In this document: piece by piece, positions 1 through 64,000 of the stretch | How positions within the stretch are numbered: position 1 is the first letter of the stretch | How the letters are laid out: every line of letters starts with the position of its first letter | NCBI GenBank assembly: GCA_030695905.1 | Contig: JAUYOL010000043.1 | Span: forward strand, 64,998 to 128,997 | Length of the DNA: 64,000 nucleotides | DNA from: Candidatus Omnitrophota bacterium | Lineage (GTDB): Bacteria; Omnitrophota; Gorgyraeia; 2-01-FULL-45-10 | Reading direction: 5' to 3' | Position numbers and translations under genes: made by a program | The notes under the pieces: model-generated | Seen by the model: the letters and a program-made list of their open reading frames with translations, nothing else | Told to the model about the DNA's origin: nothing | The model's database searches: none

Positions 1-140
1 GTTTTTTTGGATATATGTTTCTGCATGGTCTCGATATTAAAGGTATTCTCTCCAAAATAGCTGGAAACTTTTTTTAGGACTGCTTGTTTTTTCAAATCCA
101 CGCTCTTTACTTTAAATAATGCTTCCTGTCGAATTGCCAT
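1..140 (-). CDS. glutamine synthetase type III (GlnN-like), N-terminal 46 codons, continues beyond window start
   Basis: Minus-strand ATG at 138-140 preceded by an AGGGAG RBS. Translation MAIRQEALFKVKSVDLKKQAVLKKVSSYFGENTFNIETMQKHISKK follows the N-terminal pattern of Bacteroides-type GSIII (S-DYY--VF---M--YLPK), recalled from memory. Confidence 0.5.
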   Translation of the reverse strand, partial: MAIRQEALFKVKSVDLKKQAVLKKVSSYFGENTFNIETMQKHISKK

Positions 141-179
141 AAAACTCCCTTTCTATGTTTTTATTGCGGGTGTCCAAAT

Positions 180-207
180 ATTATAGCACAGGCCCATCCC
201 AATTCAA
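180..207 (-). promoter_or_regulatory. sigma70-like promoter TTGAAT-N16-TGcTATAAT, about 40 nt upstream of the glnN ATG
   Basis: Minus strand reads ttgaattgggatgggcctgtgctataat, i.e. an extended -10 TGnTATAAT with a perfect hexamer. Confidence 0.45.
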
Positions 208-223
208 TCGTTTTTACTTTTAC

Positions 224-269
224 AAAAAAATAACGCCCATCTTGGCAGCTGCTATTTCCAAAATGAACG
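224..269 (-). terminator. terminator-like hairpin plus U-run, either the glnK1 3' terminator or a glnN leader attenuator
   Basis: Minus strand: CGTTCATTTTGG-(12 nt loop)-CCAAGATGGGCG forms a 12-bp stem with 3 G-U pairs, followed by TTATTTTTTTG. Confidence 0.4.
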
Positions 270-293
270 CCTGTGTTCCACTTTAATATTGTA

Positions 294-307
294 GCACTAC
301 TTTGTGC
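294..307 (-). promoter_or_regulatory. conserved hairpin P1: GCAC-AAAGTA-GTGC, 13 nt downstream of motif copy A
   Basis: 4-bp stem with a hexaloop carrying A at position 1 and G at position 4. The same architecture follows motif copies B and C. Confidence 0.45.
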
Positions 308-320
308 GGCATTACTATAC

Positions 321-351
321 ATACAAGTAAAAACGGAGGCGTTTTGGTAAC
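321..351 (-). promoter_or_regulatory. conserved 31-nt motif copy A (minus strand GTTACCAAAA-N8-TTTTTACTTGTAT), upstream of glnN
   Basis: Plus strand ATACAAGTAAAAA-CGGAGGCG-TTTTGGTAAC. The 13- and 10-nt flanks are identical in all three copies and only the central 8 nt vary. Confidence 0.6.
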
Positions 352-692
352 TACCCTATAGCTTCCTGTCCCCTCTCGCCCGTTCTTATCCTTATGCACT
401 CTTCGAGGTTCAGCACAAATATCTTTCCGTCGCCTATATTGCCCGTCTTAGCGGCCTTACTGATTGCGGCTATAGTGGGTTCCACAAATTTCTCATTTAC
501 TGCGATCTCAAGCCTTACTTTTTTTAGCAGATTTCCAGTTTCTTTTCTGCCACGGTATATTTGAGTTATTCCTTTTTGCCTTCCGCATCCCAGGACGTTG
601 GAAACAGTTTTAAGATGTATTTCGCACTTGTCCAGCTCCTGCAGGACATCTTCAAGTTTATGCGGCTGAATAACAGCGACTACTAACTTCAT
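351..692 (-). CDS. glnK: nitrogen regulatory protein P-II (GlnK, copy 1)
   Basis: 113 aa starting [10 protein letters not shown] with the T-loop RGRKE; lies downstream of amtB. Confidence 0.9.
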
Positions 693-703
693 ATTGTCCC
701 CCT

Positions 704-1939
704 TTAGTCGAGCAGTGTATACGCGCTCTCCTCATGCTGTGTTATATCAAGGCCTATTACCTCTTCCTCATCCTCGACTCTTAGACCCATAACAGCATCA
801 AGAACCTTTAGCAGAACAAACGTAATGGCTATAGAATAAACCATTACTGCCAGAACACCAGTTGATTGTATCATAAATTGATTTTGATTTCCAAAAAATA
901 AGCCATTGTTACCAGCCGGGTTAATTATTTTTTGCGCAAGCAATCCTGTTGCCAATGCTCCAACAGCTCCTCCGACACCATGCACGCCGAAAGCGTCGAG
1001 AGAGTCGTCATATGAAAATTTCAGTTTTATAATAGCTACGGCAGTGTAACACAATAATGCCGCCGCGATGCCTATCAATATGGCAGACATGGGAGAGACA
1101 AATCCCGACGCGGGTGTTATAGTGGCCAGGCCCGCGACAGCGCCTGTGGCGCCGCCCAGAAGGGTCGGCTTGCCGGTTGCTCTCCACTCTATAAACATCC
1201 ACGTAAGCGCTGCTGATGAAGCGGCTGCATTAGTAGCTACAAACGCCCATACCGCTAATCCATTTGCCGCGAGAGAGCTTCCTGCGTTAAAGCCGAACCA
1301 ACCGAACCAGAGCAACCCCGCTCCAATGATAGTTAGCGGCAGATTATGCGGAGGCATAGGTTCCCGTCCATAACCCCGCCTCTTACCTAATATAAGAGCA
1401 CACACTAAAGCTGATACTCCGCTTGATACGTGTACTACTATCCCACCGGCAAAATCCAATACTCCCTTATTCCTTAGCCAACCGCCCTCGCCCCATACCC
1501 AATGACATACGGGATCGTATACAAGAGTGGCCCATAACAAGGTAAAGACAACATAAGTTGAAAATTTCATTCTTTCGGCGAATGCTCCGGCTATCAGGCC
1601 GGGCGTTATGACTGCGAACATCATCTGGTACGCCATGAAAAGAAGGTGTGGTATCGTTGATGAGTAAGTAGGGTTGGGCTCTATTCCAACGCCTTTTAAA
1701 CCCATCCATGCCAGGTTTCCTATAAAATGGCCCTGGTCGGGGCCAAAACTTAAACTGTATCCGCATAACATCCATTGAATACTGATAAGGCACAATACGA
1801 AAAAAGATTGCATCATCGTCGCCAAGACATTTTTTCTTCTTACCAACCCGCCGTAAAATAGTGCCAGTCCGGGTATCGTCATAAGCATAACCAGCGCCGT
1901 AGACATCAAAATCCACGCCGTATCGCCAGAATTTATCAT
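704..1939 (-). CDS. amtB: ammonium transporter Amt (copy 1)
   Basis: 411 aa with multiple TM helices and the Amt signature [10 protein letters not shown] ... DFAGG.VVH.SSG. Confidence 0.9.
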
Positions 1940-1985
1940 AATTTATCCTCTCTTGTATTCAACTGCGTAATCAATTGAGCAAATT

Positions 1986-2035
1986 TAAATAAAAAAATAG
2001 CGCGCACCTTGTTGAGCACAACATTGTGCACGCTA
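1986..2035 (-). terminator. amtB1 leader terminator/attenuator: TAGCGTGCAC ... GTGCGCGCTA plus TTTTTTTATTTAAATTT
   Basis: 10-bp stem with 1 mismatch followed by a U-run, about 45 nt before the RBS and ATG. Its 5' arm overlaps hairpin P1 (2016-2029), so the two structures are mutually exclusive. Confidence 0.5.
2016..2029 (-). promoter_or_regulatory. conserved hairpin P1: GCAC-AATGTT-GTGC, 11 nt downstream of motif copy B
   Basis: Hexaloop with A at position 1 and G at position 4. As DNA it is also a GCAC-N6-GTGC palindrome. Confidence 0.45.
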
Positions 2036-2040
2036 TTGCT

Positions 2041-2071
2041 ATACAAGTAAAAAAGATAGATTTTTGGTAAC
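2041..2071 (-). promoter_or_regulatory. conserved 31-nt motif copy B, upstream of amtB1-glnK1
   Basis: Plus strand ATACAAGTAAAAA-AGATAGAT-TTTTGGTAAC. Confidence 0.6.
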
Positions 2072-2158
2072 CAATTTCGCTTTGCGAAATTGGCCCTGAG
2101 CGAGCCATGAAATCCGACTTTATAGGAGGATTTCAGGCGAGCCGAAGGACCTTTCCAC

Positions 2159-2512
2159 TCATCCTATCGCTACGCCATCTCTTTCACCCGTCCTTATTCT
2201 CACGCACTCCGCAAGATCCAATACGAATATCTTCCCATCACCTATATTGCCTGTTTTTGCGCCCTTTGTTATGGCCAATACCGTAGCTTCAACATATTTT
2301 TCATTTACAGCGATCTCGAGCCTTACCTTTTTCAGAAGGTTGCCCGTCTCCTTTTTGCCTCTATATACTTCGGTTTTACCTTTTTGCCTTCCGCACCCCA
2401 GGACATTGCTTACGGTCTTTAGGTGTACCTCCGCCCTATCCAGTTCCTGCAGGACATCTTCAAGTTTATGTGGTTGAATAATCGCGATTATAAGCTTCAT
2501 ATAAAACGTCAC
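2159..2512 (-). CDS. glnK: nitrogen regulatory protein P-II (GlnK, copy 2)
   Basis: 117 aa, about 80% identical to copy 1. Confidence 0.9.
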
Positions 2513-2518
2513 CTCCTC

Positions 2519-3754
2519 TTAGTCTAACAGCGTATATGCACTCTCTTCATGCTGTGTTATATCAAGGCCTATTACCTCTTCCTCATCCTCGACTCTTAGA
2601 CCCATAACAGCATCAAGGACCTTTAATAATATAAAGGTCACGGCCACCGAATATGCCATCGTGGCTAAAACACCGATTGCCTGGGTAGCGAATTGCGCTG
2701 AATTTCCAAAAAACAACCCATTATTTCCAGCGGCATTTACTATCTTTTGCGCAAATAAACCTGTTGCAAGCGCTCCCAACGTTCCTCCTACACCATGAAC
2801 ACCAAAAGCATCGAGTGAGTCATCGTAGCCGAATTTTAATTTGATAACAGCTACAGCTGTATAGCAAACAAGTCCTACCAGAATCCCTATAAGGATCGAC
2901 GACAGAGGTGTTACGAATCCCGCTGCGGGAGTAATTGCAACAAGTCCCGCTACGGCGCCGGTTGCTCCGCCAAGTATTGTTGGTTTTCCGGTAACTTTCC
3001 ACTCTATGATCATCCATGTCAACGCGGCTGCAGCTGCGGCGGTATTTGTGGCGATAAAAGCCGAGACCGCGAGCTCGTTTGCACCTAAAGCGCTGCCGGC
3101 GTTAAATCCAAACCAGCCAAACCACAAAAGGGCCGCGCCGATCAGACATAAAGGAAGATTGTGCGGCGGCATAGGTTCTTGGCCGTAGCCCCTCCTCTTA
3201 CCCATATATAGGGCGCACACGAGCGCCGATATACCGCTTGATACGTGAACTACCGTGCCCCCCGCGAAATCCAAAGCGCCCATATTTCTTAACCATCCGC
3301 CCGCTCCCCACACCCAGTGGCAGACAGGATCATAAACAAGCGTCGCCCATAATAGGGTAAAGACAACGTAGGTTGAAAACTTCATTCTCTCCGCAAAGGC
3401 GCCTGTTATTAGGCCCGGCGTAATTACCGCGAACATCATCTGATAAATCATGAAAAGAAGATGCGGGATAGTTGAGGCATAATCCGGATTGGGGGCCATT
3501 CCTACACCCTTTAAACCCATCCATGCCAGGCTTCCTATAAAATGGCCCTGATCGGGACCAAAGGACAGACTGTACCCAAAAAGCACCCATTGAATACTGA
3601 TAAGGCACAGTACGAAAAAAGACTGCATTATTGTGGCGAGGACGTTTTTACGCCTTACCAGTCCTCCATAAAACAGCGCAAGGCCCGGGAATGTCATTAA
3701 CATGACAAGCGCAGTCGATATTAAGACCCATGCTGTATCGCCTGAATTAATCAT
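2519..3754 (-). CDS. amtB: ammonium transporter Amt (copy 2)
   Basis: 411 aa, about 85% identical to copy 1. GGAGG RBS upstream of the ATG. Confidence 0.9.
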   Translation of the reverse strand: MINSGDTAWVLISTALVMLMTFPGLALFYGGLVRRKNVLATIMQSFFVLCLISIQWVLFGYSLSFGPDQGHFIGSLAWMGLKGVGMAPNPDYASTIPHLLFMIYQMMFAVITPGLITGAFAERMKFSTYVVFTLLWATLVYDPVCHWVWGAGGWLRNMGALDFAGGTVVHVSSGISALVCALYMGKRRGYGQEPMPPHNLPLCLIGAALLWFGWFGFNAGSALGANELAVSAFIATNTAAAAAALTWMIIEWKVTGKPTILGGATGAVAGLVAITPAAGFVTPLSSILIGILVGLVCYTAVAVIKLKFGYDDSLDAFGVHGVGGTLGALATGLFAQKIVNAAGNNGLFFGNSAQFATQAIGVLATMAYSVAVTFILLKVLDAVMGLRVEDEEEVIGLDITQHEESAYTLLD

Positions 3755-3769
3755 AGCTACCTCCTCTTT

Positions 3770-3949
3770 TTATTTTATATCCAGTTTTTCTTTGACCATT
3801 TCTGCGTATACTTTATTTATGCGGCCAGTTTTTAGCCATCTCTCTAATGTCGACACCTGTATATTTATCTTCACAGAAAGATCATGCAGCGTATAGTCAT
3901 TTTCTTCTTTAATTTGCTGTATTTTTTTAATTAATTCTTTATCAATCAT
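3770..3949 (-). CDS. small 59-aa HTH-like protein, not in the ORF track
   Basis: Translates to MIDKELIKKIQQIKEENDYTLHDLSVKINIQVSTLERWLKTGRINKVYAEMVKEKLDIK. The segment TLHDLSVKINIQVSTLERW looks like a helix-turn-helix. Its stop lies 16 nt before the amtB2 start. Confidence 0.4.
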   Translation of the reverse strand: MIDKELIKKIQQIKEENDYTLHDLSVKINIQVSTLERWLKTGRINKVYAEMVKEKLDIK

Positions 3950-3969
3950 TAATGCAGCTTCCTATATTT

Positions 3970-5226
3970 CTAAAAAGTGATGAGCGCGTCCATGCTGAAT
4001 GTCAGCTGATCCCTCTTGCCGGTGCTAAATACTGATCTGTCAGAGTGGTCATAACGAATTTCCGGCCGAAACAACAAGTTGGATAGTACCTTGTCTTTTG
4101 GGAACGGCTTTATTGCTACGCCTGCGGTTACCTCATAGTAGTTGGCGCCGACAGGAGCGGCGTTAGAAAAACCGCTGGCTGCATCTTTATACCACTCCAG
4201 TCGGGTATTCAGAGTAAAATACTGATTAAGCGCATAGCTAGCATATCCGGCCACACCCCCCCACTGCTTGACCTTATCTTGCGATCCGGGGATCTTTGGA
4301 GTCACAACGTAGTCAGTGCCCAGGCCGAGGCTTAATTTATCATTGATCTTATGTGTTATAACTAAATCCATGGCTGTCCACCAGTTGGCGCTGTCACCCG
4401 TAGGAAGATTGTGTCCGACACCGATCGGGAATTCAGGGCCTTCCGTCATCGTAAAGATGGCGGTAGTCTTGTCGCTGGGTGTAAAGGTTACACGGCCCAA
4501 TAGATCCAAAGCATGGTTGGCATCTCGCAGCGACTGGTTCCATCCCAGCGTTGTGCCAAGGTCAAACGTCCATTGCGGGTTCATTATATAGGTGGCCAGA
4601 ACGCCCGTCTGCGTACCCGGCTCAGCATAGAGAAACTGGTAACTATAAGAATAGAATGCCTTGGCAGGATCACCGAAAGCCCCGTAAATATTGGCGCTGA
4701 ATTGTTCAAATCCGGCCAACTCGATCCACTTACCTACTCTAAGCCGTACAGGTATATAAGGAAGAGCCATATCCGCGTAAGCTTGGAGAAGGTCCCATTG
4801 ATTATGACCCGTTTGGGTATCCCACATGCCATTAGAGTGTATGAAGGCAGCGTCCGCGCCAAAGATGCCCTCCATGCGCCCGCCTATGTCAAACTGCTTC
4901 TTGGTCGGATCTACCGTGCGTTCGACGTTCAAGCTGACCTTATTAAGGGTTATGTCGCTTTTGAAGTTGTTATATCCGATGAAGGTCGGCCCTACGCCTT
5001 CCTGAGGCGCTGTAGCGTCATAAAACCAGCCCGCCTGGGTGTATCCATAGATCTTAATGCCGAGCTTATCTAAAGGTTTGGCTAAACCCACCTTGTCCAT
5101 GCCGGTCATAAGCAGCCCTCTCGACGGCGCAGTTAGAACATCCTCATCGGCATATACCCAGGAATGCGCTTGCGAGTACACAAGGAATGATACCAATATT
5201 AAAGTAATTTTTTTAATCAGTTCCAT
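3970..5226 (-). CDS. outer-membrane beta-barrel (porin-like) protein
   Basis: 418 aa with a signal peptide, alternating amphipathic strands and a C-terminal ...ALITF with terminal Phe. It is the first gene of the transcription unit leading into amtB2-glnK2. Confidence 0.55.
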   Translation of the reverse strand: MELIKKITLILVSFLVYSQAHSWVYADEDVLTAPSRGLLMTGMDKVGLAKPLDKLGIKIYGYTQAGWFYDATAPQEGVGPTFIGYNNFKSDITLNKVSLNVERTVDPTKKQFDIGGRMEGIFGADAAFIHSNGMWDTQTGHNQWDLLQAYADMALPYIPVRLRVGKWIELAGFEQFSANIYGAFGDPAKAFYSYSYQFLYAEPGTQTGVLATYIMNPQWTFDLGTTLGWNQSLRDANHALDLLGRVTFTPSDKTTAIFTMTEGPEFPIGVGHNLPTGDSANWWTAMDLVITHKINDKLSLGLGTDYVVTPKIPGSQDKVKQWGGVAGYASYALNQYFTLNTRLEWYKDAASGFSNAAPVGANYYEVTAGVAIKPFPKDKVLSNLLFRPEIRYDHSDRSVFSTGKRDQLTFSMDALITF

Positions 5227-5249
5227 ATTATCTCCTTTTTATGTACCTC

Positions 5250-5295
5250 AAATAAAAAAAGCGTCTTATTTATCCACATGGATCAATAAGACGCC
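5250..5295 (-). terminator. porin leader terminator-like hairpin T2: GGCGTCTTATT-(14 nt)-AATAAGACGC plus TTTTTTTATTT
   Basis: 10-bp perfect stem followed by a U-run, ending about 20 nt before the AAAGGAG RBS. Confidence 0.55.
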
Positions 5296-5304
5296 AATGT
5301 CCTA

Positions 5305-5337
5305 AAATTTAAATAAAAAAGCGCTCTTTTCGAACGC
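5305..5337 (-). terminator. porin leader terminator-like hairpin T1: GCGTTC-GAAAA-GAGCGC plus TTTTTTATTTAAATTTT
   Basis: The 3' flank GCGCTTTTTTATTTAAATTT is nearly identical to the amtB1 leader flank GCGCTATTTTTTTATTTAAATTT. Confidence 0.45.
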
Positions 5338-5349
5338 CTTAGTTTATCA

Positions 5350-5363
5350 ACACAACTATGTGT
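5350..5363 (-). promoter_or_regulatory. conserved hairpin P1: ACAC-ATAGTT-GTGT, 13 nt downstream of motif copy C
   Basis: Same stem-hexaloop architecture, with A at loop position 1 and G at position 4. Confidence 0.45.
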
Positions 5364-5376
5364 CTTAATGCTACTC

Positions 5377-5407
5377 ATACAAGTAAAAAGAGCTTAGTTT
5401 TGGTAAC
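5377..5407 (-). promoter_or_regulatory. conserved 31-nt motif copy C, upstream of the porin-HTH-amtB2-glnK2 unit
   Basis: Plus strand ATACAAGTAAAAA-GAGCTTAG-TTTTGGTAAC. It overlaps the last 4 codons and stop of the sigma factor gene. Confidence 0.6.
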
Positions 5408-5933
5408 TCCTTTTTATCTCGCATCTCAGTTTCTCGCATTTTGCCCTGATCTTTTTCCTTAATTTTATCACGGCGACGTGTGAAATGCCAAGCTTTTCAC
5501 CCATTTCACGCACTGTCAGGCCGTCGGTGCTCATTTTTATAATAGCGATTTCCCTGTCATTAAGGTCATTTTTATAGGCTTCATCATATAATATTTTGTC
5601 CTCAACCTGTTCTTCACAGGACGATTCGTTTAAAGCTAATACTTCTTCGAGCATAGTTCCGTCTTCATCTATGGGGCTTTCGATGCTCTGGATCTTTACT
5701 TTATCCATGGATGTCCTTATGTAATTCTTAAGATGAAAGTAGCAGCCCTGCAATATATAGCTGTCCGTTTTATCATCAAGGATGCCCTTGCCAGACTTGA
5801 TCCATAGATGGATAACCGCCTCCTGGTATAGGTCATCATCGTTAAAGAACGTAAAATGACCGTTGAGCCGATGACTTATCCTTCGGATCGTAGGCGTAAG
5901 TCTGGTTATTAATGTTTCGAAATTATCTTTCAT
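5394..5933 (-). CDS. ECF-type (sigma-24-like) RNA polymerase sigma factor
   Basis: 179 aa. A region-2-like segment DDLYQEAVIHLW...YFHLKNYIRT and a region-4 HTH LTVREMGEKLGISHVAVIKLRKKIRAK. Confidence 0.55.
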   Translation of the reverse strand: MKDNFETLITRLTPTIRRISHRLNGHFTFFNDDDLYQEAVIHLWIKSGKGILDDKTDSYILQGCYFHLKNYIRTSMDKVKIQSIESPIDEDGTMLEEVLALNESSCEEQVEDKILYDEAYKNDLNDREIAIIKMSTDGLTVREMGEKLGISHVAVIKLRKKIRAKCEKLRCEIKRSYQN

Positions 5934-5942
5934 GTTAATAAA

Positions 5943-5981
5943 GAAGCCCTTCGATGCATATCAATGCATACAAAGGGCTTC
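5943..5981 (-). terminator. rho-independent terminator downstream of nadE
   Basis: Minus strand GAAGCCCTT-(21 nt, internally palindromic ATGCAT..ATGCAT)-AAGGGCTTC followed by TTTATT. Confidence 0.55.
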
Positions 5982-6025
5982 TTTGCTCCTTAATATTTTT
6001 ATCTCTTCAGCGAGATAAATTCCTT

Positions 6026-7705
6026 TTAATATTCTTTATACTTGTTCGTTATCGGCATTCTTCTATCTTTGCCGAATGACCTTGGCGTTATTCTTATGCC
6101 CGGCGGTGACTGCCTCCTCTTGTATTCGCTCTTATCGACCATAGCAACAACTCTCAAGACATCGTCTTTACTGCATCCCGAGGATATGATCTTCTTCATA
6201 TCGCGGTCATCTTCAACATACGCTTTGAGTATAGGATCTAATTTGCTGTAAACCGGCAATGTATCGCTGTCTTTCTGATCGGGCTTGAGCTCCGCGGTGG
6301 GCTCTTTTGTTAAGACAGAATCCGGTATTATATGAGAAATAGAATTTCTATATTTGCAAAGCTTATAGACAAGGGTTTTTGGCACATCTTTTATTACCGC
6401 GAAGCCTCCTGCCATGTCTCCATACAGAGTGGCATAGCCGGTGCTCATTTCCGATTTATTTCCCGTAGTAAGGACGAGCCACCCAAATTTATTGGACAGG
6501 GCCATCAATATATTGCCTCTTATGCGCGCCTGCAGATTTTCCTCCGCTATGTTCTTTTCTGATCCAGCGAATAGCGATGATAAAGTAATAAGGTATAATT
6601 TAAATATCTGTTCTATGGAAATAGCCTCATATCTTATGCCTAAGTTACCAGCGACCTCTCTCGCGTCGTTTGCTGATTCTTGTGAAGAATATCGAGACGG
6701 CATGAATATGCCCGTTACGTTATCCTTGCCAAGGGCATCTACTGCCAACGCCGCTACTATGGCGGAGTCTACGCCACCGCTTAATCCAATGGCAACTTTT
6801 TTAAAACCATTCTTGTTTACATAATCCTTTAGTCCCAGCAGGAGCGCTTTATATGCCTCTTCCGCATTTTCTACCATGACAGCAACTTTATTTTTTAATA
6901 CAGAAGGTTTCTTATCTATCTTTTTCTTTATGGTCAATATTTTACTATCAGTTCTTCTGTGCGCAGCGTTTAAAGCAATATCCGCGAAAAGCAGCTCTTC
7001 TTCAAAAGCCTTGGCTCTCGCGATTATCCTGCCCTTATCGTTTGCCACCATACTGCGGCCGTCAAATACAAGTTCATCCTGTCCCCCTACCATATTTACG
7101 TAGGATATAAATATCTTGTTGCTTTTTGCCGCCTTCTGGATAACATTTTCTCTTTCCTTTATCTTTCCGATATGATAAGGAGAAGAGTTTATTGCGATCA
7201 TTACTTGAGCGCCGGCCAAAGCACACATTTTTACGGGCCCGGACTTATGCCATATGTCTTCACATATACTGAGTCCAAATACTATATTATCCATCTTAAA
7301 GATAAAAGGAGATTTACCCTGTTTAAAATAACGGACTTCGTCGAATACCCCATAATTGGGCAATAGCATCTTGTGGTATATACCGAGAATTCTTCCCTTA
7401 TATATTACCGCGGCGGCATTGTAAACATTGGCGCCCTTACTATCCGCGAAGCCGATTATAGCTGCTACATCCCCGACAGACTCGGCTATCTCCTTGAGTA
7501 TGTGCACATTTCGTTCGATAAAATGCGATTTAAAAAGCAGGTCCTCTGGCGGGTATCCGGTTATAGCCAACTCAGGGAAAGAGACTATGTCAGCTCCCGC
7601 ATTTTGAGCCTTATTTATACAGTCCATTATTTTCTCGGCGTTTAGATACAGGTCTCCTACTGTGCAATTAACCTGCGCTAAAGCCAATCGTATTGTTTTC
7701 TTCAT
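6026..7705 (-). CDS. nadE: glutamine-dependent NAD+ synthetase
   Basis: 559 aa. N-terminal CN-hydrolase/nitrilase domain plus a C-terminal NAD synthase domain with the PP-loop GLSGGVDSA. Confidence 0.85.
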   Translation of the reverse strand: MKKTIRLALAQVNCTVGDLYLNAEKIMDCINKAQNAGADIVSFPELAITGYPPEDLLFKSHFIERNVHILKEIAESVGDVAAIIGFADSKGANVYNAAAVIYKGRILGIYHKMLLPNYGVFDEVRYFKQGKSPFIFKMDNIVFGLSICEDIWHKSGPVKMCALAGAQVMIAINSSPYHIGKIKERENVIQKAAKSNKIFISYVNMVGGQDELVFDGRSMVANDKGRIIARAKAFEEELLFADIALNAAHRRTDSKILTIKKKIDKKPSVLKNKVAVMVENAEEAYKALLLGLKDYVNKNGFKKVAIGLSGGVDSAIVAALAVDALGKDNVTGIFMPSRYSSQESANDAREVAGNLGIRYEAISIEQIFKLYLITLSSLFAGSEKNIAEENLQARIRGNILMALSNKFGWLVLTTGNKSEMSTGYATLYGDMAGGFAVIKDVPKTLVYKLCKYRNSISHIIPDSVLTKEPTAELKPDQKDSDTLPVYSKLDPILKAYVEDDRDMKKIISSGCSKDDVLRVVAMVDKSEYKRRQSPPGIRITPRSFGKDRRMPITNKYKEY

Positions 7706-7725
7706 ATTTTAATCTCTTTATCCCC

Positions 7726-7751
7726 ACAAAATAAAAAATGCCTTCCGGCAT
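7726..7751 (-). terminator. nadE leader hairpin ATGCC-GGAA-GGCAT plus TTTTTTATTTTG (attenuator-like)
   Basis: Short 5-bp stem with a U-run, located between the promoter and the RBS. Confidence 0.35.
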
Positions 7752-7789
7752 ACTTTGCCAAAAGACATTCTTTGTCTACTACAATAAGT

Positions 7790-7817
7790 ATTATATCACA
7801 CTTCGGTAGTTTGTCAA
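7790..7817 (-). promoter_or_regulatory. near-consensus sigma70 promoter TTGACA-N16-TGaTATAAT for nadE
   Basis: Minus strand ttgacaaactaccgaagtgtgatataat. Confidence 0.55.
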
Positions 7818-7850
7818 TCAAGTAATTCCTGCTTTTTAATTTCTAACCCG

Positions 7851-8567
7851 TTATTTCTTTTTCATCGAGTCTATCAGGATGATAGCGTCCGCTATATCGC
7901 GCATGGAGCGCCTTGTATCCATACTCTGTCTTTGTATCTTCTTAAACGCTTCCTCTTCGGAAAGGCCCTGCTCTCTCATAAGGATACCCTTGGCCTTTTC
8001 AACGCTCTTCCTGGTTTCTAATTCTTCCTGTATTACCTTAGTCTTTACCATAAGTTCCGCATTTTCAATAACTATCGCAGCCTGGTTTGCCACAGAGAAC
8101 AGTATGTCTATCTCTTCCTTCGTGAACTTGTGCGGTTTTGAAGTATAGTTATTTAATACGCCTATTACCCTGCCCTTAACTGAAAGAGGAACGGATAGTA
8201 GAGATCTTAAGCCTTCCTTCTTTGCTATATCCTTATATTTATATTCCGTCTCTTTGGATATGTCGTATATTGCCTGCGGCTTATTTTCTAAAGCGGCCTT
8301 TCCGGCTATCCCTTCTCCTATATGCAGCGGCGGTTTTTTGTTGTATGTTTCGCTCATAGATTGAGTCGCTTTAAGCACAAGCGTTTTTGTCTTATCATCC
8401 ACCAGGCTTAAAGAGCATATCTTGGAATTCATGATCTCCGCGGTAACCGTTACGATAAGTTTTAGAATATCTTCCAGGTAGAGGTTTGAGGTAATAGTTC
8501 TGCTGACCTTGGAGATTGCCTCTAAGCGTTTCGCGTGAGATACTGCCCTGCTGTCCTTTTTTGCCAT
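7851..8567 (-). CDS. GAF-ANTAR regulatory protein (RNA-binding antiterminator family)
   Basis: 238 aa. N-terminal GAF-like region and a C-terminal ANTAR-like segment EKAKGILMREQGLSEEEAFKKIQRQSMDTRRSMRDIADAII. Confidence 0.6.
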   Translation of the reverse strand: MAKKDSRAVSHAKRLEAISKVSRTITSNLYLEDILKLIVTVTAEIMNSKICSLSLVDDKTKTLVLKATQSMSETYNKKPPLHIGEGIAGKAALENKPQAIYDISKETEYKYKDIAKKEGLRSLLSVPLSVKGRVIGVLNNYTSKPHKFTKEEIDILFSVANQAAIVIENAELMVKTKVIQEELETRKSVEKAKGILMREQGLSEEEAFKKIQRQSMDTRRSMRDIADAIILIDSMKKK

Positions 8568-8571
8568 TTGG

Positions 8572-9534
8572 TTATCTCTTTCCTTCCGATTTAGGGGCTA
8601 TGTTCGTCCCGAGAAATTTCGTGTCAGAGTCTTTGGGCATTTCTTGTATCCAGCCATTATTTAACCCCAACTTGTGCGCTTCGTCAACTTTTATTTTGTA
8701 CTCCTCCTCCAGTATACCGCAAGACAGCTCTTTAAAATCACATGCTTTATAGGTCGGATAGTATTGGCTCATTATACTCAAGTAGGCATCTTTAGAGATG
8801 TTTTCCTTGATAAATTTTAAACTTTCGGTAGTTCCAGAAATATTGTGCGGCAATACCAGAAGCCTTATTATGAGGCCTTTTATCGCAATATCATCGTCGT
8901 CCAAAATAACGTTTCCTGCCTGTCTATACATCTCCTTCACCGCTGTCCTATCGCGTTCAACGTAATCGGGAGCATCGGAATACAGCTTGGCCATCCTGTT
9001 ATCCGAATAGCGCATATCAGGCAAATATATGTCGATAATGCCATCAAGTAGACGTATAGTGTCTGTAAGGTCATAACCGCTTGTATTATATACGATGGGT
9101 ATCGAAAGGCCGTTATTGACGGCTATTTCCAACGCCATCAATATCTGAGGCACATAATGCGTAGGATTGACCAGGTTTATATTATGACAGCCCGCTTGCT
9201 GCAGTTCTAACATTATCGAGGCAAGTTTCTCTATCGATATTTCGTCGCCTCCATCAAGCTGGCTGAATATGTAGTTCTGGCAGTATGCGCATTTCATATT
9301 ACAGCGCGAGAAGAATATCGTTCCGGAGCCTTTAGAGCCGGATAGCGCGGGTTCCTCGCCGTGGTGGGCCATGTAACTGTATATAACGGGATTGTATGGC
9401 GCCCTGCAATAACCGAGTTTGCCCGCGAACCTATTTACTTTGCACCGGCGCGGACATATTGCGCATTTACTTAAAGAGTCTTTCAGCAAGTCAAGCGCAA
9501 TACGCACTTTCTTTAATTTATCATCTTTATTCAT
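8572..9534 (-). CDS. radical SAM enzyme, PFL-activase-like (AmmeMemoRadiSam-type)
   Basis: 320 aa. CNMKCAYCQN is a CxxxCxxC motif, and an N-terminal Cys cluster CAICPRRC...C is also present. Confidence 0.6.
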   Translation of the reverse strand: MNKDDKLKKVRIALDLLKDSLSKCAICPRRCKVNRFAGKLGYCRAPYNPVIYSYMAHHGEEPALSGSKGSGTIFFSRCNMKCAYCQNYIFSQLDGGDEISIEKLASIMLELQQAGCHNINLVNPTHYVPQILMALEIAVNNGLSIPIVYNTSGYDLTDTIRLLDGIIDIYLPDMRYSDNRMAKLYSDAPDYVERDRTAVKEMYRQAGNVILDDDDIAIKGLIIRLLVLPHNISGTTESLKFIKENISKDAYLSIMSQYYPTYKACDFKELSCGILEEEYKIKVDEAHKLGLNNGWIQEMPKDSDTKFLGTNIAPKSEGKR

Positions 9535-9548
9535 ACGAGAAAAAGGCC

Positions 9549-10262
9549 TTAAGAGGGATCCGCTCTGTGTGTTATATTCTTATCGATGAAATTTATTATG
9601 GCTTTTTCTTTTTCAGGAGTAAGGTGCGTGAAAGCTATCCCCGTGCCGGGATAGAAATGCGGTTGAAGTTCTTTATCCGCCAACCATATGACCCTGCCCG
9701 CGGTATCGGTAAATTTTATCTCACCGGGAAGGTCAATCTCCATTTCTATTTGGCTGTTGATGGGGAATGTGTATTTGGAGAATATATACATTCCCGCGGC
9801 GCTCAAATTGAGGATTTCTCCTTCGAACACTTTGGGGCGCTTTTGATTTCCAACGAGCCAATACTTCACTTTTAGGCTTATATCGAGCCGTTTGAACCTG
9901 CGCCTCAAAGGCATGGCCAGAACCGCAGCGTCATAAAAACTTTTTATAGCGGACTCCTCGTCAGGATATACTTCGAAAGTATTTTCCAGCTTTACTATTT
10001 TAAAGAGTTCTATTACCTGAGGCGATACGTTAAGGAATTTAATCTTACCTTTATGGTTAAGTACATTTTTGTAGGCTATGGCGAGGACTGAAAGACCGCT
10101 GTAGTCCACCATGTTGACATTTTCGAAGTTTAAGATGAAGTTAAGCTTGCCGGAGCCCAGGAAGTATCCTATCATCTCGATGATATCAGAAGAGTTGATA
10201 TCAATATTGCCTTCGGCATCGATAATAGTTATATTTCCGCTTTCCCTGAATCTTATCGGCAT
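9549..10262 (-). CDS. STAS (anti-sigma antagonist-like) - PilZ fusion protein
   Basis: 237 aa. N-terminal SpoIIAA-like STAS segment, then PilZ motifs RRRFKR ... NLSAAG. Confidence 0.6.
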   Translation of the reverse strand: MPIRFRESGNITIIDAEGNIDINSSDIIEMIGYFLGSGKLNFILNFENVNMVDYSGLSVLAIAYKNVLNHKGKIKFLNVSPQVIELFKIVKLENTFEVYPDEESAIKSFYDAAVLAMPLRRRFKRLDISLKVKYWLVGNQKRPKVFEGEILNLSAAGMYIFSKYTFPINSQIEMEIDLPGEIKFTDTAGRVIWLADKELQPHFYPGTGIAFTHLTPEKEKAIINFIDKNITHRADPS

Positions 10263-10265
10263 AAA

Positions 10266-10406
10266 TTATGGTTGGCGGAAGAAGAACGTGCTTACTCCTC
10301 TGCCCATCCTGTTGACATCCTTGCCTACCCCGGAGACGGTCTCTCCGCAACCCATTAATATGGCAGTCACGCTTATTAACAATAAAAATAATAGCATCTT
10401 TTTCAT
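10266..10406 (-). CDS. entericidin EcnA/B-family lipoprotein (46 aa), not in the ORF track
   Basis: Translates to MKKMLLFLLLISVTAILMGCGETVSGVGKDVNRMGRGVSTFFFRQP. It has a lipobox LMGC and the entericidin-like G.G.D....G motif. RBS AGGGAGGG. Confidence 0.5.
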   Translation of the reverse strand: MKKMLLFLLLISVTAILMGCGETVSGVGKDVNRMGRGVSTFFFRQP

Positions 10407-10425
10407 TATTACCCTCCCTCTAACG

Positions 10426-10959
10426 TTATCTCATCAGCCTTCTGGGATCCTGCGGCTCCCCTTCTTTGCGTATTTCGAAATGCAGGTGCGGCTGCATAGA
10501 TTTCGAAGCGGCATTTCCGGTTTTGCCGACATATCCTATCAGATCACCCTTATTTACGCGCTGGACCGGTTTAATGGCCCAGTCCGCAAGATGTCCATAG
10601 TATGTTTGGTATCCGCCCGGATGGTATATCATTACATACTTTCCGTATCCGGTAGGTACTTCTGCTTTAAATGCGGTGCCGCTCTTTGCCGCGTAAACAG
10701 GCGTTCCTGTAGGAGCTAAAATATCTATCCCGCTGTGCGAACGGCCGTTTCGCCTTTTAGAGCCAAATTCACCATCGCCATGCGCGTCATTACGCACCAC
10801 CATCTTTGAAGGCGATGTATGTACGGGGCGTATAAAAAACGGCTCCCTTATATTGAATATCAATAATGATACAGGATCATATAACAATATGGTAGCCGCT
10901 ATCGTTATGGTGATAATAGCTGCTACGATAATAAAATCTCTCTTCATCGCGCTCTTCAT
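10426..10959 (-). CDS. M23 family metallopeptidase (membrane-anchored)
   Basis: 177 aa. HSGIDI...HLH motifs and an N-terminal TM segment. Confidence 0.75.
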   Translation of the reverse strand: MKSAMKRDFIIVAAIITITIAATILLYDPVSLLIFNIREPFFIRPVHTSPSKMVVRNDAHGDGEFGSKRRNGRSHSGIDILAPTGTPVYAAKSGTAFKAEVPTGYGKYVMIYHPGGYQTYYGHLADWAIKPVQRVNKGDLIGYVGKTGNAASKSMQPHLHFEIRKEGEPQDPRRLMR

Positions 10960-11024
10960 ATTACAGAAGAAGCCATATTTCTTTTTATAAGAAGATATGG
11001 CTTCTTTATATATATTTTAGGTTA

Positions 11025-11420
11025 TTATTTTTCAGCTTGCTCGGCCTGCACAGGTTCCTGAGCTTTTTCTTTTAGAGCTTCGGAGGGTACTTTTATTGTG
11101 CCTTCGCCCGCTTTCACGACAGTTTCAGCGGTACCTGTTATAGGCTCGGTTATCAGTTCTTTTGTCTTGGCAACATCACCCGTGGTGACTTCTCCTACCC
11201 TTTTTACGGTTGTGCTAACCACGTCAGCGCTTCTCTTCGTTGTGTCCGCGACTACTGAAGCAGACTCTTCAGTAACCCTGGCAGGGTAACCAAGAAGATT
11301 TCTCCAGAAATTTTTTACTTTTGTTCCGAACGTCTCTTTTTCTGCGGCAAATGACGCAGATACAAACATAGCGGATATTAATAGTGCCGCTATCGCTACT
11401 ACAAATACTCTTCTCTTCAT
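11025..11420 (-). CDS. secreted hypothetical protein
   Basis: Signal peptide followed by a low-complexity TVK/TGE-rich region. Confidence 0.4.
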   Translation of the reverse strand: MKRRVFVVAIAALLISAMFVSASFAAEKETFGTKVKNFWRNLLGYPARVTEESASVVADTTKRSADVVSTTVKRVGEVTTGDVAKTKELITEPITGTAETVVKAGEGTIKVPSEALKEKAQEPVQAEQAEK

Positions 11421-11475
11421 CTTGCTCCTCCTTCAATTGATTTGATGTACACTATATAATATATATCGTATTTTT

Positions 11476-11835
11476 TCAAGTAAAAACGATCATCTTTATT
11501 GCCACTGCCAGAAGTATCACTCCAAATATTTTTTTCAGAATCATGTCAGGTATTGTCTGCACCATTTGGGCGCCTACCAACCCGCCTACTATAAAGCCCA
11601 ATGCTATGAACATCGCTATATCCAGTTTTACATTTCCGCTGTAATAGTATCTCAATGCCGCCAGCAGTGTTATTGGGGGCACCATTACCGCAAGAGAGGT
11701 TCCCTGCGCCTGATGTTGGGTCAGCCCGAATATATAAACAAGTACCGGCGTAAGAAGGATGCCCCCGCCTAATCCCATAAAACCGCTGAAGATGCCTGCC
11801 GCAAGCCCTAATAATATGTAGGATAGCCAAATCAT
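11476..11835 (-). CDS. TauE/SafE (DUF81)-like membrane protein, short form
   Basis: 119 aa with 4 TM segments and a GxGGG motif. Confidence 0.45.
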   Translation of the reverse strand: MIWLSYILLGLAAGIFSGFMGLGGGILLTPVLVYIFGLTQHQAQGTSLAVMVPPITLLAALRYYYSGNVKLDIAMFIALGFIVGGLVGAQMVQTIPDMILKKIFGVILLAVAIKMIVFT

Positions 11836-11852
11836 AGGACGCCCCCCGCATT

Positions 11853-12341
11853 CTATTTCAACAAAGACATTACCAGTTGGTTTACGACTTTTCCGTCTGC
11901 TTTCCCTTTAACTTTTTCCATTACGGCTTTCATGGCTTTTCCGGTATCAGCCTTGGACGTTATACCCATCTCTTGTATGGTGGCCTTTATGATAGACAGA
12001 AGCTCTTCCTCACCCATTTGGGCAGGTACGTATTTTTGCAGGATATCAAGTTCTGCCTTCTCTTTATTTACAAGATCAGGCCTATTACCCTTCTCAAACT
12101 GCGCAATAGACTCCTTGTGTTCTTTTATCATCCTCTGGATCACTGAAACTATATCTACATCTTCCAGCTTTTTAACTTTTTTTGATATTTCGGTATTCCT
12201 TACAGCAGCAAGCAGCATGCGCATTACAGACAATCTTACATTATCCTTGCCGCGCATCGCATCTTTCATTTCCGAATCAATTTTTTCGTATAGATCCATG
12301 AGTGGTGCTCCTGTGTTAATAGACAAAAACATCTCCTTCAA
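11853..12341 (-). CDS. GatB/YqeY domain protein (start probably at an internal Met)
   Basis: Segment DAMRGKDNVRLSVMRMLLAAVRN matches the YqeY family. Confidence 0.6.
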   Translation of the reverse strand: MKEMFLSINTGAPLMDLYEKIDSEMKDAMRGKDNVRLSVMRMLLAAVRNTEISKKVKKLEDVDIVSVIQRMIKEHKESIAQFEKGNRPDLVNKEKAELDILQKYVPAQMGEEELLSIIKATIQEMGITSKADTGKAMKAVMEKVKGKADGKVVNQLVMSLLK

Positions 12342-12409
12342 ATCGCCTTTATATTAGGAAAAAGAGATTTTAAAGAGTATAAAACTTTAGTGAGGAGGGA
12401 AGTCGAAAG

Positions 12410-12610
12410 TTAAATCTTCACAACTTTCGTTGCCTGATCTCCCTTAGGGCCCTGGACGATATCAAACTGAACCTTATCGCCTTCTTTCAGGCTCTTGAAT
12501 CCTTCGCCTTCTATTGCGGAGTGATGAACAAAGACGTCTTTACCAGTGTCAGCAACTATGAAGCCGTACCCTTTTTTGTCATTGAACCACTTTACTGTTC
12601 CTTGCGCCAT
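12410..12610 (-). CDS. cspA: cold-shock protein (CspA family)
   Basis: Starts [18 protein letters not shown] with the RNP1 motif. Start chosen at the internal Met of track ORF 12410..12646. Confidence 0.85.
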
Positions 12611-12731
12611 TTTATCTTTTTCACCCCCTTCCAACAAAAAAGCCACCCAAGGCTCACAAAAAGCCTTTGATGGCTACATAACTATTTTTTGAAAATATTC
12701 AGCACTAAGTACCTACTTAAACTATAGGTAG

Positions 12732-12760
12732 AGTATATATCATAATTTACGTATTGTCAA
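12732..12760 (-). promoter_or_regulatory. sigma70 promoter TTGACA-N17-TATACT for cspA, with about 110-nt 5' UTR
   Basis: Minus strand ttgacaatacgtaaattatgatatatact. It overlaps the last codons of def. Confidence 0.45.
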
Positions 12761-13216
12761 GCGGTTAGAGAATAATAGTTTCTTTATGGGGCTCAAATAG
12801 TCTATTATGAGTTTGCCCAATAAATGATCGATTTCATGCTGAAGTACGCGCGCTAACAGCCCATGTGCGGTTATTTTTACGGCCTCGCCGCCCTCATTTA
12901 AATATTCAACCGTGACTTTTTTCGCTCTTTTTACCTTTATAGCGGCTTCGGGGACGCTTAAACAGCCCTCTTCCTGCGTTTCACAGCCGTCCTTTTTAAC
13001 TACTACGGGGTTTATTAATTTGATAAGGCCGTCTCCTATGTCTATTACAGCAAGCTGTTTATCTATGCCTACCTGGCACGCGGCCAGGCCTACCCCGCCC
13101 TTTAGGTACATGACCTTTGCCATTTCGTCCAGCATCCTCTTTTCTTCATCAGATACCTTAAGGACTTTGGAGGTCTTTTTTCTTAAGCAGGGATTTGGGA
13201 GGCAGACTATTTCCAT
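12740..13216 (-). CDS. def: peptide deformylase
   Basis: Motifs GLAACQVG, EGCLSVP and HEIDHL. Confidence 0.9.
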   Translation of the reverse strand: MEIVCLPNPCLRKKTSKVLKVSDEEKRMLDEMAKVMYLKGGVGLAACQVGIDKQLAVIDIGDGLIKLINPVVVKKDGCETQEEGCLSVPEAAIKVKRAKKVTVEYLNEGGEAVKITAHGLLARVLQHEIDHLLGKLIIDYLSPIKKLLFSNRLTIRKL

Positions 13217-13230
13217 CGTAGTTCCTACGG

Positions 13231-13584
13231 CTATTTTGTGCTTTTTATGCGGTTTTTGTCGTCTACTTTTACTGCTATTAATTTTAGTTTTTTTGCGGTT
13301 TTGTCATCTACAAGGCAATTTGACAGGATTATTACCAAGTCTCCTACTTTTCCCAGGTGGGCGGCCGCGCCATATAGGCCTATTGTGCCTGAACCGGCCA
13401 CTTCTTCTATGGTATACGTCTCGAACCTGGACCCGTTATTTATATTAACGACCTGGACTATCTCGCCCGGGTAGATGTTGCTCGCCTTGAGAAGATCTTT
13501 GTCTATCCCTATGCTTCCTTCGTAGTGAAGATCGGCTTTTGTGATCCTGACACGATGTATCTTTGATTTACACATTAATCTCAT
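13231..13584 (-). CDS. panD: aspartate 1-decarboxylase
   Basis: Starts MRLMCKSKIHRVRITKADLHYEGSIGID. Confidence 0.85.
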   Translation of the reverse strand: MRLMCKSKIHRVRITKADLHYEGSIGIDKDLLKASNIYPGEIVQVVNINNGSRFETYTIEEVAGSGTIGLYGAAAHLGKVGDLVIILSNCLVDDKTAKKLKLIAVKVDDKNRIKSTK

Positions 13585-13587
13585 ATT

Positions 13588-13929
13588 TTACAGCTCGTCT
13601 ATATCGGTAAGATATTGTCCATCGAAGTATAATTTCCTGGTCCTGGAAAGATAATCCGCGTCTATGGGCAGGCCTGTCTGGGCACGATACACCCACATAT
13701 CGCGGGGATCCTGCCACCTCTTCTTATCCTCGATCGTGCTTATCTCATCCGGCTTGCCCCATTTAGCCTCTACTTCGTGTTTTGTCATACCTATCTTCAG
13801 GTCAGTCTTGCCAAGAGGATACTTTAACACATCATCCGGCTTCGGCAACGCCTCTATCAATGTACACCCGTAACCAGTTATCGCCAAGGCGATAATAACT
13901 ATCAAAAGTTTAATGCGCATGCCGGACAT
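13588..13929 (-). CDS. hypothetical lipoprotein
   Basis: Signal peptide plus the lipobox GYGC. Confidence 0.4.
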   Translation of the reverse strand: MSGMRIKLLIVIIALAITGYGCTLIEALPKPDDVLKYPLGKTDLKIGMTKHEVEAKWGKPDEISTIEDKKRWQDPRDMWVYRAQTGLPIDADYLSRTRKLYFDGQYLTDIDEL

Positions 13930-13930
13930 C

Positions 13931-14308
13931 TTAGCTCTCCTTCTGTAGGTTGTATATCAAATCACATAAGAATTTTAAAAATGTATTCTTATTGTCTTCT
14001 TCTATTTCGATAAATTCCACACCGATGTCGTAAGGCGCGTTATCTTCCAGGCTTAATCTCTTTTTCCATACTACCTTACCCTTGGCGTGTACCGGATTAT
14101 GAGTGTCATATATTTCAAGCTTGAGCTCAATAGTGCCCGATACCTTAATATCTTTCGCGTTAGATTCTAATCTCAAGCCGTCAGCGGATATATCTTTGGT
14201 TATAGCGCTGTATATGCTGCCGGTTTCAGGGACTGTATACGTCACCGGTATAGGCGATTTAAGCCTAATATACTTTCTTCTCTCGATAAGCCTGTCTTTT
14301 ATCTTCAT
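13931..14308 (-). CDS. PilZ domain protein
   Basis: Motifs RRKYIR and DISADG. Confidence 0.65.
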   Translation of the reverse strand: MKIKDRLIERRKYIRLKSPIPVTYTVPETGSIYSAITKDISADGLRLESNAKDIKVSGTIELKLEIYDTHNPVHAKGKVVWKKRLSLEDNAPYDIGVEFIEIEEDNKNTFLKFLCDLIYNLQKES

Positions 14309-14433
14309 ATTATCAACATGTTATGATGAATGCCAAAAAGGAATGATAGCATACGCATCGCGATGCGTCAATGATAAAAAAACAGAGCCACTCGTTATAA
14401 AACAAATGGCTCTGTTATCTTTGAATCACTTAA

Positions 14434-14799
14434 TTATTTAGTCGTACTTGCAGTTGAAGGCTCCATAAGCGGATCCGGCTTTACAGGGCTCTTATCGTAG
14501 TCGGGTATCGGGAAAGTGGCTAAATCGACCGCTCCAGAGATAGTTCTCGGAAACGCCTTTTTAAAACCATCCCATGCTCCGGCCGTGAGGCCTAATGCCG
14601 CGTTCTTTGACTCATTAGTAACCTGATATATAGATAGCGGTATGTCGGTCCAACCCAGCAAAAGATTCTTCAAGCCTCTTCCGGCCTTGTTCATCGCGCC
14701 TTTGCAAGCGTCAGAAGAAGCAGATTCAGCTGCATATGATAATCCTGAAAAAGATACTGCCAATAAAATTATGATTGCTACACAAAATAACTTTTTCAT
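14434..14799 (-). CDS. small secreted protein (paralog of 20501..20833)
   Basis: Signal peptide. Shares W.[DE][IL]P..IY...,  G...G and FP.PIP blocks with the paralog. Confidence 0.45.
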   Translation of the reverse strand: MKKLFCVAIIILLAVSFSGLSYAAESASSDACKGAMNKAGRGLKNLLLGWTDIPLSIYQVTNESKNAALGLTAGAWDGFKKAFPRTISGAVDLATFPIPDYDKSPVKPDPLMEPSTASTTK

Positions 14800-14908
14800 T
14801 CATTCACCCCCTTTTTTTACGTTATTCATCAGGGAGTATATCACAAGTTTCGCATAAAGTCAAATCTATTTAGTTCGTTGAATCCACCAAGCCAATTGAA
14901 AGCGGATT

Positions 14909-16555
14909 TTATACGTTGCCCTCAAGCCACTTCTTTATAGTGTCGAGCACGGCTGGATCGGTTTCATAGTATAGCTTATGAACTCCATCATTGATAGGCT
15001 TGCCAAGAAAATGGCCTAAATATCCATAATATATTAGCTTGTGATTTTTATTTCCGCTATCTTCCAGAGCCTTATCCAGGTTAGAAACATCCTTTGGGGG
15101 AATCAGTTCGTCTTCCTTGCCTTGTAATATGAGTACGGGGCACTCAACCTTTCTGATAATGTCTATAGGGTTCTCCTGTAAATCTTCTCTTAGCTTTTTC
15201 AGGAAGCATCTCGTTCTTAATATCGTCGCCCAGTCGCCCTTTATATTTTTTACTTTGTCTATGGTCTCCATGCGGGACTTTATAGTCAATTTAAGATACT
15301 GCTCGTCCCATTTGCGTTTAGCGGCCATCTCATTAAGGCTGTCAAAATTAAGATCCATCTGGCCGGCTGAAGTTATCAAAGGCGACAATAGAATCAGCGC
15401 TTTGACATTTTTTGTTTCAGATGCTATCTTTGCGGCATCTAACGCGCCCTTGCCGTGACCTATGAGAATGATCTTATCTATATCGGCGTCTTTTCTTCCG
15501 AATAAGTAGTTCAAGGCCGCTTTGGCGTCATCGAACGCTTCGCTATCGGTAGTAGATTTACTATCGCCGCCGCTTGATCCTATTCCGCGCTTATCAAATC
15601 GTAAAGTTAAGAAACCATTCCTTGCAAGTGTATCGCAAAGGTGTGTAAATAATCCTTGCTCTTCCCTGTCGCTTTCTTCCGTACCGCTTATCAAAAGTAC
15701 GGCAGGATGAATGCCCTGATCTTTGGGTGCGGCGAGGGTTCCCGTAAGAGCTGTTTTTTTGTCGTTAATCTTCACCTCTTCTGTTGTGTAGGTGTCTGAT
15801 TTTAAAATAAATGGCCCTGCTTCGAAATCTTTAGGCGTAAAAGTGCGTGTTATCTTTATTTTTTTTTCAGGAAATTCTATCCCTACAAGGCTCCTGCCCG
15901 TTTTTGTGACAAATAGCATGCCTTGCGGAAAATTTCTCATCTTTATCAGCAGACATTCCACCTTCGTCTTCCTCGACCCTATTTTGATATATTCATCCCT
16001 GATAGATGTGAGTATTAAGAGTTTTTTCATAGGTGGCAGAAGCGGCGAATAGCACATTACCACATTAAAAGCCTGCGCTTGGCCTATGTCAAAATCGTAA
16101 TTTTCAAGGATCGGCAGGTATGTTACCGGAGAATATTCTTCGAATACAAATGTGTTGTGTTTTATAGGCAAGTTGGCAATGTAAGCGAATTCGGACATGG
16201 CTGTTCCAACAAAGGATATATTATCGTTTATATTATCGAGAAGCACGGTATTTTGGGCTCCACCGCCCGATTCTTCTCTTGTATAATTGATTAAAGAGTA
16301 CCTTTTGTCCAGGGTCAGCCGCGATTTTGAGTCTGTCAATAATGGCTCAAACGGCATGGAGCTTTGCGATTTATAGAGCAGGTTTTCGTCGGTAATGAAC
16401 TTGTCCACTTTTATGGTGCCCATGTCACGGCCGTCAATATTTACCGTAAAATGTAAAAGCTTGTGTTTTTCTTTATCCAGATAAAACAGCGATGCAGTGA
16501 AGAGTATCGCGCTTACTACGAAGATTATGAATACGGTAAGATAAACTTTTCTCAT
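14909..16555 (-). CDS. membrane-anchored protein with C-terminal alpha/beta-hydrolase fold
   Basis: 548 aa with an N-terminal TM segment. C-terminal dienelactone-hydrolase-like fold, but the nucleophile elbow reads GHGKG with no Ser. Confidence 0.45.
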   Translation of the reverse strand: MRKVYLTVFIIFVVSAILFTASLFYLDKEKHKLLHFTVNIDGRDMGTIKVDKFITDENLLYKSQSSMPFEPLLTDSKSRLTLDKRYSLINYTREESGGGAQNTVLLDNINDNISFVGTAMSEFAYIANLPIKHNTFVFEEYSPVTYLPILENYDFDIGQAQAFNVVMCYSPLLPPMKKLLILTSIRDEYIKIGSRKTKVECLLIKMRNFPQGMLFVTKTGRSLVGIEFPEKKIKITRTFTPKDFEAGPFILKSDTYTTEEVKINDKKTALTGTLAAPKDQGIHPAVLLISGTEESDREEQGLFTHLCDTLARNGFLTLRFDKRGIGSSGGDSKSTTDSEAFDDAKAALNYLFGRKDADIDKIILIGHGKGALDAAKIASETKNVKALILLSPLITSAGQMDLNFDSLNEMAAKRKWDEQYLKLTIKSRMETIDKVKNIKGDWATILRTRCFLKKLREDLQENPIDIIRKVECPVLILQGKEDELIPPKDVSNLDKALEDSGNKNHKLIYYGYLGHFLGKPINDGVHKLYYETDPAVLDTIKKWLEGNV

Positions 16556-16558
16556 ATT

Positions 16559-17137
16559 TTAAAAGTCCAGCGATGCGTTGTCTGCCGTTAGCCTGCCGGA
16601 CCACTTTCCAAAACTTTTCTTGGGTTTTTCACCTTCTCTTAACTCAAGAAATATCTCGGTCGGGCAGTTTAAAATTATTTTTTTGAAGGCATACGATTCG
16701 TTCGGCTTTAAGACCGTTTTCGGATGAGTGGACAGATAGGGTATATTCACATAAGGAAGAACGCTTCCCCCCAGGGACGGCTCCTGCGGATACATCTGGG
16801 TCTGGTAGATAACAGCGTTGTCTTTATCCAGGAAATTTATTATTAGGCATAAATCGAGTATCTCCTTGGCGCCTTTATTAGTGACGGTTCCTTCTATTAT
16901 AGGTTTTCCCTTGAGAGGGCCGGTATTCTCTATTCTTGCGTCCAGCTTTTCAATGGCAATATATTTTGAATATATTTTTGCCTTGGCCTTGCCCAAGAGT
17001 TCGTGATAACTTGTCTCGAACTCCTTAGCCTTGAACTCAAGGTATATGAAATATCCCGCCAGTGTCAGTACCAGCACCAGAGCTATTACGAAGCTCGATA
17101 CTAACCCGACTATAAGGCTCTTCTTCTTTACAATCAT
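16559..17137 (-). CDS. hypothetical membrane-anchored protein
   Basis: 192 aa with an N-terminal TM segment. Confidence 0.35.
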   Translation of the reverse strand: MIVKKKSLIVGLVSSFVIALVLVLTLAGYFIYLEFKAKEFETSYHELLGKAKAKIYSKYIAIEKLDARIENTGPLKGKPIIEGTVTNKGAKEILDLCLIINFLDKDNAVIYQTQMYPQEPSLGGSVLPYVNIPYLSTHPKTVLKPNESYAFKKIILNCPTEIFLELREGEKPKKSFGKWSGRLTADNASLDF

Positions 17138-17670
17138 TACCTATTTCCCTTAATTTCGTTTTTGTAGCGTTCCCTTATAGAATTGAATATTGATATATAC
17201 TCGTCTGTCCTGTAATCAGGATATGTCCATGGCCAGGCATTGAATTTTTCACCCATGAAATGCAGCGTTACTTCGGCATATATATTATTACCGACATGCA
17301 TCCTGTGCGAATAATCTTTTGTGGAGAAGAGCACGAGCTTGGCCAGGTCCAGGTATCCCGGATCTATATTTATTGCGCGTTTATTATTAAGAGAAAATTT
17401 ATCTTCTATCTTATTCGAGACCAATTTCATCTTTTCAATATTTTTTAAAGAGACCAGTTTTTTAAAACTTAAGAATTTACGCTTTAAATTAATGCCCATC
17501 TCTTTGTTGTAATAATCCGTGTAAGAAAAATCGATAATAGTGCTTTCAAAGTCGATTTTGTTTTTAAATCTTTTTTCCAGTAAAAGCTTTGCTTTGTCAA
17601 AGAGCTCCGTATCGTTGGATATGAGTCCTGTAATTAGCTTAACTTTTCCGGCGGTTCGTATATTACCCAT
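17137..17670 (-). CDS. DUF4416-like protein
   Basis: N-terminus MGNIRTAGKVKLITGLI resembles DUF4416, recalled from memory. Confidence 0.35.
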   Translation of the reverse strand: MGNIRTAGKVKLITGLISNDTELFDKAKLLLEKRFKNKIDFESTIIDFSYTDYYNKEMGINLKRKFLSFKKLVSLKNIEKMKLVSNKIEDKFSLNNKRAINIDPGYLDLAKLVLFSTKDYSHRMHVGNNIYAEVTLHFMGEKFNAWPWTYPDYRTDEYISIFNSIRERYKNEIKGNR

Positions 17671-18127
17671 GCAGGATATCGGCGAGATGGGTGTGCGCGG
17701 GCTCTTTTAACGCGATAAATTTTACACCGCAATGAAATAGTCTTTTGCCGAACGAATCCTGATCCTGCGCGTCTTTAATCCATACGACCTCGGCCTCGAC
17801 TTCCACTACTTTCTTTTTTTCCGGTATATATGCTTTAATATCCATTATTGAGCCTTCAGGCAGTTTTTCATCTATAAGAAGTTTCATTCCACCGCCGGAC
17901 ACATTTATGGTCCTGCCGGGTTTGAGATGAGATTTTTTTTCTACGCTATATTCAACTTCCAGGTCCTTGTCAAAACGCTGATGCTTGCGCCTCTCTTCGC
18001 TGTCCCAGTATTCTTCTATTTTGGCGCGGGGCGTTATTCTTTTATTCGTTATTCTCTCATGTGCCCATAACATAAAGAGCGTTACGGATAGTAATGCCAA
18101 AAAGCATGTCCCTACAATAAAAAACAT
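17663..18127 (-). CDS. PilZ domain protein with N-terminal TM helix
   Basis: Motifs RRKHQR and NVSGGG. Confidence 0.6.
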   Translation of the reverse strand: MFFIVGTCFLALLSVTLFMLWAHERITNKRITPRAKIEEYWDSEERRKHQRFDKDLEVEYSVEKKSHLKPGRTINVSGGGMKLLIDEKLPEGSIMDIKAYIPEKKKVVEVEAEVVWIKDAQDQDSFGKRLFHCGVKFIALKEPAHTHLADILHG

Positions 18128-18487
18128 CTACCGGCCTTTCTTATTTGAAATATAAGTAGCTATGATTTCTTTATCCTTAGCTGATAGATCATCAAAAAAT
18201 ACCGCTATATCATAATGTTTTATGATACCGTCTACTATGACCGAATGCTGCCTCACAACTATGCCGCTTACCTCGATATTCTTCGCGCCGGGTTTGTCCT
18301 TTGAGAAATCGGGCACCATAAGCATCAGTTTTACCCTGGACATCAGAGGCAGCTCTTTGTCTACTTTGCAATATACTCCCGACGTGCTTATATTTAGAGT
18401 ATGGGTTATCGAATCGAACCCGTCCAACTTAAGCGAAAGAGTGTCATCCTCTAATCGCGGAAACCGTCTTCTTTCTTCAGAAACCAT
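18128..18487 (-). CDS. PilZ domain protein
   Basis: Motifs RRRFPR and NISTSG. Confidence 0.65.
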   Translation of the reverse strand: MVSEERRRFPRLEDDTLSLKLDGFDSITHTLNISTSGVYCKVDKELPLMSRVKLMLMVPDFSKDKPGAKNIEVSGIVVRQHSVIVDGIIKHYDIAVFFDDLSAKDKEIIATYISNKKGR

Positions 18488-18515
18488 CGTTTTAGTTCTC
18501 CTAATATTTTACTTA

Positions 18516-19595
18516 TTAATCATCTACTTCTATTAATTTGTAATCCAAATTGCCGAGCCCGAGTTCGTTGGCGTACTTTAGCTGCACCGTCCAGTCTATT
18601 TCAGAGTGCCGGGCTCTAAATATGTCCTGCTTGCCCATATTGTTTAAAAGGTCCGCAGACGCCTTATCTATGCTGACCAGATCGTCTGAGGCAAGTATGC
18701 CTATATCATGTGTTATCCTGGGTTCGTCCTTTGCAAGACAATCGCAGTCTCCGGTTATATTTGTAAGAAAATTTATATAACCCAGCTTTCTGTCAAGGAT
18801 CTCCACCGCACCGTAGGCATATTCTACCATCTTCTCTTGCAGGTTTGCAAGTGTTTCGCTCCATTTTGTGGTCAAAGCGTCCGTTTTACATACCACTACA
18901 CACTCACCACAGCCGATGCACCTGGTTTCATCCAGTCTTGCCTTACCCGCTTCAAGGCTAATACACCCCGCGGGACAATTGGCAACACAGAGTCCGCAGC
19001 CTACACAGTGTTCTATGTTGAAATCGGGAACGATCCCGCAATGTTGTTCGAACTTTCCCCGTCTCGATGCGCAGCCCATGCCCAGGTTTTTTATCGCACC
19101 GGCAAAACCGGTCATTATATGGCCCGTTATATGAGTTAGCGCCAATAGGCTGTCGCAGTCGGCGATATCAGAAGCTATCTTTACTTTGGAAAAGCGTTTC
19201 TTGTTTATCTCTACTTCTACAAAATTTCTGCCCCAAACCCCGTCCGCTATGATTACCGGTACACCCATCTTATCGAATCCGAAACCATGTTTATACGAAA
19301 GCTTAAGGTGATCTACGGCATTTGTCCTCTCGCTCTCCTTATACAGCACATTTGTGTCGGTGAAGAATATATTTTTTGTTCTTGATTGTACATTACTAAC
19401 CAGGCTTTTGAGCCAATCGGATTTTATGTGGCCGGTATTGCCGCTCTCTCCGAAATGTATCTTAATGCCGGTGTAAGAATCCTTTTTTATAAAGTTTAGC
19501 ACTCCGGATCGCTTGACAAGATTTTCTATCTTCTTATTTATTGCCTCGTCTTTTTCGCTGCTATCCAGCCTTGTCAGGTATACATTACTCGGCAT
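18516..19595 (-). CDS. DUF362 domain protein with two 4Fe-4S ferredoxin motifs
   Basis: CVGCGLCVANCP and CIGCGECVVVC. Confidence 0.6.
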   Translation of the reverse strand: MPSNVYLTRLDSSEKDEAINKKIENLVKRSGVLNFIKKDSYTGIKIHFGESGNTGHIKSDWLKSLVSNVQSRTKNIFFTDTNVLYKESERTNAVDHLKLSYKHGFGFDKMGVPVIIADGVWGRNFVEVEINKKRFSKVKIASDIADCDSLLALTHITGHIMTGFAGAIKNLGMGCASRRGKFEQHCGIVPDFNIEHCVGCGLCVANCPAGCISLEAGKARLDETRCIGCGECVVVCKTDALTTKWSETLANLQEKMVEYAYGAVEILDRKLGYINFLTNITGDCDCLAKDEPRITHDIGILASDDLVSIDKASADLLNNMGKQDIFRARHSEIDWTVQLKYANELGLGNLDYKLIEVDD

Positions 19596-19702
19596 ATTAA
19601 GCCTCTTTTGCTTTTATCTTATCATTAAGATTACCAGAGCCGCGAAAAGTGCAATTTACGCCGGCAAGACAAGCGCTTACCAGCGTATTTTTATGCAGGA
19701 TA

Positions 19703-20050
19703 TTATTTTGAGGGAGCTTGCTCTTTGGCATCAGAAGGATTTTCGGGCGTTTGGGCCTGCTCTTCTTTCTTTGCCGTCGTCTTCCAGCATCTCTTGGTGC
19801 AGAAAAATTTGCCATTTCTGTAGTAATAGCGTTTTTTCTTTATCGATTTGTTGCACACTGCGCAATTGACAGGCTTCTCTTTCTTCTTCTCTTCAACTTT
19901 TTTCTCTTCCGCGGGTTTTCCGGCAGCTTCAGCCTTTGGCGCCTCGGCCTTGGGGGCTTCCTGCGCAGGAGCTTCGGCCTTAGGAGCCTCTTGTTTAGGA
20001 GTCTCGGCCTTCGGAGTTTCTTTTGTCTGGTCTTTCTTTTCTTCAGCCAT
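19703..20050 (-). CDS. small basic Ala/Lys/Pro/Glu-rich protein with C-terminal zinc-ribbon
   Basis: PKAEAPKAEA repeats, then CAVCNKS...FFCTKRC. Confidence 0.45.
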   Translation of the reverse strand: MAEEKKDQTKETPKAETPKQEAPKAEAPAQEAPKAEAPKAEAAGKPAEEKKVEEKKKEKPVNCAVCNKSIKKKRYYYRNGKFFCTKRCWKTTAKKEEQAQTPENPSDAKEQAPSK

Positions 20051-20059
20051 AAAAAGGGA

Positions 20060-20416
20060 TCATTTCCTTTCTGATAGTTTCAACCACAGTGAATAGATAT
20101 AATCTAACAATCTACTTTTATCAAACCCATCTATAACGGCAAACCTGATGCCGGTTTCATACGCGCTTTTTTTTGGTTCGAGTATCGATTTTCTCTGCCA
20201 CGCTACAGTACCTGAAACGAATATCGGCACATTGTCTCCAGGCACGTCTAAAGATACATTTATCTCGGAGCCGTTATCAAGCGGTGTATCTAAAACTATG
20301 AGGGCGCCGGACTTAGAGATATTCTTTACTTCGTAAGTCCTCTTTATGCCGCGGCCTATTTCGCAGATCGCCTTCAGTGCGGCATTGAATCTTATGAAAT
20401 CTCTTCTCTCTATCAT
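20060..20416 (-). CDS. PilZ domain protein
   Basis: Motifs RRDFIR and NISKSG. Confidence 0.65.
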   Translation of the reverse strand: MIERRDFIRFNAALKAICEIGRGIKRTYEVKNISKSGALIVLDTPLDNGSEINVSLDVPGDNVPIFVSGTVAWQRKSILEPKKSAYETGIRFAVIDGFDKSRLLDYIYSLWLKLSERK

Positions 20417-20448
20417 ATTTTAGGTACAGTTTTTTTAATGACAAAAAT

Positions 20449-20479
20449 AAGGGGATAAAAATATTATTTCTATCCCCTT
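20449..20479 (-). terminator. rho-independent terminator after 20501..20833
   Basis: AAGGGGATA-(13 nt)-TATCCCCTT, a 9-bp stem followed by ATTTTTGTCATT on the minus strand. Confidence 0.55.
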
Positions 20480-20500
20480 ATTTATGAAAAGCAAATAATC

Positions 20501-20833
20501 TTATTTGCCCTTAAATACAAACTCCGGTTCCAATACTGGATTATATCCTTCCGGTATCGGGAATGGGAATGTCACCGTCTCGTAAACGCCGGCGCCAGTC
20601 CTAACGATCGTCATTCCGACTCCTTTTGCCAATCCAATTGTTAAACCAGAGAGAGGATTATCTTCTACGCTTGTGTCGTAAATGTTCTTAGGTAGTTCTA
20701 CCCAGCCAGTTACGATGTTCGCGACTCCTCTGTATAGTTTCTTTCCCATATCCTGTGCATAGCTAGCAGAAGCCATATTCAGGACCATCAACACAGCAAC
20801 GCATATAATTATACCCTTTAGTAAGCTTTTCAT
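20501..20833 (-). CDS. small secreted protein (paralog of 14434..14799)
   Basis: Signal peptide and the shared blocks described for the paralog. Confidence 0.45.
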   Translation of the reverse strand: MKSLLKGIIICVAVLMVLNMASASYAQDMGKKLYRGVANIVTGWVELPKNIYDTSVEDNPLSGLTIGLAKGVGMTIVRTGAGVYETVTFPFPIPEGYNPVLEPEFVFKGK

Positions 20834-20920
20834 CTTATTCTTTCACCTCCTTTACACTAAATTTGCTTTAAGTATAACATAGATAGCATATTTTGTCAAG
20901 GTTGCGCAGTTAAAATGAAG

Positions 20921-21346
20921 CTATTTTCTCGACCTGGATTGGGATTTTATTATCTCTTCCACAGCTTCGGATATCCTATCCCTGTCCTCCGGCCTTATAT
21001 CGATAAATTCTACTCCGGTATCGTAAATATAGCTGCCCTTCTGTTTGGGTTCGGATTTTTTGACTACCCATACGACTGTGCCGCCGCATTTTATAGGCGG
21101 ACGGTCGTCTTCAAGGAATAATTCGAGGTCAACACCCTGGAAAAGGCCCAAATCTTCCTTTATAATCACACATATCCCGCCAGCGCCTATATTCTCTGTG
21201 TTTGTGGATATAGTCTTTGCGGTGAGACGTTTTTTGATCGTAATAAGACACTTGTAGCTTGCTCTCGGGAATTTTCTTCTGTTAATACCGTTCCACATAA
21301 AATAAATCTCCTTATTGTGCTTTTCAACACGCATTACAGTATACAT
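20921..21346 (-). CDS. PilZ domain protein
   Basis: Motifs RRKFPR and NIGAGG. Confidence 0.65.
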   Translation of the reverse strand: MYTVMRVEKHNKEIYFMWNGINRRKFPRASYKCLITIKKRLTAKTISTNTENIGAGGICVIIKEDLGLFQGVDLELFLEDDRPPIKCGGTVVWVVKKSEPKQKGSYIYDTGVEFIDIRPEDRDRISEAVEEIIKSQSRSRK

Positions 21347-21420
21347 AACGCGTTTTTAAAATGCAAGTAATTTTATTTGCTTTACGCCGGTTTTGGATAT
21401 ATAATTGTTTTAAATAAACC

Positions 21421-22239
21421 ATGTATAGAGAATTCTTCGGCCTTAAAGAGAAGCCTTTCAACGTTACCAGCGACCCGAACTTTCTTTTTTTAAGTCGTGT
21501 CCATAAAGAAGCGTTTTCGCATCTTTTATACGGCATTAAAGAAAGAAAAGGCTTTTTGGAGATAACCGGAGAAATAGGCGCCGGCAAGACCACCCTTTGC
21601 AGGGCGCTTTTGAATCATCTCGACGCTAATACAAAGAGCGCGTTCATCTTTAATTCCACTCTTCCCGATATGCAGTTATTCCAAACGATACTCGAAGACT
21701 TCGGCCTGTCCGTAGAAAGAAAAACCAAAGCGGCCATGTTGAGGCAATTTAATAATTTTTTGCTCGAAGAGCTTTCGAGAAATAAAAATGTCGTTCTGAT
21801 AATAGATGAAGCGCAAAATCTTAAAAACTCCGTTCTTGAAGAGTTGAGGATACTTTCGAATCTTGAGACAGAAAAAGAAAAACTTTTTCAGATGATCCTT
21901 GTCGGCCAGCCTCAATTAAGAGATAAGATCAACTCCCCCGGCCTGGAGCAGTTAAGGCAGAGGATCAGCGTAAGGTTCCATATCACGCCTCTGGAAAGCA
22001 ACGAAGTCGTAGAATACATATGCCACCGTCTTAAGGTTGCGGGTTCAAGGGGTGATATAAATTTTTCCGATGCGGCACTGGAAGGTATTTATAGGTATTC
22101 CAAAGGGATACCGAGGATAATAAACAAAGTGTGTGACAAGGCGCTCCTTTGCGCCTATGTCGTCGAAACAAAACATATAGATCTTTCAATAATTGAAAGG
22201 TGCATACAAGAGATAGAAGGGGTGGTGGCTGTAGCATGA
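21421..22239 (+). CDS. ExeA/GspA/MshM-like AAA ATPase
   Basis: N-terminus FGLKEKPFNVTSDPNFLFLSRVHKEAFSHLLYGI and the Walker A motif GEIGAGKTTL. Confidence 0.7.
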   Translation: MYREFFGLKEKPFNVTSDPNFLFLSRVHKEAFSHLLYGIKERKGFLEITGEIGAGKTTLCRALLNHLDANTKSAFIFNSTLPDMQLFQTILEDFGLSVERKTKAAMLRQFNNFLLEELSRNKNVVLIIDEAQNLKNSVLEELRILSNLETEKEKLFQMILVGQPQLRDKINSPGLEQLRQRISVRFHITPLESNEVVEYICHRLKVAGSRGDINFSDAALEGIYRYSKGIPRIINKVCDKALLCAYVVETKHIDLSIIERCIQEIEGVVAVA

Positions 22240-22787
22240 GCATAATACAGGAAGCTTTAAAAAAAGCCCAGGGTGATTTTTCCGAAAAAAAGATACCTGA
22301 AGTGACCGAATCGGTTAAGTGCGCGGACTCGGTTAAGGAAGCCGCGCTGCCGGCGCCTGAAATTCAAATTCCGCATGACATAAAAAATATAACGTCTAAG
22401 CGCCTGCCTGCTTTGGTGGGGATATTGGCAATACTTCTGCTCGCTTATGGCCTTAGATTATCTTTGCAATATTCTGATAGAAATGCCGATAAATCCAAGC
22501 GTGTGCCCGTAAGCCAGGAGAGCCGTGACGCTTCCGTATCCGCGCCTAAGGTAGTAGAAGACTTCACTCCGCCTAAGACGAACCCTGTAAGTTTCGTAAC
22601 GAAGCGGAATCCCCTATTTAATTTAAGCGGTATAATGTATCTGGAAGATGGGCCTCAAGCTATTATAAATGGCTATGTGCTTGAGGAAGGAGACAAAATA
22701 AACGGCGCCACTGTCCTGGTTATCGAGAAAGATTGCGTCCTGCTCGATGTGAATAATTCTAATGTGAGGCTGGAACTTAACAATTAA
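22236..22787 (+). CDS. GspB-like membrane protein partnered with ExeA
   Basis: ATGA overlap with the exeA stop. One TM segment. C-terminal segment GIMYLEDGPQAIINGYVLEEGDKINGATVL resembles GspB. Confidence 0.45.
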   Translation: MSIIQEALKKAQGDFSEKKIPEVTESVKCADSVKEAALPAPEIQIPHDIKNITSKRLPALVGILAILLLAYGLRLSLQYSDRNADKSKRVPVSQESRDASVSAPKVVEDFTPPKTNPVSFVTKRNPLFNLSGIMYLEDGPQAIINGYVLEEGDKINGATVLVIEKDCVLLDVNNSNVRLELNN

Positions 22788-22789
22788 GC

Positions 22790-23248
22790 CTAAATTTTTA
22801 ATTCAAGATTGTGTATTTTGAATCCCGATATCTCCAGGGCCTCCGTCTCTTTAAACCCTTTCTTAAGACAAAGTCTCATGGCATCGGCCATACGATCTGT
22901 GCACCTGAAATAGACTCTCTTATAACCTTTTTCTTTACAAAAATCTATCGCCTTATCAAGTAATTGGGTCCCATAACCTTTTCTGCGGTGTTTTAAATCT
23001 ACGAATAGTCTGCGCAATAACGCGGTATTTTCGGTATCTTCTTTTACCCCAACAGTTCCCGCTATCCCTCCGTCATCTTCGATAACGATAAAAGATTCTT
23101 TTGGCCCGCCGTACACTTCATGGATCTTGTCAAGGTCACTGTCAGAATACGCGTTCTTGTCAAAAGGATATTCTTTTGTGAGGATAGATAATATCAGGTC
23201 TTTGACCCCGGACGCGTCATTCTTGGTGAAGACTCTCAGCTTATGCAT
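22790..23248 (-). CDS. GNAT family N-acetyltransferase
   Basis: Motif RRLFVDLKHRRKGYGTQLL. Confidence 0.7.
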   Translation of the reverse strand: MHKLRVFTKNDASGVKDLILSILTKEYPFDKNAYSDSDLDKIHEVYGGPKESFIVIEDDGGIAGTVGVKEDTENTALLRRLFVDLKHRRKGYGTQLLDKAIDFCKEKGYKRVYFRCTDRMADAMRLCLKKGFKETEALEISGFKIHNLELKI

Positions 23249-23263
23249 AGGCAGCTCCTCATT

Positions 23264-24355
23264 TTACATGCGTCCTTTAATCGAATTGATTATCAGCGGG
23301 CGCTTTATACCTTCAACTATACGCACCTTCCCTATTCCCGAAGGAAGGACGAACTTATTTTTTCCATGTACAAATTTTTTATCGCGCAAAAGCGAGTCGT
23401 ATATGCGGGATATCTTCAGCCCCGAGATCTTTACGGGCAGCCCGCACTTTTTTATCAGGGACTCTATTCGCAACTTATCTTCATATTTGATAAGATTCAA
23501 TTTTGCCGATATATCCGACGCGCATACCATGCCTATGGCTATGGCCTCGCCATGATTATATCTTTGCGAATAATCCGCCGCGCTCTCAAGGGCATGGCCG
23601 ACAGTATGGCCATAGTTTAATATTATGCGTTTACCAAGCCTGTCAAGCTCGTCCTGGGCCACAACTTTTGCTTTAATCCGGCTGCACGCCGCTACTATGC
23701 GCATGAGGGCGTCTTTATTGAGCATCAACACTTTTCTGTAGTTATACTCCAGATATTCGAATAGCCCTTTGTCTTTTATGACGCCGTATTTTATGCACTC
23801 CGCCAGGCCGTTTTTTATCTGTTTGCCGGAAAGGGATGTCAATATAGATGTATCGGATATAACAACCTTTGGCTGGTAGAATGAACCCACAAGATTTTTT
23901 GCCGCAGGCAGGTCTATCGCCGTCTTGCCGCCTATCGCCGAATCGACCTGCGAAAGCAGTGTGGTGGGTATCTGAACGTACGGTATCCCTCTTTTGTATA
24001 TAGAAGCGGCGAATCCTGTCAGGTCGCCTATGACTCCGCCGCCCAACGCGATGAGAAACAATGTCCTGTTCTTGTCGTAGGCGCCTATTCTATTCAGGAG
24101 GGATATTAATGTTTTGTGGGACTTTGCCTTTTCTGAATCCGGAACAAGTTCCAGCTTAAAGCTTATTCCGGATTTATTTAAGGAACTTTCGATCTTTTTT
24201 CCATAGAGGCACGCTACTTTTTTGTTGGTTACGACTATAGCGTCTTTACCAATGGAAAGATTTTTGAGAATAGCGCCGGTCTGTCTGATAACCCCCGGGC
24301 CTATCAGAATATTGTAAGACCTGTCCTTTAAGGGAACTTTGACGCTATTAGTCAT
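23264..24355 (-). CDS. aroB: 3-dehydroquinate synthase
   Basis: 363 aa with conserved AroB blocks. Confidence 0.8.
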   Translation of the reverse strand: MTNSVKVPLKDRSYNILIGPGVIRQTGAILKNLSIGKDAIVVTNKKVACLYGKKIESSLNKSGISFKLELVPDSEKAKSHKTLISLLNRIGAYDKNRTLFLIALGGGVIGDLTGFAASIYKRGIPYVQIPTTLLSQVDSAIGGKTAIDLPAAKNLVGSFYQPKVVISDTSILTSLSGKQIKNGLAECIKYGVIKDKGLFEYLEYNYRKVLMLNKDALMRIVAACSRIKAKVVAQDELDRLGKRIILNYGHTVGHALESAADYSQRYNHGEAIAIGMVCASDISAKLNLIKYEDKLRIESLIKKCGLPVKISGLKISRIYDSLLRDKKFVHGKNKFVLPSGIGKVRIVEGIKRPLIINSIKGRM

Positions 24356-24362
24356 GAAAGAA

Positions 24363-24677
24363 TTATTTTTTTGTTTCTTTCTTCGCTTCAGCTGCCTTAC
24401 CTGCCGCAGGCGCTTTGCCCGCTGCCGGAGCCTTACCTGCCGCGGCCGGAGCCGCGCCCGCCGCCGGAGCCGCGCCTTCGGCGCCTTCGGCTGCGGCTGC
24501 TGCTTTTTCCTTCTTAATCTTGAATCTCGTTATCTTTACCTTAGGCAGTCCATATACAGAATCTTCATCGGCCCACTTTTCTTTTTCTTTGAGCGCCTTT
24601 ATTCTCTCGTGACGTTTGAGGACAGACCTCTGCGCTTTATCTTTGTCCGACACTCTTAAGCTGGGATGTTGCGACAT
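24363..24677 (-). CDS. small basic protein with AKP-rich tail
   Basis: 104 aa. C-terminal AAPAAGKAPAAGKA repeats, matching tandem repeats in the DNA. Confidence 0.4.
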   Translation of the reverse strand: MSQHPSLRVSDKDKAQRSVLKRHERIKALKEKEKWADEDSVYGLPKVKITRFKIKKEKAAAAAEGAEGAAPAAGAAPAAAGKAPAAGKAPAAGKAAEAKKETKK

Positions 24678-24701
24678 CTTCGTTACCTCCTGGTTTACTT
24701 T

Positions 24702-25268
24702 CTATTTTAACCTTACATATGCATCTCGATGCATCTGTTTTACTTTGTTTAATGTCCTTTGCGCGTTCTCTTTATTCGCGAATGATCCAACACAGACCAG
24801 ATAATACGGCTCGCTGTTATATACAAATGCCTCAAGGCCGCTTATTTTGATCCGGCCTACCTCTTTAACGGCAGTTGCCTCCTTCGAGAACGCCGCAACT
24901 ACTATTGTATAAGGCATTGTATTCTGCGCGGGCTTTACCGCGACTGCCTTAACCGGCGCTTTAACCGCCGTTTTGGCCTGTACCGGCTGCTGTATCGTTA
25001 CGGCTGCCGCAGGACGCTGTGCCGGGACAGCCTGCGCGATAGCGGGACTTATGCGGACAGTTTTGGCCGCAGATGCCTTGCCTCTCTCTACGCCAAGAGC
25101 GAATGATACCACAAGCAGCATTATTACGCCGATTGAGACAAATATAAGCCTTTCGGCACTCAGGCTTACGGCAAAATCCGTTCTTTGAAAAAAACGGCCG
25201 AATCTATTTGGCTGTCTTCTGGGCGCGTCAAACTCAAAAAGCTCTTTTTGTATGTTATCTTTTTCCAT
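24702..25268 (-). CDS. SPOR domain protein (membrane-anchored, peptidoglycan-binding)
   Basis: TM segment plus a C-terminal SPOR fold YTIVVAAFSKE...YYLVCVGSFANKENAQ. Confidence 0.6.
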   Translation of the reverse strand: MEKDNIQKELFEFDAPRRQPNRFGRFFQRTDFAVSLSAERLIFVSIGVIMLLVVSFALGVERGKASAAKTVRISPAIAQAVPAQRPAAAVTIQQPVQAKTAVKAPVKAVAVKPAQNTMPYTIVVAAFSKEATAVKEVGRIKISGLEAFVYNSEPYYLVCVGSFANKENAQRTLNKVKQMHRDAYVRLK

Positions 25269-25339
25269 ACCGTACTATAATTTTTTCCTTAAACGGGCCA
25301 CATTATAACATAGCGCCTGTCAAAAATCAACCCCGCCCA

Positions 25340-26041
25340 TTATTCCTTCATCACCATAGTGCCCACGTTGAGCCTGAACATCTTGCCCGATATCTGAACC
25401 GATGGCGAGCGATAGTCACCTTTTAGCTTTACCGATAAGCTCTTCCACTCCTGCGGCTCATCGTTCATTATTACCGAATGCAGCTCCATAGGCACATCTT
25501 TAAGCGTATCTTTGGAGAATGAGGCGGTTATATTTACATCTACCACTCCCTGGTAGAATATATCCCCGGAAATAAAGAGTTTTATCTCCCTTCCGTTGGC
25601 CTGGAATTTCTTTAGCGTAAAGCCGTTGGAAAATATTTCGACAACGCCGGATATGTCTTTATAGGTCCATCGCCCTTCAAATGGCATTGCCACTATGCCT
25701 TCGAGCGTGTCATACTGCGCTTTCGGTTTATCTTTCGAGCTTTTTATAAAGTGCGCGTCCTTGAATTTAAAATCAAAATCCAGGCTCTTTAGAAAATTGA
25801 GTTTTTGCACAGGCTTTATAGTGGCGCGCGCGCAGAAGAACCCGAGTCCCATCTTGTCGTTTACCATCTTCAGATTTTCAAATATATAGCCATCCCGCGC
25901 ATCTTTGGTCATAGATTTGTACGATATATTGAGTTTGTAAATTTTTGATAACGCGAATATGGCTATCTTATCCAATGACAGGTAGATTACCGTTATGGCA
26001 ACCAGCAGGATAATAAATATTGTAAAGATTTTGGATCTCAT
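25340..26041 (-). CDS. hypothetical membrane-anchored protein
   Basis: 233 aa with an N-terminal TM segment. Confidence 0.35.
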   Translation of the reverse strand: MRSKIFTIFIILLVAITVIYLSLDKIAIFALSKIYKLNISYKSMTKDARDGYIFENLKMVNDKMGLGFFCARATIKPVQKLNFLKSLDFDFKFKDAHFIKSSKDKPKAQYDTLEGIVAMPFEGRWTYKDISGVVEIFSNGFTLKKFQANGREIKLFISGDIFYQGVVDVNITASFSKDTLKDVPMELHSVIMNDEPQEWKSLSVKLKGDYRSPSVQISGKMFRLNVGTMVMKE

Positions 26042-26043
26042 AT

Positions 26044-29000
26044 TTAGTTTCCCCAGCAGACATCGTCAAAATCGCACTTTTGACATTTGTCATCATCTCT
26101 TTCGGGCAGCTTCTCGAAGCTCAAAGCCTTTATATCCGCCCATACTTTTTTAATCAACTCTTCCATATTACGGACCATATCTTCGGAAATTTCTACCGAA
26201 AAATTCGCGTAGTCGCCTTTTCTGTATCCGTACTTCCTTAATTCGGATTTCAAAGGCTCTATGAACGCGAGAACGCCATGGCTTACTTTTATGCCCACGG
26301 GCACAGACTTGTCCCTTTCGTAAAGTAATTTATAGCATACCAGCTGCCTTAAATATCCGTCGCATTCGTCGCTTGCCAGATCGCAGGCCTCGCTTATCTT
26401 CTTTATATGGTCATCGCCTTTACCGGTTTTATAATCGACTATCCTTACCAGGGATCTTTTCTCATCTTCCCATTCGACCTTATCGTACTTTCCGGTGAAT
26501 ATTATATTTTCACCTATGGTTATAAGTATCTTCTTCTCCAGGTCTATGGGCATCACAGGTTCTTTCGACGCTTTTTCAAACCAATTTTTTATATCATCGC
26601 TTTCGGCTTTCTTCAGGCATTCGGATTCCATTAGCTTGTCCGGTCCCTGATTCTTCAGCTCTTTTTTAAACTCATCCAGAAAGAACCTGAATTTTGGGAA
26701 AAATCTGCTATTTTTATACTCCTTATATACTTCTTCCAGCGCCTTATGTACGCAATTTCCGAATACAAGGCTCTTCTTCTTGGCGCCCGGTATCTTTAAT
26801 ACGTCGTTATACAGAAATTTGCGTTTGCAGGTTATGTAATTATTAACGCGCGTCGGGTTCAGGGAAAGATTGCCGACCATATCTTCCAATATCGCTTCTG
26901 TCCCTATGAACGGGTCAGATACGTCGGCAAGCTCCAGCGATTTTGACACAACATCTTCCTCGTTTACAAATTCCGGGCTTTCCCTGTGAATATCGATGTT
27001 GTCAAGATATGAGCTTGATATCGTATTTTCCGTCGGGCTTGCTGTAAGCGTAAGCGTTGATTTTGCCCTTGTTATGGCCACATAGAAGAGCCTCGTCTCG
27101 TCGTAGAGCGCGAGTTGTTTTAAAAGAGACTTTTCTTTTATCCTCTCCTTTGTTTTGAATAACGTCGCCGGCAGAGGTATCTTTTCCGGTATGGGCCTTG
27201 CCGGCCAATTCTTGTTTTGCAGGCAGAAAGGTATTAATACGGAGTGGAACTCCTGTCCCTTGGAGCCATGCGCCGTATAAATTCTCACCCCGTCCTGTGT
27301 CATAGTGACGAGCTGGCCCTGCACGGGCAGGTTGTGGTCGCGGCGCGTCTTCATCTCGAGGATAAAATCGTTTAGCCTTATGCCGGGTTTCGCAAGATCC
27401 GCGTTCTTGACCATGTTTACAAAAGAAGTCACCGCCCTTAAATCCCTGATCCTTAATATTTTTTTGTCGGCATACTCTTTGAGGATGTGCTTAAATATTC
27501 CGGCGTCTTTTATGTAATTTAACAGGATAGTGTGAATGGTCCTTGTCTGGGCATCGTCGAAGAGATTTTTTATTGCCTCATATGCGCGGTGCGGTTTGAA
27601 ATGTTCGAAAAATTCGGATAATAAAGTTACGCTCCTGTCTTTCTCTTTCTTTTTGTTTACCATGTTGACAAATTTCAGTACTTGGGCGTGCGGTATGCCG
27701 AAATAATCCGAAGTCAGCACTTTGTAGAATACCAGGTCTTTGGATCCGATGTCATTGCTTTCCATCGAAATCAGCTCGAGGACATCCAACAGCTGCTTTA
27801 CGCGCTTATGGGAACTTATATCTTCTTTTCCATCGGTTGCGTAAGGTATCCCCGCCTGTATAAAAGCATCTATGATCTTTGGTATATTGTTCCTCTTCCT
27901 GACGAGTACGGCGATATTATTGTACGGATGATTGCGTTCTTCGGCAGAGATTTCTTTAGAGCACAGTATCCTTTCCCTCAACTCTTTGACCTTGTCCACC
28001 ATATATAAAAGCTCTTCGTCTTCCGTAGTAAACTCCCTGAAGAGGATCTCCTTATCCTTGTAGTCCTTTAAGCTCTCCAGCCTCTTTTCGGCCATCCTCT
28101 CTTCGCGGGGTATTATGTTTATTATGTTTTTTGATACTTGTATAAGATCGTTGGTGGAGCGGTAATTATCTTCTAAGGATATCTCTTTGAGCTTTGGAAA
28201 TCTTTCCTTTAGTGCCCTGAAATTTCCCACGCTGGCTCCCTGAAATCTATATATGGATTGATCGTCATCTCCGACACAGCAGAGGTTGGGATCCTTATCA
28301 TCAATAAGGCTGAATAATAGGTCCAGCTGCGCTCCATTAGTATCCTGATATTCATCGACCATGACATACAGGTATTGCTTTCTGTATTTTTTCCGCAGGG
28401 CCAGTTCTTTCTTAAGCGCCTCGGTCGCGAACAGTATCATGTCGTCATAATCATATCTGCCGCGTTCATCGAATATCTCTTTATTATTGCCGCGTTTTAA
28501 GTCTTCATACATCCTGTATGCTACCGCAAGCGCTTTTAGGCGCCCTATATGCTTGTCCTCCAGGTATGGATCGAGTTTTTTATGCTTCGCGAGATAGCCG
28601 TCAAGTGAGTCGGGCTTTATCCCGTCTTTCTTTAGTTCCCCTATCTTCTGTTTGATCTCGCCCAGATATATATACGGAGCGTTAAATGGCCTTATTTCGT
28701 CCACGCCCTTGGCGTGATCGAGTATATACTCTATCGCCCTTACCTGTTCAACCTCGTCCATCTGGATCTTGTCGCCGGCATAGTTTGCGGCTTCTTCCGA
28801 TTCTTGAATTATTGAATTCGCGAAGCTATGGAACGTGCCGACGTCTATGTCGTAGCCCTTGGCGCCTATTATCCTGGCAAGACGTTCTTTCATGGCTTTG
28901 GTCGCGGCATTGGTATAAGTGAGTATAAGTATGTTTTCGGGAAGGACGTCCGGTTTTTTGCTTAAGATGGCCTTGGCTCTTACCGATAATAGCTGGGTCT

Positions 29001-29136
29001 TGCCTGTACCGGGCCCGGCGAGGACAAGCAGAGGGCCGTCTATGGTGTCGACGGCCAGTTTTTGCTTCCCGTTCAGCTTGGCGTAGAATTCTTCCAGAGT
29101 ACTATGCGGATTTTCTTTTTTTAAGGAGTTTTTCAA
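26044..29136 (-). CDS. UvrD/PcrA-type helicase fused to a C-terminal PD-(D/E)xK (RecB/Cas4-like) nuclease with a Cys cluster
   Basis: 1030 aa. N-terminal AGPGTGKTQ and the C-terminal VDYKTGK, QLVCYKLLY and C..C.......C motifs. Confidence 0.65.
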   Translation of the reverse strand: MKNSLKKENPHSTLEEFYAKLNGKQKLAVDTIDGPLLVLAGPGTGKTQLLSVRAKAILSKKPDVLPENILILTYTNAATKAMKERLARIIGAKGYDIDVGTFHSFANSIIQESEEAANYAGDKIQMDEVEQVRAIEYILDHAKGVDEIRPFNAPYIYLGEIKQKIGELKKDGIKPDSLDGYLAKHKKLDPYLEDKHIGRLKALAVAYRMYEDLKRGNNKEIFDERGRYDYDDMILFATEALKKELALRKKYRKQYLYVMVDEYQDTNGAQLDLLFSLIDDKDPNLCCVGDDDQSIYRFQGASVGNFRALKERFPKLKEISLEDNYRSTNDLIQVSKNIINIIPREERMAEKRLESLKDYKDKEILFREFTTEDEELLYMVDKVKELRERILCSKEISAEERNHPYNNIAVLVRKRNNIPKIIDAFIQAGIPYATDGKEDISSHKRVKQLLDVLELISMESNDIGSKDLVFYKVLTSDYFGIPHAQVLKFVNMVNKKKEKDRSVTLLSEFFEHFKPHRAYEAIKNLFDDAQTRTIHTILLNYIKDAGIFKHILKEYADKKILRIRDLRAVTSFVNMVKNADLAKPGIRLNDFILEMKTRRDHNLPVQGQLVTMTQDGVRIYTAHGSKGQEFHSVLIPFCLQNKNWPARPIPEKIPLPATLFKTKERIKEKSLLKQLALYDETRLFYVAITRAKSTLTLTASPTENTISSSYLDNIDIHRESPEFVNEEDVVSKSLELADVSDPFIGTEAILEDMVGNLSLNPTRVNNYITCKRKFLYNDVLKIPGAKKKSLVFGNCVHKALEEVYKEYKNSRFFPKFRFFLDEFKKELKNQGPDKLMESECLKKAESDDIKNWFEKASKEPVMPIDLEKKILITIGENIIFTGKYDKVEWEDEKRSLVRIVDYKTGKGDDHIKKISEACDLASDECDGYLRQLVCYKLLYERDKSVPVGIKVSHGVLAFIEPLKSELRKYGYRKGDYANFSVEISEDMVRNMEELIKKVWADIKALSFEKLPERDDDKCQKCDFDDVCWGN

Positions 29137-29374
29137 TTTTTGAAATAATTTTAGGATCGCGTGTATAGCTATATCCTGTAGTGGATGTGGTCCTGTGCGC
29201 CGCTAATATTTTTAGTTTAACCAGGTCTTCAAGAGCTTTTCTAACCTTTGAGCGCTCCTCGCGTACCCATGTGGAAATACCTCGCGGCGTATCTATAGAG
29301 GCCTGGTTTTCATGAAAGAATTTCATTATCTTAAAGTGCAGTTCCGATAAAGCGGTCTTGTCATCGTTTGCCAT
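29102..29374 (-). CDS. small hypothetical protein (possible winged-helix)
   Basis: About 90 aa. Overlaps both neighbours. Confidence 0.3.
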   Translation of the reverse strand: MANDDKTALSELHFKIMKFFHENQASIDTPRGISTWVREERSKVRKALEDLVKLKILAAHRTTSTTGYSYTRDPKIISKIEKLLKKRKSA

Positions 29375-30884
29375 GTTTTTCCCTCGCAAGCATTTCACTT
29401 ATATCTTTTCTCTTTATGACTTCTAAAAACGCCTGTACTACTTTTGGATCAAATTGTTTTCCTGAGCTGTTGCGGATCTCTTCGGCCGCCGCGTTTATGG
29501 ATTTAGGCGTCCTGTAAGGCTTTTTCGTTATCATGGCCTCAAAAGCGCTCACTACCGCCATTATCCTGGCGCCTACAGGGATCTGGTCTTTCTTCAGTCC
29601 TTTGGGATAGCCTGTGCCGTCGTAGTTTTCATGGTGATGGAGTATTATAGGGATTATCGACTTTAATGCCTTTATCGGTTTTAATATTTCTGCGCCTATT
29701 ATCGGATGTTCTTTTACCAGATTATACTGTTTTTCGGTGAGCTTCGCGGGTTTTTTAAGGACTTCTTCGGGCACGATCAGCTGCCCCGCGTCATGCAACA
29801 GTATCGAGTATTCTATGCTCTTGAGCTCATATCCGGAAAGGTGTAATTTTTGTCCGACCAGCGTCGTTATCCTTAAAAATGAAGCCCGCGGCATATACTG
29901 GCCGCTTTTGCGCGTGCTCACTATTGCCGCAAGGGACTTTATCATTCCAAATGTTAATTTCTCCTGCTCCTTATATAGATGCGCGTTCTTTATCGCTATT
30001 ACCGCCTGCTCGGCAAGGGTGGACATTATCTCCTGGTCGAATTGCGTGAAGGGTTTGCCGTCTATCTTGTCATATAGCGTTATAACACCGATGACATCCT
30101 CGTCTATCAAAGGTGTGGCCAGGTGATTTTTGTCGCGTATCGGCCTGCCGAATTTCGCGGCTTTGCCCGGCGACCAGCGGCCTATGCGCACCTTCTTAAG
30201 CTTTGATTTAGTTTCTCTCAAGTCTACAGTGGCCTTCGGCAGCAGCAGTTTTTTGGTGGAATCTACAAGTTTTATGGAACATCTGTTGGCCCTTATTACT
30301 TGCAATGAAAGTCTCGCCACTCGAGGCAGAAGCTCGTTCATATCAAGGGTAGAGCCTATAAGCCTGTGCACCGTGTGGACCGTCGATAACGCTATAGCGC
30401 GCGGACGTATCGTCTCATACAATTTGGATAGCTCAAGTTCTTTCTGCACTTCTTTTACTATAGTATCCGTAAAAGCGGCGAAGATGTCCATTATCTCGTC
30501 GGAGACATCTTTTTTGGTATAACATGCGCCTATGTAGCCGTATAGTTTGTCGCCCTGCGAAATAGGATAGATGAATCCGCGCAGGCCCTCTATGCATTCA
30601 AACCGCACCATCCTTTTCTCCAGGCCGGCCTTTTCCACCATATCTTCCAACATCCTGACGCAGCTGGCGCCTTTTTGGAAATCAGGTTTTTTAAGAAATG
30701 GGCATGTGTTTAAGACGAGTTTCTTTATAGACGCCGCTGAAGGATGCGGCTCCTCTATGAGCCACCACATAGCGCTCTTTAGGCATGAGCCGAAACATTC
30801 TTCTTCTTTTTTCAGGCTTACGCTCTTCTTCAGCTTGTCAAAAAGTTCCTGTTGGTATTCCCTGTCTGTAAATTCCTGCTTCAT
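29361..30884 (-). CDS. GAF domain - HD-GYP phosphodiesterase (c-di-GMP hydrolysis)
   Basis: HD...HHENYDGTGYP signature. Confidence 0.75.
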   Translation of the reverse strand: MKQEFTDREYQQELFDKLKKSVSLKKEEECFGSCLKSAMWWLIEEPHPSAASIKKLVLNTCPFLKKPDFQKGASCVRMLEDMVEKAGLEKRMVRFECIEGLRGFIYPISQGDKLYGYIGACYTKKDVSDEIMDIFAAFTDTIVKEVQKELELSKLYETIRPRAIALSTVHTVHRLIGSTLDMNELLPRVARLSLQVIRANRCSIKLVDSTKKLLLPKATVDLRETKSKLKKVRIGRWSPGKAAKFGRPIRDKNHLATPLIDEDVIGVITLYDKIDGKPFTQFDQEIMSTLAEQAVIAIKNAHLYKEQEKLTFGMIKSLAAIVSTRKSGQYMPRASFLRITTLVGQKLHLSGYELKSIEYSILLHDAGQLIVPEEVLKKPAKLTEKQYNLVKEHPIIGAEILKPIKALKSIIPIILHHHENYDGTGYPKGLKKDQIPVGARIMAVVSAFEAMITKKPYRTPKSINAAAEEIRNSSGKQFDPKVVQAFLEVIKRKDISEMLAREKHGKR

Positions 30885-30940
30885 AAGATTAGATTATATT
30901 GTCCTTTATGAATATTGTCAATTTGTAACGGCCCGGGCGG

Positions 30941-31441
30941 TTATCTGTAATTACAGAAAGTAAGAGCTAAGGGATAATCTATCTTTTTAAGATGCGCTAT
31001 GACCGACTGCAAGTCATCTTTTTTCGGCGAAGAGACCCTTATCTTCTCTCCTTCTATCTGCGCCTGGACTTTAAATCCCAGCCCTTTTATTATTTTAACG
31101 AGTTCCTTGGCCTTATCCTGCGGTATGCCGGCGGCCAGATCCGCTATCTGCTGAAGGCATCCGCCGAATATGCTTTGCGGCTCCGCGAATGTCAGAAGCT
31201 TCATCGAGACGCCTCTCTTCGCGAGTTTTGCCGCAAGTATATCATTTACAGAGCGCAGCTTAAAATCGTCATCACCCACAAGCGTTATCTTTTTCTCGTT
31301 CCGGTTGTAATCGATAGACGACTTACTGCCCCTGAAATCGAATCTCTGCGCGAGCTCTTTCTTGGCCTGGTTTACCGCGTTGTCCACTTCCTGCAGGTCC
31401 GCTTCGGAAATTATGTCGAATGAAAAACTTTCTTTTGCCAT
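30941..31441 (-). CDS. yajQ: YajQ family (UPF0234) nucleotide-binding protein
   Basis: Starts MAKESFSFDIISEADLQEVDNAVNQAKKELAQRFDFRG. Confidence 0.75.
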   Translation of the reverse strand: MAKESFSFDIISEADLQEVDNAVNQAKKELAQRFDFRGSKSSIDYNRNEKKITLVGDDDFKLRSVNDILAAKLAKRGVSMKLLTFAEPQSIFGGCLQQIADLAAGIPQDKAKELVKIIKGLGFKVQAQIEGEKIRVSSPKKDDLQSVIAHLKKIDYPLALTFCNYR

Positions 31442-31442
31442 A

Positions 31443-32192
31443 TTATTTTTCCCTTGCGCTTATTATAGCATGCCTGTCGGCATGTTTCATCATTTTCTTG
31501 CTTAAGTACGCCTTTCTCTTTGGCTCGGGAAATTTTTCAATGGCGTATCTTAACATCGTCCGCGGCATATTTTCGCAGTGGACGGACAAAAAGCCTTCAA
31601 GGGTCTTTACATCACGCTTGCCCACTTCCCGCAGCATCCAGCCGACAGCTTTATGGATAAGATCTTCTTTATCGCCCATGAGCATTCCGGATAATCTTAG
31701 AGTCTCTTCAAAATCGTTATTTCTTATATAGTAAAATGTGGCTATTACGGCTAATCGTCTTTCCCAGAGATTTTTGGATTTCGCAAGCTCATAGAGCGCG
31801 CGCTTATCTTTATCATTAAGAAATCCGCCTATTATATGATGCGCGGTCAGATCCACCAGGTCCCAATTATTTACAAATGCGGAATTCTTCATGTATAACC
31901 GGTATATCTTCTTTTTGCCGGTATCATCGGCAGATTTGAATTTATAGACGAGTATTAAAAGCGCGGTAAGTCTCTCCTCGTGAATGGGGGATCTTAAGAG
32001 TTTTGGCAGGTATTTTAAACCTATATCTTTGAATTCTTTGACAACTTTCCTGGCATAAGGCACCATAACCCCGATAAATATGTCACCCTGGGCGTACTCA
32101 CCGGGGCCTGTTTTAAAAAACCGCTGGAGAACGGGGATTTTTTTCTTATTACTGTATTGCTTTAATCTTTTTTTAATAGCCGATACTGACAT
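31443..32192 (-). CDS. DNA alkylation repair enzyme (AlkD/HEAT-repeat family)
   Basis: 249 aa of pfam DNA_alkylation type. Confidence 0.55.
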   Translation of the reverse strand: MSVSAIKKRLKQYSNKKKIPVLQRFFKTGPGEYAQGDIFIGVMVPYARKVVKEFKDIGLKYLPKLLRSPIHEERLTALLILVYKFKSADDTGKKKIYRLYMKNSAFVNNWDLVDLTAHHIIGGFLNDKDKRALYELAKSKNLWERRLAVIATFYYIRNNDFEETLRLSGMLMGDKEDLIHKAVGWMLREVGKRDVKTLEGFLSVHCENMPRTMLRYAIEKFPEPKRKAYLSKKMMKHADRHAIISAREK

Positions 32193-32594
32193 TTACTTCT
32201 TTATTATTTTAAAGCTCCAAACCGTATCATGCCGGCTCCAGATCCTCGCTGAAGCATCGCGCTGTTCGACATACCAGCTGTATGTGACGCCGTCTTCGAA
32301 TTTATCAGCGGGGACATCTATTGAAAATACATTCTGAGGCAACTCTTCCGATACGACAAAATCATACTTAAAGCCTTTGATCAATTTGAACCGGTAGGCG
32401 TCCCTGCCCCCTCCCGGAACGGGAGAATTTTTCCATTTAAATGTTATGCCCGGCTTCTCTGTAAGGTCTATCGTAATCTCGTCATCCGGGGAAAGGAATG
32501 GGACATTCGGCACGTCGCTTCTCCTGCCGGTGGCAAATGCGCCTGAAGCGAGTAAAAGGCATATCACCATTAAAATAAACGCTTTTTTGGCCAC
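32193..32594 (-). CDS. secreted hypothetical protein
   Basis: Signal peptide. Confidence 0.35.
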   Translation of the reverse strand: MAKKAFILMVICLLLASGAFATGRRSDVPNVPFLSPDDEITIDLTEKPGITFKWKNSPVPGGGRDAYRFKLIKGFKYDFVVSEELPQNVFSIDVPADKFEDGVTYSWYVEQRDASARIWSRHDTVWSFKIIKK

Positions 32595-32636
32595 ATTACC
32601 TCCTTACGATCTGGGTAGCGTTACCTCTTCCTGATC

Positions 32637-33338
32637 TTACATGAACCTGCCAAGAAGGCTGTAAGTTTTCAGAGACCTGACTAACACCCTTGCGCAGCGC
32701 GGCACCTTTACCTTATTCTTGATAAGGATATTATCCGCGGAAATCTCTCTTCCGTAAAGTTCCCTGTTGCCATCCCAATGTTGCGCAAGCACGGCGCCCT
32801 CGAGCTTTATCCCTATAAACAATCCCCTGCTTCTGGAATATGATAATATACCGCCCTTTAATTGAATGTCCGTAGCGGCGGACGCGCTCCTGCCGACCGG
32901 CCCCGCTGCAACAGAAGCGTCGGCGCCCAATTTTACCTTGCCGCTTAAAAGCGCGTCTACGCTCTTTTTATCCATAAAAAGTAAAACTATATCTGTGGCC
33001 TGTCCGCCTATTTGCCAGCCTATGCTGCCGCCTCCGAGTGTGAATATGGCTGGGGGTGACCATCGCCCATTATTGTTTACCAGTATAACGCCCTGGCCGT
33101 ATTGACCTCCGATACCGATACCCGCGGAAATAGTATTCGGGAATATGGCTATTGCCTGTGCTTTTAGGAGGGCACCTTCGGGTATGCCCTGATCGGGCAT
33201 CTTCCTTATCTCTGTCATTACCTTAGTGCATTCCTTGATAAGCCTGGTCCATTTATTATCCGGCTCTTTAGCGCATCCGGTAAGCACAGTCAAAATCGTA
33301 AAAGCGGCTATTAACAAGACCCATCTTTTATTTACCAT
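32637..33338 (-). CDS. Ysc84/DUF500 family lipoprotein
   Basis: Lipobox LTGC, plus GGSIGWQIGG and LFIGIKLEG motifs. Confidence 0.5.
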   Translation of the reverse strand: MVNKRWVLLIAAFTILTVLTGCAKEPDNKWTRLIKECTKVMTEIRKMPDQGIPEGALLKAQAIAIFPNTISAGIGIGGQYGQGVILVNNNGRWSPPAIFTLGGGSIGWQIGGQATDIVLLFMDKKSVDALLSGKVKLGADASVAAGPVGRSASAATDIQLKGGILSYSRSRGLFIGIKLEGAVLAQHWDGNRELYGREISADNILIKNKVKVPRCARVLVRSLKTYSLLGRFM

Positions 33339-33441
33339 GCACGCCTCTCTTATTTTTTAACCCCTCTTCCTGGGGTAGGGACACCCTATAACTTTACAGG
33401 GCGCCTCTGTATCAGGATAGGTAATGATTGTGTAGGAAAGC

Positions 33442-33690
33442 CTACACTTTATATACGATGTCGTCTTTACGGACCTTCTGCTCCACTTTTATACTGATAA
33501 GATCTCCGGCCTTCGCCTCCTGCGCCGGAACGCGATCTATCTGCATACTCAATATATCCTGTGTGAAATCCGAGGTATTTCCTTTTATGCGTATCTTATC
33601 GCCCACCTTCAGCGCATCGCTCAACTTTATCATCCCCACGCTGATGTTGCTGAAAAAATGATCCACCGTCCCTATCTGCTTCTCGTCCAT
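33442..33690 (-). CDS. hypothetical 82-aa protein
   Basis: ORF with good coding look. No family recognised. Confidence 0.3.
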   Translation of the reverse strand: MDEKQIGTVDHFFSNISVGMIKLSDALKVGDKIRIKGNTSDFTQDILSMQIDRVPAQEAKAGDLISIKVEQKVRKDDIVYKV

Positions 33691-33947
33691 ATGCTCCCCC
33701 TTTATTTACAAACGAATTTTAACGTAGTCTTCCAGGATTCCAGTTTCTTATTTTTTGATATCCCCGCATAAGCCTATTCCGGATTTTGACAATAGCGCAT
33801 TCTTCATTCCGTATATTATGCCGAAACCTTTACCGGTTTCTTGCCCCACCTGAAAATCTTCCCAAACCATCTTTTACACTTGGTCTGCACCTTGTATCTT
33901 CTCCTGCACAATAGACTGGCTATTAACTTCATAAGACCTCTTTTTAG

Positions 33948-34076
33948 TTATTTGCAGCACTCATCCGTCTTCTTGCAAACCTTGCAGAACGTATCATGCA
34001 CGCACTTTGCAGCCCTGAAAACGAACGAAAATATCACTATAAGAAGAACGATCTGCCCAAACAGTCCCCAGCTCAT
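33948..34076 (-). CDS. 42-aa membrane mini-protein with Cys-rich tail, not in the ORF track
   Basis: AGGAGG RBS 6 nt before the ATG. Translates to MSWGLFGQIVLLIVIFSFVFRAAKCVHDTFCKVCKKTDECCK. Confidence 0.35.
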   Translation of the reverse strand: MSWGLFGQIVLLIVIFSFVFRAAKCVHDTFCKVCKKTDECCK

Positions 34077-34097
34077 ACGCACCTCCTGTTTATGTTT

Positions 34098-34496
34098 TTA
34101 CTCTTTTTGTTTCAATGCAATGTGAACGGGATTAGGCTGTAACTTATACTGTGTCCCCGCGCATATATCAAATACCCAACCTAAGGGCCCCCAGCAAAGC
34201 GTGTTACCGGCCACGGCCTCGCTTATAACATGAGTCAATTTAACCGTCTGGCTTTCATATCCGTCTTTCGAAAATACAAGCGTATGGTCACGCCTTCTTT
34301 CGAGCCGCAGCTTCACAGGCGCAGTATGCGATTCTTTTTCATCAACCAAAACAGTCGCGCCCGACGGATCAGATGTTACCTGGATCTTTTGCGACGTACC
34401 GTTTACTATGGTAGCACATCCCGATATAGATGCAACGAGAAGCCCTATAATCATAAGCACATATATTCTATATACTTGACTTAATACAACCTTCAT
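34098..34496 (-). CDS. PEGA domain lipoprotein
   Basis: Lipobox ISGC and PEGA-like segment GATVLVD...KDGYESQTVKL. Confidence 0.5.
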   Translation of the reverse strand: MKVVLSQVYRIYVLMIIGLLVASISGCATIVNGTSQKIQVTSDPSGATVLVDEKESHTAPVKLRLERRRDHTLVFSKDGYESQTVKLTHVISEAVAGNTLCWGPLGWVFDICAGTQYKLQPNPVHIALKQKE

Positions 34497-34615
34497 ACAA
34501 TCTTGACTCCCGCGCCTCTAAGGTCCTTAGTAAGAAAGTAACTTAACATTGTACGGATGACTACTATTGCGCCCAACATCCCTGGTGGTGGCACTGTTTT
34601 TTTACTTTCGGTTTC

Positions 34616-34879
34616 TTATCTATTATAAACTTCGCGTCTATGGCCTATATCTATTACGAGTACCGTTAGAATGCTATGTTCTATCGAATAGATTATGCGG
34701 TACATACCTACCCTGTATGACCATTTACCTTTTAATGTGAGTCTTAAAGACTTGCCTTGATGGGGATCTTGAGCAATAGAGCTTAAAGCAGCTCTTACCC
34801 GTAAAAATATATTTTTATTGGTGCCATAGAGGTAGGAATATTCTTTTTGCGCGTTCTTTGTAAGGACTATCTTATACAA
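34616..34879 (-). CDS. relE: type II toxin, RelE/ParE family
   Basis: 87 aa containing YRIIYSI...VLVIDIGHRREVY. Confidence 0.7.
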   Translation of the reverse strand: MYKIVLTKNAQKEYSYLYGTNKNIFLRVRAALSSIAQDPHQGKSLRLTLKGKWSYRVGMYRIIYSIEHSILTVLVIDIGHRREVYNR

Positions 34880-35144
34880 TGCCGAGTTCCTTTTCTATCT
34901 TGTCCAAACTCTTTACATCGCCTTTTCTAATCTCTTTTTCCGCCTGTTTGATGCTTTTCATCAATCTTGGATCAGATAAGATGCTCAAAGTTTCTATCAA
35001 GCTCTCGTAATCATCGATAGACATCATCATGGCAACCGGCTTGCCCCGCCTGGTTATGACAAATCTATCCATCTTTGAATCTACCTCATTTACCACTCTG
35101 GGCAGACTGGGCCTCAATTTTTTTAATGTTATACTCTTTGTCAT
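34872..35144 (-). CDS. type II antitoxin, Phd/YefM family
   Basis: GGAGGTG RBS. Starts MTKSITLKK... and overlaps the toxin start by 8 nt. Confidence 0.65.
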   Translation of the reverse strand: MTKSITLKKLRPSLPRVVNEVDSKMDRFVITRRGKPVAMMMSIDDYESLIETLSILSDPRLMKSIKQAEKEIRKGDVKSLDKIEKELGIV

Positions 35145-35163
35145 TTTATTCACCTCCAAACCA

Positions 35164-35192
35164 AGTATACACTATAGTGTATACCTTGTCAA
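35164..35192 (-). promoter_or_regulatory. TA promoter TTGACA-N17-TATACT overlapping a 20-bp perfect palindrome operator GTATACACTATAGTGTATAC (35165-35184)
   Basis: Read directly from the sequence. Confidence 0.6.
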
Positions 35193-35258
35193 CCCCTATG
35201 AAAAGTTTCTGTGTATTGCATGTCTCCTCATTAGGATGGCCCCGGTCTACTTATCTAT

Positions 35259-35705
35259 TTATTTTTTTGCTTTTGCGCTATATTTTTCCGGATTTTTATT
35301 AAATTCCGCGGTACACGCAGGGCAGCAAAGACTATACGCCTCTTCCTTGTATTCTACAGTAGCGGGATTCTTCATATCTACTTTTTCACCAGTAACAGGG
35401 CAAACTGTATTATTAACTTTTACTACCGCAGCCTTGGCGTCGCCGGCCGATTTTTCCTCTACCCCGCATACTCCGCACATAGCAAAAGCGCTATTGCACA
35501 CAAATATTACCGCTACCGCAATACCTATAATTCTCCTGACCATATCCACCTCCTGCATTTTATGGAGTGTCCCCAAATGGACCGTCCCCGACTTACCTCC
35601 ACATCCCTTAGATTCCTTCTTATGTTTTGACAGCCACTCCTCATAATATTTGCACTTCGCCGTTTCATCCTGGATCTCCTGAAAACAATACGGGCACTTT
35701 TTCAT
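35259..35705 (-). CDS. YHS-domain (metal-binding) protein, probably starting at the internal MVRRIIG
   Basis: C-terminal segment CPVTGEKVD...YSLCCPACTAEFNKNPEKY matches the YHS/TRASH pattern. Confidence 0.5.
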   Translation of the reverse strand: MKKCPYCFQEIQDETAKCKYYEEWLSKHKKESKGCGGKSGTVHLGTLHKMQEVDMVRRIIGIAVAVIFVCNSAFAMCGVCGVEEKSAGDAKAAVVKVNNTVCPVTGEKVDMKNPATVEYKEEAYSLCCPACTAEFNKNPEKYSAKAKK

Positions 35706-35818
35706 AGCATCCTCCCTTTTTTGTTTTACAGATCTCTCCTTTTTACTGGGGCGTCCCCTTCTCGCCCGTCCCCGAATCTATTCTTGTGTGTCCAAGCGAC
35801 ACGTCCCCCATCTTCGTG

Positions 35819-36352
35819 TTAAATTACTTCATGAACTATCTTGCTACGAGCTATATCTCCTGGCGAGGTGGTCTCGGCGTCACCCACGCTTGGCACTATG
35901 TCTAATCCTCCACCCAAATAAAATGCTTTGTAGCAAAGTTCGCTGCAAAAGTAATCTTGATCTTCTTGCAGCGAATCGGAAGCTTTTTTATTGTGCGCAA
36001 TCTTCAGTCCAAGTAATTTTAGTAAACGCATTTTTCGTAAAAATATTTTCCAGCCCAATATAGTAGCCGATCTGGTGTCATATTTTCTAGCGAGCATCAT
36101 TATTAAAAATGAAACAACGCCGTTTATTTGGTAAGGGTGATCATCTTTAACTCTATATAGATCGTAAGGAGTTTTATAGTTTTCAACAGAAATAGCCCTA
36201 ACTCCACCCTGAGGGATAGCTTCTATAATAAGCCCCAGGTTGGCTGAGGCCGCAACCGCCACATGTGAATAAGCACTATTAGTACCCCATTTTATAAGTT
36301 TTGAAGTAAGGTCGGTACCTTTACAAAGAAGAATGTCACCATCTTTTAACAT
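35819..36352 (-). CDS. YiiX/YaeF-like permuted papain-fold amidase (C92)
   Basis: Segment GDILL..G....S..I...T.S.YSHVAV. Confidence 0.5.
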   Translation of the reverse strand: MLKDGDILLCKGTDLTSKLIKWGTNSAYSHVAVAASANLGLIIEAIPQGGVRAISVENYKTPYDLYRVKDDHPYQINGVVSFLIMMLARKYDTRSATILGWKIFLRKMRLLKLLGLKIAHNKKASDSLQEDQDYFCSELCYKAFYLGGGLDIVPSVGDAETTSPGDIARSKIVHEVI

Positions 36353-36383
36353 GATTATTATTCCTTTGCGTAAATTTTTCCGA

Positions 36384-36584
36384 TTGGCGAGGGATAAGCC
36401 TTGAGGGTTGTGAAAAAAGGCGGCGAGTGCTTACGGGATGGGGTTATCTGCCCCCGCTGTTTTGACTTTGTGATTTCGGAACAAAGCAAGCGAGGGCGTG
36501 AAAGATACCAAATCCGTTTACACTCCTATTGTGCACCCCGTACGAGCCAGCCTTTTGAACGCCCGAAAGGCTTGCCCGAGCCAA
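36384..36584 (-). ncRNA. candidate structured RNA / riboswitch-like element of about 200 nt, in the 5' region of the C92 amidase gene (strand uncertain)
   Basis: A long-range closing helix pairs TTGGCGAGGGATAAGCC (36384-36400) with GGCTTGCCCGAGCCAA (36569-36584). Internal GC-rich hairpins include GGGG-N7-CCCC. Two CGGGG elements occur on the minus strand. There is no convincing ORF. Confidence 0.3.
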
Positions 36585-36654
36585 TGCCCGGGAAAATTTA
36601 AAGAACATTTAGAGATTGCTTCGGCCCTTCGGGCCTCGCAATGACGAAATTGTC

Positions 36655-37806
36655 TTACACGCGCTCGTAAGGCTCAAAAAATTTCTTATATTCATCAAGC
36701 GCATACCTATCCGTCATCCCCGCTATATAATCGCACACAACCTGATGTTTATCTTCTTTTTTGAGTCTTGCAAGAGTCGACGGTGGAAGTTGTTCCGGTT
36801 TGTCGAAATAGACATTGTAGAGCGCCGATATGAACCGGCTCGCTTTATTGGACATGCGCACTACGCGGTAGTGCTGGTAGAGGTTCTTCTGCAGGAATTC
36901 GCGCATCGGCTTGCGCAGGTTCTCCATGCTCTTGGAGAATGACACTATGCGCGCAGGCAGTTTCAGGACATCGTGAATGTTGCGGATCTTGTAACGTTTT
37001 ATATTGTTCTCGGTCTGCGTCAATATGTCGGTTATCTGCTCATTTATGAGGCCGCGGATTATCTGATATTTGCGTATCTCATCTTTAAGGCGCGGATAGA
37101 GCTTGCGGATCTGGCGCTCTTTTTGAGTCCAGATGCCAACGCTGCGCAAATCCTCTTCTTTTATGAGCCTGCTCGTTATGCCGTCATCGAGGTCGTGGTT
37201 ATCATAGGCGATTTCGTCGGCGGCATCCACTACCTGTATTTCAAGCAGAGGTGAAGCCGTAGATTTGAACGGCACGATCGGCCTGGGCAGGTCGTACATG
37301 GTGGAATGCTTTATTATGCCCTCGCGCACCTCGTAGCTAAGATTTAATCCCGGAAATTCCGGATATCGCTCTTCCAGTAGATCTACGACCCTTAAGCCAT
37401 GAGTGTTATGGTCGAATCCGCCGTGGTCCTTCATTATTTCGTGCAGGGCGTCCTCGCCTGAATGGCCGAATGGCGTGTGCCCCAGGTCATGGGCAAGCGA
37501 TATCGCCTCGACCAAGTCTTCGTTAAGGCGCATGGCCCTGGCTATCGATTTCGCTATCTGGGCTACTTCCAGCGTGTGGGTAAGACGCGTCCTGTAATAA
37601 TCGCCCTCATGATTTACAAAAACCTGGGTCTTGTACTCTAATCTTCTGAAGGCGGTTGAATATATGATCCTATCTCTATCGCGCTGGTAACATGAACGGT
37701 AGGGGTGTTCGGGCTCTTTGTAGATCCTGCCCATGGAGTTTTTGCTCTTCTGCGCGTATGGCGCGAGAAGATCTTCGACTTTTTCGAGGTCTTTTCGTTT
37801 AAACAT
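36655..37806 (-). CDS. dgt: dGTP triphosphohydrolase-like HD protein
   Basis: Motif HDLGHTPFGH. Confidence 0.75.
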   Translation of the reverse strand: MFKRKDLEKVEDLLAPYAQKSKNSMGRIYKEPEHPYRSCYQRDRDRIIYSTAFRRLEYKTQVFVNHEGDYYRTRLTHTLEVAQIAKSIARAMRLNEDLVEAISLAHDLGHTPFGHSGEDALHEIMKDHGGFDHNTHGLRVVDLLEERYPEFPGLNLSYEVREGIIKHSTMYDLPRPIVPFKSTASPLLEIQVVDAADEIAYDNHDLDDGITSRLIKEEDLRSVGIWTQKERQIRKLYPRLKDEIRKYQIIRGLINEQITDILTQTENNIKRYKIRNIHDVLKLPARIVSFSKSMENLRKPMREFLQKNLYQHYRVVRMSNKASRFISALYNVYFDKPEQLPPSTLARLKKEDKHQVVCDYIAGMTDRYALDEYKKFFEPYERV

Positions 37807-37848
37807 AGGTTAATAGGTTTTCACCGCCGCGATGTTATAGTAGCATAC

Positions 37849-38319
37849 TTAACGTCCGCCTCGGCGGTGTGATACAAACAACTTATACATAGCATCGAGC
37901 GAGTCCGGCACAACCTTTGTATCCGCTATTACGGGCATAAAATTCATATCGCCTTCCCACCGCGGCACTATATGTATATGCATGTGGTCGGCAAATCCTG
38001 CCCCGCCGGCCTTGCCCTCATTGAACCCTATATTGAAACCGTGCGGTTTTAATTTCTTTTTAAGTATCTTCTTGGTCTTTATGACCAACTCCATTATGTC
38101 GCACACTTCCGCTTCGGATAAGAGGTCGATGCTCCTGATATGCCTTTTAGGGAATACCATTACGTGGCCGTTATTATAAGGATAGATGTTGAGCATCGAG
38201 AATGAATACTCCGACTCGTCGAGAACATACTCTTTCGGTCCGCAGAATATGCATTTCTTATTCTTATGCGATATTATGTATTTTTTTCTCCAGGGCGCCC
38301 AAAGGTTACTTCGCTTCAT
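37849..38319 (-). CDS. HIT family hydrolase
   Basis: Motif HMHIHIVPR. Confidence 0.65.
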   Translation of the reverse strand: MKRSNLWAPWRKKYIISHKNKKCIFCGPKEYVLDESEYSFSMLNIYPYNNGHVMVFPKRHIRSIDLLSEAEVCDIMELVIKTKKILKKKLKPHGFNIGFNEGKAGGAGFADHMHIHIVPRWEGDMNFMPVIADTKVVPDSLDAMYKLFVSHRRGGR

Positions 38320-39121
38320 TTTTTAACCTCACCTGCGCCTCTTCGAAGAATGGCTGGGCAAACTCTGTGGACCATGTCTTCTCCTCAAATGCCCTCTCCC
38401 CGACGGTCTTTAAGAACCTTTTGAACTCTTCGGCATAGCTGCCGTAAATATGGAAACTGTCGCTTATGTCGACATATCTGCCGACGGTTACATTTTTACC
38501 GGTATTTTTCGATATCCGGCCGGCTATATTCGCCTGAAGGTCCGTAAGGGCGAATATATTCATGAAGCTGGCTTTATAGGCATCGCGGGATCTCCAGTGT
38601 GTATTCATATTAAGCGAATAGGTATTATTGCCGCGGTCCACGAGCCTGCACCAGATCCTCTGCAGGCACGGAGGATCGTCTGTAATGGGATCCGTGCCGG
38701 GATTCCATGTTATTGCCTGCGCCCTCCTGGAATACGACGTTTCCGACAGTTTCTTTATTAAGTATTCCACCTGGTTTACCACCTTGCCTTCTATATCAAA
38801 ACTGAACAGGCGCTGATGATACGTGTATGTCCATTTTCCTTCTTCAGGCTTTATCCAATGGTCGTGTATGCCGTCAACGACTTCCTGCCTGTAGACTTCC
38901 AGGTCCTCCAATCCGCCCGGAAACGCCCTGTGAATACGCGGCTCTTTCATCGGGTCATTGACGACCATTATCATAGTGCAGTCTTTACTCGCTGGGTCAT
39001 CCGGCTTGTCATATTCTGTCTTTATATCCAGTCCGTCCTTCCAGGTAGCTATTACGGCCTTCTCCCACGCCTCGGGAAGCGTATCGCCTTCAACTCTTAT
39101 TACGGGAATATCTTTGGTCAT
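38306..39121 (-). CDS. thymidylate synthase family protein (archaeal-like ThyA)
   Basis: YSRRAQAITWNP...DPPCLQRIWCR...DSFHIY aligns with the ThyA blocks SRRIIVSAWN, LAPCHAFFQF and GDTHLY. Confidence 0.55.
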   Translation of the reverse strand: MTKDIPVIRVEGDTLPEAWEKAVIATWKDGLDIKTEYDKPDDPASKDCTMIMVVNDPMKEPRIHRAFPGGLEDLEVYRQEVVDGIHDHWIKPEEGKWTYTYHQRLFSFDIEGKVVNQVEYLIKKLSETSYSRRAQAITWNPGTDPITDDPPCLQRIWCRLVDRGNNTYSLNMNTHWRSRDAYKASFMNIFALTDLQANIAGRISKNTGKNVTVGRYVDISDSFHIYGSYAEEFKRFLKTVGERAFEEKTWSTEFAQPFFEEAQVRLKNEAK

Positions 39122-39124
39122 ATA

Positions 39125-39607
39125 TTATAACTCCACTATTTTACCTTCTATCTTTTTATCCGTGACCTCCAGGATACCGTAAGAATTCTTCGAAGCGAAT
39201 ATCTTATCCGTCGGGCTTCCGGGATTAAAAAATAGAACACCGTCTTTTTTTACGTTTACAGCGATGTGAGAATGTCCGAACACCAGACAGTCTACTTTGC
39301 CAAATTCTTTTCTGACACTCGCCATCAATTCTGACGGAGCGCCGTAACCATGTATAAGCCCTATCTTAGACTTGCCTATCGTGATGAGTTCTTTAGGATT
39401 AAGCTGCGCGCGGATCTCCTGCGAATCCATGTTGCCGCAGACGGCCTTCACCTCTTTTATGGAGCGCAGTTTATCCAAAAATTTCGCGTCTATAAAGTCT
39501 CCGGCATGGAATATCATGTCCACGTCTTCGGCCGCGTCATAAATAGCCTTCGGCAGGTCCTGCGCGGCTATTGGTATGTGCGTATCGGATAAGACGAGTA
39601 TCTTCAT
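39125..39607 (-). CDS. metallophosphoesterase (YfcE/MJ0936 family)
   Basis: Motifs DTH, GD, GNMD and GHSH. Confidence 0.65.
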   Translation of the reverse strand: MKILVLSDTHIPIAAQDLPKAIYDAAEDVDMIFHAGDFIDAKFLDKLRSIKEVKAVCGNMDSQEIRAQLNPKELITIGKSKIGLIHGYGAPSELMASVRKEFGKVDCLVFGHSHIAVNVKKDGVLFFNPGSPTDKIFASKNSYGILEVTDKKIEGKIVEL

Positions 39608-41236
39608 CTAAACTATGACCTTGGTTTTGCCGTAAGAGTTCAGGATATTGTTGATTGTGGATATATCCCATATCGATATCTTTAGCTCTTTTGCCAGCAG
39701 CTTCGCGTTTTCATCGATACCGCATAAAGATATCACTATCTTGTTCGATATCTTGTATGTAAGAGGCTTTACGTTTTTGATATATTCAACGATATCGTTC
39801 TCGTTCACCACATGTGTATATGCCTGCACCAGCCAGGTATTGCCCCTGAAAGTGGCGGCCAGGCACCTGTTTTCATCGGATAACGCCCTTACCTCCACCT
39901 TGGTAAAGTGCGGCAGCCTTAACTGCCTGGAATCCACCTGTATCAGCTCATTGGAGAATGAGTTGAATAATTCCGACAGGCGCGCGGTTATCTCTTTTTC
40001 GGATTCGGTTATGAAATCGGATATATATGCCTTCACCTGTGAGGTAAACAGCTCGGACCTGTTAAATATGCCGTCTACGAGAAGGTTCTTTCTCTTCTGG
40101 TAAACTTTTCCCAGCCAGAACTCCAGCATTGAATCGTCTATCTTGTAAAATATGCCGAATTTGGAGACGAGCCCGAGCTCTGAAAGCTGCGCAAGGTCTT
40201 TAGATACCTCCGACTGCTTCGCCTTGACCGACTTCGCGATATCGGCGAGCTTGTTGCGGCCGCTCGATATAGATGTCAATATCGACAGATGCCTGTCTTT
40301 ATGCCTTGAATCCAATAAGTCCAGGATGAAGTTCATCAGATACTGGTGTATTACCCCGCTTGAATCGTATACGGTCTCTATTATGGCTTTTGTCAGGATG
40401 TCGGTATCTATATGGTTGGACATCTTTTCGGTGGCGAGGTCTTTCGCCTTCTTGGCAATATGGTTTAAATAGAACGGATTACCGTCGGTAAATACCACCA
40501 GGAACCTCTTTAACGCGTTGTCTATCTCAAAGCCCCCCAGCCGCATATCGACGAACCTTTTCGCGTTCTCCATATCGAATCCCGAGACCTTCACTATTTC
40601 GAAATTTCCGAAGAGAAGCGAGAGTTTTTCGGAGAGTATCTTTTTGAATACCTGGTTGCGGGAACTGGATACTATATACATAGTATCCTTCTGTATCATT
40701 ATGACCTTGCCGAAATTTAAGAACGGGTTCTTTATGCCTATATATTCCAAATTGTCGAATTCGTCCAGTATGACTACGCAGGATTTTTTGATCTCTTCTT
40801 TCAGCGTAGAGGTAAGGCCCAACAGGTTAAAATACGCGGCTTCGTGGTCGCTCTTCTCTACGAGCGAATTGATATTCTTTATCGCGGCGTATGTCTTAGG
40901 AAGGCTCTCCTGGGCTTTTCCCAGAAGGTTATCGAGTTCAAACCCGGCGTCTTCGCCCGTCTTCGTCAGCGCGTTATATAATAGAGTGGCTATAAACCTG
41001 TTGGTAAAGGCGCGGAACGGCTCTTTGACGACCTCTACGTATATTGTTATGAACTCCTCTTCCTTTATAGAATAGAGGAAGTGGTGCAGTATCGATGTCT
41101 TTCCGGCAAGGCTCTGGCCCGTAAGCGCGACATTCTGGCGGTAGCCGTCTTTTAACGCCGAGACCCTTTTATTGAGAAGATCCAATACCTCATCTCTTCC
41201 GAAAAACTTCTCGCCAACTACAGGTTCACTGAACAT
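39608..41236 (-). CDS. Arch_ATPase-family AAA ATPase with DUF234
   Basis: FFGRDEVL...LTGQSLAGKTS. Confidence 0.55.
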   Translation of the reverse strand: MFSEPVVGEKFFGRDEVLDLLNKRVSALKDGYRQNVALTGQSLAGKTSILHHFLYSIKEEEFITIYVEVVKEPFRAFTNRFIATLLYNALTKTGEDAGFELDNLLGKAQESLPKTYAAIKNINSLVEKSDHEAAYFNLLGLTSTLKEEIKKSCVVILDEFDNLEYIGIKNPFLNFGKVIMIQKDTMYIVSSSRNQVFKKILSEKLSLLFGNFEIVKVSGFDMENAKRFVDMRLGGFEIDNALKRFLVVFTDGNPFYLNHIAKKAKDLATEKMSNHIDTDILTKAIIETVYDSSGVIHQYLMNFILDLLDSRHKDRHLSILTSISSGRNKLADIAKSVKAKQSEVSKDLAQLSELGLVSKFGIFYKIDDSMLEFWLGKVYQKRKNLLVDGIFNRSELFTSQVKAYISDFITESEKEITARLSELFNSFSNELIQVDSRQLRLPHFTKVEVRALSDENRCLAATFRGNTWLVQAYTHVVNENDIVEYIKNVKPLTYKISNKIVISLCGIDENAKLLAKELKISIWDISTINNILNSYGKTKVIV

Positions 41237-41347
41237 GTGCGTCCTCTATTCTGCTCCGCCCTTCAATCTTGTATAGCCGGTAGGGCTACGCAGGAATAAG
41301 CCCTGCGAAGCCATGCCGCCAGTACGCGCGGTGAATGGCGAAGTAGG

Positions 41348-42021
41348 CTATTTGGATAGATAATAAAACGGGTTCTGCGGCTCTCCGCCGCGCCTTATTT
41401 CAAAATGCAGGCTGGGCTCTTTTGCCCGGCCGCCCCTTCCGACTTTCGCTATGACGGTATTCTGCTCTACGAAATCCCCCACATTTACCAAAATGGCCGA
41501 ATTATAAGCGTATACCGTCTGAAAACTGTCTCCATGATCCAGTATTACGGTTTTGCCTAAACCCTTCATCCACTCATCGCAGAATACCACTTTGCCCGCG
41601 CGCGACGCAACGACCGAACTGCCCTCTTGAGCGCGTATATCGATGCCTTTATTCTTGGTCCTGTCGTGCTTGGCCCCATAATATGATATCACATTACCTC
41701 TTAATGGCCACGTGAAAAGATCACCGTAGGAATAGGCCTTGCGCTCTTCCGTGCGCTTAACGGCCGCCGTCGAACCGGGTATCAAAAGACGCTGGCCGCG
41801 GTCTATGTCCTTAGCGTCGTCTATATCATTAGCTTTTAAAATGGCGCTCATATCCACACCGTAAGACTTGGATATGCCCCAGAGGGTTTCGCCCTTTCTC
41901 ACGTAGTGATAGACACCGCCTATAGTTTTGGTATCGGCTATATAAGGCTTTTCTACCGTTCCACAGCCCGCAAGCGTAAGAAGCAAAAATATTATTACTG
42001 CGAAGCCATACCTGCGTTTTA
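41348..42021 (-). CDS. LysM-domain M23 peptidase lipoprotein (start uncertain; the ORF-track N-terminus runs through a tRNA)
   Basis: LysM segment YVRKGETLWGISKSYGV and M23 segment HDRTKNKGIDI...HFE. The first 36 aa of track ORF 41348..42130 are translated tRNA. There is no in-frame ATG before the lipobox, so a possible ATT start at 42019-42021 is proposed. Confidence 0.55.
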
Positions 42022-42033
42022 CTTGTTGAATGG

Positions 42034-42107
42034 CAAAGCAGAATGGAGCGAGCGATGGGAATCGAACCCACGTATCAAGCTTGGGAAGCTCGTATTCTAC
42101 CATTGAA
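42034..42107 (-). tRNA. tRNA-Gly(CCC)
   Basis: Minus strand GCGAGCG-TA-ATTC-AATGGTA-GAAT-A-CGAGC-TTCCCAA-GCTTG-ATACG-TGGGT-TCGATTC-CCAT-CGCTCGC-T-CCA. Acceptor stem 7 bp, anticodon stem 5 bp, T-loop TTCGATT. Confidence 0.85.
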
Positions 42108-42130
42108 TTACGCTCGCGCCGATCGCTCAT

Positions 42131-43030
42131 TTAAAACCTGGTTAATTTTTTAAAATCCGAATACCTTTTATTGATATCCGACATTTTTATGGCAAGAAGT
42201 CTGTTTACGCTGAAGTCTTCTACGGCAAATGAAGCCATTATACTACCATAGACCATGCTCTTCCTTATTGCAGCGTCGTTTATCTTGCCGGCCTTGCTTA
42301 AGTATCCTATTACACCGCCCGCGAATGTATCGCCCGCGCCGGTAGGATCAAATACGTTTTCCAGAAGATATGCTGGAGCCACAAAATGCCCCCGCTTCGA
42401 GTAATATATCACGCCATGCTCGCCCTTCTTTATGACTACGCTCTTCGGGCCTTTCGATACGATTATCTTCGCCGCCTTCATCAGGTTGGCCTCCCCGCTG
42501 AATTGCCTAGCCTCGGCGTCGTTTAAAAAGAATACGTCGACTTTATGCAGAAATTTTTCCAGGGACTTCTTTTTGCTCGTTATCCAATGGTTCATCGAAT
42601 CACACGCTATCAATTTGGGCTTTTCGACCTGCCTCAATACGCTCTCCTGTAAGTCCGGGTCGATATTGGCGAGGAACAGTATGCGCGGATTTTTTAAGCT
42701 GTCGGGTATCTTCGGAGCGAAGTCCTGGAAGACATTGAGGTGCGTGGCGAGAGTATGCGCGACATTCATATCATATTCATACCGGCCTTCCCAGCGGAAT
42801 GTCTTGCCCTTACTTATCTCTATGCCTTCGGTGCCTATATTCCTATTCTTCAAGAGCTGCAGATGCCTTTTAGGAAAATCCTCTCCGACGGTGGCTATTA
42901 TATTGACCTTGTCGAAGAATGAAGCCGATATGGAAAAGAATGTGGCCGACCCGCCCAAGATCTCTTCCTTCTTTCCGAATGGGGTCTCTATGGAGTCCAG
43001 CGCTACTGAACCAACGACCAGTATACTCAA
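42131..43030 (-). CDS. PfkB-family sugar/nucleoside kinase
   Basis: Motif DPTGAGDTFAGG. Confidence 0.65.
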   Translation of the reverse strand: MSILVVGSVALDSIETPFGKKEEILGGSATFFSISASFFDKVNIIATVGEDFPKRHLQLLKNRNIGTEGIEISKGKTFRWEGRYEYDMNVAHTLATHLNVFQDFAPKIPDSLKNPRILFLANIDPDLQESVLRQVEKPKLIACDSMNHWITSKKKSLEKFLHKVDVFFLNDAEARQFSGEANLMKAAKIIVSKGPKSVVIKKGEHGVIYYSKRGHFVAPAYLLENVFDPTGAGDTFAGGVIGYLSKAGKINDAAIRKSMVYGSIMASFAVEDFSVNRLLAIKMSDINKRYSDFKKLTRF

Positions 43031-43031
43031 G

Positions 43032-44318
43032 TTATGTACCTCTCAAACATTTTTCCGCAGTCTTAATAGAACAGTATTCTCCGCACATTGTGCAGACATC
43101 TTTTTGATCCGGCATAGACGCTTTGCGGTATTCGGTGGGCTTCACCTTATCCAGCGCCAATTCAAATTGCTTTTTCCAATCTCTTTTAAACCTCGCTTTG
43201 GACATCGCTATATCCCTGTCCATGGCACCCGGTATATTCTTCGCTATATCCGCCGCGTGCGCGGCTATCTTTGAAGCGACTACGCCTTCTCTCACATCTT
43301 CCAGGGTAGGCAGCCTCACATGTTCGGATGGAGTTACATAACATAAGAAGTCCGCGCCTGCGCTGGCGGCTATCGCTCCGCCTATAGCGCTGGTTATATG
43401 GTCATATCCGGGCGCTATATCTGTGACGAGAGGCCCTAAAACATAAAATGGCGCGCCATTACACAGCGTTTTTTCCAGCTGCACGTTCGCTTCTATCTGG
43501 TTTAGAGGAACGTGTCCGGGACCCTCTATCATTACCTGCACACCCTTATTTACGGCCCTTTTTTGTAATTGCCCGAGAGTGACCAATTCTGATATTTGGG
43601 CTTTATCCGTAGCGTCGGCAATAGAGCCCGGCCTCAAACCGTCTCCGAGGCTTAATGTAATATCGTAGCGCTTCACTATATCTATTACCCTGTCAAAATA
43701 TTCATAAAAAGGATTTTCTCGGTTGTTGGTCAGTATCCATTCGGCAAGAAAAGCCCCGCCGCGCGAGACTATATCGAGAATTCTCGGGCTCTCTTTGAGT
43801 ATCGATAATACCCTTTTGGTAACTCCGGAGTGTATCGTAAAGAAGTCCACGCCCTCTTTCGCCTGTTTTTCAAGGCAATCGAACATGTCGTCCACGGTTA
43901 TCGAGGATATCGAACCGCGGGCCTTTATGCCTTTTACAACCATCTCATATATAGGGACCGTTCCTACGGGGACTGTAGACCCCGCGAGTATCTGGCGCCT
44001 CGTTTCATCCATGCGCGGGCCTGTGGACAGGTCCATTATAGCGTCGGCGCCTAACTTTATGCACTCCCGCATCTTCTTCAGCTCATTGGCTATATTTGAG
44101 GAGTCCTTCGATGTGCCTATATTGGCGTTTATCTTTGTCTTTAAACCTTTGCCTATTCCGCAAGGCTTGCTGATATCGCGTTTTGTATTTTTAGGTATTA
44201 CAATAACTCCGTCGGCGATGCCCTTGCGTATAAAATCCACGGTAACGCCCTCATCGCGTGAAACCTGGATCATCTCGGATGTTGTCTTGCCGCGTCTTGC
44301 GTATTCTAATTGCGTCAC
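43032..44318 (-). CDS. thiC: phosphomethylpyrimidine synthase
   Basis: 428 aa with ThiC blocks and C-terminal CTMCGEYCS. Confidence 0.85.
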   Translation of the reverse strand: MTQLEYARRGKTTSEMIQVSRDEGVTVDFIRKGIADGVIVIPKNTKRDISKPCGIGKGLKTKINANIGTSKDSSNIANELKKMRECIKLGADAIMDLSTGPRMDETRRQILAGSTVPVGTVPIYEMVVKGIKARGSISSITVDDMFDCLEKQAKEGVDFFTIHSGVTKRVLSILKESPRILDIVSRGGAFLAEWILTNNRENPFYEYFDRVIDIVKRYDITLSLGDGLRPGSIADATDKAQISELVTLGQLQKRAVNKGVQVMIEGPGHVPLNQIEANVQLEKTLCNGAPFYVLGPLVTDIAPGYDHITSAIGGAIAASAGADFLCYVTPSEHVRLPTLEDVREGVVASKIAAHAADIAKNIPGAMDRDIAMSKARFKRDWKKQFELALDKVKPTEYRKASMPDQKDVCTMCGEYCSIKTAEKCLRGT

Positions 44319-44725
44319 TTTAATGCCTTCTTTTCTATCTCGTAAATTTTAAACCTGAGATTGGTAAATTTAGCGGAGCCTTTTTTGTCTACGAGTTTGA
44401 AGAACTCCTCAAGCACCCTTAAAGACTCCTTTACTCTTTGTATATTCGCGCTGAATATATCGGCATAAGTTATCCTGTTCATCTCGCTTTTGGATACGCC
44501 GCACCTGCCAACGTCATTGGCCGAATCCCTGCTGGCGCTTAGTATCTTGACCGTTGCTGGAGCATCTTTAAGGATAGACGATATGGAATGCCTGGCCATC
44601 TTCAGATCTTTTGTCAGCGTCGGGCAGTTCCATACAAACCTTGCTACTTCCTCGCATACTCTTAAGCCTTCGCGGGACCTGTTGAAATTGGCGTCTATAA
44701 TACGGTAAAGCTCTTTCTTCATCAT
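44315..44725 (-). CDS. hypothetical protein co-operonic with thiC (resembles the N-terminal extension of cyanobacterial-type ThiE)
   Basis: YRIIDANFNRSREGLRVCEE motif, recalled from memory. It has 4-nt overlaps with both neighbours. Confidence 0.3.
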   Translation of the reverse strand: MMKKELYRIIDANFNRSREGLRVCEEVARFVWNCPTLTKDLKMARHSISSILKDAPATVKILSASRDSANDVGRCGVSKSEMNRITYADIFSANIQRVKESLRVLEEFFKLVDKKGSAKFTNLRFKIYEIEKKALK

Positions 44726-45195
44726 ATATTCTCTATCTTCTTTATCAAAGATGTGGTCGAGTATCCCCTTACAAAAGGTATTCTCTTTACCTTTCCACCG
44801 TGGGACTTTACAAATTCACCGCCAACGATATCTTCTATCTTCCAGTCGCCGCCTTTTACCAGCGTATCTGGCTTAAGCTGCCTTATAAGGCGCTCGGGCG
44901 TGGATTCGCCGAATACCGAGATGTAATCTACACATGACAGAGCCGAAAGCACTTTGGCCCTGTCGCGCGCGTTGTTTATCGGGCGGCCTTTTCCCTTGAT
45001 CTTTTTTACCGAGGAATCGCTATTTAATCCCACGACGAGGATGTCGCCCAGCGATTTTGCTTTGGAAAGATAATCCACATGGCCTACATGCAGTATATCG
45101 AAACAGCCATTCGTAAATACCACGCGCCTGCCTTTTGAGCGCAGACGTTTTAGAAGATTCGCCAATTTTTTAGAATCTAAGGTTTTCGCGGACAT
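44722..45195 (-). CDS. D-beta-D-heptose 1-phosphate adenylyltransferase (RfaE domain II type)
   Basis: Motif VVFTNGCFDILHVGHVDYL. Confidence 0.7.
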   Translation of the reverse strand: MSAKTLDSKKLANLLKRLRSKGRRVVFTNGCFDILHVGHVDYLSKAKSLGDILVVGLNSDSSVKKIKGKGRPINNARDRAKVLSALSCVDYISVFGESTPERLIRQLKPDTLVKGGDWKIEDIVGGEFVKSHGGKVKRIPFVRGYSTTSLIKKIENI

Positions 45196-45816
45196 CTATT
45201 TTTTAAATATATCTTCCTCTATAAGCGCGCAGAGTATGTGCGCTATCATAGCCTGGGATTCCTGGACGCGCGGCGTATCTTTGGAGGGCACTATTATCGA
45301 TATATCGGCCTCGCCTTTCATCTTCCCGCCGTCCGAACCTATCAAGGCGATCGTTTTTATACCAATCGCCTTCGCTTTTTTGAATGCTTCTATCACGTTC
45401 TTTGAATTTCCGCTTGTCGATATGCCCAACGCGATATCGCCTTTACGGCCGAGAGCTTCTACCTGTCTTGAAAACACCACATCATAGCCATAGTCATTGG
45501 CTATAGCCGTTAACGCGGATGTATCGCAAGTCAGCGCTATCGCGGGAAGTGCTCTTCGCTCCATCTTGAACCTTCCGACGAGCTCTGCCGCCATATGCTG
45601 GCTGTCGGCAGCGCTGCCGCCGTTACCGAACACAAGAAGTTTACCGCCGTTTTTAAGCGAATCGATTATTAATGTAGCGGCCTTCTCGATATTACCAAGC
45701 TGATCTTTAAGGACCAGCTCTTTTGTCTTTATGCTCTCTTTGATATAGGATTCTATCTTCTTTTGCACCCCGCACCTTCTCCTGTTTGCCCCCGCACCTT
45801 CGAAGGTACGGGGCAC
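45196..45816 (-). CDS. gmhA: phosphoheptose isomerase (SIS domain)
   Basis: Segment LLVFGNGGSAADSQHMAAELVGRF. Confidence 0.75.
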   Translation of the reverse strand: MPRTFEGAGANRRRCGVQKKIESYIKESIKTKELVLKDQLGNIEKAATLIIDSLKNGGKLLVFGNGGSAADSQHMAAELVGRFKMERRALPAIALTCDTSALTAIANDYGYDVVFSRQVEALGRKGDIALGISTSGNSKNVIEAFKKAKAIGIKTIALIGSDGGKMKGEADISIIVPSKDTPRVQESQAMIAHILCALIEEDIFKK

Positions 45817-45821
45817 GTATT

Positions 45822-46862
45822 CTATCCAAAAAACACTTTAGCAAGTTCATAGAATTTTGCATCAACTGTTTTAAGCGTGCCTACCGCGTCCTGTATCGGA
45901 ACCTCTATAACGTCGGTCCCTTTGAGGCTTGCCATGTAACCGAACTTCTTCTCTAAAACCAGGTCCATAGCCTTTACCCCAAATCTTGTGGCAAGGACTC
46001 TATCAAACGCGCTTGGCGTGCCGCCTCTTTGTATATGGCCGAGCACCGTGACCCTCGTCTCAAAACCTGTCCTGTTCTCTATCTCGGCCGCGAGGATCTC
46101 CGCTACTCCGCCCAACCTTACGTGGCCGAACGAGTCAAGCTTCTCTTCCTGTGTTACTACCTGGCCCGCTTTGAATGTAGCGCCTTCGGCAACGACGACT
46201 ATCGAGAAACCCTTGCCCCTCGCGTGGCGCTTTTTAAGTATTTCGCATACTTCGTCGATGTCGACTTTGATTTCAGGTATAAGTATTACATCCGAGCCCG
46301 AAGCTATGCCGGAATGTATCGCTATCCAGCCGGCGTGCCTGCCCATGACCTCGACTACCATTATCCTGTGATGGCTCTCCGCGGTCGTGTGGAGCCTGTC
46401 AATGGCTTCAGTCGCTATATTTACCGCTGTATCGAATCCGAATGTCACATCTGTCGCGTTAAGGTCGTTATCTATAGTCTTTGGAACGCCGACCACGTTT
46501 ACGCCCTTCTTCTCCTTATTCAGCTTATTCGCGACGCCGAGAGTATCTTCTCCGCCTATTGCTATAAGCGCGTCGAGTTTTAATTTTTTGTAATTTTCTA
46601 TAACCTTCGCCACATCTTCAGGCTTTTTATAAGGATTGGTCCTGGACGTCCCTAATATCGTGCCGCCCTTCGGAAGTATCCCGGAAACAGAATCCAGTCC
46701 AAGCTCTACCGTATCTATCTCTACAAGGCCTTTCCATCCGTTCTTTATACCGACTATCTCGATATCATTACCGGATCTGACCGCCTTCCTTACAATCCCC
46801 CTTATTACGGCGTTTAATCCAGGGCAATCGCCGCCGCCCGTCAATACTCCTACTCTGCTCAT
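45822..46862 (-). CDS. pfkA: 6-phosphofructokinase
   Basis: Segment GVLTGGGDCPGLNAVIRG. Confidence 0.8.
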   Translation of the reverse strand: MSRVGVLTGGGDCPGLNAVIRGIVRKAVRSGNDIEIVGIKNGWKGLVEIDTVELGLDSVSGILPKGGTILGTSRTNPYKKPEDVAKVIENYKKLKLDALIAIGGEDTLGVANKLNKEKKGVNVVGVPKTIDNDLNATDVTFGFDTAVNIATEAIDRLHTTAESHHRIMVVEVMGRHAGWIAIHSGIASGSDVILIPEIKVDIDEVCEILKKRHARGKGFSIVVVAEGATFKAGQVVTQEEKLDSFGHVRLGGVAEILAAEIENRTGFETRVTVLGHIQRGGTPSAFDRVLATRFGVKAMDLVLEKKFGYMASLKGTDVIEVPIQDAVGTLKTVDAKFYELAKVFFG

Positions 46863-46889
46863 CTGTAACTTCCTCCTCGTTATTTTTAA

Positions 46890-47495
46890 TTAAAAACTGC
46901 TGTACTCTATGGTTCCCCTGAAAGGCGGAACTTTATCGTCCTTCTTTGTGTCTCTGGCCTTCTCATCCTTATGGGCTATCTTTGTCACGTTTACCTGTAT
47001 CTCGACAGGCTCGTCCACACCAAGCATATCCTGGACGCGCGACTTTACTATACTCTGGATCTTTTCCGTAGTTTCGGGAATATTGGTATCGGAAAAGAGC
47101 ACAACCTTATTTATTATCATTATGCCCTTCTTGCTGGCGCGCACATTCGGCCTCGACTCTTTGACCTCGGGAAGCTGTTTCATAGACCTTTTTATAAAAT
47201 CTTCTATCGCGGTCAATGAGATGGTGACCTGCCCGTCGGGATTTTCGAAAGCTATCGTCTTCTCTTTATTGATTATGCCCAGCGTTATCTGTATTACCAT
47301 GAGGCTGATGAATATCAAAAGCCCGCCGGTCAATCCCAGTATCAACCTTACGTCCGAATTTGTGTAGATGGTATTGAGCACGTCTATTATATAGTTTAAG
47401 GGTATTACATTGGTCGCCACAACTATGAATATGCCGCCCACCAGAAAAAACACAAGCGTGTAAAAGAACAGCGTTAATCCTCCGATAAATCTCAT
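46890..47495 (-). CDS. Asp23-associated membrane protein (AmaP-like)
   Basis: Two TM segments plus an extramembrane domain. Lies adjacent to the Asp23 gene. Confidence 0.4.
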   Translation of the reverse strand: MRFIGGLTLFFYTLVFFLVGGIFIVVATNVIPLNYIIDVLNTIYTNSDVRLILGLTGGLLIFISLMVIQITLGIINKEKTIAFENPDGQVTISLTAIEDFIKRSMKQLPEVKESRPNVRASKKGIMIINKVVLFSDTNIPETTEKIQSIVKSRVQDMLGVDEPVEIQVNVTKIAHKDEKARDTKKDDKVPPFRGTIEYSSF

Positions 47496-47893
47496 ATAGA
47501 ACCTCCCTTATTCGTCTTTTCAAGTGATTGCGGCGAGCGCACGCCCTCGACTATAACATCTACGGATGAAACAACCAGCCCTGTCATCTTCTCGACGGCT
47601 GCTTTAACATTTTCCTGGACATCATCCGCGACCCTGGCTATGTCGACGCCGTATTCTACAGTTATGTAAAGGATCAATCTTAATTCGTTTTCCGAAGCGT
47701 ATATCTTGACGCCTTTCTTGCCGCCGCGGCGCATCAATACTTCATAGATCGTCTTGCCCAGGCCCCTGCCGACTTTGGAGACACCCTTAACTTCGATGGC
47801 GGCTGTGGACGCGATGGTGGTTATCGCGTTATTATTTATCTTTACCACTCCCAGTTCTGTCGTCCTATACCTGTCACTCGAATCGCGTTTCAT
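47492..47893 (-). CDS. Asp23/Gls24 family (alkaline shock protein-like)
   Basis: Segment GVVKINNNAITTIASTAAIEVKGV. Confidence 0.65.
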   Translation of the reverse strand: MKRDSSDRYRTTELGVVKINNNAITTIASTAAIEVKGVSKVGRGLGKTIYEVLMRRGGKKGVKIYASENELRLILYITVEYGVDIARVADDVQENVKAAVEKMTGLVVSSVDVIVEGVRSPQSLEKTNKGGSI

Positions 47894-47917
47894 CTCTTCT
47901 CTTTCTTCTCCCCGAGT

Positions 47918-49267
47918 CTATTCGGTATGCTCAAATAGTTTTTCAATAAAATCGGTGGAGAACTTCCCTTTTATGAATAAGGGGTTGTTCATTACCTTTT
48001 TATGGAACGGTATCGTCGTCTTTATCGGCTCGACGATAAATTCGTCCAGCGCGCGCCTCATTATAGTGATGGCCTCGTTCCTGTCCTTGCCGTGAACTAT
48101 CAATTTCGCTATCATGGAATCGTAATAAGGCGGTATCTCATAGCCCTGGTAAACATGCGTGTCTATTCTTACTCCGCGTCCCCCCGGCAGATCAAGCATG
48201 GTAATCCTTCCCGGAGACGGCATAAAATCTTTATCGGGGTCTTCGGCGTTTATCCTGCACTCTATCGCGCTGCCGGTGAATTTAATATCTTCCTGTTTAT
48301 GCGCAAGTTTTTCGCCCGCGGCTATCCTTATCTGCTCTTTTACGAGGTCCAAGCCTGTAACGCATTCTGTTACCGGGTGCTCGACCTGTATCCTGGTATT
48401 CATCTCCATGAAATAAAAGTTACCGGCCGCGTCTACCAGAAATTCTATGGTGCCCGCGTTAACATAATTTATCGTTTTGGCGCACTTTATCGCGGCCTCG
48501 GATAATTTTTTGCGTAATTTGGAATCTACTATAGGCGACGGAGATTCTTCTATAAGCTTTTGATGACGCCTCTGCACCGTGCAATCTCTTTCGCCTAAGT
48601 GTATAATATGCCCGTACTGATCTCCCAGAATCTGTATCTCAACGTGCCGTGGTTTTTCTATATACCTTTCTATATAAACATCGGAGCTGCCGAATGCCGC
48701 CTCGGCCTCACGCTGGGCGGTAAGAAGCGCGCTGATGAGCCTGACGTCATTATGGCAAATTCTCATGCCCTTTCCGCCTCCGCCGGCCGCGGCCTTTATT
48801 ATTACAGGATACCCTATCTCTTTGGCTATCTTCAGGGCCTCTTCCTTTGATTTTACTATCGCCTTGCTCCCCGGCACTATCGGAACGCCCGCCTTCCTGG
48901 CGGTATCCTTGGCGGCCATCTTATCGCCCATGAGCCTCATATTTTCCGGGGTGGGCCCGATAAATTTTATCTTGCATGATTCGCAGATCTCCGCGAAATG
49001 GTCATCCTCCGCCAGAAAGCCGTAACCCGGGTGTATCGCCTCGACATCGGCTATCTCCGCTGCGCTTATTATGCTGGGTATGTGAAGATAACTCGAAGCG
49101 CTGGGCGCGCTGCCTATACATATAGCCTCATCCGCGAATTTTACGTGCAGCGAATTTATATCGGCCTGCGAATACACGGCTACCGTGCGTATGCCTAATT
49201 CTTTACAGGCGCGTATTATCCTTAACGCGACCTCTCCTCTGTTTGCTATAAGTATTTTTGAGAACAT
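47918..49267 (-). CDS. accC: acetyl-CoA carboxylase biotin carboxylase subunit
   Basis: Starts [20 protein letters not shown]. Confidence 0.9.
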
Positions 49268-49290
49268 TTTTTATTAGTCCTTTAAAAACT

Positions 49291-49728
49291 TTATGCCGGC
49301 TCCACAACATACAATACATGGCCGAATTCGACGGGCTCGGCGTTCTCTACGTTTATATCGACTATCTTGCCTTTTACTTCACTTTTGATCTCATTCATCA
49401 GCTTCATGGCCTCTATGATGCACAGGACCTGCCCAACCTCTATATTGTCCCCTATGCTCACGTATGCCGGCGCTTCGGGTGACGGCGAGCGGTAGAATGT
49501 GCCTACCATCGGAGATTTTATCTCTATTGTATTTGCTTTCTCCTGCGCAATCGCCTCGGGAGCACGCCCCGCGGCCGGAGCCGGACCGGAGACAAACTCG
49601 ACGGCTTTTTCGTATACGCCGCCGGATTTTTTCAGGCGGATTCTCATGCCATCCTTTTCTATTTCAAGCTCCGATAGGCTGTTTTCGTTCATAAGATTTA
49701 TCATATCTTTTATCTCTTTTATATACAT
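49291..49728 (-). CDS. accB: biotin carboxyl carrier protein
   Basis: Biotinyl motif EAMKLMNEI. Confidence 0.85.
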   Translation of the reverse strand: MYIKEIKDMINLMNENSLSELEIEKDGMRIRLKKSGGVYEKAVEFVSGPAPAAGRAPEAIAQEKANTIEIKSPMVGTFYRSPSPEAPAYVSIGDNIEVGQVLCIIEAMKLMNEIKSEVKGKIVDINVENAEPVEFGHVLYVVEPA

Positions 49729-49749
49729 CTCTAATCCTCCGTAGGTAAT

Positions 49750-50799
49750 TTATATTGTTAAGATCTCAAACCCTTTTTCTGTGACTAAAACCATATCTTC
49801 TATCCTTATCCCGCCTAACCCGGGAACGTATATTGCCGGTTCAACGGTAAATACCATGCCCGGCTTCAATATGCCTGTGCTTCTGCCTGAAACACTCGGC
49901 TCCTCATGAACATCGAGCCCTATACCGTGGCCCATGGAATGGCCGAAAAATTTTCCATAACCCTTATCCGCTATATGCTGTCTGCCGGCGGAATCTACAG
50001 CCGATATCTTGCGCCCCGGCCTAATATTGTCGAAAGCTTTTTCCTGGGCGGCCTTAACCACAAGATATATCTCCCTGATCTTGTCTTTAATCTTGCCGGT
50101 CAAAACCATCCTCGTTATGTCGGAGTTGTAAGAATCAAGCGTGCACCCCATGTCTATCATCACGATATCGTTCTTCGCTATCTTTCTATCAGTAGGATGC
50201 GCGTGAGGCTTCGAGCTGTTCTCGGCGCAGGCCACTATCGGCTTAAATCCGGACTTTGCGCCGTTGGCTATGAATTCGCACTCTATCCGTCCGCTTAATT
50301 TTTTTTCGGATACGCCCGGCGCTACCTCGCCAACGATATTTTTCAGCACTTTTTTCGCGCACGCGACCGATCTTTCTATGCGCGCTATCTCTTCTTTGTC
50401 TTTAACGGCTCTTAAATTTTCCACTATATTATTAAACGGTAGTAGCTTTGCTTTGCCGATATAGCTTTCAAGGTTCTTTATTACGCCGTACGGCAGATTC
50501 ATCGATTCGAACCCTATTTTTCGGATGCCGTTTTTACACGCTATCTTGCCTATGACATCATAGGTCGAAGAGACGACTTCCAGTATCGCGAAACCCCTTA
50601 CCGACTTTTTCGCTTCCTGGGTATATCTGGAATCCGTGAGAAAGAACTGTGAATCCGGTGTTATAAAGAGTACCGAATCGCTTCCTGTAAATCCGCTTAA
50701 ATAAGTTACGTTGCTTTCATTAGTTACAAGTAGCGACTCTATCGATTTTGCTTTTAATTCGCTTCTTAACTTCTTTAGTCTGGTCTTGAAGTCAAACAT
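49750..50799 (-). CDS. M24 family Xaa-Pro aminopeptidase
   Basis: HGIGLDVHE plus the creatinase fold. Confidence 0.75.
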   Translation of the reverse strand: MFDFKTRLKKLRSELKAKSIESLLVTNESNVTYLSGFTGSDSVLFITPDSQFFLTDSRYTQEAKKSVRGFAILEVVSSTYDVIGKIACKNGIRKIGFESMNLPYGVIKNLESYIGKAKLLPFNNIVENLRAVKDKEEIARIERSVACAKKVLKNIVGEVAPGVSEKKLSGRIECEFIANGAKSGFKPIVACAENSSKPHAHPTDRKIAKNDIVMIDMGCTLDSYNSDITRMVLTGKIKDKIREIYLVVKAAQEKAFDNIRPGRKISAVDSAGRQHIADKGYGKFFGHSMGHGIGLDVHEEPSVSGRSTGILKPGMVFTVEPAIYVPGLGGIRIEDMVLVTEKGFEILTI

Positions 50800-51239
50800 T
50801 ATTTTTTGGCCGTAAGAGCGATCGCCGCTTCCAGGCCCAGAATATAGCTGGTCTTACCAAATCCGCATATCTGGCCCTTTGCCACAGCCGAAATCAGCGA
50901 TGTATGGCGAAATTCTTCTCTCGCGTATATATTGGATAAATGCACTTCAACCGTCGGTATATTAACGGCGCTTATAGCGTCTCTTATCGCTACGCTTGTA
51001 TGCGTGTAGGCTGCGGGATTTATCAGTATCGCGTCATATTTACCCTTGGACTTGCCGATAAGCTCGACTATTTCGCCCTCATGGTTTGACTGCACAATGG
51101 TAAGCGCGGCTTTCTTTGTCTTGGCGAGCTTCTTCAGGTCCTTATTTATATCTTCTATAGTGACCTTGCCGTAAACATCCACTTCGCGCTGCCCTAAAAG
51201 GTTAAGGTTGGGGCCGTGTATTACAAGAATCTTCTTCAT
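50799..51239 (-). CDS. aroQ: type II 3-dehydroquinate dehydratase
   Basis: Starts [19 protein letters not shown]. Confidence 0.85.
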
Positions 51240-51416
51240 TTACGCACCTCTCTTGTCTTGCGGCAATTGGGCTTCGTCTATGAGCATTATGGGTATATCA
51301 TCTTTTATCGGATAGCGCCTGCCGCATTTGGTGCAGACTATTCTGTCGCCTTCGAGCTTCACATCCGTTTTGCAGAGCGGGCAGGCAAGTATATTAAGCA
51401 GTTCCTTGTCTATCAT
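51240..51416 (-). CDS. Trm112/YcaR-family small protein (58 aa), not in the ORF track
   Basis: Translates to MIDKELLNILACPLCKTDVKLEGDRIVCTKCGRRYPIKDDIPIMLIDEA, with CPxC...CxxC. Confidence 0.6.
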   Translation of the reverse strand: MIDKELLNILACPLCKTDVKLEGDRIVCTKCGRRYPIKDDIPIMLIDEAQLPQDKRGA

Positions 51417-52385
51417 TTAGACAACCTCCTCCTTAATCTCTTTTAATTTTATCTTAAACTGCGGGCTTAACGCGTATATTACCCCGCCGATTACACTTAC
51501 GCATAAAAGCACCACCAGCCACAGGATGCTCATCGCGAACGCGCGGTCCGATCCTATTAACGGGCCGAACAACGCCACTGTAGAGCCTTCGCGCAGCCCC
51601 AGTCCGTTTATTGAAGGCAAAAGGCTCATCATGCCGACTATAGGCATCTTTACGAAGATATCTTTTACCGGTATCCTGGCGCCGAGGCTAAACGCTATCA
51701 CGCCCAGGCTTGTGAAGAACATGACCTGCGACGCGAATGATATCGCGAATGATTTATACATCAGTTCCTTGTGGTGCTTATAGTTGTGCACTATGTTATA
51801 CAGCTTTTTCAGCTTCTCCTCTATAGGCTTTACTAAAAACAGCAGGAACGAGAATTTCTTCGCCAGCTTATCGTTGGTCATGAATATTATAATAAGTAAG
51901 GATCCAAACGTTATAAAGTAAACTATATATTTTATGGTATTATCCACTATCCCCTCCTTTACAAAGAATAGCGCGATAAAAGCCATCAATATCATCGTTA
52001 TTAGCCCTATGATCCTGTCTACGAAGATAGACGCGTAAGAACCCGCTTTATTATCTGTTTTATGTGATAGATAGTAGGCTTTTACGAAGTCGCCCCCTAT
52101 GGATGTCGGCAGAAAATTGTTGAAGAAATATCCTATGAAGGTTAAAGAGACCGATTCTTTGTATGTTATCAATATATTCTGGGCCTCGACTATCAGTCTT
52201 AACCTTATAGAAGCTATGAATATAGCGGCTATGAAACATAAAAGACCGACAAGGAATACAAAGCCTTTGGTATCGGCAAGGGCTTTAAGTATCTGAGGGT
52301 ACTTATCCCTCATAATATATAGTAATAATATTATAAAGAATATGCTTACAAAAGCCCTGAGAGCCGTAGATAATAATTTCTTCAT
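51417..52385 (-). CDS. UPF0104 / lysylphosphatidylglycerol-synthase-TM-like flippase-type membrane protein
   Basis: 322 aa, polytopic. Confidence 0.5.
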   Translation of the reverse strand: MKKLLSTALRAFVSIFFIILLLYIMRDKYPQILKALADTKGFVFLVGLLCFIAAIFIASIRLRLIVEAQNILITYKESVSLTFIGYFFNNFLPTSIGGDFVKAYYLSHKTDNKAGSYASIFVDRIIGLITMILMAFIALFFVKEGIVDNTIKYIVYFITFGSLLIIIFMTNDKLAKKFSFLLFLVKPIEEKLKKLYNIVHNYKHHKELMYKSFAISFASQVMFFTSLGVIAFSLGARIPVKDIFVKMPIVGMMSLLPSINGLGLREGSTVALFGPLIGSDRAFAMSILWLVVLLCVSVIGGVIYALSPQFKIKLKEIKEEVV

Positions 52386-52441
52386 AATGAGCTTAATAAT
52401 TTATCATAAAGCGGGCGGTATGTAAAGAAAAAATGGGGTTT

Positions 52442-53596
52442 TTATAGCGCTGAAGGTATGTTGAGGTCTTGTTCTTCGGGTAGAGCTGCCGATTCGGCTA
52501 TGCCTTCCTGTTTTCTTAGATCTTCTATCTTTTTTACCTGGCGGTCAAGCTGTTTGCGCCTGGTAGTCGTGAGATTGTCGAATTCTTTTTGGACAGCACC
52601 GATCTTCTCGCCTAAATCATCAAATGACTTCGCGAACAATTCCCACTGCTTGTTAAACGCTCCTAAAAGCGACAACATGTGCGCGGCCGTTTTTTCAAGA
52701 TTAAAGTTGTCGATAGCGTGGTGAATGACGGCCAGTATAGCGTATAAAGTAAGGGGAGAACAGAATATGACCTTGTTTCTAAGCGCGTCGTCGATCAGCG
52801 CGCGGTCGTTCTCATTTATAAAAGAGTATAACTGTTCGTTGGGTATGAAGAGAATAACATAATCCACCGTTTTTTCTTCCGGATTTATATAATCCCTGTT
52901 CGTTACTTCTTTCATCCTGGCTCTGACATCCCTTAAGAATTGGTCCTTATGTTTCTGCTTGTCACTGTCGGATTCCGTCTCGAGATACCGCAGGTAACTA
53001 TTCATCGGGAATTTGACATCCATGTTTACTTTTAAACCCTGGGGCAGAAAAAATGTATAATCCGGCCTTGTGGTTACCGTATCCTGGCTCTTGTCTTTTT
53101 GATAATTGATCCCTTCGGCAAATCCGGCAAGCCTTAATATGTCATCGGCAATCCTCTGTCCCCACTGGCCGCGGGCCTTTGTGCTGACGAGCGCCGCTTT
53201 AAGCTGATTTGTCGTATCGTGAAGCTTGCCCAGCTGTTCCGCGCTTAATTTCAACTGCCCGGAAAGCTCGCCGAACTTTAATTCACGGTCTTTCTCAAAA
53301 TTTGTGACCAAGCACTGAACTTTTTGCAATTCTTCCTTCATGGAGCCAAGAGTCTGGTCTATTAATTTCTTTTTGGCTTCGAGTTCCCGCTCTCCCCCCT
53401 CGGTCTGTTTCGAAAGCGTCTCGTTGGCTATCTTCAGAAATTGATCCATGCTTTTAGACAGGGCCTCGAAAGAAAGCGCGCTAAAAGATTCTTTTAACTG
53501 GGAATGGCTTAGCCTGGATTGACGATTTAACCAAATAAACCCGCCAAGAATCATTATCGCGGCCAGCGCTATTAAAATTATTCCGAATAATAACAT
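52442..53596 (-). CDS. rmuC: DNA recombination protein RmuC
   Basis: N-terminal TM segment, coiled coil and C-terminal RmuC blocks. Confidence 0.65.
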   Translation of the reverse strand: MLLFGIILIALAAIMILGGFIWLNRQSRLSHSQLKESFSALSFEALSKSMDQFLKIANETLSKQTEGGERELEAKKKLIDQTLGSMKEELQKVQCLVTNFEKDRELKFGELSGQLKLSAEQLGKLHDTTNQLKAALVSTKARGQWGQRIADDILRLAGFAEGINYQKDKSQDTVTTRPDYTFFLPQGLKVNMDVKFPMNSYLRYLETESDSDKQKHKDQFLRDVRARMKEVTNRDYINPEEKTVDYVILFIPNEQLYSFINENDRALIDDALRNKVIFCSPLTLYAILAVIHHAIDNFNLEKTAAHMLSLLGAFNKQWELFAKSFDDLGEKIGAVQKEFDNLTTTRRKQLDRQVKKIEDLRKQEGIAESAALPEEQDLNIPSAL

Positions 53597-53605
53597 GAAA
53601 CCGAC

Positions 53606-53953
53606 TTACTCCTTTTTATTTGATTTGGCTACGAAGCGCATGCGCAGATCATAGAGCATGGAGTTGATCGCGTCTTCTTCATCCTTATCAAGATTGCCCT
53701 TAGTCTTGTGCTGCAACATCTCAATGGTATCTATCAGCAGCTTCGCGTGTTGAATATTCGCTTCTTTTTTGTGCGTTACCGGGTTTTCCAGGTCGCCGAG
53801 AGATATCAGCGCTTCCATCATCAGCCCCGTTATAAACAGGCCGAAAGTTACCTCTATCGGCGCCTGCGAGTCACCTTTTACCCCTGGCGTCTCTTTTTCC
53901 TTAGCAACCGCATCCTTCCAAGACTCATCAACGTGCTTCTTCATCTCATCCAT
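53606..53953 (-). CDS. DUF1844 domain protein
   Basis: Segment TFGLFITGLMMEALISLG. Confidence 0.45.
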   Translation of the reverse strand: MDEMKKHVDESWKDAVAKEKETPGVKGDSQAPIEVTFGLFITGLMMEALISLGDLENPVTHKKEANIQHAKLLIDTIEMLQHKTKGNLDKDEEDAINSMLYDLRMRFVAKSNKKE

Positions 53954-53956
53954 TTT

Positions 53957-54790
53957 TTAATCCCACCATTCTTCCTGCCCCGCCATCTTCAGCGACGGAA
54001 AATTGTAAACACTCAACATCCTCTTTATCTGATCCACTTTTTCTTCAGCCGCTTTCTCGCCGAGCGCTATCGCCTCTTTTGCCCTGCCGAAACCGACTTG
54101 ATCGATATCGCCAAGTTCGACTTTGATAAGAGTGTCCGATATGCGGGACTGATACCGGTTAAGTTCCTCACCCATTATCTGGAACGACTGCAAAAGCATC
54201 TGGAATATATTTTCTATCTTGCCGGCTTTTACGCAGAAGCCCACATCGACCGCTATCATGTAGCCGGGATCCAGTGACCTCGCGATTCTCGTTGGCACGC
54301 TGTTCTTGATGCCTCCGTCGACCAATAACCTTCCTTCTATCTTTACGGGATTGAATATGCCCGGCCATGAGCAACTCGCGCAAACTATTTTTTGCAGGTG
54401 GCCTTTCTGAAATATAACCCTTTCGTTTCTTTCTATATCTGTGGTGACTATCGCGAGGGGTATCCTGCAGTCCGCGAAGCTTTTGTTCTCGGTCAACTCA
54501 TTTACGACTTTCTCCAGTTTCTTGCCCGCTAATAGGCCCATCCTGGGCAGTGTCGGGTCAAAAATGGTCTTCCAATTGAATTTGAGCGCAATACCTTCCA
54601 TCTTCTTTACGGATACACCTACAGAGTAAGCCGCGCCTATAAGGGCGCCCATACTTGTCCCCACTATCCTGTGTATAGGTATCTTCTCTCTTTCCAGGAC
54701 CTTTAATACGCCTATATGCGCCAGGCCGCGCGCGGACCCTCCCCCAAGAACAAGCACTACACTTCTTTTTTTCTTCAAAAATTGCAGCAT
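53957..54790 (-). CDS. patatin-like phospholipase
   Basis: Motifs GGGSARG and GTSMG. Confidence 0.75.
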   Translation of the reverse strand: MLQFLKKKRSVVLVLGGGSARGLAHIGVLKVLEREKIPIHRIVGTSMGALIGAAYSVGVSVKKMEGIALKFNWKTIFDPTLPRMGLLAGKKLEKVVNELTENKSFADCRIPLAIVTTDIERNERVIFQKGHLQKIVCASCSWPGIFNPVKIEGRLLVDGGIKNSVPTRIARSLDPGYMIAVDVGFCVKAGKIENIFQMLLQSFQIMGEELNRYQSRISDTLIKVELGDIDQVGFGRAKEAIALGEKAAEEKVDQIKRMLSVYNFPSLKMAGQEEWWD

Positions 54791-54802
54791 ATTGTAGGCC
54801 CT

Positions 54803-55615
54803 CTAATTTATTATTATGCCGGCATAGCCGACGACCGATGACCGGTCCTGGGAAACATCACCGCTGGTCTGATACTTTACCAGCCGCGCTTTTTTCGCGC
54901 CCAAGTTTTTCACCGCCGAAATCATTATTGCCGCCGGAGCGAAGCCGCACATGCTGATATCGAGCTCCTGCACGCGCTGGACAAGCATTTTCTCATCTAA
55001 GTTCAGAATAGCTTCTATAGCCTTGGAGTCTTTTTCTTTCGCGCTCTCCTGCGATTCATAGTGCGTCATGTCGCTCGACGCTATTATCGCCACTATCTTG
55101 TCCATCTTCAGTTCTTTTATAGATTTTGCCATGCACTCGCCTATATGCCTGTATGTTTTTATATCGGAAACGGAGATGACTATGGGAACAAATGTGAATT
55201 CACCCTGAAGTTTCTGCAGAAACGGCAGCTGCACTTCTATAGAGTGCTCGTGTATATGCGCAAGTTCGTCCTTGCGTAAGAGGTCACAGTCTTTTAAGAG
55301 CTTTTCCGTCAGTTCGCCGTTTATCTTTACATCCCCCAGCGGCGTTCTCCATGAGTCGCTTGCGCAAAGGCTGAAAGGCGAACCTAACCCTGTATGATTA
55401 GGGCCCATTATTATATAGGTGGATTTAGGATTTACAGAGGCGAGCACGGCTCCGGCGACAACGCCTGAATATATATAACCCGCGTGCGGCAGCACCATCC
55501 CTATCGCGTCCTCTTTTTTAGCTTTGACGCGGTCGGTCAATCCTTCTATCTCGAGCGAAAGCACCTCCCGCTCTCCCGGATAAAACTGGCCCGCAACTGC
55601 CGGATTACGTACCAT
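54803..55615 (-). CDS. MEMO1 family protein (AmmeMemoRadiSam system protein B)
   Basis: Starts MVRNPAVAGQFYPG. Confidence 0.65.
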   Translation of the reverse strand: MVRNPAVAGQFYPGEREVLSLEIEGLTDRVKAKKEDAIGMVLPHAGYIYSGVVAGAVLASVNPKSTYIIMGPNHTGLGSPFSLCASDSWRTPLGDVKINGELTEKLLKDCDLLRKDELAHIHEHSIEVQLPFLQKLQGEFTFVPIVISVSDIKTYRHIGECMAKSIKELKMDKIVAIIASSDMTHYESQESAKEKDSKAIEAILNLDEKMLVQRVQELDISMCGFAPAAIMISAVKNLGAKKARLVKYQTSGDVSQDRSSVVGYAGIIIN

Positions 55616-55624
55616 CGATAGGAT

Positions 55625-56530
55625 TTATCTTCCCAAAATTTTTGTCAGATACTCCACGCCCCGCCGCAGATCTTCTATGCTTGCAGGGTGATGCGCTTCT
55701 ATTACTTTTATGGTATCTTTACTAATATAAGGCTTCAATACATTAAAATCGAACGTTCCCGCGCCCGGAGCCTTATGGTCATCTATGAGCCCAATTATAT
55801 CATGAAGATGCATGCCAAGCAAGCGGCTTGAAAATTTGCTCAAAAGCTGCAGGTGGCCATAAAACCCCAACCTTTCAAATACTTCCGCATGGCCGACATC
55901 GTGCCAGTAAAATAGTTCTCCGGTCTTAAAATGGCGGAATATTTCCTCAAATTCGTCCATCAGCGGTATTTCGCGGTAGTAGTATCTATTCTCCACAGCG
56001 GGCGCGATGCCTTTTTTGGCGGCATAGGGCACTATATCTTCAAGGCTTTTGATAACCTGCCTCATATGCGGGTCTTTTTTCGCGTCTCTGGCCGATACCA
56101 TCTCTTTTTTTACGCTCTCAAACTTTTCCTTGTCGCCCGCTAAAGAAGCCAGTTCCCTGGTCCTGCCCTGCATCTCTACCCTGCCGATATGGAATACGAC
56201 GGCTCTGGCATCGAACATCTTTGCGTAATCTATCGTATTCATGGCCACTTTTACCGCCATAGCGCGTTCTCCGTCGTCCGTCGAAGAGAGCGAATAATAA
56301 TCGGGAGAGGCTTTTTCGGGCGCTATTTCTACAGGCAGCGGGCACATATTATGAAGGCTCGAGACTTTGATCTCGCCGCGGCGTTTTAATTTTAATATTT
56401 CTTCGACTGTTTTTAGAGGCAGTGTGAAGCCAAGCTCCACGGTATCGAAGCCTGCCGATTTGATCTCATCTATTAGTTTAGCTGCGCTGGAGTGCCTTGA
56501 CGCGTTCCATGAAGTGGAAAGGCTGAACAT
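55625..56530 (-). CDS. xylose-isomerase-like TIM-barrel sugar phosphate isomerase/epimerase
   Basis: 301 aa of AP-endonuclease-2 fold type. Confidence 0.45.
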   Translation of the reverse strand: MFSLSTSWNASRHSSAAKLIDEIKSAGFDTVELGFTLPLKTVEEILKLKRRGEIKVSSLHNMCPLPVEIAPEKASPDYYSLSSTDDGERAMAVKVAMNTIDYAKMFDARAVVFHIGRVEMQGRTRELASLAGDKEKFESVKKEMVSARDAKKDPHMRQVIKSLEDIVPYAAKKGIAPAVENRYYYREIPLMDEFEEIFRHFKTGELFYWHDVGHAEVFERLGFYGHLQLLSKFSSRLLGMHLHDIIGLIDDHKAPGAGTFDFNVLKPYISKDTIKVIEAHHPASIEDLRRGVEYLTKILGR

Positions 56531-56537
56531 TTTGTTT

Positions 56538-59120
56538 TTACTCTGGCTCTATGACTATTTCGGTATATGCGTTTAAGGTAAAGTATTTATTCGCGACTCT
56601 CTTAACATCCTCTTTTGTTACCTTCTTTATCTGGTCCTCATACTTATAGAGATTATCATAGCCCAATCCGTAAAGTTCGTCCAGAGCGCTCTGGAATGAG
56701 TATGAAGTATTTGTCTGCATAAGCATCTTGTAGCTGCTTACCAATTCTTTTTTCGCGGAATTCAATTCTTCTTCCGACACAGCCGTGTCTTTAATAATTT
56801 TTATTTCACCGTAAAGTTTCTCTTTCGACAATTCCAGCTTATCCTTCGTGGTAGCCACATAAAATAAGAAAAAGCCCGTGTCGAGGCCGAGCTTTTGCGC
56901 GCAGCCGAGCGTGTAAGAAGCTCCTGATTTTTCGCGTATCGCGGAAAAGAGCCTTCCTGACATTCCCGATAAGAGCGTATCCAGAACATCCAGCGGATAT
57001 CTGTCCGGATTGCTTATGCCGACGGTCCTGAAGCCCAGAACAAGAAGAGCCTGGTCCCTGTCCATCCCGAAGGACTCTTTTTTTATTTTACCCGGCAACA
57101 TTTCGGGCAATGGCTTCTTTTGTAATTCTCTGGATGGCGCTGACTTAAACAGCGCTTCTACCTTTTGGAATACTTTTTCCGGCTCTATATCCCCGGAAAC
57201 AGAAATAACCATATTGTTCGGCACACAATAGGTATGATAAAAATTGAGCAGTTCGTCCCTTTTGAAAGATGAAATGGTTTCTATTTCTCCGGTGTAACGC
57301 ATACCGTAAGGATGCCCCTCAAAAAGGTTCCTCTTCATCAATAGGCCGCCATATTGAAATATATCGCCGTCTTCATCCCTTATATCCGCGATAGCTAAAA
57401 CTTTTTCTTTTCCTATCTCATCCTGCGGAAATGTTGAATCTAAAATAACATCCTTAGCGATCTCCAACGCGAGGTCGAGGTCGTCTTTAAGCGCCACTAT
57501 GTTGATGCCGAAGCTGTTAAATCCGCTGAACGGCTCGATCTGGCCCCCGCGGTTTTCAATAGCGCCTTTTATATCGGCTTCTTTCCTGCTCTTCGTCCCG
57601 TTAAGCATCATGTCCGCAACAAAAGCGGATATACCGTTATTTTCTTTTGTCTCTATGAGTAATCCTCCGGAGAATACTATCGTTACAGCGACCGCCGGCA
57701 CTTTGGCGCTTCGCCTCGCGAGCACAGTAAGGCCGTTCGGAAGCTTTTTCTTTTCTATCTTCTCTTCGCCGGAAGATTTTGGCACTTTTATATCTTTTAA
57801 TACCGATTCGTCCTTTGGGGTAAGCCTGACTTCGGTAAGATTGTCATTATTAAGATACAACAGAGCCATGCGCCTTATGTCGGATTTCGTAACCTTGTTT
57901 ATGCCTTCTATATAACGATCCGAGAAATCATACACGCCGGTCATTATCTCGCTTTCGCATAAGTCTCTTGCCTGACCCTCAATAGTTTCTTTGGAGAGTA
58001 TATAGTCGCTTAAAAGCATTTTCTTCGCGGTTTCAAGCTCCGAGTCCGTCACGCCTTCATTTTTTATCTTATCTATTTCGCTTAAAACCAGCTTGCTCGA
58101 TTCCTCGATATTATTCTTGTCCAGGATTATGCTTACTATAAAAAGACCAGGATCTTCCGGCGTATAGTTTGACGCAGATATGGAATGGGCTACTCTTCTG
58201 TCTTCAACCAGGGTTTTATTAAAACGCGAGTTGTTCCCACGGCTAAGTATAATCGAAAGCACATCCATAGCGAAGAGGTCTTTACTAAGGATGCCCGTTG
58301 AATGGAACCCCATAGCCATATACGATAACGTCGACGGCGCTTCTTCTTCGATAAGTTTTTTGCCGATCTGCGGCGGCTCAAGTCCGCCGGTATTCGAAGC
58401 CTTGTAATCCGGCTTCCTGAAATCCTTAAACTCTTTCTCTATCAATGCGATAGCATCTTTGCAGTCTACGCCGCCCGCTATCGCGATGACTATATTGTTC
58501 GGTATATATCGGCTGTTGTAATATTTGACCAGATCGTTTCTCGTCAAGCCATTAAGCAGATCTTCGTATCCTATCGCGGGATATCTGTATGGATGCCTTA
58601 TGTATGAATTAAAAAATAGCGTTAGAATGGCCTTCTTCTCGGGGTCATCCTCGCTCATCCTCACTTCTTTTAATATTACATCCCGCTCCCTGTTCATCTC
58701 GACGGGATCGAATGAGGCATTTAAAAGCATATCTTTAAGAAGACGAACCGCCTCGGCAAAATTCTTGGAAGGAACCGTTAACTGATAAGTCGTAAAATCG
58801 CTCGATACCGCGCCGTCGATGAGTCCGCCGTATGACCGGACCTCTTTTTCTATATCGCCCGGTTTTCTTGCGGCGGTGCCTTTAAAGAGCATATGCTCCA
58901 CAAGATGCGATATTCCTGTGCCAAGATACTCCTGCTCGTATTTAGGAGCCGCTCTTACGGCGACATCTATAGTGACCAGGTCTTTGGGCGCAGACTCTTT
59001 CACCAAAACAGTGAGGCCGTTCTTAAGGACTTGCCTTAAAACGGCCTCATTTGCAAAAGTCAAACCCTGCCATAAAATCAGCAGCGGTAGAACCAGAGTA
59101 AAAAATTTAATTCTCTTCAC
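56538..59120 (-). CDS. M16 (pitrilysin) zinc peptidase, tandem-duplicated
   Basis: HLVEHMLFKGT in the first half. 860 aa with a signal peptide. Confidence 0.75.
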   Translation of the reverse strand: MKRIKFFTLVLPLLILWQGLTFANEAVLRQVLKNGLTVLVKESAPKDLVTIDVAVRAAPKYEQEYLGTGISHLVEHMLFKGTAARKPGDIEKEVRSYGGLIDGAVSSDFTTYQLTVPSKNFAEAVRLLKDMLLNASFDPVEMNRERDVILKEVRMSEDDPEKKAILTLFFNSYIRHPYRYPAIGYEDLLNGLTRNDLVKYYNSRYIPNNIVIAIAGGVDCKDAIALIEKEFKDFRKPDYKASNTGGLEPPQIGKKLIEEEAPSTLSYMAMGFHSTGILSKDLFAMDVLSIILSRGNNSRFNKTLVEDRRVAHSISASNYTPEDPGLFIVSIILDKNNIEESSKLVLSEIDKIKNEGVTDSELETAKKMLLSDYILSKETIEGQARDLCESEIMTGVYDFSDRYIEGINKVTKSDIRRMALLYLNNDNLTEVRLTPKDESVLKDIKVPKSSGEEKIEKKKLPNGLTVLARRSAKVPAVAVTIVFSGGLLIETKENNGISAFVADMMLNGTKSRKEADIKGAIENRGGQIEPFSGFNSFGINIVALKDDLDLALEIAKDVILDSTFPQDEIGKEKVLAIADIRDEDGDIFQYGGLLMKRNLFEGHPYGMRYTGEIETISSFKRDELLNFYHTYCVPNNMVISVSGDIEPEKVFQKVEALFKSAPSRELQKKPLPEMLPGKIKKESFGMDRDQALLVLGFRTVGISNPDRYPLDVLDTLLSGMSGRLFSAIREKSGASYTLGCAQKLGLDTGFFLFYVATTKDKLELSKEKLYGEIKIIKDTAVSEEELNSAKKELVSSYKMLMQTNTSYSFQSALDELYGLGYDNLYKYEDQIKKVTKEDVKRVANKYFTLNAYTEIVIEPE

Positions 59121-59284
59121 CGAGATCCCGTCGATCGCTTCTTCCGGCGTTTTCTCTCACTTGGCTTTTCGTAATGTTTTCTCTCTTTGAGAGTTCTTAA
59201 GATGCCTTCGCGTTCGATCTTCTTCTTAAAACGTCGTAAAGCCTTTTCGAGCGGTTCATTCTCGCCAACATTGACTATTGGCAT
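59117..59284 (-). CDS. rpsU: 30S ribosomal protein S21, not in the ORF track
   Basis: Starts [49 protein letters not shown]. Confidence 0.8.
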   Translation of the reverse strand: [55 protein letters not shown]

Positions 59285-59317
59285 TTTTTATCACCCTTTC
59301 TATATAAATTTGATTAT

Positions 59318-60010
59318 TTATTTTATCACGATAGGGCATGCCTTGTCAATCAGAGTAGCAACTTCTTCTAATCTATCGGCTATTATATCTGCGCCCTTAA
59401 GATACTCTTTTGGCAGGCTCGTCGTTATAGCTACGCAGAACATTCCCGCCCTCTTCGCGGAAGTTACGCCGTATGGCGCGTTCTCTATAACCAAACACTC
59501 GGATGGTTTTATCTTAAGGCTCTTTGATGCCTTCAGGTACGGCTCCGGATTTGGCTTGCCCTTTTTAACGCAATCTCCCGTTACTATAAAATCGAATAAC
59601 TTCTCTATCTTTCTGGGGAGTATCTGTTTTACCCCTTCTTTTGTGGTTGCAGTCACTAAACCCAGCGGATACCCTCTCTTTTTCATGCAGATCAAAAATT
59701 CGACCGCGCCTTTAAACACGAATCTTTTAAACCGGTTTTTAAAAAGTTTCTTCCTGGCCAAAAATACTTTTTTAAATATATCTTTCGTGGGGCTTATTCC
59801 GGAACCTTTAAGAAAGTCCATCAGCGACTTTTCCCAATGTTCGCCTTCCCTGGTATATACATCAAAACACTTTACGCTGATGCCCATCGGACGCAGCGCT
59901 TCATACCATGCGAGAAAATGATACGGCATAGAATCGACTATAACACCGTCCATGTCGCATATTATGGCTTTTGGCTTAAAATTTAATTCTTTTACTACTT
60001 TCGCGCCCAT
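59318..60010 (-). CDS. HAD-IA hydrolase (beta-phosphoglucomutase-like)
   Basis: Motif ICDMDGVIVDS. Confidence 0.7.
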   Translation of the reverse strand: MGAKVVKELNFKPKAIICDMDGVIVDSMPYHFLAWYEALRPMGISVKCFDVYTREGEHWEKSLMDFLKGSGISPTKDIFKKVFLARKKLFKNRFKRFVFKGAVEFLICMKKRGYPLGLVTATTKEGVKQILPRKIEKLFDFIVTGDCVKKGKPNPEPYLKASKSLKIKPSECLVIENAPYGVTSAKRAGMFCVAITTSLPKEYLKGADIIADRLEEVATLIDKACPIVIK

Positions 60011-60017
60011 AAAAACC

Positions 60018-60665
60018 TCATTTTTTGAAAGCTATGGTTATATTGAAGGACATCTTAGGCGCGGATATCGCTTTGGGAAGAGCGGAAAACGGAGCTACCG
60101 CCATAAGGCTGGTGCTCGTTATGTGAAGCAATACATTATCCTTGGTCGATCTCGCCCGGTCTATACTATATGTCAGAAGCGCCCCTCTGTCATTCAACAC
60201 AAAGGATAGGTAGACGTCACCTTCTCCGTTATAATATCTGTAATTATCCTGCAGCCTCGCCCTTATCCTGTCCTTCAAATATCCGTAGTAGCTTATGTAA
60301 TCCTTGCTCGATTTTATTTCCGATTCTTTTCTATCCGCCGCTTTTATGTTTTTTAAATCATCCTTCTTTACAGCTCTGTCCGTCTTTCGCTTGTAATACG
60401 ACTTATCGTGTTTGGCCTGTACTGTCCGTGGCGCGGAAGATTTTTGTATTTCAGGCTTTGGCGCCTCCCGCACTGCGACATCTTCTTTATTGGATGTATT
60501 GGCTATTGTGATATTACTGATCTGGCTTAATATCATGTAGTCCACTATTACGGGGTCTTTTCTGACAAAATCACTCCTGATAAGGCTGTGGGTGTAAAGC
60601 GGCGCGGCTATAGCGGTATGTATTATCCCGGAGATTATAAATGCGCTTCTTAGTCCCATATCCAT
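60018..60665 (-). CDS. TonB-like energy transducer
   Basis: N-terminal TM segment and a C-terminal TonB fold. Confidence 0.5.
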   Translation of the reverse strand: MDMGLRSAFIISGIIHTAIAAPLYTHSLIRSDFVRKDPVIVDYMILSQISNITIANTSNKEDVAVREAPKPEIQKSSAPRTVQAKHDKSYYKRKTDRAVKKDDLKNIKAADRKESEIKSSKDYISYYGYLKDRIRARLQDNYRYYNGEGDVYLSFVLNDRGALLTYSIDRARSTKDNVLLHITSTSLMAVAPFSALPKAISAPKMSFNITIAFKK

Positions 60666-60689
60666 ACAAGTGAGTATAGATTAACGGGG

Positions 60690-61514
60690 TCAGGATGTCA
60701 ATAGTCCATAACCACGCGGCGTGATCATAAACCCGCCCTTTAGATAAGTTTTGGAATTACCGACTATGATAGTTGTTGCCATATTTATTTTTTCGGACGA
60801 TATCAATCTCTCTAAGGTAGTGACTACGACTTCCTGATTATCTCTGTAGGCATTTTGCACAATACCCACAGGCGTTTGCGGTGATTTATATTTTAACAAT
60901 ATCTCGCAGGCCTTTTGGAAAGGAATGATTCTTTTGGTGCTCTTAGGATTATAGAGCGCAATAACAAAATCAGCCTTCGCGGCTAATTCGACTCTTCTTT
61001 TAATCAACTTCAAATCAGTTAAAAGATCGCTTAACGAGATGACTGCAAAATCATGCATTAAAGGCGCTCCCAAAAGGGCCGCGCAAGATGTGGCGGCAAT
61101 GATACCGGGAATAATTTCAATCTCAATCCTGTTCAGGTCATCTTTCTTTAAAAGTTCCAAGACCAAACCAGCCATCCCATAAACGCCGGGATCGCCGCTT
61201 GAAATAATAGAGACCCTTTTACCCCTTCGGGCATTCTCTATAGCGCGCTTTGCCCTCTTGACCTCTTCAGTCATGCCTGAAAAGATAACCTCTTTACCGC
61301 GGGCCAGATCACCGAGCAGCCTCACATAGGTTTTATATCCGACAAGAACCTGGGATTCCTCTATGGCCTTCCGGGCGCATTGGCTCATATGCTTTATATG
61401 TCCCGGCCCTATACCGACTATCTTTAGGCTTCCCTTACTACCGCTATGGTAACTCTGCCGATTATCGTTTTTGGCAAAATTAATTTTGGACTTTTTGCTA
61501 CAATTAGCGCACAA
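60690..61514 (-). CDS. cbiH: cobalt-precorrin-3B C17-methyltransferase
   Basis: Segment LKIVGIGPGH...VLVGYKTY. The only in-frame ATG overlaps cbiG by 90 nt. Confidence 0.7.
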   Translation of the reverse strand: MCANCSKKSKINFAKNDNRQSYHSGSKGSLKIVGIGPGHIKHMSQCARKAIEESQVLVGYKTYVRLLGDLARGKEVIFSGMTEEVKRAKRAIENARRGKRVSIISSGDPGVYGMAGLVLELLKKDDLNRIEIEIIPGIIAATSCAALLGAPLMHDFAVISLSDLLTDLKLIKRRVELAAKADFVIALYNPKSTKRIIPFQKACEILLKYKSPQTPVGIVQNAYRDNQEVVVTTLERLISSEKINMATTIIVGNSKTYLKGGFMITPRGYGLLTS

Positions 61515-62206
61515 GGCTCGCTCACCCCCTCAATGCCGATCTTTTCTTTTACAAAGGACGATCTTTTATACGTTCCGTTAAATTTTTTTATCAACTCCGC
61601 AGGCACGATCCTTAATGGAATCCCTAACTCTGCGCATGCATCTTGCAGGCCCCGCTCATTTTGTTTTAAATCTATAGTGGCGATATACCTAACTCTATTT
61701 ATCGGATGCCCGGTTTTAGTCAAAGCATATCGTACCGCCTTTACAATCTCTCCCTTTTTTATGCCTCGCCTGCAGCCCACGCCGATTACTATATTACGTT
61801 TTGACTCCGAAGCCGTGGTAACAACCGGTTCCGCGCCTAAACTATTAGCAACCATGATGGCAAGGTTGTTTGCTCCACCCTCATGGCCTGATAACAGGCT
61901 GATCGCAAAACGTCCCCCCTCATCAACCACAACTATTGCCGGATCGGTATATTTATCCTTTATGTAGGCAGCGATAATCCTGACCACAATGCCCGTAGCC
62001 ATACAAAATATGATTCCATCAAATTCGGAAAAGAGTTTTTTCGTTAAATCTTTTAGCCTGCCCTTCGACGACAAGATATGTACTTCGGATCCTAAGATAT
62101 TTTTTTTAATCTCCAGGGCTGTGTTTTTGCCTTTTTTAGTTATTGCGACAATGGCTACCTTCACTATCCCCCTTCTTCCTGAACATGTGGTCAAAATCTT
62201 TATCAT
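61424..62206 (-). CDS. cbiG: cobalt-precorrin-5A hydrolase
   Basis: CbiG N- and C-terminal domains. Start uncertain. Confidence 0.65.
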   Translation of the reverse strand: MIKILTTCSGRRGIVKVAIVAITKKGKNTALEIKKNILGSEVHILSSKGRLKDLTKKLFSEFDGIIFCMATGIVVRIIAAYIKDKYTDPAIVVVDEGGRFAISLLSGHEGGANNLAIMVANSLGAEPVVTTASESKRNIVIGVGCRRGIKKGEIVKAVRYALTKTGHPINRVRYIATIDLKQNERGLQDACAELGIPLRIVPAELIKKFNGTYKRSSFVKEKIGIEGVSEPCALIVAKSPKLILPKTIIGRVTIAVVREA

Positions 62207-62918
62207 ATAGTTTAGATTTTTGATAATTTTTTCTCAGGACATCCCCAACAATAATCAAGGCCTGGCGCGTAATACCTGCCTCTTTAACTTTTTTTGCGAT
62301 ATCCCGCAATGTACCTATTATTTTTCTCTCTTGGGGAAAAGAGGCTTTTTCTATCACGGCAACCGGAGTATTTAACCCATAACCGTCCTTCAGTTTCCTT
62401 ATAACACGCTCTATTTCCTGAATACTCAGGAAAATCACCATTGTAGCTCTTGCCTTGGACAACTTTCGCAAATCTTCTTTAGCGGGTACTTTGGTCCTGC
62501 CTGAAACCCTTGTTAATATTATTGTCTGGCTCACCCCTGGAAGCGTAAGCTCCTGCTTTAAGCTTGCGGCCGCTGCCTGAAAAGAACTCACCCCGGGAAT
62601 AACAGAATAATCTATCTTCTGTTTCTGACACCAATCCATCTGCTCCTGGATCGCGCCATAGATCGACGGGTCGCCGCTATGAATTCTGGCCACTATCTTA
62701 TTGGTTGATTTCGCTTTTTTGATTAGGCATAATACATCTTCGAGGCTCATCGCGCTCGAATCGTAAAGCCTCGCGCCTTTTTTGGCCGGTTTAATGATAT
62801 CCTTATTTATTAATGAGCCGGCGTAAATAATAATATCCGCCTTCTTAATTATCTTTCCTGCCTTTATAGTCAGGAGTTCCGGATCGCCCGGCCCAGCACC
62901 TATAAAATATATTTTCAT
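62136..62918 (-). CDS. cbiF: cobalt-precorrin-4 C11-methyltransferase
   Basis: Starts MKIYFIGAGPGDPELLTIKA. Confidence 0.8.
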   Translation of the reverse strand: MKIYFIGAGPGDPELLTIKAGKIIKKADIIIYAGSLINKDIIKPAKKGARLYDSSAMSLEDVLCLIKKAKSTNKIVARIHSGDPSIYGAIQEQMDWCQKQKIDYSVIPGVSSFQAAAASLKQELTLPGVSQTIILTRVSGRTKVPAKEDLRKLSKARATMVIFLSIQEIERVIRKLKDGYGLNTPVAVIEKASFPQERKIIGTLRDIAKKVKEAGITRQALIIVGDVLRKNYQKSKLYDKDFDHMFRKKGDSEGSHCRNN

Positions 62919-63655
62919 ATTATATTATCCACATTCCGCTTTACTATGATTACGGAAAGGTATCCTGCCTTCTTATCTTTTAAAGAAGAAAGGTCGCATA
63001 CTATCCTTTCGCCCGCCTGACCGGCATGACTAACCAGGACTGAATTTTTTATAAGTTTCATTTCCTTCAAAAGACAAATTACTCTGTCAAGTTTTGAGCC
63101 GACTTTCATTAAAACCACTGTGTCAAATTCTTTTAATGTCTTTTTTAATCCTGCAAGATTCTTTGTCACCGGTAATATGGCCAGTCTCTCATTCCCTTTT
63201 ACAAGCGGCAGGCCGCTGGAAGCCGCCGCGGCACTAAACGCGCTGATCCCAGGGACAGTCTCTACCCTTATGTCTGGAAAATTTTTACGTAAAGTCTCTA
63301 AAAGATAGATGTATGTGCTATAAATAAACGGATCCCCTATTGTGACAAATGCGGCTATTCGATCTTTTTTTAACTCTTTGGCTATTTTTTCAGCCGCGCC
63401 CAGCCAGCTTGACTTTAGCTTTTTTCGATCCTTCGTCATTGGGAAAGTAAGCTCAATAAAATTTTTTGACCCCGGAACAGCCGCTTCCACTATAGATCGG
63501 GCGCACGACCTTTCGCCATCTTTTGCTCTTGGAGTAAAGATGATATTAACCTTATCCAATATCTCCATTGCCTTTACGGTAAGCAGTTTCGGATCTCCCG
63601 GACCTATACCCACTCCATAAAGCCTGCAGGCTATTTTTTTATAATCATTGCGCAT
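62915..63655 (-). CDS. cbiL: cobalt-precorrin-2 C20-methyltransferase
   Basis: Segment LYGVGIGPGDPKLLTVKA. Confidence 0.8.
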   Translation of the reverse strand: MRNDYKKIACRLYGVGIGPGDPKLLTVKAMEILDKVNIIFTPRAKDGERSCARSIVEAAVPGSKNFIELTFPMTKDRKKLKSSWLGAAEKIAKELKKDRIAAFVTIGDPFIYSTYIYLLETLRKNFPDIRVETVPGISAFSAAAASSGLPLVKGNERLAILPVTKNLAGLKKTLKEFDTVVLMKVGSKLDRVICLLKEMKLIKNSVLVSHAGQAGERIVCDLSSLKDKKAGYLSVIIVKRNVDNII

Positions 63656-64000
63656 AACCCGAACCCCCTCTTACTTGACAATCCTTTTAGATCGGTATCG
63701 ACGATTCTCTCATTTGGATATGTAAGGGCTTCGAAGACAACCGCCCTTCTATTTTTAACGCCATTATGCAGTAAATAGTCAGCTATTTTCCCGGGAGGAA
63801 ATTTCATATCAGTGAATAAAAAGACTTTGTCGGAACTCTTGACATCCCTGACTAAATTCCCCTTTCCTCTGCCGTGTATACTGATGATCTTCGCATCCTG
63901 CCAGCTCTCGCCAATCTTAGCAAAAGCGATCTGCAGGGTGCTTATGCCGGGGATTACCGCGTATTCTTCTTTCTTTAAAGCCGTCCTAATAGCGCCCAGG
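63631..64000 (-). CDS. cbiE: cobalt-precorrin-7 C5-methyltransferase CbiE (C-terminal part, gene continues beyond the window end)
   Basis: Translation ...IISIHGRGKGNL...; the stop overlaps the cbiL start. Confidence 0.55.
   Translation of the reverse strand, partial: LGAIRTALKKEEYAVIPGISTLQIAFAKIGESWQDAKIISIHGRGKGNLVRDVKSSDKVFLFTDMKFPPGKIADYLLHNGVKNRRAVVFEALTYPNERIVDTDLKGLSSKRGFGLCAMIIKK

Follow-up and report, generated by a model that had tools for sequence, protein, structure and literature searches.

What do the two regulators of this nitrogen island control, and do they act together? The window, that is, the whole 64,000-nucleotide stretch of DNA analysed here, carries next to its ammonium-assimilation genes a presumed ECF-type sigma factor and a GAF-ANTAR protein, to which the original prediction had assigned no targets. 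The minus strand holds all open reading frames of the island, with the sigma and GAF-ANTAR genes at exactly the coordinates predicted for them. Transcription runs from a radical-SAM gene (9534..8572) through the following genes, in this order:

7851..8567, minus strand: GAF-ANTAR regulator, 238 aa (Pfam GAF_2 3.5e-22, ANTAR 8.7e-22, both over cut-off)
6026..7705, minus strand: nadE, glutamine-dependent NAD synthetase, first gene of a unit that includes the sigma gene (Pfam NAD_synthase 1.4e-76, CN_hydrolase 2.9e-36)
5394..5933, minus strand: sigma-70-family, ECF-like sigma factor, 179 aa, domains sigma2 and sigma4 (TIGR02937, AF2/Foldseek, hhalign to RpoE)
3970..5226, minus strand: BBP2-family outer-membrane porin, first gene of proposed promoter C (Pfam BBP2 1.4e-51)
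2159..3754, minus strand: amtB1 (3754..2519) and glnK1 (2512..2159) (Pfam Ammonium_transp 8.6e-137, P-II 1.3e-26)
351..1939, minus strand: amtB2 (1939..704) and glnK2 (692..351) (Pfam Ammonium_transp 3.6e-132, P-II 2.1e-27)
1..140, minus strand: 5' end of a type III glutamine synthetase gene, which starts at 140 and leaves the window (N-terminal translation resembles the start of GSIII_N-positive homologues)

Pfam finds two Ammonium_transp and two P-II genes in the island. The expected synteny of the regulators with nitrogen genes was borne out in relatives: across 80 species-level sigma loci, from Omnitrophota and Syntrophorhabdales-like MAGs, the order GAF-ANTAR, nadE, sigma, (porin), amtB, glnK is kept in most. 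In most relatives nadE and the sigma gene are neighbours, and often the stop codon of the first overlaps the start codon of the second; distant members of the sigma family likewise sit in a nitrogen gene context.

Sequence comparison and structure prediction together confirmed the 179-aa protein as a divergent, two-domain sigma-70-family factor; its binding to core RNA polymerase is inferred. The NCBIfam model TIGR02937 ('sigma70-ECF') matches residues 4-168 with 53.2 bits against a cut-off of 42.9. The AF2 model consists of two helical domains, and its top Foldseek matches in the PDB are sigma factors only (SigH, SigB, ECF SigH/L/E/W and AlgU); the TM-scores are low (0.3-0.37) because the relative placement of the domains in the model is arbitrary. 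Profile alignment with RpoE (hhalign) is colinear from region 2.1 through 4.2, with DDLxQEAxxHLW and SYILQGCYFHLKNYIR falling on RpoE regions 2.1-2.4. The family is discrete: a search of 1.84 billion representatives yields 123 clusters at E<=1e-30. No Shine-Dalgarno sequence is visible at the sigma open reading frame.

Pfam detects region 4 only, below threshold (Sigma70_ECF 19.5 bits against a cut-off of 21.1; GerE), and neither its region-2 nor its ECF models reach cut-off. This leaves room for a LuxR/GerE-type activator with a sigma-like N-terminal domain, which would bind the GTTACCA block of the DNA motif described below and recruit the housekeeping holoenzyme to a weak -10; a PDB sequence profile also weakly matches LuxR-type regulators. 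We regard this as quite unlikely: the TIGR02937 match is full-length, region 2 included, the RpoE alignment spans regions 2.1-2.4, and all top structural matches are sigma factors. Moreover, the ACTTGTA block of the motif is as invariant as GTTACCA, which implies that the -10 region is also read sequence-specifically. The protein is thus best treated as a sigma factor, as originally predicted, and the label 'ECF' is valid for its architecture only: the Pfam models fail, the AAC/CGT hallmarks are missing from the promoter, and the sigma gene is not accompanied by an anti-sigma gene.

The second regulator passed the Pfam cut-offs for both domains predicted for it, GAF and ANTAR. Its GAF domain is nearest to the PtsP/EI-Ntr GAF structures 3trc and 3ci6 and to NifA-like Nlh1, and its ANTAR domain to Rv1626, EutV and NasR. 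Relatives across Omnitrophota are 80-94% identical. It is the most conserved protein of the island and is syntenic in most loci. We propose that it is an RNA-binding antiterminator and nitrogen-status sensor, with both RNA binding and the signal inferred; likeness to the GAF domains of PtsP(EI-Ntr) and NifA, and this alone, suggests that the signal may be 2-oxoglutarate and/or glutamine.

A DNA motif, GTTACCA-N16-ACTTGTA, occurs in three exact copies in the 64 kb, all inside the island:

5378..5407, minus strand: motif copy C, proposed sigma-dependent promoter of porin-amtB-glnK (exact copy, oriented, fixed spacing)
2042..2071, minus strand: motif copy A, proposed sigma-dependent promoter of amtB2-glnK2 (exact copy)
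322..351, minus strand: motif copy B, proposed sigma-dependent promoter of the type III glutamine synthetase gene (exact copy)

Written as GTTACCAAAA-N8-TTTTTACTTGTAT, it has three mismatch-free copies (5407..5377, 2071..2041 and 351..321, all on the minus strand), and 100 shuffles gave no match to this pattern even when up to 3 mismatches were allowed. In copy C the -35-like GTTACCA lies at 5407..5401 and the -10-like ACTTGTA at 5384..5378. The sigma gene ends in AGT TAC CAA AAC TAA (S-Y-Q-N-stop, stop codon 5396..5394); GTTACCA therefore falls within its last codons, and the predicted overlap between the 3' end of the sigma gene and the upstream half of copy C holds. Copy B likewise overlaps the gene before it: its first G is the G of the glnK2 stop codon TAG.

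Relatives show the same geometry. In about 200 related loci the spacing is fixed and the orientation is that of the gene strand; both blocks are invariant and always 16 nt apart, and the motif is often the sole sequence from the upstream stop codon to the leader. The 80 sigma loci hold 113 copies on the gene strand versus 5 degenerate ones on the opposite strand. The genes that come first after the motif encode AmtB, GlnK/P-II, an outer-membrane protein, type III glutamine synthetase (GS-III) or a small Fis-type HTH protein, and once each nifH, an amino-acid permease and GATase; GS-III is preceded by the motif in 15 sigma-locus and 19 metagenome cases. A motif-first metagenome scan agrees on the downstream genes and has the sigma gene directly upstream in 38 cases. 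The motif is unlike the TTGACA/TATAAT promoter that serves nadE in the same loci. On this comparative evidence it behaves as a promoter; initiation just downstream of ACTTGTA is inferred, and no start-site data exist.

Several observations tie the motif to the sigma factor. It lies less than 400 nt from the sigma stop codon in 59 of 79 loci, overlapping or abutting it in 31, and the C-terminal Y-Q-N of the protein is conserved only where the reading frame overlaps the motif. Where the region-4 helix reads S-H-V/A, GTTACCA is found at 93 of 101 motif-like sites and GTTAACA at none; all 9 sampled lineages with a non-His residue there have an altered -35, GTTAACA (8) or GGTAACA (1), with N16 and ACTTGTA unaltered. 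The residue concerned is His152 of the recognition helix, and its paired change ties the sigma factor to the -35 element. This co-variation is essentially confined to one clade and so represents one or two evolutionary events.

Direct evidence for the link is absent, and another DNA-binding regulator could use the motif together with the housekeeping sigma factor, leaving the sigma-like protein to control something else. Candidates are a conserved 59-aa HTH-like protein, the Fis-type HTH protein and a Crp-family protein of relatives; small HTH-like genes are conserved within islands, and in one locus (L012) the Crp-family gene adjoins a GAF-GAF-ANTAR gene. This explanation is nevertheless unlikely. 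The element is asymmetric and strictly oriented, and its 16-nt separation is that of a -35/-10 pair rather than of a dimeric operator; where its first bases belong to the upstream stop codon, a separate promoter would not fit. Many motif-bearing loci lack the small HTH genes, whereas in two phyla the motif goes with the sigma gene; the -35 base and sigma4 helix residue also change together. The comparative evidence gives an assignment of the DNA motif to the sigma factor and of the hairpins behind it to the ANTAR protein, without binding data for either.

HrpL is an ECF (group 4) sigma factor under transcriptional control, with no anti-sigma factor and with the hrp box GGAACC-N15/16-CCACNNA. 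The island sigma shares with this type the small sigma2-sigma4 architecture, the lack of a co-encoded anti-sigma factor, bipartite promoters whose -35 block is G-rich (xxACC) and whose spacer measures about 16 nt, and an activity apparently set by the amount of sigma made. It differs in that its region 2 is too divergent for Pfam models, ACTTGTA lacks the ECF CGT signature, and its regulon is nitrogen assimilation; its promoter lies downstream, not upstream, of the sigma gene, so there is no autoregulation. The physiological targets (amtB-glnK, glutamine synthetase) are the same as in NtrBC/sigma-54 and GlnR/TnrA systems. However, the island leaders contain no sigma-54 -24/-12 element, matches to TGGCAC-N5-TTGCW are at chance level and inside genes, and the island has no enhancer-binding or MerR/OmpR-type regulator gene.

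Behind each motif copy lies a leader with one or more hairpins and a terminator:

5254..5363, minus strand: porin-amtB-glnK leader (covariance model R1, 39.8 bits, E 2.5e-8, at 5365..5329; fold; terminator scan)
1991..2037, minus strand: amtB2-glnK2 leader (MFE fold; R1 match partial only)
224..307, minus strand: glutamine synthetase gene leader (fold; partial R1 match at 303..262)
207..180, minus strand: second, sigma-70-like promoter of the type III glutamine synthetase gene (promoter scan 10/12 with TG)

In the porin-amtB-glnK leader, P1 is ACAC[ATAGTT]GTGT (5363..5350) and P2, AAC[TAAGGC]GTT (5344..5333), overlaps terminator 1 (5338..5315); a single further hairpin, GAC[ATTGGC]GTC (5301..5290), precedes and overlaps terminator 2 (5295..5254). 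The glutamine synthetase leader has P1 GCAC[AAAGTA]GTGC (307..294) and P2 AAC[ACAGGC]GTT (277..266), the latter overlapping the terminator GGCGTTCATTTTGG...CCAAGATGGGCGTT and its T-run (271..224). The copy A leader is a shortened variant in which one hairpin, GCAC[AATGTT]GTGC (2029..2016), is clear and a second is not; the clear one is in competition with the 5' arm of a terminator, AATAGCGTGCAC...GTGCGCGCTATT, that has a T-run behind it.

The covariance model R1 (P1 ACAC[AnnGnn]GTGT plus P2 AAC[AnnGGC]GTT) has 80 matches, all on the gene strand. About 80% of the hexaloops have A at position 1 and about 98% have G at position 4, so the leaders fit the rule published for ANTAR targets (PMC3369931): two hexaloop hairpins with A1 and G4, of which P2 overlaps the terminator. 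GGCGTTC is common to P2 and the terminator 5' arm, and at nearly all sites the 3' half of P2 lies within the terminator stem. Because the hairpin stems are almost invariant, they give only weak base-pair covariation, with 7 double changes in 547 cells. The single-hairpin sites (copy A and terminator 2 of copy C) depart from the published dual sites.

The same anatomy precedes the sigma gene itself, within the nadE-sigma unit:

7790..7817, minus strand: consensus sigma-70-type promoter of the unit, TTGACA-16-TGnTATAAT (12/12 match, extended -10)
7733..7777, minus strand: nadE leader attenuator (terminator scan and MFE fold)
5937..6019, minus strand: nadE-sigma spacer attenuator (MFE fold, -37.3 kcal/mol)

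In the nadE leader, the 3' arm of the hairpin AGAC[AAAGAAT]GTCT (7777..7763) is also part of the terminator stem GTCTTTTGGC/GCCGGAAGGC (7766..7740), which a T-run follows (7739..7733). Among 41 related loci, cTTGACA...TAnnnT lies upstream of nadE in 38, a GAC[RnnGnn]GTC hairpin in the leader in 31 and a T-run in 39. The sigma gene had been placed behind a nadE terminator, and such a hairpin indeed separates the two genes (5984..5937). In this spacer, P1 is TTTATCTC[GCTGAA]GAGATAAA (6019..5998), and P2, GAGC[AAAGAA]GCCC (5988..5975), overlaps the terminator AAAGAAGCCCTTTG...CGAAGGGCTTCTTT (5984..5940); the ATT after it ends a few bases ahead of the sigma ATG. The arrangement recurs in about 14 Omnitrophota loci. 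In relatives the sigma gene takes one of three positions: overlapping nadE, behind a further attenuator, or behind a sigma-70 promoter and ANTAR leader of its own. Two distant members (L203 and L205) show the same placement behind ANTAR-type control, with a structure after P2 that overlaps the ribosome-binding site, not a T-run.

That last structure, the weak covariation, the units with a single hairpin and a report that actinobacterial ANTAR proteins act on translation (bioRxiv 10.1101/660928) would all be compatible with leaders that are constitutive or under a different factor, the GAF-ANTAR protein being a neighbour only or acting on translation. We find this highly improbable: about 80 sites obey the published sequence and structure rules (PMC3369931), P2 is nearly always built into the terminator stem, and the syntenic GAF-ANTAR protein is the best conserved of the island.

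Taken together, our preferred reading, at a probability of roughly 0.7, is a two-tier nitrogen-assimilation switch in which the GAF-ANTAR protein gates both sigma synthesis and all sigma-dependent operons. In the first tier, the housekeeping consensus promoter (7817..7790) would transcribe nadE and then the sigma gene, and the transcript would have to clear both ANTAR-type attenuators; sigma would therefore be made only with GAF-ANTAR in its RNA-binding state. In the second, sigma would guide RNA polymerase to the three GTTACCA-N16-ACTTGTA promoters, and thus to porin-amtB-glnK, amtB-glnK and the type III glutamine synthetase gene. Every target transcript would open with a leader of ANTAR-type hairpins and a terminator (in one of them only a single hairpin is clear), so GAF-ANTAR would be needed again. 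The predicted logic is a coherent feed-forward (AND) loop. This circuit rests on computation alone: there are no experimental start sites, binding assays or genetics, and GAF-ANTAR binding to the leader RNAs remains an inference.

The combination had been called unusual. This stands for the sigma layer and the combined circuit and does not for ANTAR control as such: in 2012 ANTAR elements had already been predicted ahead of P-II, amt and glutamine synthetase genes in other bacteria (Ramesh et al., PMC3369931). EutV, NasR, AmiR and those predicted nitrogen regulons share with the island the output domain, the RNA grammar of two short A1/G4 hexaloop hairpins, the second overlapping an intrinsic terminator, and, for the nitrogen regulons, several leaders per regulon at P-II, ammonium transporter, glutamine synthetase and nitrogenase genes (PMC3369931). 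The island sensor, in contrast, is a GAF domain, an architecture called uncharacterised in that study, and not a receiver, NIT or pseudo-receiver domain. Also unlike those systems, the leaders follow proposed promoters of a dedicated alternative sigma factor, the synthesis of that sigma would itself be ANTAR-gated, and many leaders of this type add a second terminator after a single hairpin.

The GnfL/GnfM - GnfK/GnfR system of Geobacter sulfurreducens (PMC2995071) is similar in that glnK and amtB need specialised initiation plus ANTAR antitermination at leader terminators, with the first layer transcriptionally controlling the second. There, however, initiation uses sigma-54 and an enhancer-binding protein, the antiterminator is a phosphorylated response regulator, and the recognition sequence differs (CAGGCAANGGCGCC). 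The direction is also reversed: the Geobacter initiation system turns on the antiterminator (PMC2995071), whereas the island antiterminator apparently turns on the sigma factor. We found no description of the sigma factor, its promoter or the combined circuit in the literature, to which the sigma-plus-antiterminator circuit is apparently new. The wiring of GAF-ANTAR protein, sigma factor and ammonium transporters is conserved, as judged from genome sequences, across hundreds of uncultured bacteria, and is most likely a two-step switch: such a loop should turn on slowly, under a sustained signal only, and turn off at once when the antiterminator is inactivated.

The first 16 kb of the window has genes on the minus strand only, and the nitrogen island within it is organized as follows.

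9534..8572, minus strand: radical-SAM protein, 4 nt from the start of the GAF-ANTAR gene
8567..7851, minus strand: GAF-ANTAR protein, assigned with Pfam
7705..6026, minus strand: nadE, glutamine-dependent NAD synthetase
5933..5394, minus strand: 179-aa sigma-like protein
5226..3970, minus strand: BBP2 porin
3754..2519, minus strand: amtB1
2512..2159, minus strand: glnK1
1939..704, minus strand: amtB2
692..351, minus strand: glnK2
from 140, running off the window end, minus strand: type III glutamine synthetase gene, start only

Upstream of 10.3 kb no nitrogen genes were present, and that region encodes an M23 peptidase, TauE, YqeY, a deformylase, PanD, a PilZ protein and a hydrolase. The original prediction of a GAF-ANTAR protein directly 5' of nadE in the same orientation was borne out, with its ANTAR domain scoring 77.1 bits (cut-off 27.3) and its GAF_2 domain 79.5 bits (cut-off 28.6). 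A STAS-PilZ protein (9549..10262, minus strand) and the radical-SAM protein are kept 5' of GAF-ANTAR in Omnitrophota loci only; Syntrophorhabdales-like loci instead have a Crp-family gene and a GAF-GAF-ANTAR gene. Another stand-alone PilZ-domain protein (13931..14308, minus strand) and a tRNA gene (42047..42117, minus strand; 67.7 bits) are ordinary. The gap between the porin gene and amtB1 holds a 59-aa ORF absent from the gene list (3770..3949, minus strand; MIDKELIKKIQQIKEENDYTLHDLSVKINIQVSTLERWLKTGRINKVYAEMVKEKLDIK) that matches a Cro/C1-type HTH only weakly (HTH_26, E=0.018). At least 30 related loci keep it at 56-78% identity. It lies just 5' of an amtB1-type gene (checked in the window and in one related locus, L001, only) and may act as a third regulator here.

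The 179-aa protein was confirmed as a sigma-70-family factor; core RNA polymerase binding and initiation are inferred. It consists of sigma2 and sigma4 domains without regions 1.1 or 3, and its AF2 model (31 homologues) contains helical bundles at residues 2-79 and 126-178 with a linker of low confidence between them. The superfamily-level NCBIfam model TIGR02937 (sigma70-ECF) matched residues 4-168 at 53.2 against a cut-off of 42.9. In Pfam, Sigma70_r2 was not reported at E<=0.01, Sigma70_ECF remained below threshold (19.5 versus 21.1), and the only matches were to region 4, all sub-threshold; the assignment rests on NCBIfam, the fold and profile alignment. The leading Foldseek matches in the PDB were all sigma factors, with probabilities of 0.95-1.0, and their TM-scores were just 0.3-0.37 because the inter-domain geometry of the model is arbitrary. 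Alignment of the family profile to E. coli RpoE was colinear over regions 2.1 to 4.2. Domain searches supported the predicted ANTAR and GAF domains, and for the sigma factor only the superfamily-level NCBIfam model passed its cut-off.

At least 878 members of the family are present in a 90%-identity database, and among 1.84 billion representatives it forms a sharply delimited set of 123 clusters at E<=1e-30. Scanning a single genome per species detected the sigma factor in 193 species, from which 80 loci were kept: by label, 35 Omnitrophota, 6 Planctomycetia/Planctomycetales, 36 Syntrophorhabdales or 'delta-proteobacterial' MAGs and 3 others. Searching with the window proteins by tblastn recovered the order GAF-ANTAR, nadE, sigma, (porin), amtB, glnK in most of the 80, consistent with the predicted conserved linkage of the sigma and GAF-ANTAR genes to amtB and glnK. 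The antiterminator of the Syntrophorhabdales-like loci has a GAF-GAF-ANTAR architecture. Six MAGs (L001, L009, L021, L025, L028 and L068) carry Planctomycetia or Planctomycetales labels; in L001 at least, and in L009 partly, the island proteins are 75-93% identical to those of the Omnitrophota window, and these bin labels are probably wrong.

Three copies of a GTTACCA-N16-ACTTGTA motif occur in the window, and no further copy was found in the 64 kb or in shuffled sequences.

5407..5377, minus strand: copy C, GTTACCAAAA-N8-TTTTTACTTGTAT, overlapping the 3' end of the sigma gene
2071..2041, minus strand: copy A, exact, before amtB2
351..321, minus strand: copy B, exact, beginning inside the glnK2 stop codon

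As had been predicted, the sigma gene ends within copy C: the first eleven bases of the motif read (A)GT TAC CAA AAC TAA, which encode the terminal S-Y-Q-N-stop of the protein. Allowing one mismatch per block, we counted 113 gene-strand copies of GTTACCA-N15-17-ACTTGTA in the 80 loci against 5 on the opposite strand, all of the latter degenerate. Virtually every copy has a 16-nt spacer, the consensus being (G/A)GTTACCA(A/G)AA-N7-TTTTTTACTTGTA, of which high-GC genomes retain just the two core blocks. The motif differs from the TTGACA-17-TATAAT promoters of the same loci and often starts inside the preceding gene's stop codon, so that a separate promoter would not fit. Its asymmetric blocks, fixed distance and strict orientation are the signature of -35 and -10 elements read by a sigma-70-family factor.

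Operator sites of known nitrogen regulators were also considered. An NtcA-type palindrome (GTA-N8-TAC) was rejected by eye, since the blocks are asymmetric and the second half-site would fall in the unconserved spacer; a TnrA/GlnR-type operator and the GlnR box of actinomycetes, GTnAC-N6-GaAAC (a reading suggested by PMC3087709), were rejected by eye on the same grounds. Sigma-54 promoters in the leaders were likewise rejected: TGGCAC-N5-TTGCW with at most two mismatches gave 17 matches versus 22 expected, none of them in the leaders. The original interpretation of a compact local regulatory set unlike canonical NtrBC/sigma-54 or GlnR/TnrA systems is supported and sharpened.

Across the motif copies of the 80 loci, the first gene 3' is amtB for 25 copies, an outer-membrane protein gene for about 42 (from BBP2, Gcw_chp and two families without assignment), GS-III (type III glutamine synthetase) for 15 and P-II for 5, with a small Fis-type HTH gene for 5 and also nifH, an amino-acid permease and GATase. 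A motif-first scan of metagenome contigs returned the same regulon, the gene directly 5' being sigma (38 cases), glnK (26 cases) or GS-III (7 cases); roughly a dozen matches, without any leader, were attributed to chance. The small Fis-type HTH (HTH_8) protein is encoded 3' of the type III glutamine synthetase gene in relatives (L001:19797-20084, L068:15761-16144 and 11 metagenome loci such as L108, L116 and L126), where it has its own GTTACCA-N16-ACTTGTA motif and ANTAR-type leader; the window ends before that position. In one Omnitrophota MAG (L065:1042-2042), the motif and an ANTAR leader stand 5' of nifH, so the regulon can include nitrogenase.

Several observations tie the sigma factor to this motif. 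In 59 of 79 loci no more than 400 nt separate the motif from the stop codon of the sigma gene, and in 31 the two overlap or abut, in two registers (...GGT/AGT TAC CAA AAC TAA and ...ATT TAG TTACCA). The C-terminal Y-Q-N is kept only where the DNA motif overlaps, indicating that the constraint acts on the DNA. Where the sigma4 recognition helix reads G-I-S-H-V/A (His152 in the window protein), motif-like sites, defined by an exact ACTTGTA and at most two mismatches in the -35 block, carried GTTACCA in 93 of 101 cases and GTTAACA in none. Twelve distant family members were then looked up. Three were uninformative, their contigs being too short or without a motif in reach (P0371 in L205, P0329 in L208 and P0386 in L211), which left nine lineages, all with a residue other than His at this position. 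GTTAACA-N16-ACTTGTA was present in eight of the nine, with helices S-F-V (P0378, P0296, P0347 and P0369), S-F-P (P0384), S-G-V (P0364), S-N-V (P0375) and S-P-A (P0314); the S-G-K protein P0327 was accompanied by GGTAACA-N16-ACTTGTA. The helix residue thus co-varies with base 5 of the -35 element. Where contigs reach a neighbour, the non-His loci again have a nitrogen context (GOGAT, nadE, amtB, P-II, GS I or III), and a GAF-ANTAR gene lies nearby in two of them, L203 and L214. Since the non-His proteins form essentially one clade in a neighbour-joining tree, the pattern counts as one or two paired switches rather than as nine separate events. This co-variation, drawn from sequence comparison, is the strongest evidence that the sigma factor reads the motif, and it is supportive rather than proof.

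The ECF designation in the original prediction holds only in part. The two-domain build, the fold and the linked bipartite promoter with its fixed spacer agree with it; the promoter sequence, neighbourhood and layout do not, and the family models are divided, TIGR02937 passing and Pfam Sigma70_ECF falling short. ECF sigmas typically read AAC in the -35 and CGT in the -10, whereas the elements here are GTTACC and ACTTGTA. A co-encoded anti-sigma factor is common for ECF sigmas, though not universal; no ORF for one lies among the nadE, sigma and porin genes of the window, and the neighbours in relatives are nitrogen genes. Nor is the layout one of autoregulation, as the motif is 3' of the sigma gene and a sigma-70-type promoter occupies the 5' side; only one locus, L072, has the motif 5' of the sigma gene.

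Each motif is followed, beginning 10-40 bases 3', by two ANTAR-type hairpins (P1 and P2) and a terminator. P1 is ACAC[AnnGnn]GTGT, and P2, 8-10 nt after it, is (A/G)AC[AnnGGC]GTT. The 5' arm of the terminator, GGCGTTC, also serves as part of the loop and as the 3' arm of P2, and a T-run follows; in these predicted structures the second hairpin and the intrinsic terminator are mutually exclusive. The relevant elements of the window are as follows.

5365..5329, minus strand: copy C leader, match to R1, the covariance model of P1 and P2 (39.8 bits)
5338..5315, minus strand: copy C leader, first terminator
5295..5254, minus strand: copy C leader, second terminator, preceded by a single hairpin GAC[ATTGGC]GTC (region 5254..5301)
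2029..2016, minus strand: copy A leader, a shortened variant whose P1 competes directly with the terminator stem
307..294, 277..266 and 271..224, minus strand: copy B leader, P1, P2 and terminator
7817..7790, minus strand: nadE promoter, a perfect TTGACA-16-TGnTATAAT
7766..7733, minus strand: nadE leader terminator, sharing the 3' arm of hairpin AGAC[AAAGAAT]GTCT
6019..5998, 5988..5975 and 5984..5937, minus strand: nadE-sigma spacer, P1, P2 (GAGC[AAAGAA]GCCC) and terminator
207..180, minus strand: second, sigma-70-like promoter of the glutamine synthetase gene (TTGAAT-16-TGcTATAAT), 3' of the copy B attenuator

Leaders of copies A and B and of nadE are variants of the dual-hairpin pattern. Model R1 gave 80 matches in the 80 loci, all 80 on the gene strand. 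Published work defines the ANTAR recognition rule as tandem hexaloop hairpins with A1 and G4 (PMC3369931; PMC12591593). Among the R1 matches, loop 1 had A1 in 65 of 78 and G4 in 77 of 77, and loop 2 had A1 in 63 of 79 and G4 in 77 of 79, or about 80% and 98% over both loops, which agrees with that rule. Base-pair covariation is weak because the stems barely vary (97.6% of cells paired; double changes at three pairs, 7 cells in total), and it was dropped as proof of the hairpins. No Rfam family was found for the leaders at gathering thresholds, nor at relaxed thresholds over 1..9000. Many nadE and porin leaders of relatives have a second terminator with a single hairpin, AGAC[nnAGGC]GTCT or GGAC[TnAGGC]GTCC; published ANTAR sites need two hairpins, and a partner for these is not evident.

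The closest PDB relatives of the ANTAR domain are Rv1626, EutV and NasR, and the GAF domain is most like those of PtsP/EI-Ntr (3trc, 3ci6) and a NifA-like activator. GAF domains of the PtsP/EI-Ntr and NifA types respond to glutamine and 2-oxoglutarate. By this analogy the signal is inferred, not shown, to be nitrogen status (glutamine/2-oxoglutarate), and RNA binding is likewise inferred.

Sigma synthesis itself looks ANTAR-dependent, on predicted leader structures, wherever it can be examined. Among 41 related nadE leaders the promoter was present in 38, the hairpin in 31, and a second unit, GGAC[nnnGGC]GTCC with a terminator, in 30. The terminator of the nadE-sigma spacer stops a few bases 5' of the sigma ATG, and this unit is common to about 14 Omnitrophota loci; elsewhere the nadE stop and sigma start overlap, implying an operon. 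Four loci provide the sigma gene with its own sigma-70 promoter and ANTAR leader, and the same principle recurs in the distant L203 and L205. Unlike its neighbours, the sigma ORF lacks a Shine-Dalgarno sequence (5931..5945, minus strand), and in L203 and L205 a hairpin after P2 masks the ribosome-binding site, so ANTAR binding may also govern sigma translation. The position of the second glutamine synthetase promoter suggests basal expression independent of the circuit.

Taken together, these features most likely reflect a coherent feed-forward loop operating as an AND gate, every activity in which is inferred from sequence. GAF-ANTAR would be co-transcribed with the upstream radical-SAM gene, 4 nt away, and in its RNA-binding state would let transcripts from the housekeeping promoter continue past nadE and on into the sigma gene. 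The sigma factor would then direct initiation at the three GTTACCA-N16-ACTTGTA promoters, and GAF-ANTAR would be needed again at the leader terminators of the resulting transcripts. GlnK would act on AmtB post-translationally, which is the established function of its family.

The ANTAR half of this circuit is of a known type: a 2012 paper, written when no GAF-ANTAR protein had been characterized, predicted such elements in many bacteria 5' of genes for P-II, amt, glutamine synthetase and nitrogenase (PMC3369931). The nearest analogue is Geobacter, whose glnK, amtB and nif leaders combine sigma-54/GnfLM initiation with control by GnfR, an ANTAR response regulator (PMC2995071); the window circuit uses a different sigma family and a different type of sensor, and its hierarchy is reversed. 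What seems new, as a variation on known types, is the sigma factor with its promoter and its nesting with attenuation, with activity inferred. A literature search found nothing relevant on the sigma family, its promoter or a combined sigma and ANTAR nitrogen circuit, and Leptospira matches concerned sigma-54; coverage was incomplete and a prior description is possible. We put at about even odds (0.5) the reading that an undescribed sigma-70-family subgroup with its own promoter, GTTACCA-N16-ACTTGTA (GTTAACA in the sister clade), is wired with GAF-ANTAR as a feed-forward loop and forms the main nitrogen-assimilation control of Omnitrophota, Syntrophorhabdales-like Desulfobacterota and further anaerobes, replacing NtrBC/sigma-54, GlnR or NtcA.

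Nitrogen control is textbook regulation, yet to our knowledge only a handful of designs have been described, all in cultivated phyla. Here a complete putative circuit, comprising sensor, sigma factor, promoter consensus, RNA targets and regulon, is legible from about 200 loci in lineages almost without cultured members. A small sigma factor devoted to nitrogen assimilation would supply a new promoter motif for regulon annotation in metagenomes, and the pairing of His152 with the C-to-A change in the -35 would offer a ready specificity swap for experiments and orthogonal synthetic promoters. The circuit would also be a natural case in which control of initiation and of attenuation are nested to form a feed-forward AND gate. 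If true, this reading would give the large uncharacterized GAF-ANTAR class its first defined regulon and a testable signal, making the sensing question directly accessible with 2-oxoglutarate or glutamine.

What the first reader, a model, noticed from the sequence alone, without database searches (positions are those of the whole stretch)
9549..31441. Exceptional density of c-di-GMP effector and turnover genes: six PilZ proteins, STAS-PilZ fusion, GAF-HD-GYP and YajQ
Within about 22 kb there are five single-domain PilZ proteins (13931, 17663 with a TM segment, 18128, 20060 and 20921). Each carries the RxxxR and [DN]xSxxG motifs. There is also a STAS-PilZ fusion, a GAF-HD-GYP phosphodiesterase and YajQ. 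YajQ homologues are reported c-di-GMP receptors in Xanthomonas. The PilZ genes are interleaved with small secreted or lipoprotein genes and a DUF362-ferredoxin. This suggests a paralogous expansion of c-di-GMP receptor-target modules.
Basis: partly seen in the sequence, partly recalled or inferred. Interest (0 to 1): 0.6.

Follow-up and report, generated by a model that had tools for sequence, protein, structure and literature searches.

The report
Conserved PilZ receptor gene array, Omnitrophota
An uncultivated Omnitrophota bacterium packs six genuine, anciently diverged c-di-GMP receptor (PilZ) genes into 12 kb, and related genomes keep the same arrangement, so this is an old, unusually dense gene array rather than a recent duplication.

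Summary
Pfam places all six proposed PilZ proteins above the curated threshold. It also confirms the STAS-PilZ fusion, a GAF-HD-GYP phosphodiesterase with HD and GYP motifs intact, and YajQ/DUF520.

All six PilZ genes lie in 11.8 kb (9549-21346). The other 52 kb of the window has none, and the window has no GGDEF or EAL gene and no c-di-GMP riboswitch.

- **Age of the paralogues.** The six domains are 18-28% identical to each other. Each has much closer positional orthologues in Candidatus Omnitrophota MAGs, so they are ancient orthogroups, not a recent local expansion.
- **Binding motifs.** RxxxR and [DN]xSxxG are conserved within orthogroups. The exception is the 20921 group, which always has N-I-G-x-G-G.
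- **Receptor-target modules.** The array, with 6-9 PilZ genes per 20 kb, persists in a distant Omnitrophota group, but most genes between the PilZ genes are replaced there. The small neighbouring proteins carry signal peptides, so they are unlikely direct partners of cytoplasmic PilZ proteins. General pairing of each PilZ with a neighbouring target is therefore not supported.
- **Conserved neighbours.** These are ExeA/GspB-like genes divergent from PilZ20921, PilZ18128 with DUF4416, and a membrane-anchored PilZ next to a DUF362-ferredoxin gene.

The most likely function is a set of c-di-GMP-dependent adaptor proteins. This is inferred, not shown. I rate it a new member of a known kind, of moderate interest.

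The parts
9549..10262 (-). STAS-PilZ fusion protein (237 aa)
   Evidence: Pfam STAS 53.9 bits and PilZ 45.1 bits. Motifs RRFKR and NLSAAG. Orthologues in L004, L007 and L013. About 25-30 full-length representatives among 1.84e9 50%-identity clusters. Nine of 10 tested carry both domains.
13931..14308 (-). single-domain PilZ, orthogroup 13931 (125 aa)
   Evidence: Pfam PilZ 57.9 bits. Motifs RRKYIR and DISADG. The orthogroup occurs in 31 loci with both motifs conserved.
17663..18127 (-). membrane-anchored PilZ, orthogroup 17663 (154 aa, N-terminal TM helix)
   Evidence: Pfam PilZ 58.0 bits. Motifs RRKHQR and NVSGGG. The TM helix is conserved in 7 of 7 close orthologues and in 24 of 25 members of the equivalent distant-group orthogroup next to DUF362. 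Its stop overlaps the DUF4416 start by 8 nt.
18128..18487 (-). single-domain PilZ, orthogroup 18128 (119 aa)
   Evidence: Pfam PilZ 28.8 bits. Motifs RRRFPR and NISTSG. The orthogroup occurs in 36 loci. DUF4416 lies within 1.5 kb downstream in 35 of 35 loci.
20060..20416 (-). single-domain PilZ, orthogroup 20060 (118 aa)
   Evidence: Pfam PilZ 49.2 bits. Motifs RRDFIR and NISKSG. The orthogroup occurs only in the close group, in 10 loci.
20921..21298 (-). single-domain PilZ, orthogroup 20921 (125 aa from the corrected start; the mechanical ORF runs to 21346), with variant second motif N-I-G-x-G-G
   Evidence: Pfam PilZ 54.5 bits. Motifs RRKFPR and NIGAGG. The variant is invariant across 25 loci and 30 database homologues. 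At least 464 homologous 90%-identity clusters were found, and every one that carries an organism name is Omnitrophota. It is 73-90% identical to close-group orthologues, more than AroB or Def. The corrected start rests.
20501..20833 (-). h110, small secreted TIGR04073-family protein
   Evidence: NCBIfam TIGR04073 105.6 bits, cut-off 50. Signal-peptide-like N-terminus. 85-93% identical to close-group orthologues. Promoter-like site at 20899-20871 and terminator-like hairpin at 20483-20445.
14434..14799 (-). h121, second TIGR04073-family secreted protein
   Evidence: NCBIfam TIGR04073 62.2 bits. Terminator-like hairpin at 14416-14381 and promoter-like site at 14863-14835.
17137..17670 (-). DUF4416 protein
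   Evidence: Pfam PF14385 189.7 bits. AF2 model with pLDDT 90, but only weak HPPK-like fold similarity (TM 0.42). Always next to orthogroup 18128 in Omnitrophota, but not next to a PilZ gene in three other phyla or orders.
18516..19595 (-). DUF362 protein with an inserted 2x[4Fe-4S] ferredoxin domain
   Evidence: Pfam DUF362 133.7 bits plus Fer4 families. Used as the anchor for the synteny search.
19703..20050 (-). Znr115, low-complexity plus C-x2-C-x17-C-x3-C zinc-ribbon protein
   Evidence: Sequence inspection. Only sub-threshold Pfam zinc-finger hits. Conserved beside the PilZ genes in both Omnitrophota groups.
21421..22787 (+). ExeA-like AAA_22 ATPase (21421-22239) and T2SSB/GspB-like protein (22200-22787), divergent from PilZ20921
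   Evidence: Pfam AAA_22 101 bits. T2SSB scores 26.7 bits, below its 28.4-bit cut-off. An ExeA homologue lies divergently upstream of orthogroup 20921 in 17 of 17 loci with coverage.
29361..30884 (-). GAF-HD-GYP phosphodiesterase (507 aa)
   Evidence: Pfam HD_5 126 bits, GAF_2 39.9 bits. HD and GYP motifs intact. Orthologues sit upstream of the same block in L020 (740 bits) and L057 (329 bits).
30941..31441 (-). YajQ/DUF520 protein, directly upstream of the HD-GYP gene
   Evidence: Pfam DUF520 200 bits. Its synteny in relatives could not be examined because the fetched loci end before this point.

Best explanation
The window comes from a Candidatus Omnitrophota genome. Positions 9.5-21.3 kb hold an ancient gene array of six PilZ-domain c-di-GMP receptors that is conserved in position across related genomes. 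Five are stand-alone and one of those is membrane-anchored. The sixth is fused to a STAS domain. The array sits in a block of housekeeping and cell-envelope genes. A GAF-sensor HD-GYP phosphodiesterase lies 8 kb further on.

Shown:
- The domain assignments.
- Deep divergence of the paralogues.
- One-to-one orthogroups across many Omnitrophota genomes.
- Conservation of the c-di-GMP-contacting motifs within orthogroups.
- Persistence of the array (6-9 PilZ genes per 20 kb) in a distant Omnitrophota group where most interleaved genes differ.

Inferred:
- Each PilZ is a small cytoplasmic or membrane-tethered adaptor. It binds c-di-GMP through RxxxR and [DN]xSxxG and then binds or releases its own protein partner, as MapZ, HapZ and N5MapZ do. 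One nucleotide pool would thus drive several outputs.
- The pool would be made by diguanylate cyclases encoded elsewhere and degraded by the HD-GYP enzyme.
- Partners need not be encoded next door. The best candidates from conserved adjacency are the ExeA/GspB-like secretin-assembly pair for PilZ20921, and DUF4416 and the DUF362-ferredoxin for PilZ18128 and the membrane-anchored PilZ.
- The array most likely arose by old in-situ duplications followed by divergence.
For: - **Domains.**
- **Motifs.**. They are conserved within orthogroups.
- **Organism and synteny.**
- **Paralogue divergence against orthologue closeness.** 18-28% identity between paralogues; distance 0.81-0.86 to paralogues against 0.03-0.45 to orthologues; similarity 0.57-0.86 within orthogroups against 0.06-0.28 between them.
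- **Density.** 198 PilZ ORFs in 524 kb of syntenic loci, 3 in 244 kb of non-syntenic Omnitrophota loci, 0 in 305 kb of loci labelled as other phyla.
- **Turnover of neighbours in the distant group.**
- **HD-GYP.** Motifs intact and syntenic in L020 and L057.
- **Operon-like packing.** PilZ20060, Znr115, DUF362, PilZ18128, PilZ17663, DUF4416, h192 and the hydrolase are separated by gaps of 0-28 nt or overlaps, apart from one 107-nt gap.
- **Adaptor precedent for single-domain PilZ proteins.** PMC11250160.
- **Precedent for a lineage-specific PilZ expansion that keeps binding residues while surfaces diverge.** PMC11800159.
- **GGDEF domains and small pilZ genes are reported in Omnitrophota.** bioRxiv 10.1101/2023.11.21.568195.
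Against: - No binding or interaction data exist for any of these proteins.
- No diguanylate cyclase is encoded in the 64-kb window.
- PilZ20921 lacks the motif serine in every homologue, so it may not bind c-di-GMP.
- No solved structure is close enough to check the binding pocket, and the AF2 model of PilZ20921 failed.
- Conserved adjacency could simply reflect slow rearrangement of a compact genome.
- DUF4416 is not linked to PilZ outside this phylum.
- The density baseline comes from other lineages, not from the rest of this genome.
- Deep branching between paralogues cannot be resolved with 100-residue domains, so in-situ duplication is an inference.
Confidence: 0.65

Rival explanations
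1. One reading: a recent, local paralogous expansion in which each PilZ was duplicated together with the neighbouring gene it regulates, giving receptor-target modules.
For: Six PilZ genes lie in 11.8 kb. Two PilZ genes each sit beside a TIGR04073 paralogue. Some adjacencies are conserved.
Against: - The paralogues are only 18-28% identical, and each has far closer orthologues elsewhere.
- Gene order in the two PilZ/TIGR04073 pairs is opposite.
- The TIGR04073 genes look monocistronic.
- Their products carry signal peptides, while the PilZ proteins do not.
- The neighbours are replaced in the distant group.
Confidence: 0.07
2. Passive relic: the array is the leftover of very old tandem duplications, kept together only because this part of a small genome rearranges slowly. 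Under this reading, neither the clustering nor the neighbours carry functional meaning, and the PilZ proteins act on unrelated targets encoded elsewhere.
For: - The whole 25-kb block, including PanD, Def, AroB and GNAT, is collinear in the close group.
- Known single-domain PilZ partners are commonly not encoded next to the PilZ gene. This rests on my own knowledge of MapZ/CheR1; one search gives the partners but not gene positions.
- DUF4416 has ordinary housekeeping neighbours in other phyla.
Against: - Between the close and distant groups most interleaved genes have changed, yet 6-9 PilZ genes remain together.
- Specific pairs survive the rearrangement in 17 of 17 and 35 of 35 loci.
- PilZ20921, h110 and ExeA are among the most conserved proteins of the block.
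Confidence: 0.25
3. PilZ20921 is a non-binding structural PilZ. Like the type IV pilus PilZ of Pseudomonas and Xanthomonas, it would have lost c-di-GMP binding and serve as a constitutive adaptor for a secretion or pilus machine, here the divergently encoded ExeA/GspB-like pair.
For: - The serine of [DN]xSxxG is replaced by glycine in all homologues.
- Conservation is extreme over the whole domain, with mean column identity 71%.
- ExeA lies divergently upstream in 17 of 17 loci.
- The weak PDB hits of a sister PilZ (13931) are to the Xanthomonas type IV fimbriae assembly PilZ.
Against: - RRxxxR is intact and invariant, and the rest of the second motif (N, G, G) is kept.
- The non-binding PilZ proteins lack these motifs altogether. 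That statement rests on my own knowledge.
- A profile of the group aligns motif for motif with the c-di-GMP-binding B. subtilis YpfA/MotI, though only weakly (E 0.12).
Confidence: 0.3

Closest known systems
Single-domain PilZ adaptor proteins (P. aeruginosa MapZ/PA4608 and HapZ, Xanthomonas N5MapZ/XAC3402)
   Same: Size of about 120 aa, a lone PilZ domain, and intact RxxxR and [DN]xSxxG motifs in five of six. The expected mode of action is c-di-GMP-dependent binding of a partner protein (PMC11250160).
   Different: There is no detectable sequence relationship beyond the Pfam profile. Six to nine such genes are clustered here, whereas Xanthomonas citri has three in its whole genome. The partners are unknown.
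Lineage-specific PilZ expansion in Leptospirales (YcgR-GAZ paralogues, PMC11800159)
   Same: [quoted passage not shown] That paper reads the pattern as neofunctionalisation.
   Different: Those proteins are PilZN-GAZ-PilZ proteins of about 45 kDa. The passages I read do not describe them as clustered. Here the proteins are minimal single domains arranged in one conserved array.
Small pilZ homologues downstream of Omnitrophota giant genes (bioRxiv 10.1101/2023.11.21.568195)
   Same: Same phylum. That paper notes one or several small pilZ genes as a conserved neighbourhood feature.
   Different: No giant gene lies within this 64-kb window; the largest ORF is 1030 aa. The neighbours here are housekeeping and envelope genes, not sugar-transport systems. 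I could not test whether the orthogroups are the same.
YcgR-type flagellar brake proteins
   Same: They share the PilZ domain and binding motifs. JGI annotates homologues of PilZ20921 with this name.
   Different: There is no PilZN domain, the proteins are 123-125 aa, and no flagellar genes occur in the window. The name is an over-annotation.
YajQ-family c-di-GMP effectors (Xanthomonas XC_3703, Lysobacter; PMC4199771, PMC6988422)
   Same: Full-length DUF520 match at 200 bits. The gene sits directly upstream of a c-di-GMP phosphodiesterase gene.
   Different: DUF520 is a widespread family. c-di-GMP binding has been shown only for some proteobacterial members. No LysR partner gene is seen here.

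Membership tests
PilZ domain (PF07238) | Match to the Pfam profile above the gathering score over the whole domain | tested here: met
   Six proteins score 28.8-58.0 bits against a cut-off of 22.5, covering profile positions 1-2 to 99-101 of 102.
PilZ domain (PF07238) | N-terminal RxxxR (usually RRxxxR) c-di-GMP-binding motif | tested here: met
   Present in 6 of 6 and conserved in every orthogroup.
PilZ domain (PF07238) | [D/N]xSxxG motif about 20-30 residues after RxxxR | tested here: met
   Met in five of six and conserved in their orthogroups. Not met in PilZ20921, which has N-I-G-x-G-G in all homologues.
PilZ domain (PF07238) | Beta-barrel fold with the motifs forming the nucleotide pocket | tested here: inconclusive
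   The AF2 model of PilZ20921 had pLDDT 42. No close PDB relative was found.
PilZ domain (PF07238) | Binding of c-di-GMP | not testable with these tools
   Needs DRaCALA, ITC or a comparable assay.
YcgR family (PilZN + PilZ) | N-terminal PilZN (YcgR_N) domain preceding PilZ | tested here: not met
   The proteins are 118-154 aa. Pfam finds only PilZ, apart from one sub-threshold unrelated hit each in two of them. The extra N-terminal segment of 17663 is a TM helix.
HD-GYP phosphodiesterase | HD_5/HD domain with the HD and GYP signature motifs | tested here: met
   HD_5 126 bits. HD at residue 364 and HHENYDGTGYPKG with GYP at residue 425.
HD-GYP phosphodiesterase | c-di-GMP hydrolysis | not testable with these tools
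   Needs an enzyme assay.
YajQ/DUF520 | Full-length match to PF04461 | tested here: met
   200 bits, profile positions 2-161 of 161.
YajQ/DUF520 as a c-di-GMP effector | c-di-GMP binding and a LysR-type partner | not testable with these tools
   This rests on the literature precedent only. No LysR gene is seen in the window.
STAS (anti-sigma-factor-antagonist-like) domain | Pfam STAS match. The SpoIIAA-type phosphorylatable serine in a D-x-S-G context is recalled from memory. | tested here: met
   STAS 53.9 bits. The sequence contains VDYSGL. No partner kinase or phosphatase gene was found in the window.
TIGR04073 exosortase system-associated proteins | NCBIfam model above its cut-off | tested here: met
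   h110 scores 105.6 bits and h121 62.2 bits against a cut-off of 50.
TIGR04073 exosortase system-associated proteins | Co-occurrence with an exosortase/PEP-CTERM system | not tested
   No exosortase gene appears among the annotated window genes. The rest of the genome was not available.

The most novel reading that the evidence does not exclude
Omnitrophota, a phylum of ultra-small and possibly host-dependent or predatory bacteria, maintain a selected 'c-di-GMP receptor island'. It would hold ten or more ancient stand-alone PilZ orthogroups, kept physically together with an HD-GYP phosphodiesterase and an ExeA/GspB-like pair while the surrounding genes turn over. At its core would be a phylum-specific, near-invariant PilZ with a variant N-I-G-x-G-G pocket (orthogroup 20921) that controls secretin, pilus or secretion-system assembly.
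Probability: 0.2. Interest if true: 0.6.

Novelty: new member of a known kind. Interest (0 to 1): 0.4.

Why it matters
Stand-alone PilZ proteins are the commonest c-di-GMP receptors, yet most have no known partner or function (PMC11250160).

- **A ready comparative data set.** A conserved array gives ten or more orthogroups, each with its own conserved surface and a shared binding motif. Covariation analysis or AF-multimer screens could use this to predict partners.
- **c-di-GMP signalling in Omnitrophota.** The array points to heavy investment in c-di-GMP signalling in an uncultivated phylum whose lifestyle is debated. My literature searches found no c-di-GMP gene census for it.
- **Two leads.** One is the invariant Ser-to-Gly variant of the PilZ motif in a protein more conserved than housekeeping enzymes. 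The other is the small STAS-PilZ family, which could link c-di-GMP to partner-switching regulation.

None of this changes how PilZ signalling is understood. It extends known biology to a new lineage and a new genomic layout.

Tried and rejected
2. **AF2 of PilZ20921.** A 30-sequence alignment gave pLDDT 42, so I ran no fold search.
3. **PDB sequence searches.** PilZ20921, PilZ13931, DUF4416 and DUF362 returned nothing useful. DUF362 matched only through its ferredoxin insert.
4. **DUF362-DUF4416 link outside Omnitrophota.** I first thought the Deltaproteobacteria locus L068 showed them adjacent. They are 8 kb apart.
5. **PilZ-DUF4416 pairing outside the phylum.** It is absent in Syntrophus, Desulfobacterota and Moorellales contigs.
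6. **c-di-GMP riboswitches.** Rfam found none, at gathering score over the whole window or at E<=1 over 9-32 kb.
7. **Extra c-di-GMP genes.** There is no GGDEF, EAL or further PilZ gene in the rest of the window.
8. **Tandem-duplication signal.** Adjacent orthogroups are no more similar than non-adjacent ones. The doubled 13931-like genes of the distant group are themselves old, at 26-31% identity within a locus.
9. **Literature.** Nothing was found on DUF4416 or TIGR04073.

Full report
**What is there**

Nearly all plausible genes between 7.8 and 33 kb lie on the minus strand.
- the STAS-PilZ fusion at 9549-10262;
- the single-domain proteins at 13931-14308, 18128-18487 (weakest, 28.8 bits), 20060-20416 and 20921-21346;
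- 17663-18127, which has an N-terminal hydrophobic helix.

The protein at 29361-30884 is GAF plus HD_5, with the HD and GYP motifs intact. The protein at 30941-31441 is a full-length DUF520/YajQ.

An HMM built from the six domains finds no seventh PilZ among all 737 ORFs of the window. Pfam annotation of the remaining genes shows only housekeeping functions and no GGDEF or EAL domain. Rfam finds no c-di-GMP riboswitch.

- PilZ20921 has RRKFPR but N-I-G-A-G-G, not [DN]xSxxG.
- Its real start is at 21298. Homologues start MWNGINRR, an AAGGAG box lies 8 nt upstream, and the longer ORF's ATG falls inside a -10-like box.
- All PilZ genes lie within 11.8 kb. The HD-GYP and YajQ genes are 8-10 kb further on.

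**Is the density more than chance?**

Given six PilZ genes in 64 kb, the probability that all fall within 11.8 kb is about 1e-3. Non-syntenic Omnitrophota-labelled loci fetched here contain 3 PilZ ORFs in 244 kb, and loci labelled as other phyla contain 0 in 305 kb. At the Omnitrophota rate, 0.145 PilZ genes are expected in 11.8 kb, so P(>=6) is about 1e-8. The baseline comes from other lineages, not from the rest of this genome, which I could not read.

**Source and relatives**

The DUF362-ferredoxin protein is found exactly on a metagenome contig from SRR13727529. The DUF4416 protein is identical to an NCBI entry from a Candidatus Omnitrophota MAG, on a 268-kb contig.

Searching one genome per species with the DUF362 protein returned 80 loci, mostly Omnitrophota MAGs. 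They fall into three sets.

1. **Close group** (DUF362 50-73% identical; L002-L015, L020). These are collinear with the window: ExeA/T2SSB (divergent) | PilZ20921, h110, PilZ20060, Znr115, DUF362, PilZ18128, (PilZ17663), DUF4416, h192, hydrolase, h121, PilZ13931, h113, PanD, Def ... M23, STAS-PilZ, radical SAM, GAF-ANTAR.
2. **Distant group** (about 45% identical). The order is rearranged: ExeA (divergent) | PilZ20921-type, PilZ ... Znr115, PilZ18128-type, DUF4416, M48 peptidase, DUF362, TM-PilZ, two PilZ13931-type genes, YqeY, PilZ, PilZ. There are up to 8-9 PilZ ORFs in 20 kb.
3. **Other Omnitrophota and other phyla.** Their DUF362 homologues have essentially no PilZ neighbours: 3 PilZ ORFs in 244 kb of the Omnitrophota loci and none in the rest.

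An HD-GYP orthologue lies upstream of the same block in L020 and L057.

**Paralogy**

- The six domains are 18-28% identical to each other.
- In a distance analysis of 199 PilZ domains, each window PilZ has positional orthologues at distance 0.03-0.45. Its nearest window paralogue is at 0.81-0.86.
- Clustering gives about ten main orthogroups, nearly always one copy per locus.
- Similarity is 0.57-0.86 within orthogroups and 0.06-0.28 between them. Adjacent groups are not more alike than non-adjacent ones.
- The one case of two members per locus (13931-type, distant group) is itself old, at 26-31% identity within a locus against 57-67% between loci.

The expansion is therefore ancient and predates the split of these Omnitrophota lineages. 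Recent local duplication is rejected. An in-situ origin by old tandem duplication remains the simplest history, but these short domains cannot prove it.

**Are they c-di-GMP receptors?**

RRxxxR and [DN]xSxxG are conserved within the orthogroups of 13931, 17663, 18128, 20060 and STAS-PilZ, and in the extra distant-group orthogroups. This is what purifying selection on nucleotide binding would produce. It parallels the Leptospirales YcgR-GAZ expansion, where paralogues share the binding residues and little else (PMC11800159).

Orthogroup 20921 is different:
- All 25 loci and 30 database homologues have N-I-G-x-G-G.
- A profile of the group aligns this with NISAGG of the c-di-GMP-binding B. subtilis YpfA/MotI, but only weakly (E 0.12).
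- It has at least 464 homologous clusters. Every one that carries an organism name is Omnitrophota.
- It is 73-90% identical across genomes whose AroB is 53-64% identical. It is more conserved than most housekeeping enzymes of the block. Only its neighbour h110 and the cold-shock protein are more conserved throughout, and ExeA and PanD are comparable.

Whether it binds c-di-GMP is open.

**Are the neighbours targets?**

Mostly not, for four reasons.
- h110 and h121 are both TIGR04073 'exosortase system-associated' proteins.
- h110, h121, h113 and h131 carry signal-peptide-like or lipoprotein-like N-termini. They would be outside the cytoplasm, where the PilZ proteins are expected to be.
- h110 and h121 each have a strong promoter-like site and a strong terminator-like hairpin of their own, so they look like separate transcription units.
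- In the distant-group locus L035, the genes between the PilZ genes are unrelated housekeeping genes: RNase III, HhH-GPD glycosylase, adenosine kinase, two M48 peptidases, an MBL-fold protein, dCMP deaminase, a thioesterase, PfkB and a radical SAM enzyme.

Three adjacencies do survive the rearrangement:
- ExeA lies divergently upstream of orthogroup 20921 in 17 of 17 loci.
- DUF4416 lies within 1.5 kb downstream of orthogroup 18128 in 35 of 35 loci.
- A membrane-anchored PilZ lies near DUF362 in both groups: directly downstream in the distant group (24 loci), and one gene further on, after PilZ18128, in the window and the close group. Its TM helix is conserved in 7 of 7 and 24 of 25 members.

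Tight spacing from PilZ20060 through the hydrolase suggests one operon holding three PilZ genes. However, DUF4416 in Syntrophus, Desulfobacterota and Moorellales sits beside YicC/Gmk/RpoZ, PfkB or NadA with no PilZ nearby. Its predicted fold is only weakly HPPK-like. The PilZ-DUF4416 link is therefore specific to this phylum and its meaning is unknown.

**Mechanism proposed**

*Shown:* an ancient, conserved array of PilZ genes with preserved binding motifs, and a syntenic HD-GYP gene with intact catalytic motifs.

*Inferred:* the proteins act as c-di-GMP-dependent adaptors in the manner of MapZ, HapZ and N5MapZ (PMC11250160), each with its own partner. The nucleotide would be made by cyclases encoded elsewhere; GGDEF domains are reported in Omnitrophota giant proteins. 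The GAF-HD-GYP enzyme would degrade it. The STAS-PilZ fusion could feed c-di-GMP into a partner-switching circuit. It belongs to a small recurrent family of about 25-30 full-length representatives among 1.84e9 clusters, and 9 of 10 tested carry both domains. YajQ is a family member whose receptor role rests only on the proteobacterial precedent.

**Comparison with known systems, and novelty**

The proteins are new, distant members of the PilZ family. They are not YcgR proteins, despite JGI's label, because they have no PilZN domain. Lineage-specific PilZ expansions are known in Leptospirales. Small pilZ genes have been noted downstream of Omnitrophota giant genes, but no giant gene lies in this window.

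What is new is the scale and conservation of the array, the invariant glycine variant, and the phylum. I rate it a new member of a known kind, of moderate interest.

Noticed in passing
window 351-3754 (-): Two tandem glnK (P-II) and amtB pairs encode near-identical proteins, at 351-692/704-1939 and 2159-2512/2519-3754. This is a recent tandem duplication of an ammonium-transport module.
   Followed up: no
window 42047-42117 (-): A tRNA gene (Rfam 67.7 bits) lies inside the 5' end of the mechanical ORF 41348-42130. The LysM-M23 peptidase gene must therefore start further downstream.
   Followed up: no
window 20501-20833 (-) and 14434-14799 (-): There are two paralogous TIGR04073 'exosortase system-associated' secreted proteins. 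h110 is the most conserved protein of the region, at 85-93% identity to relatives. It has strong promoter-like and terminator-like sites of its own. No exosortase gene is seen in the window.
   Followed up: partly
window 9549-10262 (-): The STAS-PilZ fusion is a small recurrent family. About 25-30 full-length representatives occur among 1.84 billion 50%-identity clusters, and 9 of 10 tested carry both Pfam domains. No partner-switching kinase or phosphatase gene is nearby.
   Followed up: partly
window 11476-11835 (-): A half-size TauE/SafE-like membrane protein (119 aa) matches only profile positions 2-108 of 237. Relatives keep it at this size.
   Followed up: no
window 17137-17670 (-): The DUF4416 model is confident (pLDDT 90) and has an alpha/beta fold only weakly similar to HPPK. 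In other phyla the gene sits next to yicC, gmk and rpoZ. No literature on it was found.
   Followed up: partly
window 19703-20050 (-): Znr115 has a Lys/Glu/Pro/Ala-rich low-complexity N-terminal half followed by a C-x2-C-x17-C-x3-C zinc ribbon. It is conserved beside the PilZ genes in both Omnitrophota groups.
   Followed up: no
window 7851-9534 (-): A GAF-ANTAR RNA-binding antiterminator-type regulator and a radical SAM enzyme lie directly downstream of STAS-PilZ. The arrangement is syntenic in L008, L009, L013, L014 and L020.
   Followed up: no
window 10962-11013: A strong hairpin lies between h131 and the M23 peptidase gene. It produced a spurious sub-threshold 'plastid psbA 3'UTR' Rfam hit and is probably a terminator.
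   Followed up: no
homologues of window 20921-21298 (P0008, P0020 and others): JGI annotates these 123-125 aa single-domain PilZ proteins as 'c-di-GMP-binding flagellar brake protein YcgR'. They lack the PilZN domain, so this is an over-annotation.
   Followed up: yes

Follow-up and report, generated by a model that had tools for sequence, protein, structure and literature searches.

A STAS–PilZ fusion family of Omnitrophota with tyrosine in place of the phospho-acceptor serine of anti-sigma factor antagonists

Described systems closest to the STAS–PilZ protein

Antagonists of the SpoIIAA/RsbV type are usually encoded together with an RsbW/SpoIIAB-type kinase and a PP2C phosphatase. We analysed a gene, located in a 64-kb stretch of DNA (the whole of which is hereafter called the window), whose product has a STAS domain in its N-terminal half and a PilZ domain in its C-terminal half. 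This protein has its fold in common with SpoIIAA and RsbV, finds its best sequence and structure matches among them and retains the D-x-x-G at the start of helix alpha-2. In contrast to these antagonists, it has Tyr for the phospho-Ser, carries a fused C-terminal PilZ domain and scores just below the cut-off of the TIGR00377 model. With the receptors YcgR, MotI/DgrA, Alg44 and MapZ it shares the RxxxR and [D/N]hSxxG motifs and a barrel followed by a C-terminal helix; the known partners of PilZ in such receptors include PilZN and glycosyltransferase, whereas the partner domain here is STAS. The protein combines traits of SpoIIAA/RsbV with those of a PilZ adaptor, but without the phospho-Ser that defines the antagonists.

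A sensor and a STAS domain are likewise combined in one polypeptide in the stressosome-type proteins RsbR and YtvA (LOV-STAS), and YtvA, which is without phosphorylatable residues, signals through its sensor domain. The order of the domains in RsbR and YtvA is opposite to that of the present protein, where STAS is N-terminal and the input would be c-di-GMP, received through PilZ. We found no RsbS or RsbT genes near the STAS–PilZ gene.

Three other systems join c-di-GMP to sigma-factor control by different means. In Pseudomonas, the HsbA–HsbR–HsbD pathway ties a STAS antagonist to c-di-GMP signalling and lifestyle (PMC6482189; bioRxiv 10.1101/2024.11.25.625174). There, the STAS protein stands by itself, is phosphorylated and has a diguanylate cyclase and anti-sigma factors as its targets, whereas in the STAS–PilZ protein c-di-GMP would be the input and the PilZ domain is fused. 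In Streptomyces, c-di-GMP directly governs the interaction between sigma-WhiG and its anti-sigma factor RsiG without phosphorylation (PMC13232838), a control that PMC12448109 credits to Gallagher 2020; unlike the STAS–PilZ protein, RsiG binds c-di-GMP itself by helical motifs and has neither STAS nor PilZ. In Leptospira, the PrsW–PilZ fusion LIC_20173 is the proposed link between c-di-GMP and a membrane anti-sigma pathway of the RsiW-type ZAS class (PMC12943098). Site-1 proteolysis is the step proposed for that fusion, whereas the STAS–PilZ protein would act by STAS binding, and the candidate partner encoded beside one group of its relatives (group C, described below) has a shortened head and lacks an extracytoplasmic domain.

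The reading that we favour, with moderate confidence, makes the STAS–PilZ protein a receptor of c-di-GMP: its STAS interaction module would be gated by PilZ instead of by phosphorylation, and the partner of this module would be membrane- or envelope-related.

Domain architecture and distribution of the family

The STAS–PilZ ORF lies on the minus strand and encodes 237 amino acids from an ATG start, the stop codon being included in its coordinates. The gene, its domains and its motifs are as follows.

9549..10262, minus strand: STAS–PilZ gene (ORF call, both domains by Pfam, homolog clusters)
9948..10253, minus strand: STAS domain, residues 4-105, SpoIIAA/RsbV-like fold (PF01740; profile matches to SpoIIAA 1th8, TM1442 and RsbV; Foldseek)
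10089..10106, minus strand: STAS loop D53-Y54-S55-G56-L57-S58, with Y54 at 10101..10103 (alignment to SpoIIAA)
9582..9905, minus strand: PilZ domain, residues 120-227, beta-barrel and C-terminal helix (PF07238, structure model, Foldseek)
9888..9902, minus strand: PilZ motif 1, R121-R-F-K-R125 (RxxxR), in the interdomain linker (family alignments)
9792..9809, minus strand: PilZ motif 2, N152-L-S154-A-A-G157 ([D/N]hSxxG) (family tally)

The first-pass annotation had proposed a fusion of STAS and PilZ, to be confirmed by HMM. In the Pfam scan, PF01740 matched residues 4-105 with 53.9 bits against a cut-off of 22.6 (E 1.7e-14), and PF07238 matched residues 120-227 with 45.1 bits against a cut-off of 22.5 (E 1.4e-11). 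Both domains are above their cut-offs and both folds are seen in the structure model; the claimed architecture is correct, far beyond chance. The NCBIfam model TIGR00377 (anti-sigma factor antagonist) gave 52.7 bits, slightly below its cut-off of 53.45, and the MlaB-type Pfam model STAS_2 (PF13466) gave 21 bits, below its cut-off of 29.2.

An AlphaFold2 model, built from an alignment of 114 homologs, showed two folded domains (mean pLDDT 79, pTM 0.50). In Foldseek searches the N-terminal half resembled, at a target TM-score of 0.75-0.85, SpoIIAA, RsbV and TM1442; for the C-terminal half the matches were c-di-GMP-bound PilZ structures, namely those of Alg44 (4rt0 and 4xrn), YcgR (5y6f) and MotI (5vx6). 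None of the Foldseek matches was a solved structure spanning both halves. Y54 is the first position of helix alpha-2 (residues 54-69), and the PilZ half consists of six strands within residues 130-211 followed by a helix at residues 216-231. The linker, residues 114-125, is the sole internal segment of low confidence (pLDDT below 50). The model, at this pTM, defines no contact between STAS and PilZ, and its low linker confidence together with the pTM is compatible with a mobile hinge.

An identical protein is on deposit from a Candidatus Omnitrophota MAG. The homologs fall into at least 561 clusters, all named members of which are Omnitrophota; the best 120 of these clusters all contain both STAS and PilZ, are about 237 amino acids long and show 58-83% identity. 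When 1.84 billion representatives were searched exhaustively with a profile, 24 clusters were returned at E <= 1e-30, about 20 of them full-length members of the core family. The same search also retrieved more distant proteins with STAS and PilZ, which form a second lineage. This second family (P0149-P0167) was considered as a guide and rejected, as the genomic context of P0164 held no signalling partner and the PilZ motif 2 of P0164 was degenerate. From species-representative genomes we recovered 35 loci, all of them from Omnitrophota MAGs (some titled 'uncultured Planctomycetia'), by a scan with family-specific peptide patterns, from which absence from other phyla does not follow.

Databases already label both domains automatically. 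Full-text searches of the literature gave no description of a STAS–PilZ protein, and neither the PilZ review preprint (bioRxiv 10.1101/814665) nor the Leptospira survey (PMC12943098) mentions a STAS fusion. The family is uncharacterised, and its architecture is present in every Omnitrophota locus that we recovered.

The switch position of the STAS domain and the ligand motifs of the PilZ domain

In the profile alignment, the family sequence V-D-Y-S-G-L-S lies over M-D-S-S-G-L-G of SpoIIAA, placing Tyr54 in the column of the phospho-Ser. The first Ser of DSSGLG is the phospho-acceptor, since the PDB entries include wild-type DSSGLG and mutant DASGLG. In a regex-free tally from tblastn alignments, 114 of the 115 related loci have the loop sequence D-Y-x-G and the remaining one D-F-T-G; none of the peptide patterns by which these loci had been fetched overlaps this loop. 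The STAS domain is therefore without the conserved phospho-Ser, the very absence that the first-pass annotation had named as a refuting result, and in none of the 115 loci does helix alpha-2 begin with the phosphorylatable Ser/Thr of the pattern D-S-[ST]-G. The neighbouring residue 55 is no conserved acceptor either, because A, V, S, N, I, L or P may stand there, in most cases a residue other than Ser.

Within the 150 top-ranking representatives from the exhaustive search, the switch column held Tyr only in members or fragments of the STAS–PilZ family (28), the remaining STAS proteins having Ser (80) or Thr (3). As Tyr was confined to the family within this set, we regard the change from Ser to Tyr as a signature of the fusion.

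The first-pass annotation had suggested that the protein couples c-di-GMP levels to a partner-switching cascade of the RsbW type. We therefore have to weigh a classical phospho-switch, in which an RsbW/SpoIIAB-type kinase encoded elsewhere acts on S58 or S55 and PilZ supplies a second input. The residue S58, one helical turn past Y54 on helix alpha-2, is Ser in 97 of the 99 unique family sequences and might serve as an alternative phospho-site, a point that also counts against the gating scheme that we prefer. The STAS domain is closest to true antagonists, as seen from its TIGR00377 score and from SpoIIAA and RsbV as its best PDB matches, and the genome search spanned 64 kb. Against such a switch, all 115 loci have Tyr or Phe at the canonical acceptor position, and most members carry A, V, I, L or P at residue 55. 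The searches for the enzymes point the same way. Pfam scans and precomputed calls detected no HATPase_c (RsbW-type), SpoIIE/PP2C, Sigma70, GGDEF or EAL domain among the ORFs examined across the window, and clustering of the flanking ORFs of about 105 related loci gave no kinase, phosphatase or sigma gene as a recurrent neighbour. In 1.16 Mb of the flanks of relatives, tblastn with approximate query sequences, a weak test, matched no SpoIIAB/RsbW-like kinase; an equally weak test with approximate RpoE and SigW queries matched a single ECF sigma gene in these flanks. On this evidence we consider the classical switch improbable. Of the suggested coupling, the link between c-di-GMP and a STAS module stays reasonable, given a STAS domain and intact c-di-GMP motifs in one protein, but the classical RsbW-type cascade is unsupported, with neither the canonical phospho-Ser in the domain nor a kinase gene in the window.

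In PilZ receptors the RxxxR motif usually resides in a flexible linker, and some PilZ domains with good motifs act atypically. In the present family, R120, R121 and R125 are invariant in independently chosen alignments; they are also present in all 99 unique family sequences, which extend down to 33% identity to the window's protein, although this tally is partly circular as the selection regex required RxxxR. Motif 2, in the refined definition [D/N]hSxxG of the PilZ review preprint (bioRxiv 10.1101/814665), begins with N in 95 and with D in 4 of the same 99 sequences, followed by S in 98 of 99 and G in 99 of 99. Binding of c-di-GMP by the STAS–PilZ protein is strongly predicted from these motifs.

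Genes for c-di-GMP signalling are dense around the family, which favours a PilZ-gated STAS module. The window itself has five stand-alone PilZ genes at 13931..21346 and, at 29361..30884, a GAF/HD-GYP gene. In the loci L008 and L013 the STAS–PilZ gene has an inserted HD-GYP gene beside it, and in L027 a REC-GGDEF-MshEN gene lies directly upstream of it. The presence of many small pilZ genes in the phylum has been remarked upon in an Omnitrophota preprint.

Gene neighbourhoods, candidate partners and a proposed mechanism

The STAS–PilZ gene is part of a tightly spaced minus-strand cluster in which we identified the following neighbours.

10426..10959, minus strand: M23 peptidase gene, upstream neighbour, cell envelope (PF01551, 111.5 bits)
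10266..10406, minus strand: gene for a 46-aa entericidin-like lipoprotein (lipobox LMGC; Entericidin 16.8 bits, below the Pfam cut-off)
8572..9534, minus strand: radical-SAM gene, downstream neighbour (PF04055, 34.2 bits; NCBIfam activase matches weak)
7851..8567, minus strand: GAF-ANTAR regulator gene, last in the cluster (GAF_2 79.5 bits, ANTAR 77.1 bits)

The stop codon of the lipoprotein gene is 3 nt ahead of the STAS–PilZ start, and owing to this spacing the two genes are probably co-transcribed. The entericidin-like gene is immediately upstream in 23 of 38 loci of the window's clade (clade A), with gaps of 1-25 nt, and the M23 peptidase gene is kept upstream in many clade-A loci. A strong hairpin (7773..7733) lies beyond the GAF-ANTAR gene; an Rfam scan of 5000..13000 gave sub-threshold hairpin matches only.

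The adjacent radical-SAM gene, which the first-pass annotation had pointed out, is indeed there, 14 nt from the STAS–PilZ gene and itself 4 nt from the GAF-ANTAR gene. The protein might accordingly be coupled to the radical-SAM enzyme and the GAF-ANTAR regulator, for example in the control of an activase or of nitrogen/NAD metabolism, and the short gaps and a gene order that most loci at or above 53% identity retain would suit this idea. The same order, however, belongs to a long housekeeping block (PanD-Def-CSD-YqeY-(TauE)-131-aa secreted protein-(M23)-STAS-PilZ-rSAM-GAF/ANTAR-NadE), which relatives at 53% identity or more retain and more distant ones have lost. A pentapeptide-repeat/K-channel gene separates the STAS–PilZ and radical-SAM genes in 12 loci, two of which have the HD-GYP gene as well, and the adjacency is confined to the window's own subclade and gone in members below 50% identity. 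Because of the housekeeping block, the insertions and the loss in distant relatives, we interpret the adjacency as lineage-specific synteny and rejected a functional unit of the two genes; a coupling of this kind is highly improbable. As for the nitrogen island near which the gene had been placed, the window has two AmtB/P-II-sized gene pairs at 351..3754, of which the pair 351..1939 was confirmed by Pfam, but these genes are about 6 kb away and show no conserved link to the STAS–PilZ gene.

We divided the family into three groups by residue 55 only, which is a crude marker: group A with D-Y-[S/N]-G, to which the window's protein belongs, group B with D-Y-[A/P]-G and group C with D-Y-[V/I/L]-G. 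In group C, a same-strand partner gene lies just upstream of the STAS–PilZ gene in 24 of 34 loci, at a median gap of -36 nt or separated from it by BacA/UppP. Among the ten loci without it, one has its copy cut by the contig end, seven have short upstream sequence and two, which are near-identical, truly lack it, so that the partner gene is present in 25 of 27 informative loci. The partner gene and the STAS–PilZ gene stay together in at least three neighbourhoods that are otherwise unlike one another.

The partner protein of group C has a head with invariant C3-x25-H29-x3-C33-x2-C36, which a variable acidic linker joins to a C-terminal TM anchor. The head shows the full ZAS zinc-ligand pattern that is typical of anti-sigma factors. 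The zf-HC2 model (PF13490, cut-off 22.2) scored 32.9 bits in L035 and 28.0 bits in L032, and was below the cut-off in L033 (17.7) and L034 (19.4). The best PDB match of the head is the anti-sigma-W factor RsiW, in register from residue 1, with an E-value of 0.14 that is not significant alone. Conservation covers about 45 residues of the head, followed by a low-complexity linker, as against about 80-90 aa for a full anti-sigma domain. Neither clustering of the neighbours nor a rough tblastn with approximate queries revealed an ECF sigma gene recurrently beside the zf-HC2 gene of group C.

This pairing is the sole evidence that links the STAS–PilZ family to anti-sigma-like proteins. A zf-HC2 partner inside the window was ruled out, since a motif scan found no such ORF and tblastn gave no significant match, and we saw no zf-HC2-like gene close to the STAS–PilZ gene in groups A and B.

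The neighbours of all three groups include envelope-related genes: those for the M23 peptidase, the entericidin-like lipoprotein and the 131-aa secreted protein in group A, for a Kdo transferase and an AsmA/YhdP-like protein in group B, and for BacA/UppP in group C. They would fit a sigma-independent c-di-GMP adaptor, in which STAS serves as an interaction or oligomerisation module that docks PilZ on an envelope or transport machine, comparable to MlaB-MlaF or SypA. Such an adaptor would also agree with the missing linked sigma factor and with a zf-HC2 head too short for a complete anti-sigma domain. The STAS_2 score below its cut-off argues against it, as does a neighbourhood with no adjacent mla or ABC-transporter genes, and on this score and context we rejected an MlaB-like identity of the STAS domain. 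In addition, the sole tightly coupled partner gene carries the full ZAS pattern, and much of the context is housekeeping synteny. We regard the adaptor as possible, if somewhat doubtful.

For the favoured reading, that of a STAS module gated by c-di-GMP through PilZ, we infer ligand binding, gating, partner and output as follows. The protein would be cytoplasmic, and its PilZ domain would bind c-di-GMP via the RxxxR of the linker and the [D/N]hSxxG of the barrel. Binding of the ligand may order the linker and alter the presentation of the N-terminal STAS domain, which would then bind or release a partner by its canonical face, where the D-Y-x-G loop between beta3 and alpha2 lies next to the beta2-alpha1 loop. 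With Tyr fixed in the place of the phospho-acceptor Ser, control by a kinase and a phosphatase would be absent and c-di-GMP would take its place. In the sister subclade C, the most likely partner is the membrane protein encoded alongside, which is tail-anchored and has a ZAS (RsiW-like) zinc-finger head. The output of the switch may be cell-envelope-related, judging from the neighbours in all subclades.

Several observations weigh against this scheme. The gating step is one that we infer outright, and the model defines no contact between STAS and PilZ. As no zf-HC2 gene occurs in the window or near the gene in its subclade, the partner may differ or be absent there. In group C itself, the head is short, has no companion ECF sigma gene and matches RsiW without significance. 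The envelope theme is drawn from clade-level synteny that also holds housekeeping genes.

A bolder version of the scheme would hold throughout Omnitrophota: a fused c-di-GMP sensor would have replaced the Ser switch, and the resulting kinase-free antagonist would act on a tail-anchored ZAS-type anti-sigma factor. We consider this version rather unlikely.

STAS modules and PilZ receptors are among the most widespread signalling parts of bacteria, and their direct fusion is uncharacterised in the literature that we searched. If PilZ does gate the STAS module, c-di-GMP in place of phosphorylation would govern the choice of partner, a mode of second-messenger control that is new, simple and open to test, and the switch could feed a sigma factor or envelope functions. 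If the bolder version is true, a kinase-free partner switch would join c-di-GMP to sigma-factor or envelope-stress control. The invariant Tyr offers a mutational handle, and the gene pair of clade C provides a concrete candidate partner. Omnitrophota are uncultured bacteria, often with very small cells, and next to nothing is known of their regulation; the STAS–PilZ family is conserved across those sampled.

PilZ and other c-di-GMP-related genes

The window has five small stand-alone PilZ-domain genes, all on the minus strand and none more than ~12 kb from the STAS-PilZ gene. These are c-di-GMP receptor paralogs, clustered at unusual density. One of the types present, carrying the C-terminal motif EEDNKNTFLKYLCD, was found again in related loci. 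Two further genes, not of the PilZ type, lie at higher window coordinates.

13931-14308 (-), stand-alone PilZ gene 1
17663-18127 (-), stand-alone PilZ gene 2
18128-18487 (-), stand-alone PilZ gene 3
20060-20416 (-), stand-alone PilZ gene 4
20921-21346 (-), stand-alone PilZ gene 5
29361-30884 (-), gene for a GAF + HD_5 (HD-GYP-type) protein
30941-31441 (-), YajQ homolog gene, adjoining the GAF + HD_5 gene

The GAF + HD_5 protein is a candidate c-di-GMP phosphodiesterase, and c-di-GMP binding has been reported elsewhere for the YajQ family. A gene for a REC-GGDEF-MshEN protein (947-2374), whose GGDEF motif reads GGDDF, was observed directly upstream of the STAS-PilZ gene in a single related locus, L027.

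Genes flanking the STAS-PilZ gene

The following genes were considered in the neighborhood and beyond it.

351-3754 (-), two tandem AmtB-sized/P-II-sized gene pairs; the pair at 351..1939 confirmed by Pfam
10266-10406 (-), conserved gene for a 46-aa entericidin-like lipoprotein, ending 3 nt before the STAS-PilZ start
54803-55615 (-), Memo-family gene

The lipoprotein has the lipobox LMGC followed by GETVSGVGKDVNRMGRGV, and its gene is immediately 5' of STAS-PilZ in 23 of 38 loci (the window's subclade). On the other side, a gene encoding a pentapeptide-repeat/K+-channel-pore fusion (pore signature TVGYGD) is inserted between the STAS-PilZ and radical-SAM genes in 12 related loci (L003, L004, L006-L009, L012-L014, L020, L021 and L023); L008 and L013 have an additional HD-GYP-type gene (HHERLDGSGYP) in this interval. 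With the AmmeMemoRadiSam radical-SAM model, whose cut-off is 220 bits, the radical-SAM gene itself reached only 17, so it does not belong to such a system; the Memo-family gene also lies far from the radical-SAM gene. The 'nitrogen island' of the first-pass annotation corresponds to the two AmtB-sized/P-II-sized pairs.

Promoter and hairpin elements

Between the GAF-ANTAR gene and nadE, we observed a perfect sigma-70-type promoter (TTGACA-16-TATAAT with TG) having an 18-bp hairpin and U-run (z-score -4.8) on its 3' side (7733-7817, minus strand). This element could act either to terminate the operon or as a leader attenuator under the control of the adjacent ANTAR antiterminator. Another stable stem-loop (10962-11013), located between the gene for a 131-aa secreted protein and the M23 gene, gave sub-threshold Rfam matches on both strands to plastid psbA 3'UTR hairpins, and is probably nothing more than a hairpin for termination or processing.

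Distribution of the fusion

Several MAG records named 'uncultured Planctomycetia bacterium' (L002, L004, L007, L021, L026, L029 and L036) share the Omnitrophota-type STAS-PilZ gene and its synteny, which suggests that these taxonomic labels are coarse or outdated.

A distant second STAS-PilZ lineage (~23% identity) comprises the profile-search representatives P0149-P0167 and the gene at 8001-8720 of L119. Its STAS loops read S-S-S-G or T-G-G-G, and the second PilZ motif is degenerate. Singletons have the canonical DSSG (P0172) or DESG (P0154). Judging by this lineage and the singletons, there seem to have been several origins, or several divergences, of the STAS-PilZ fusion.
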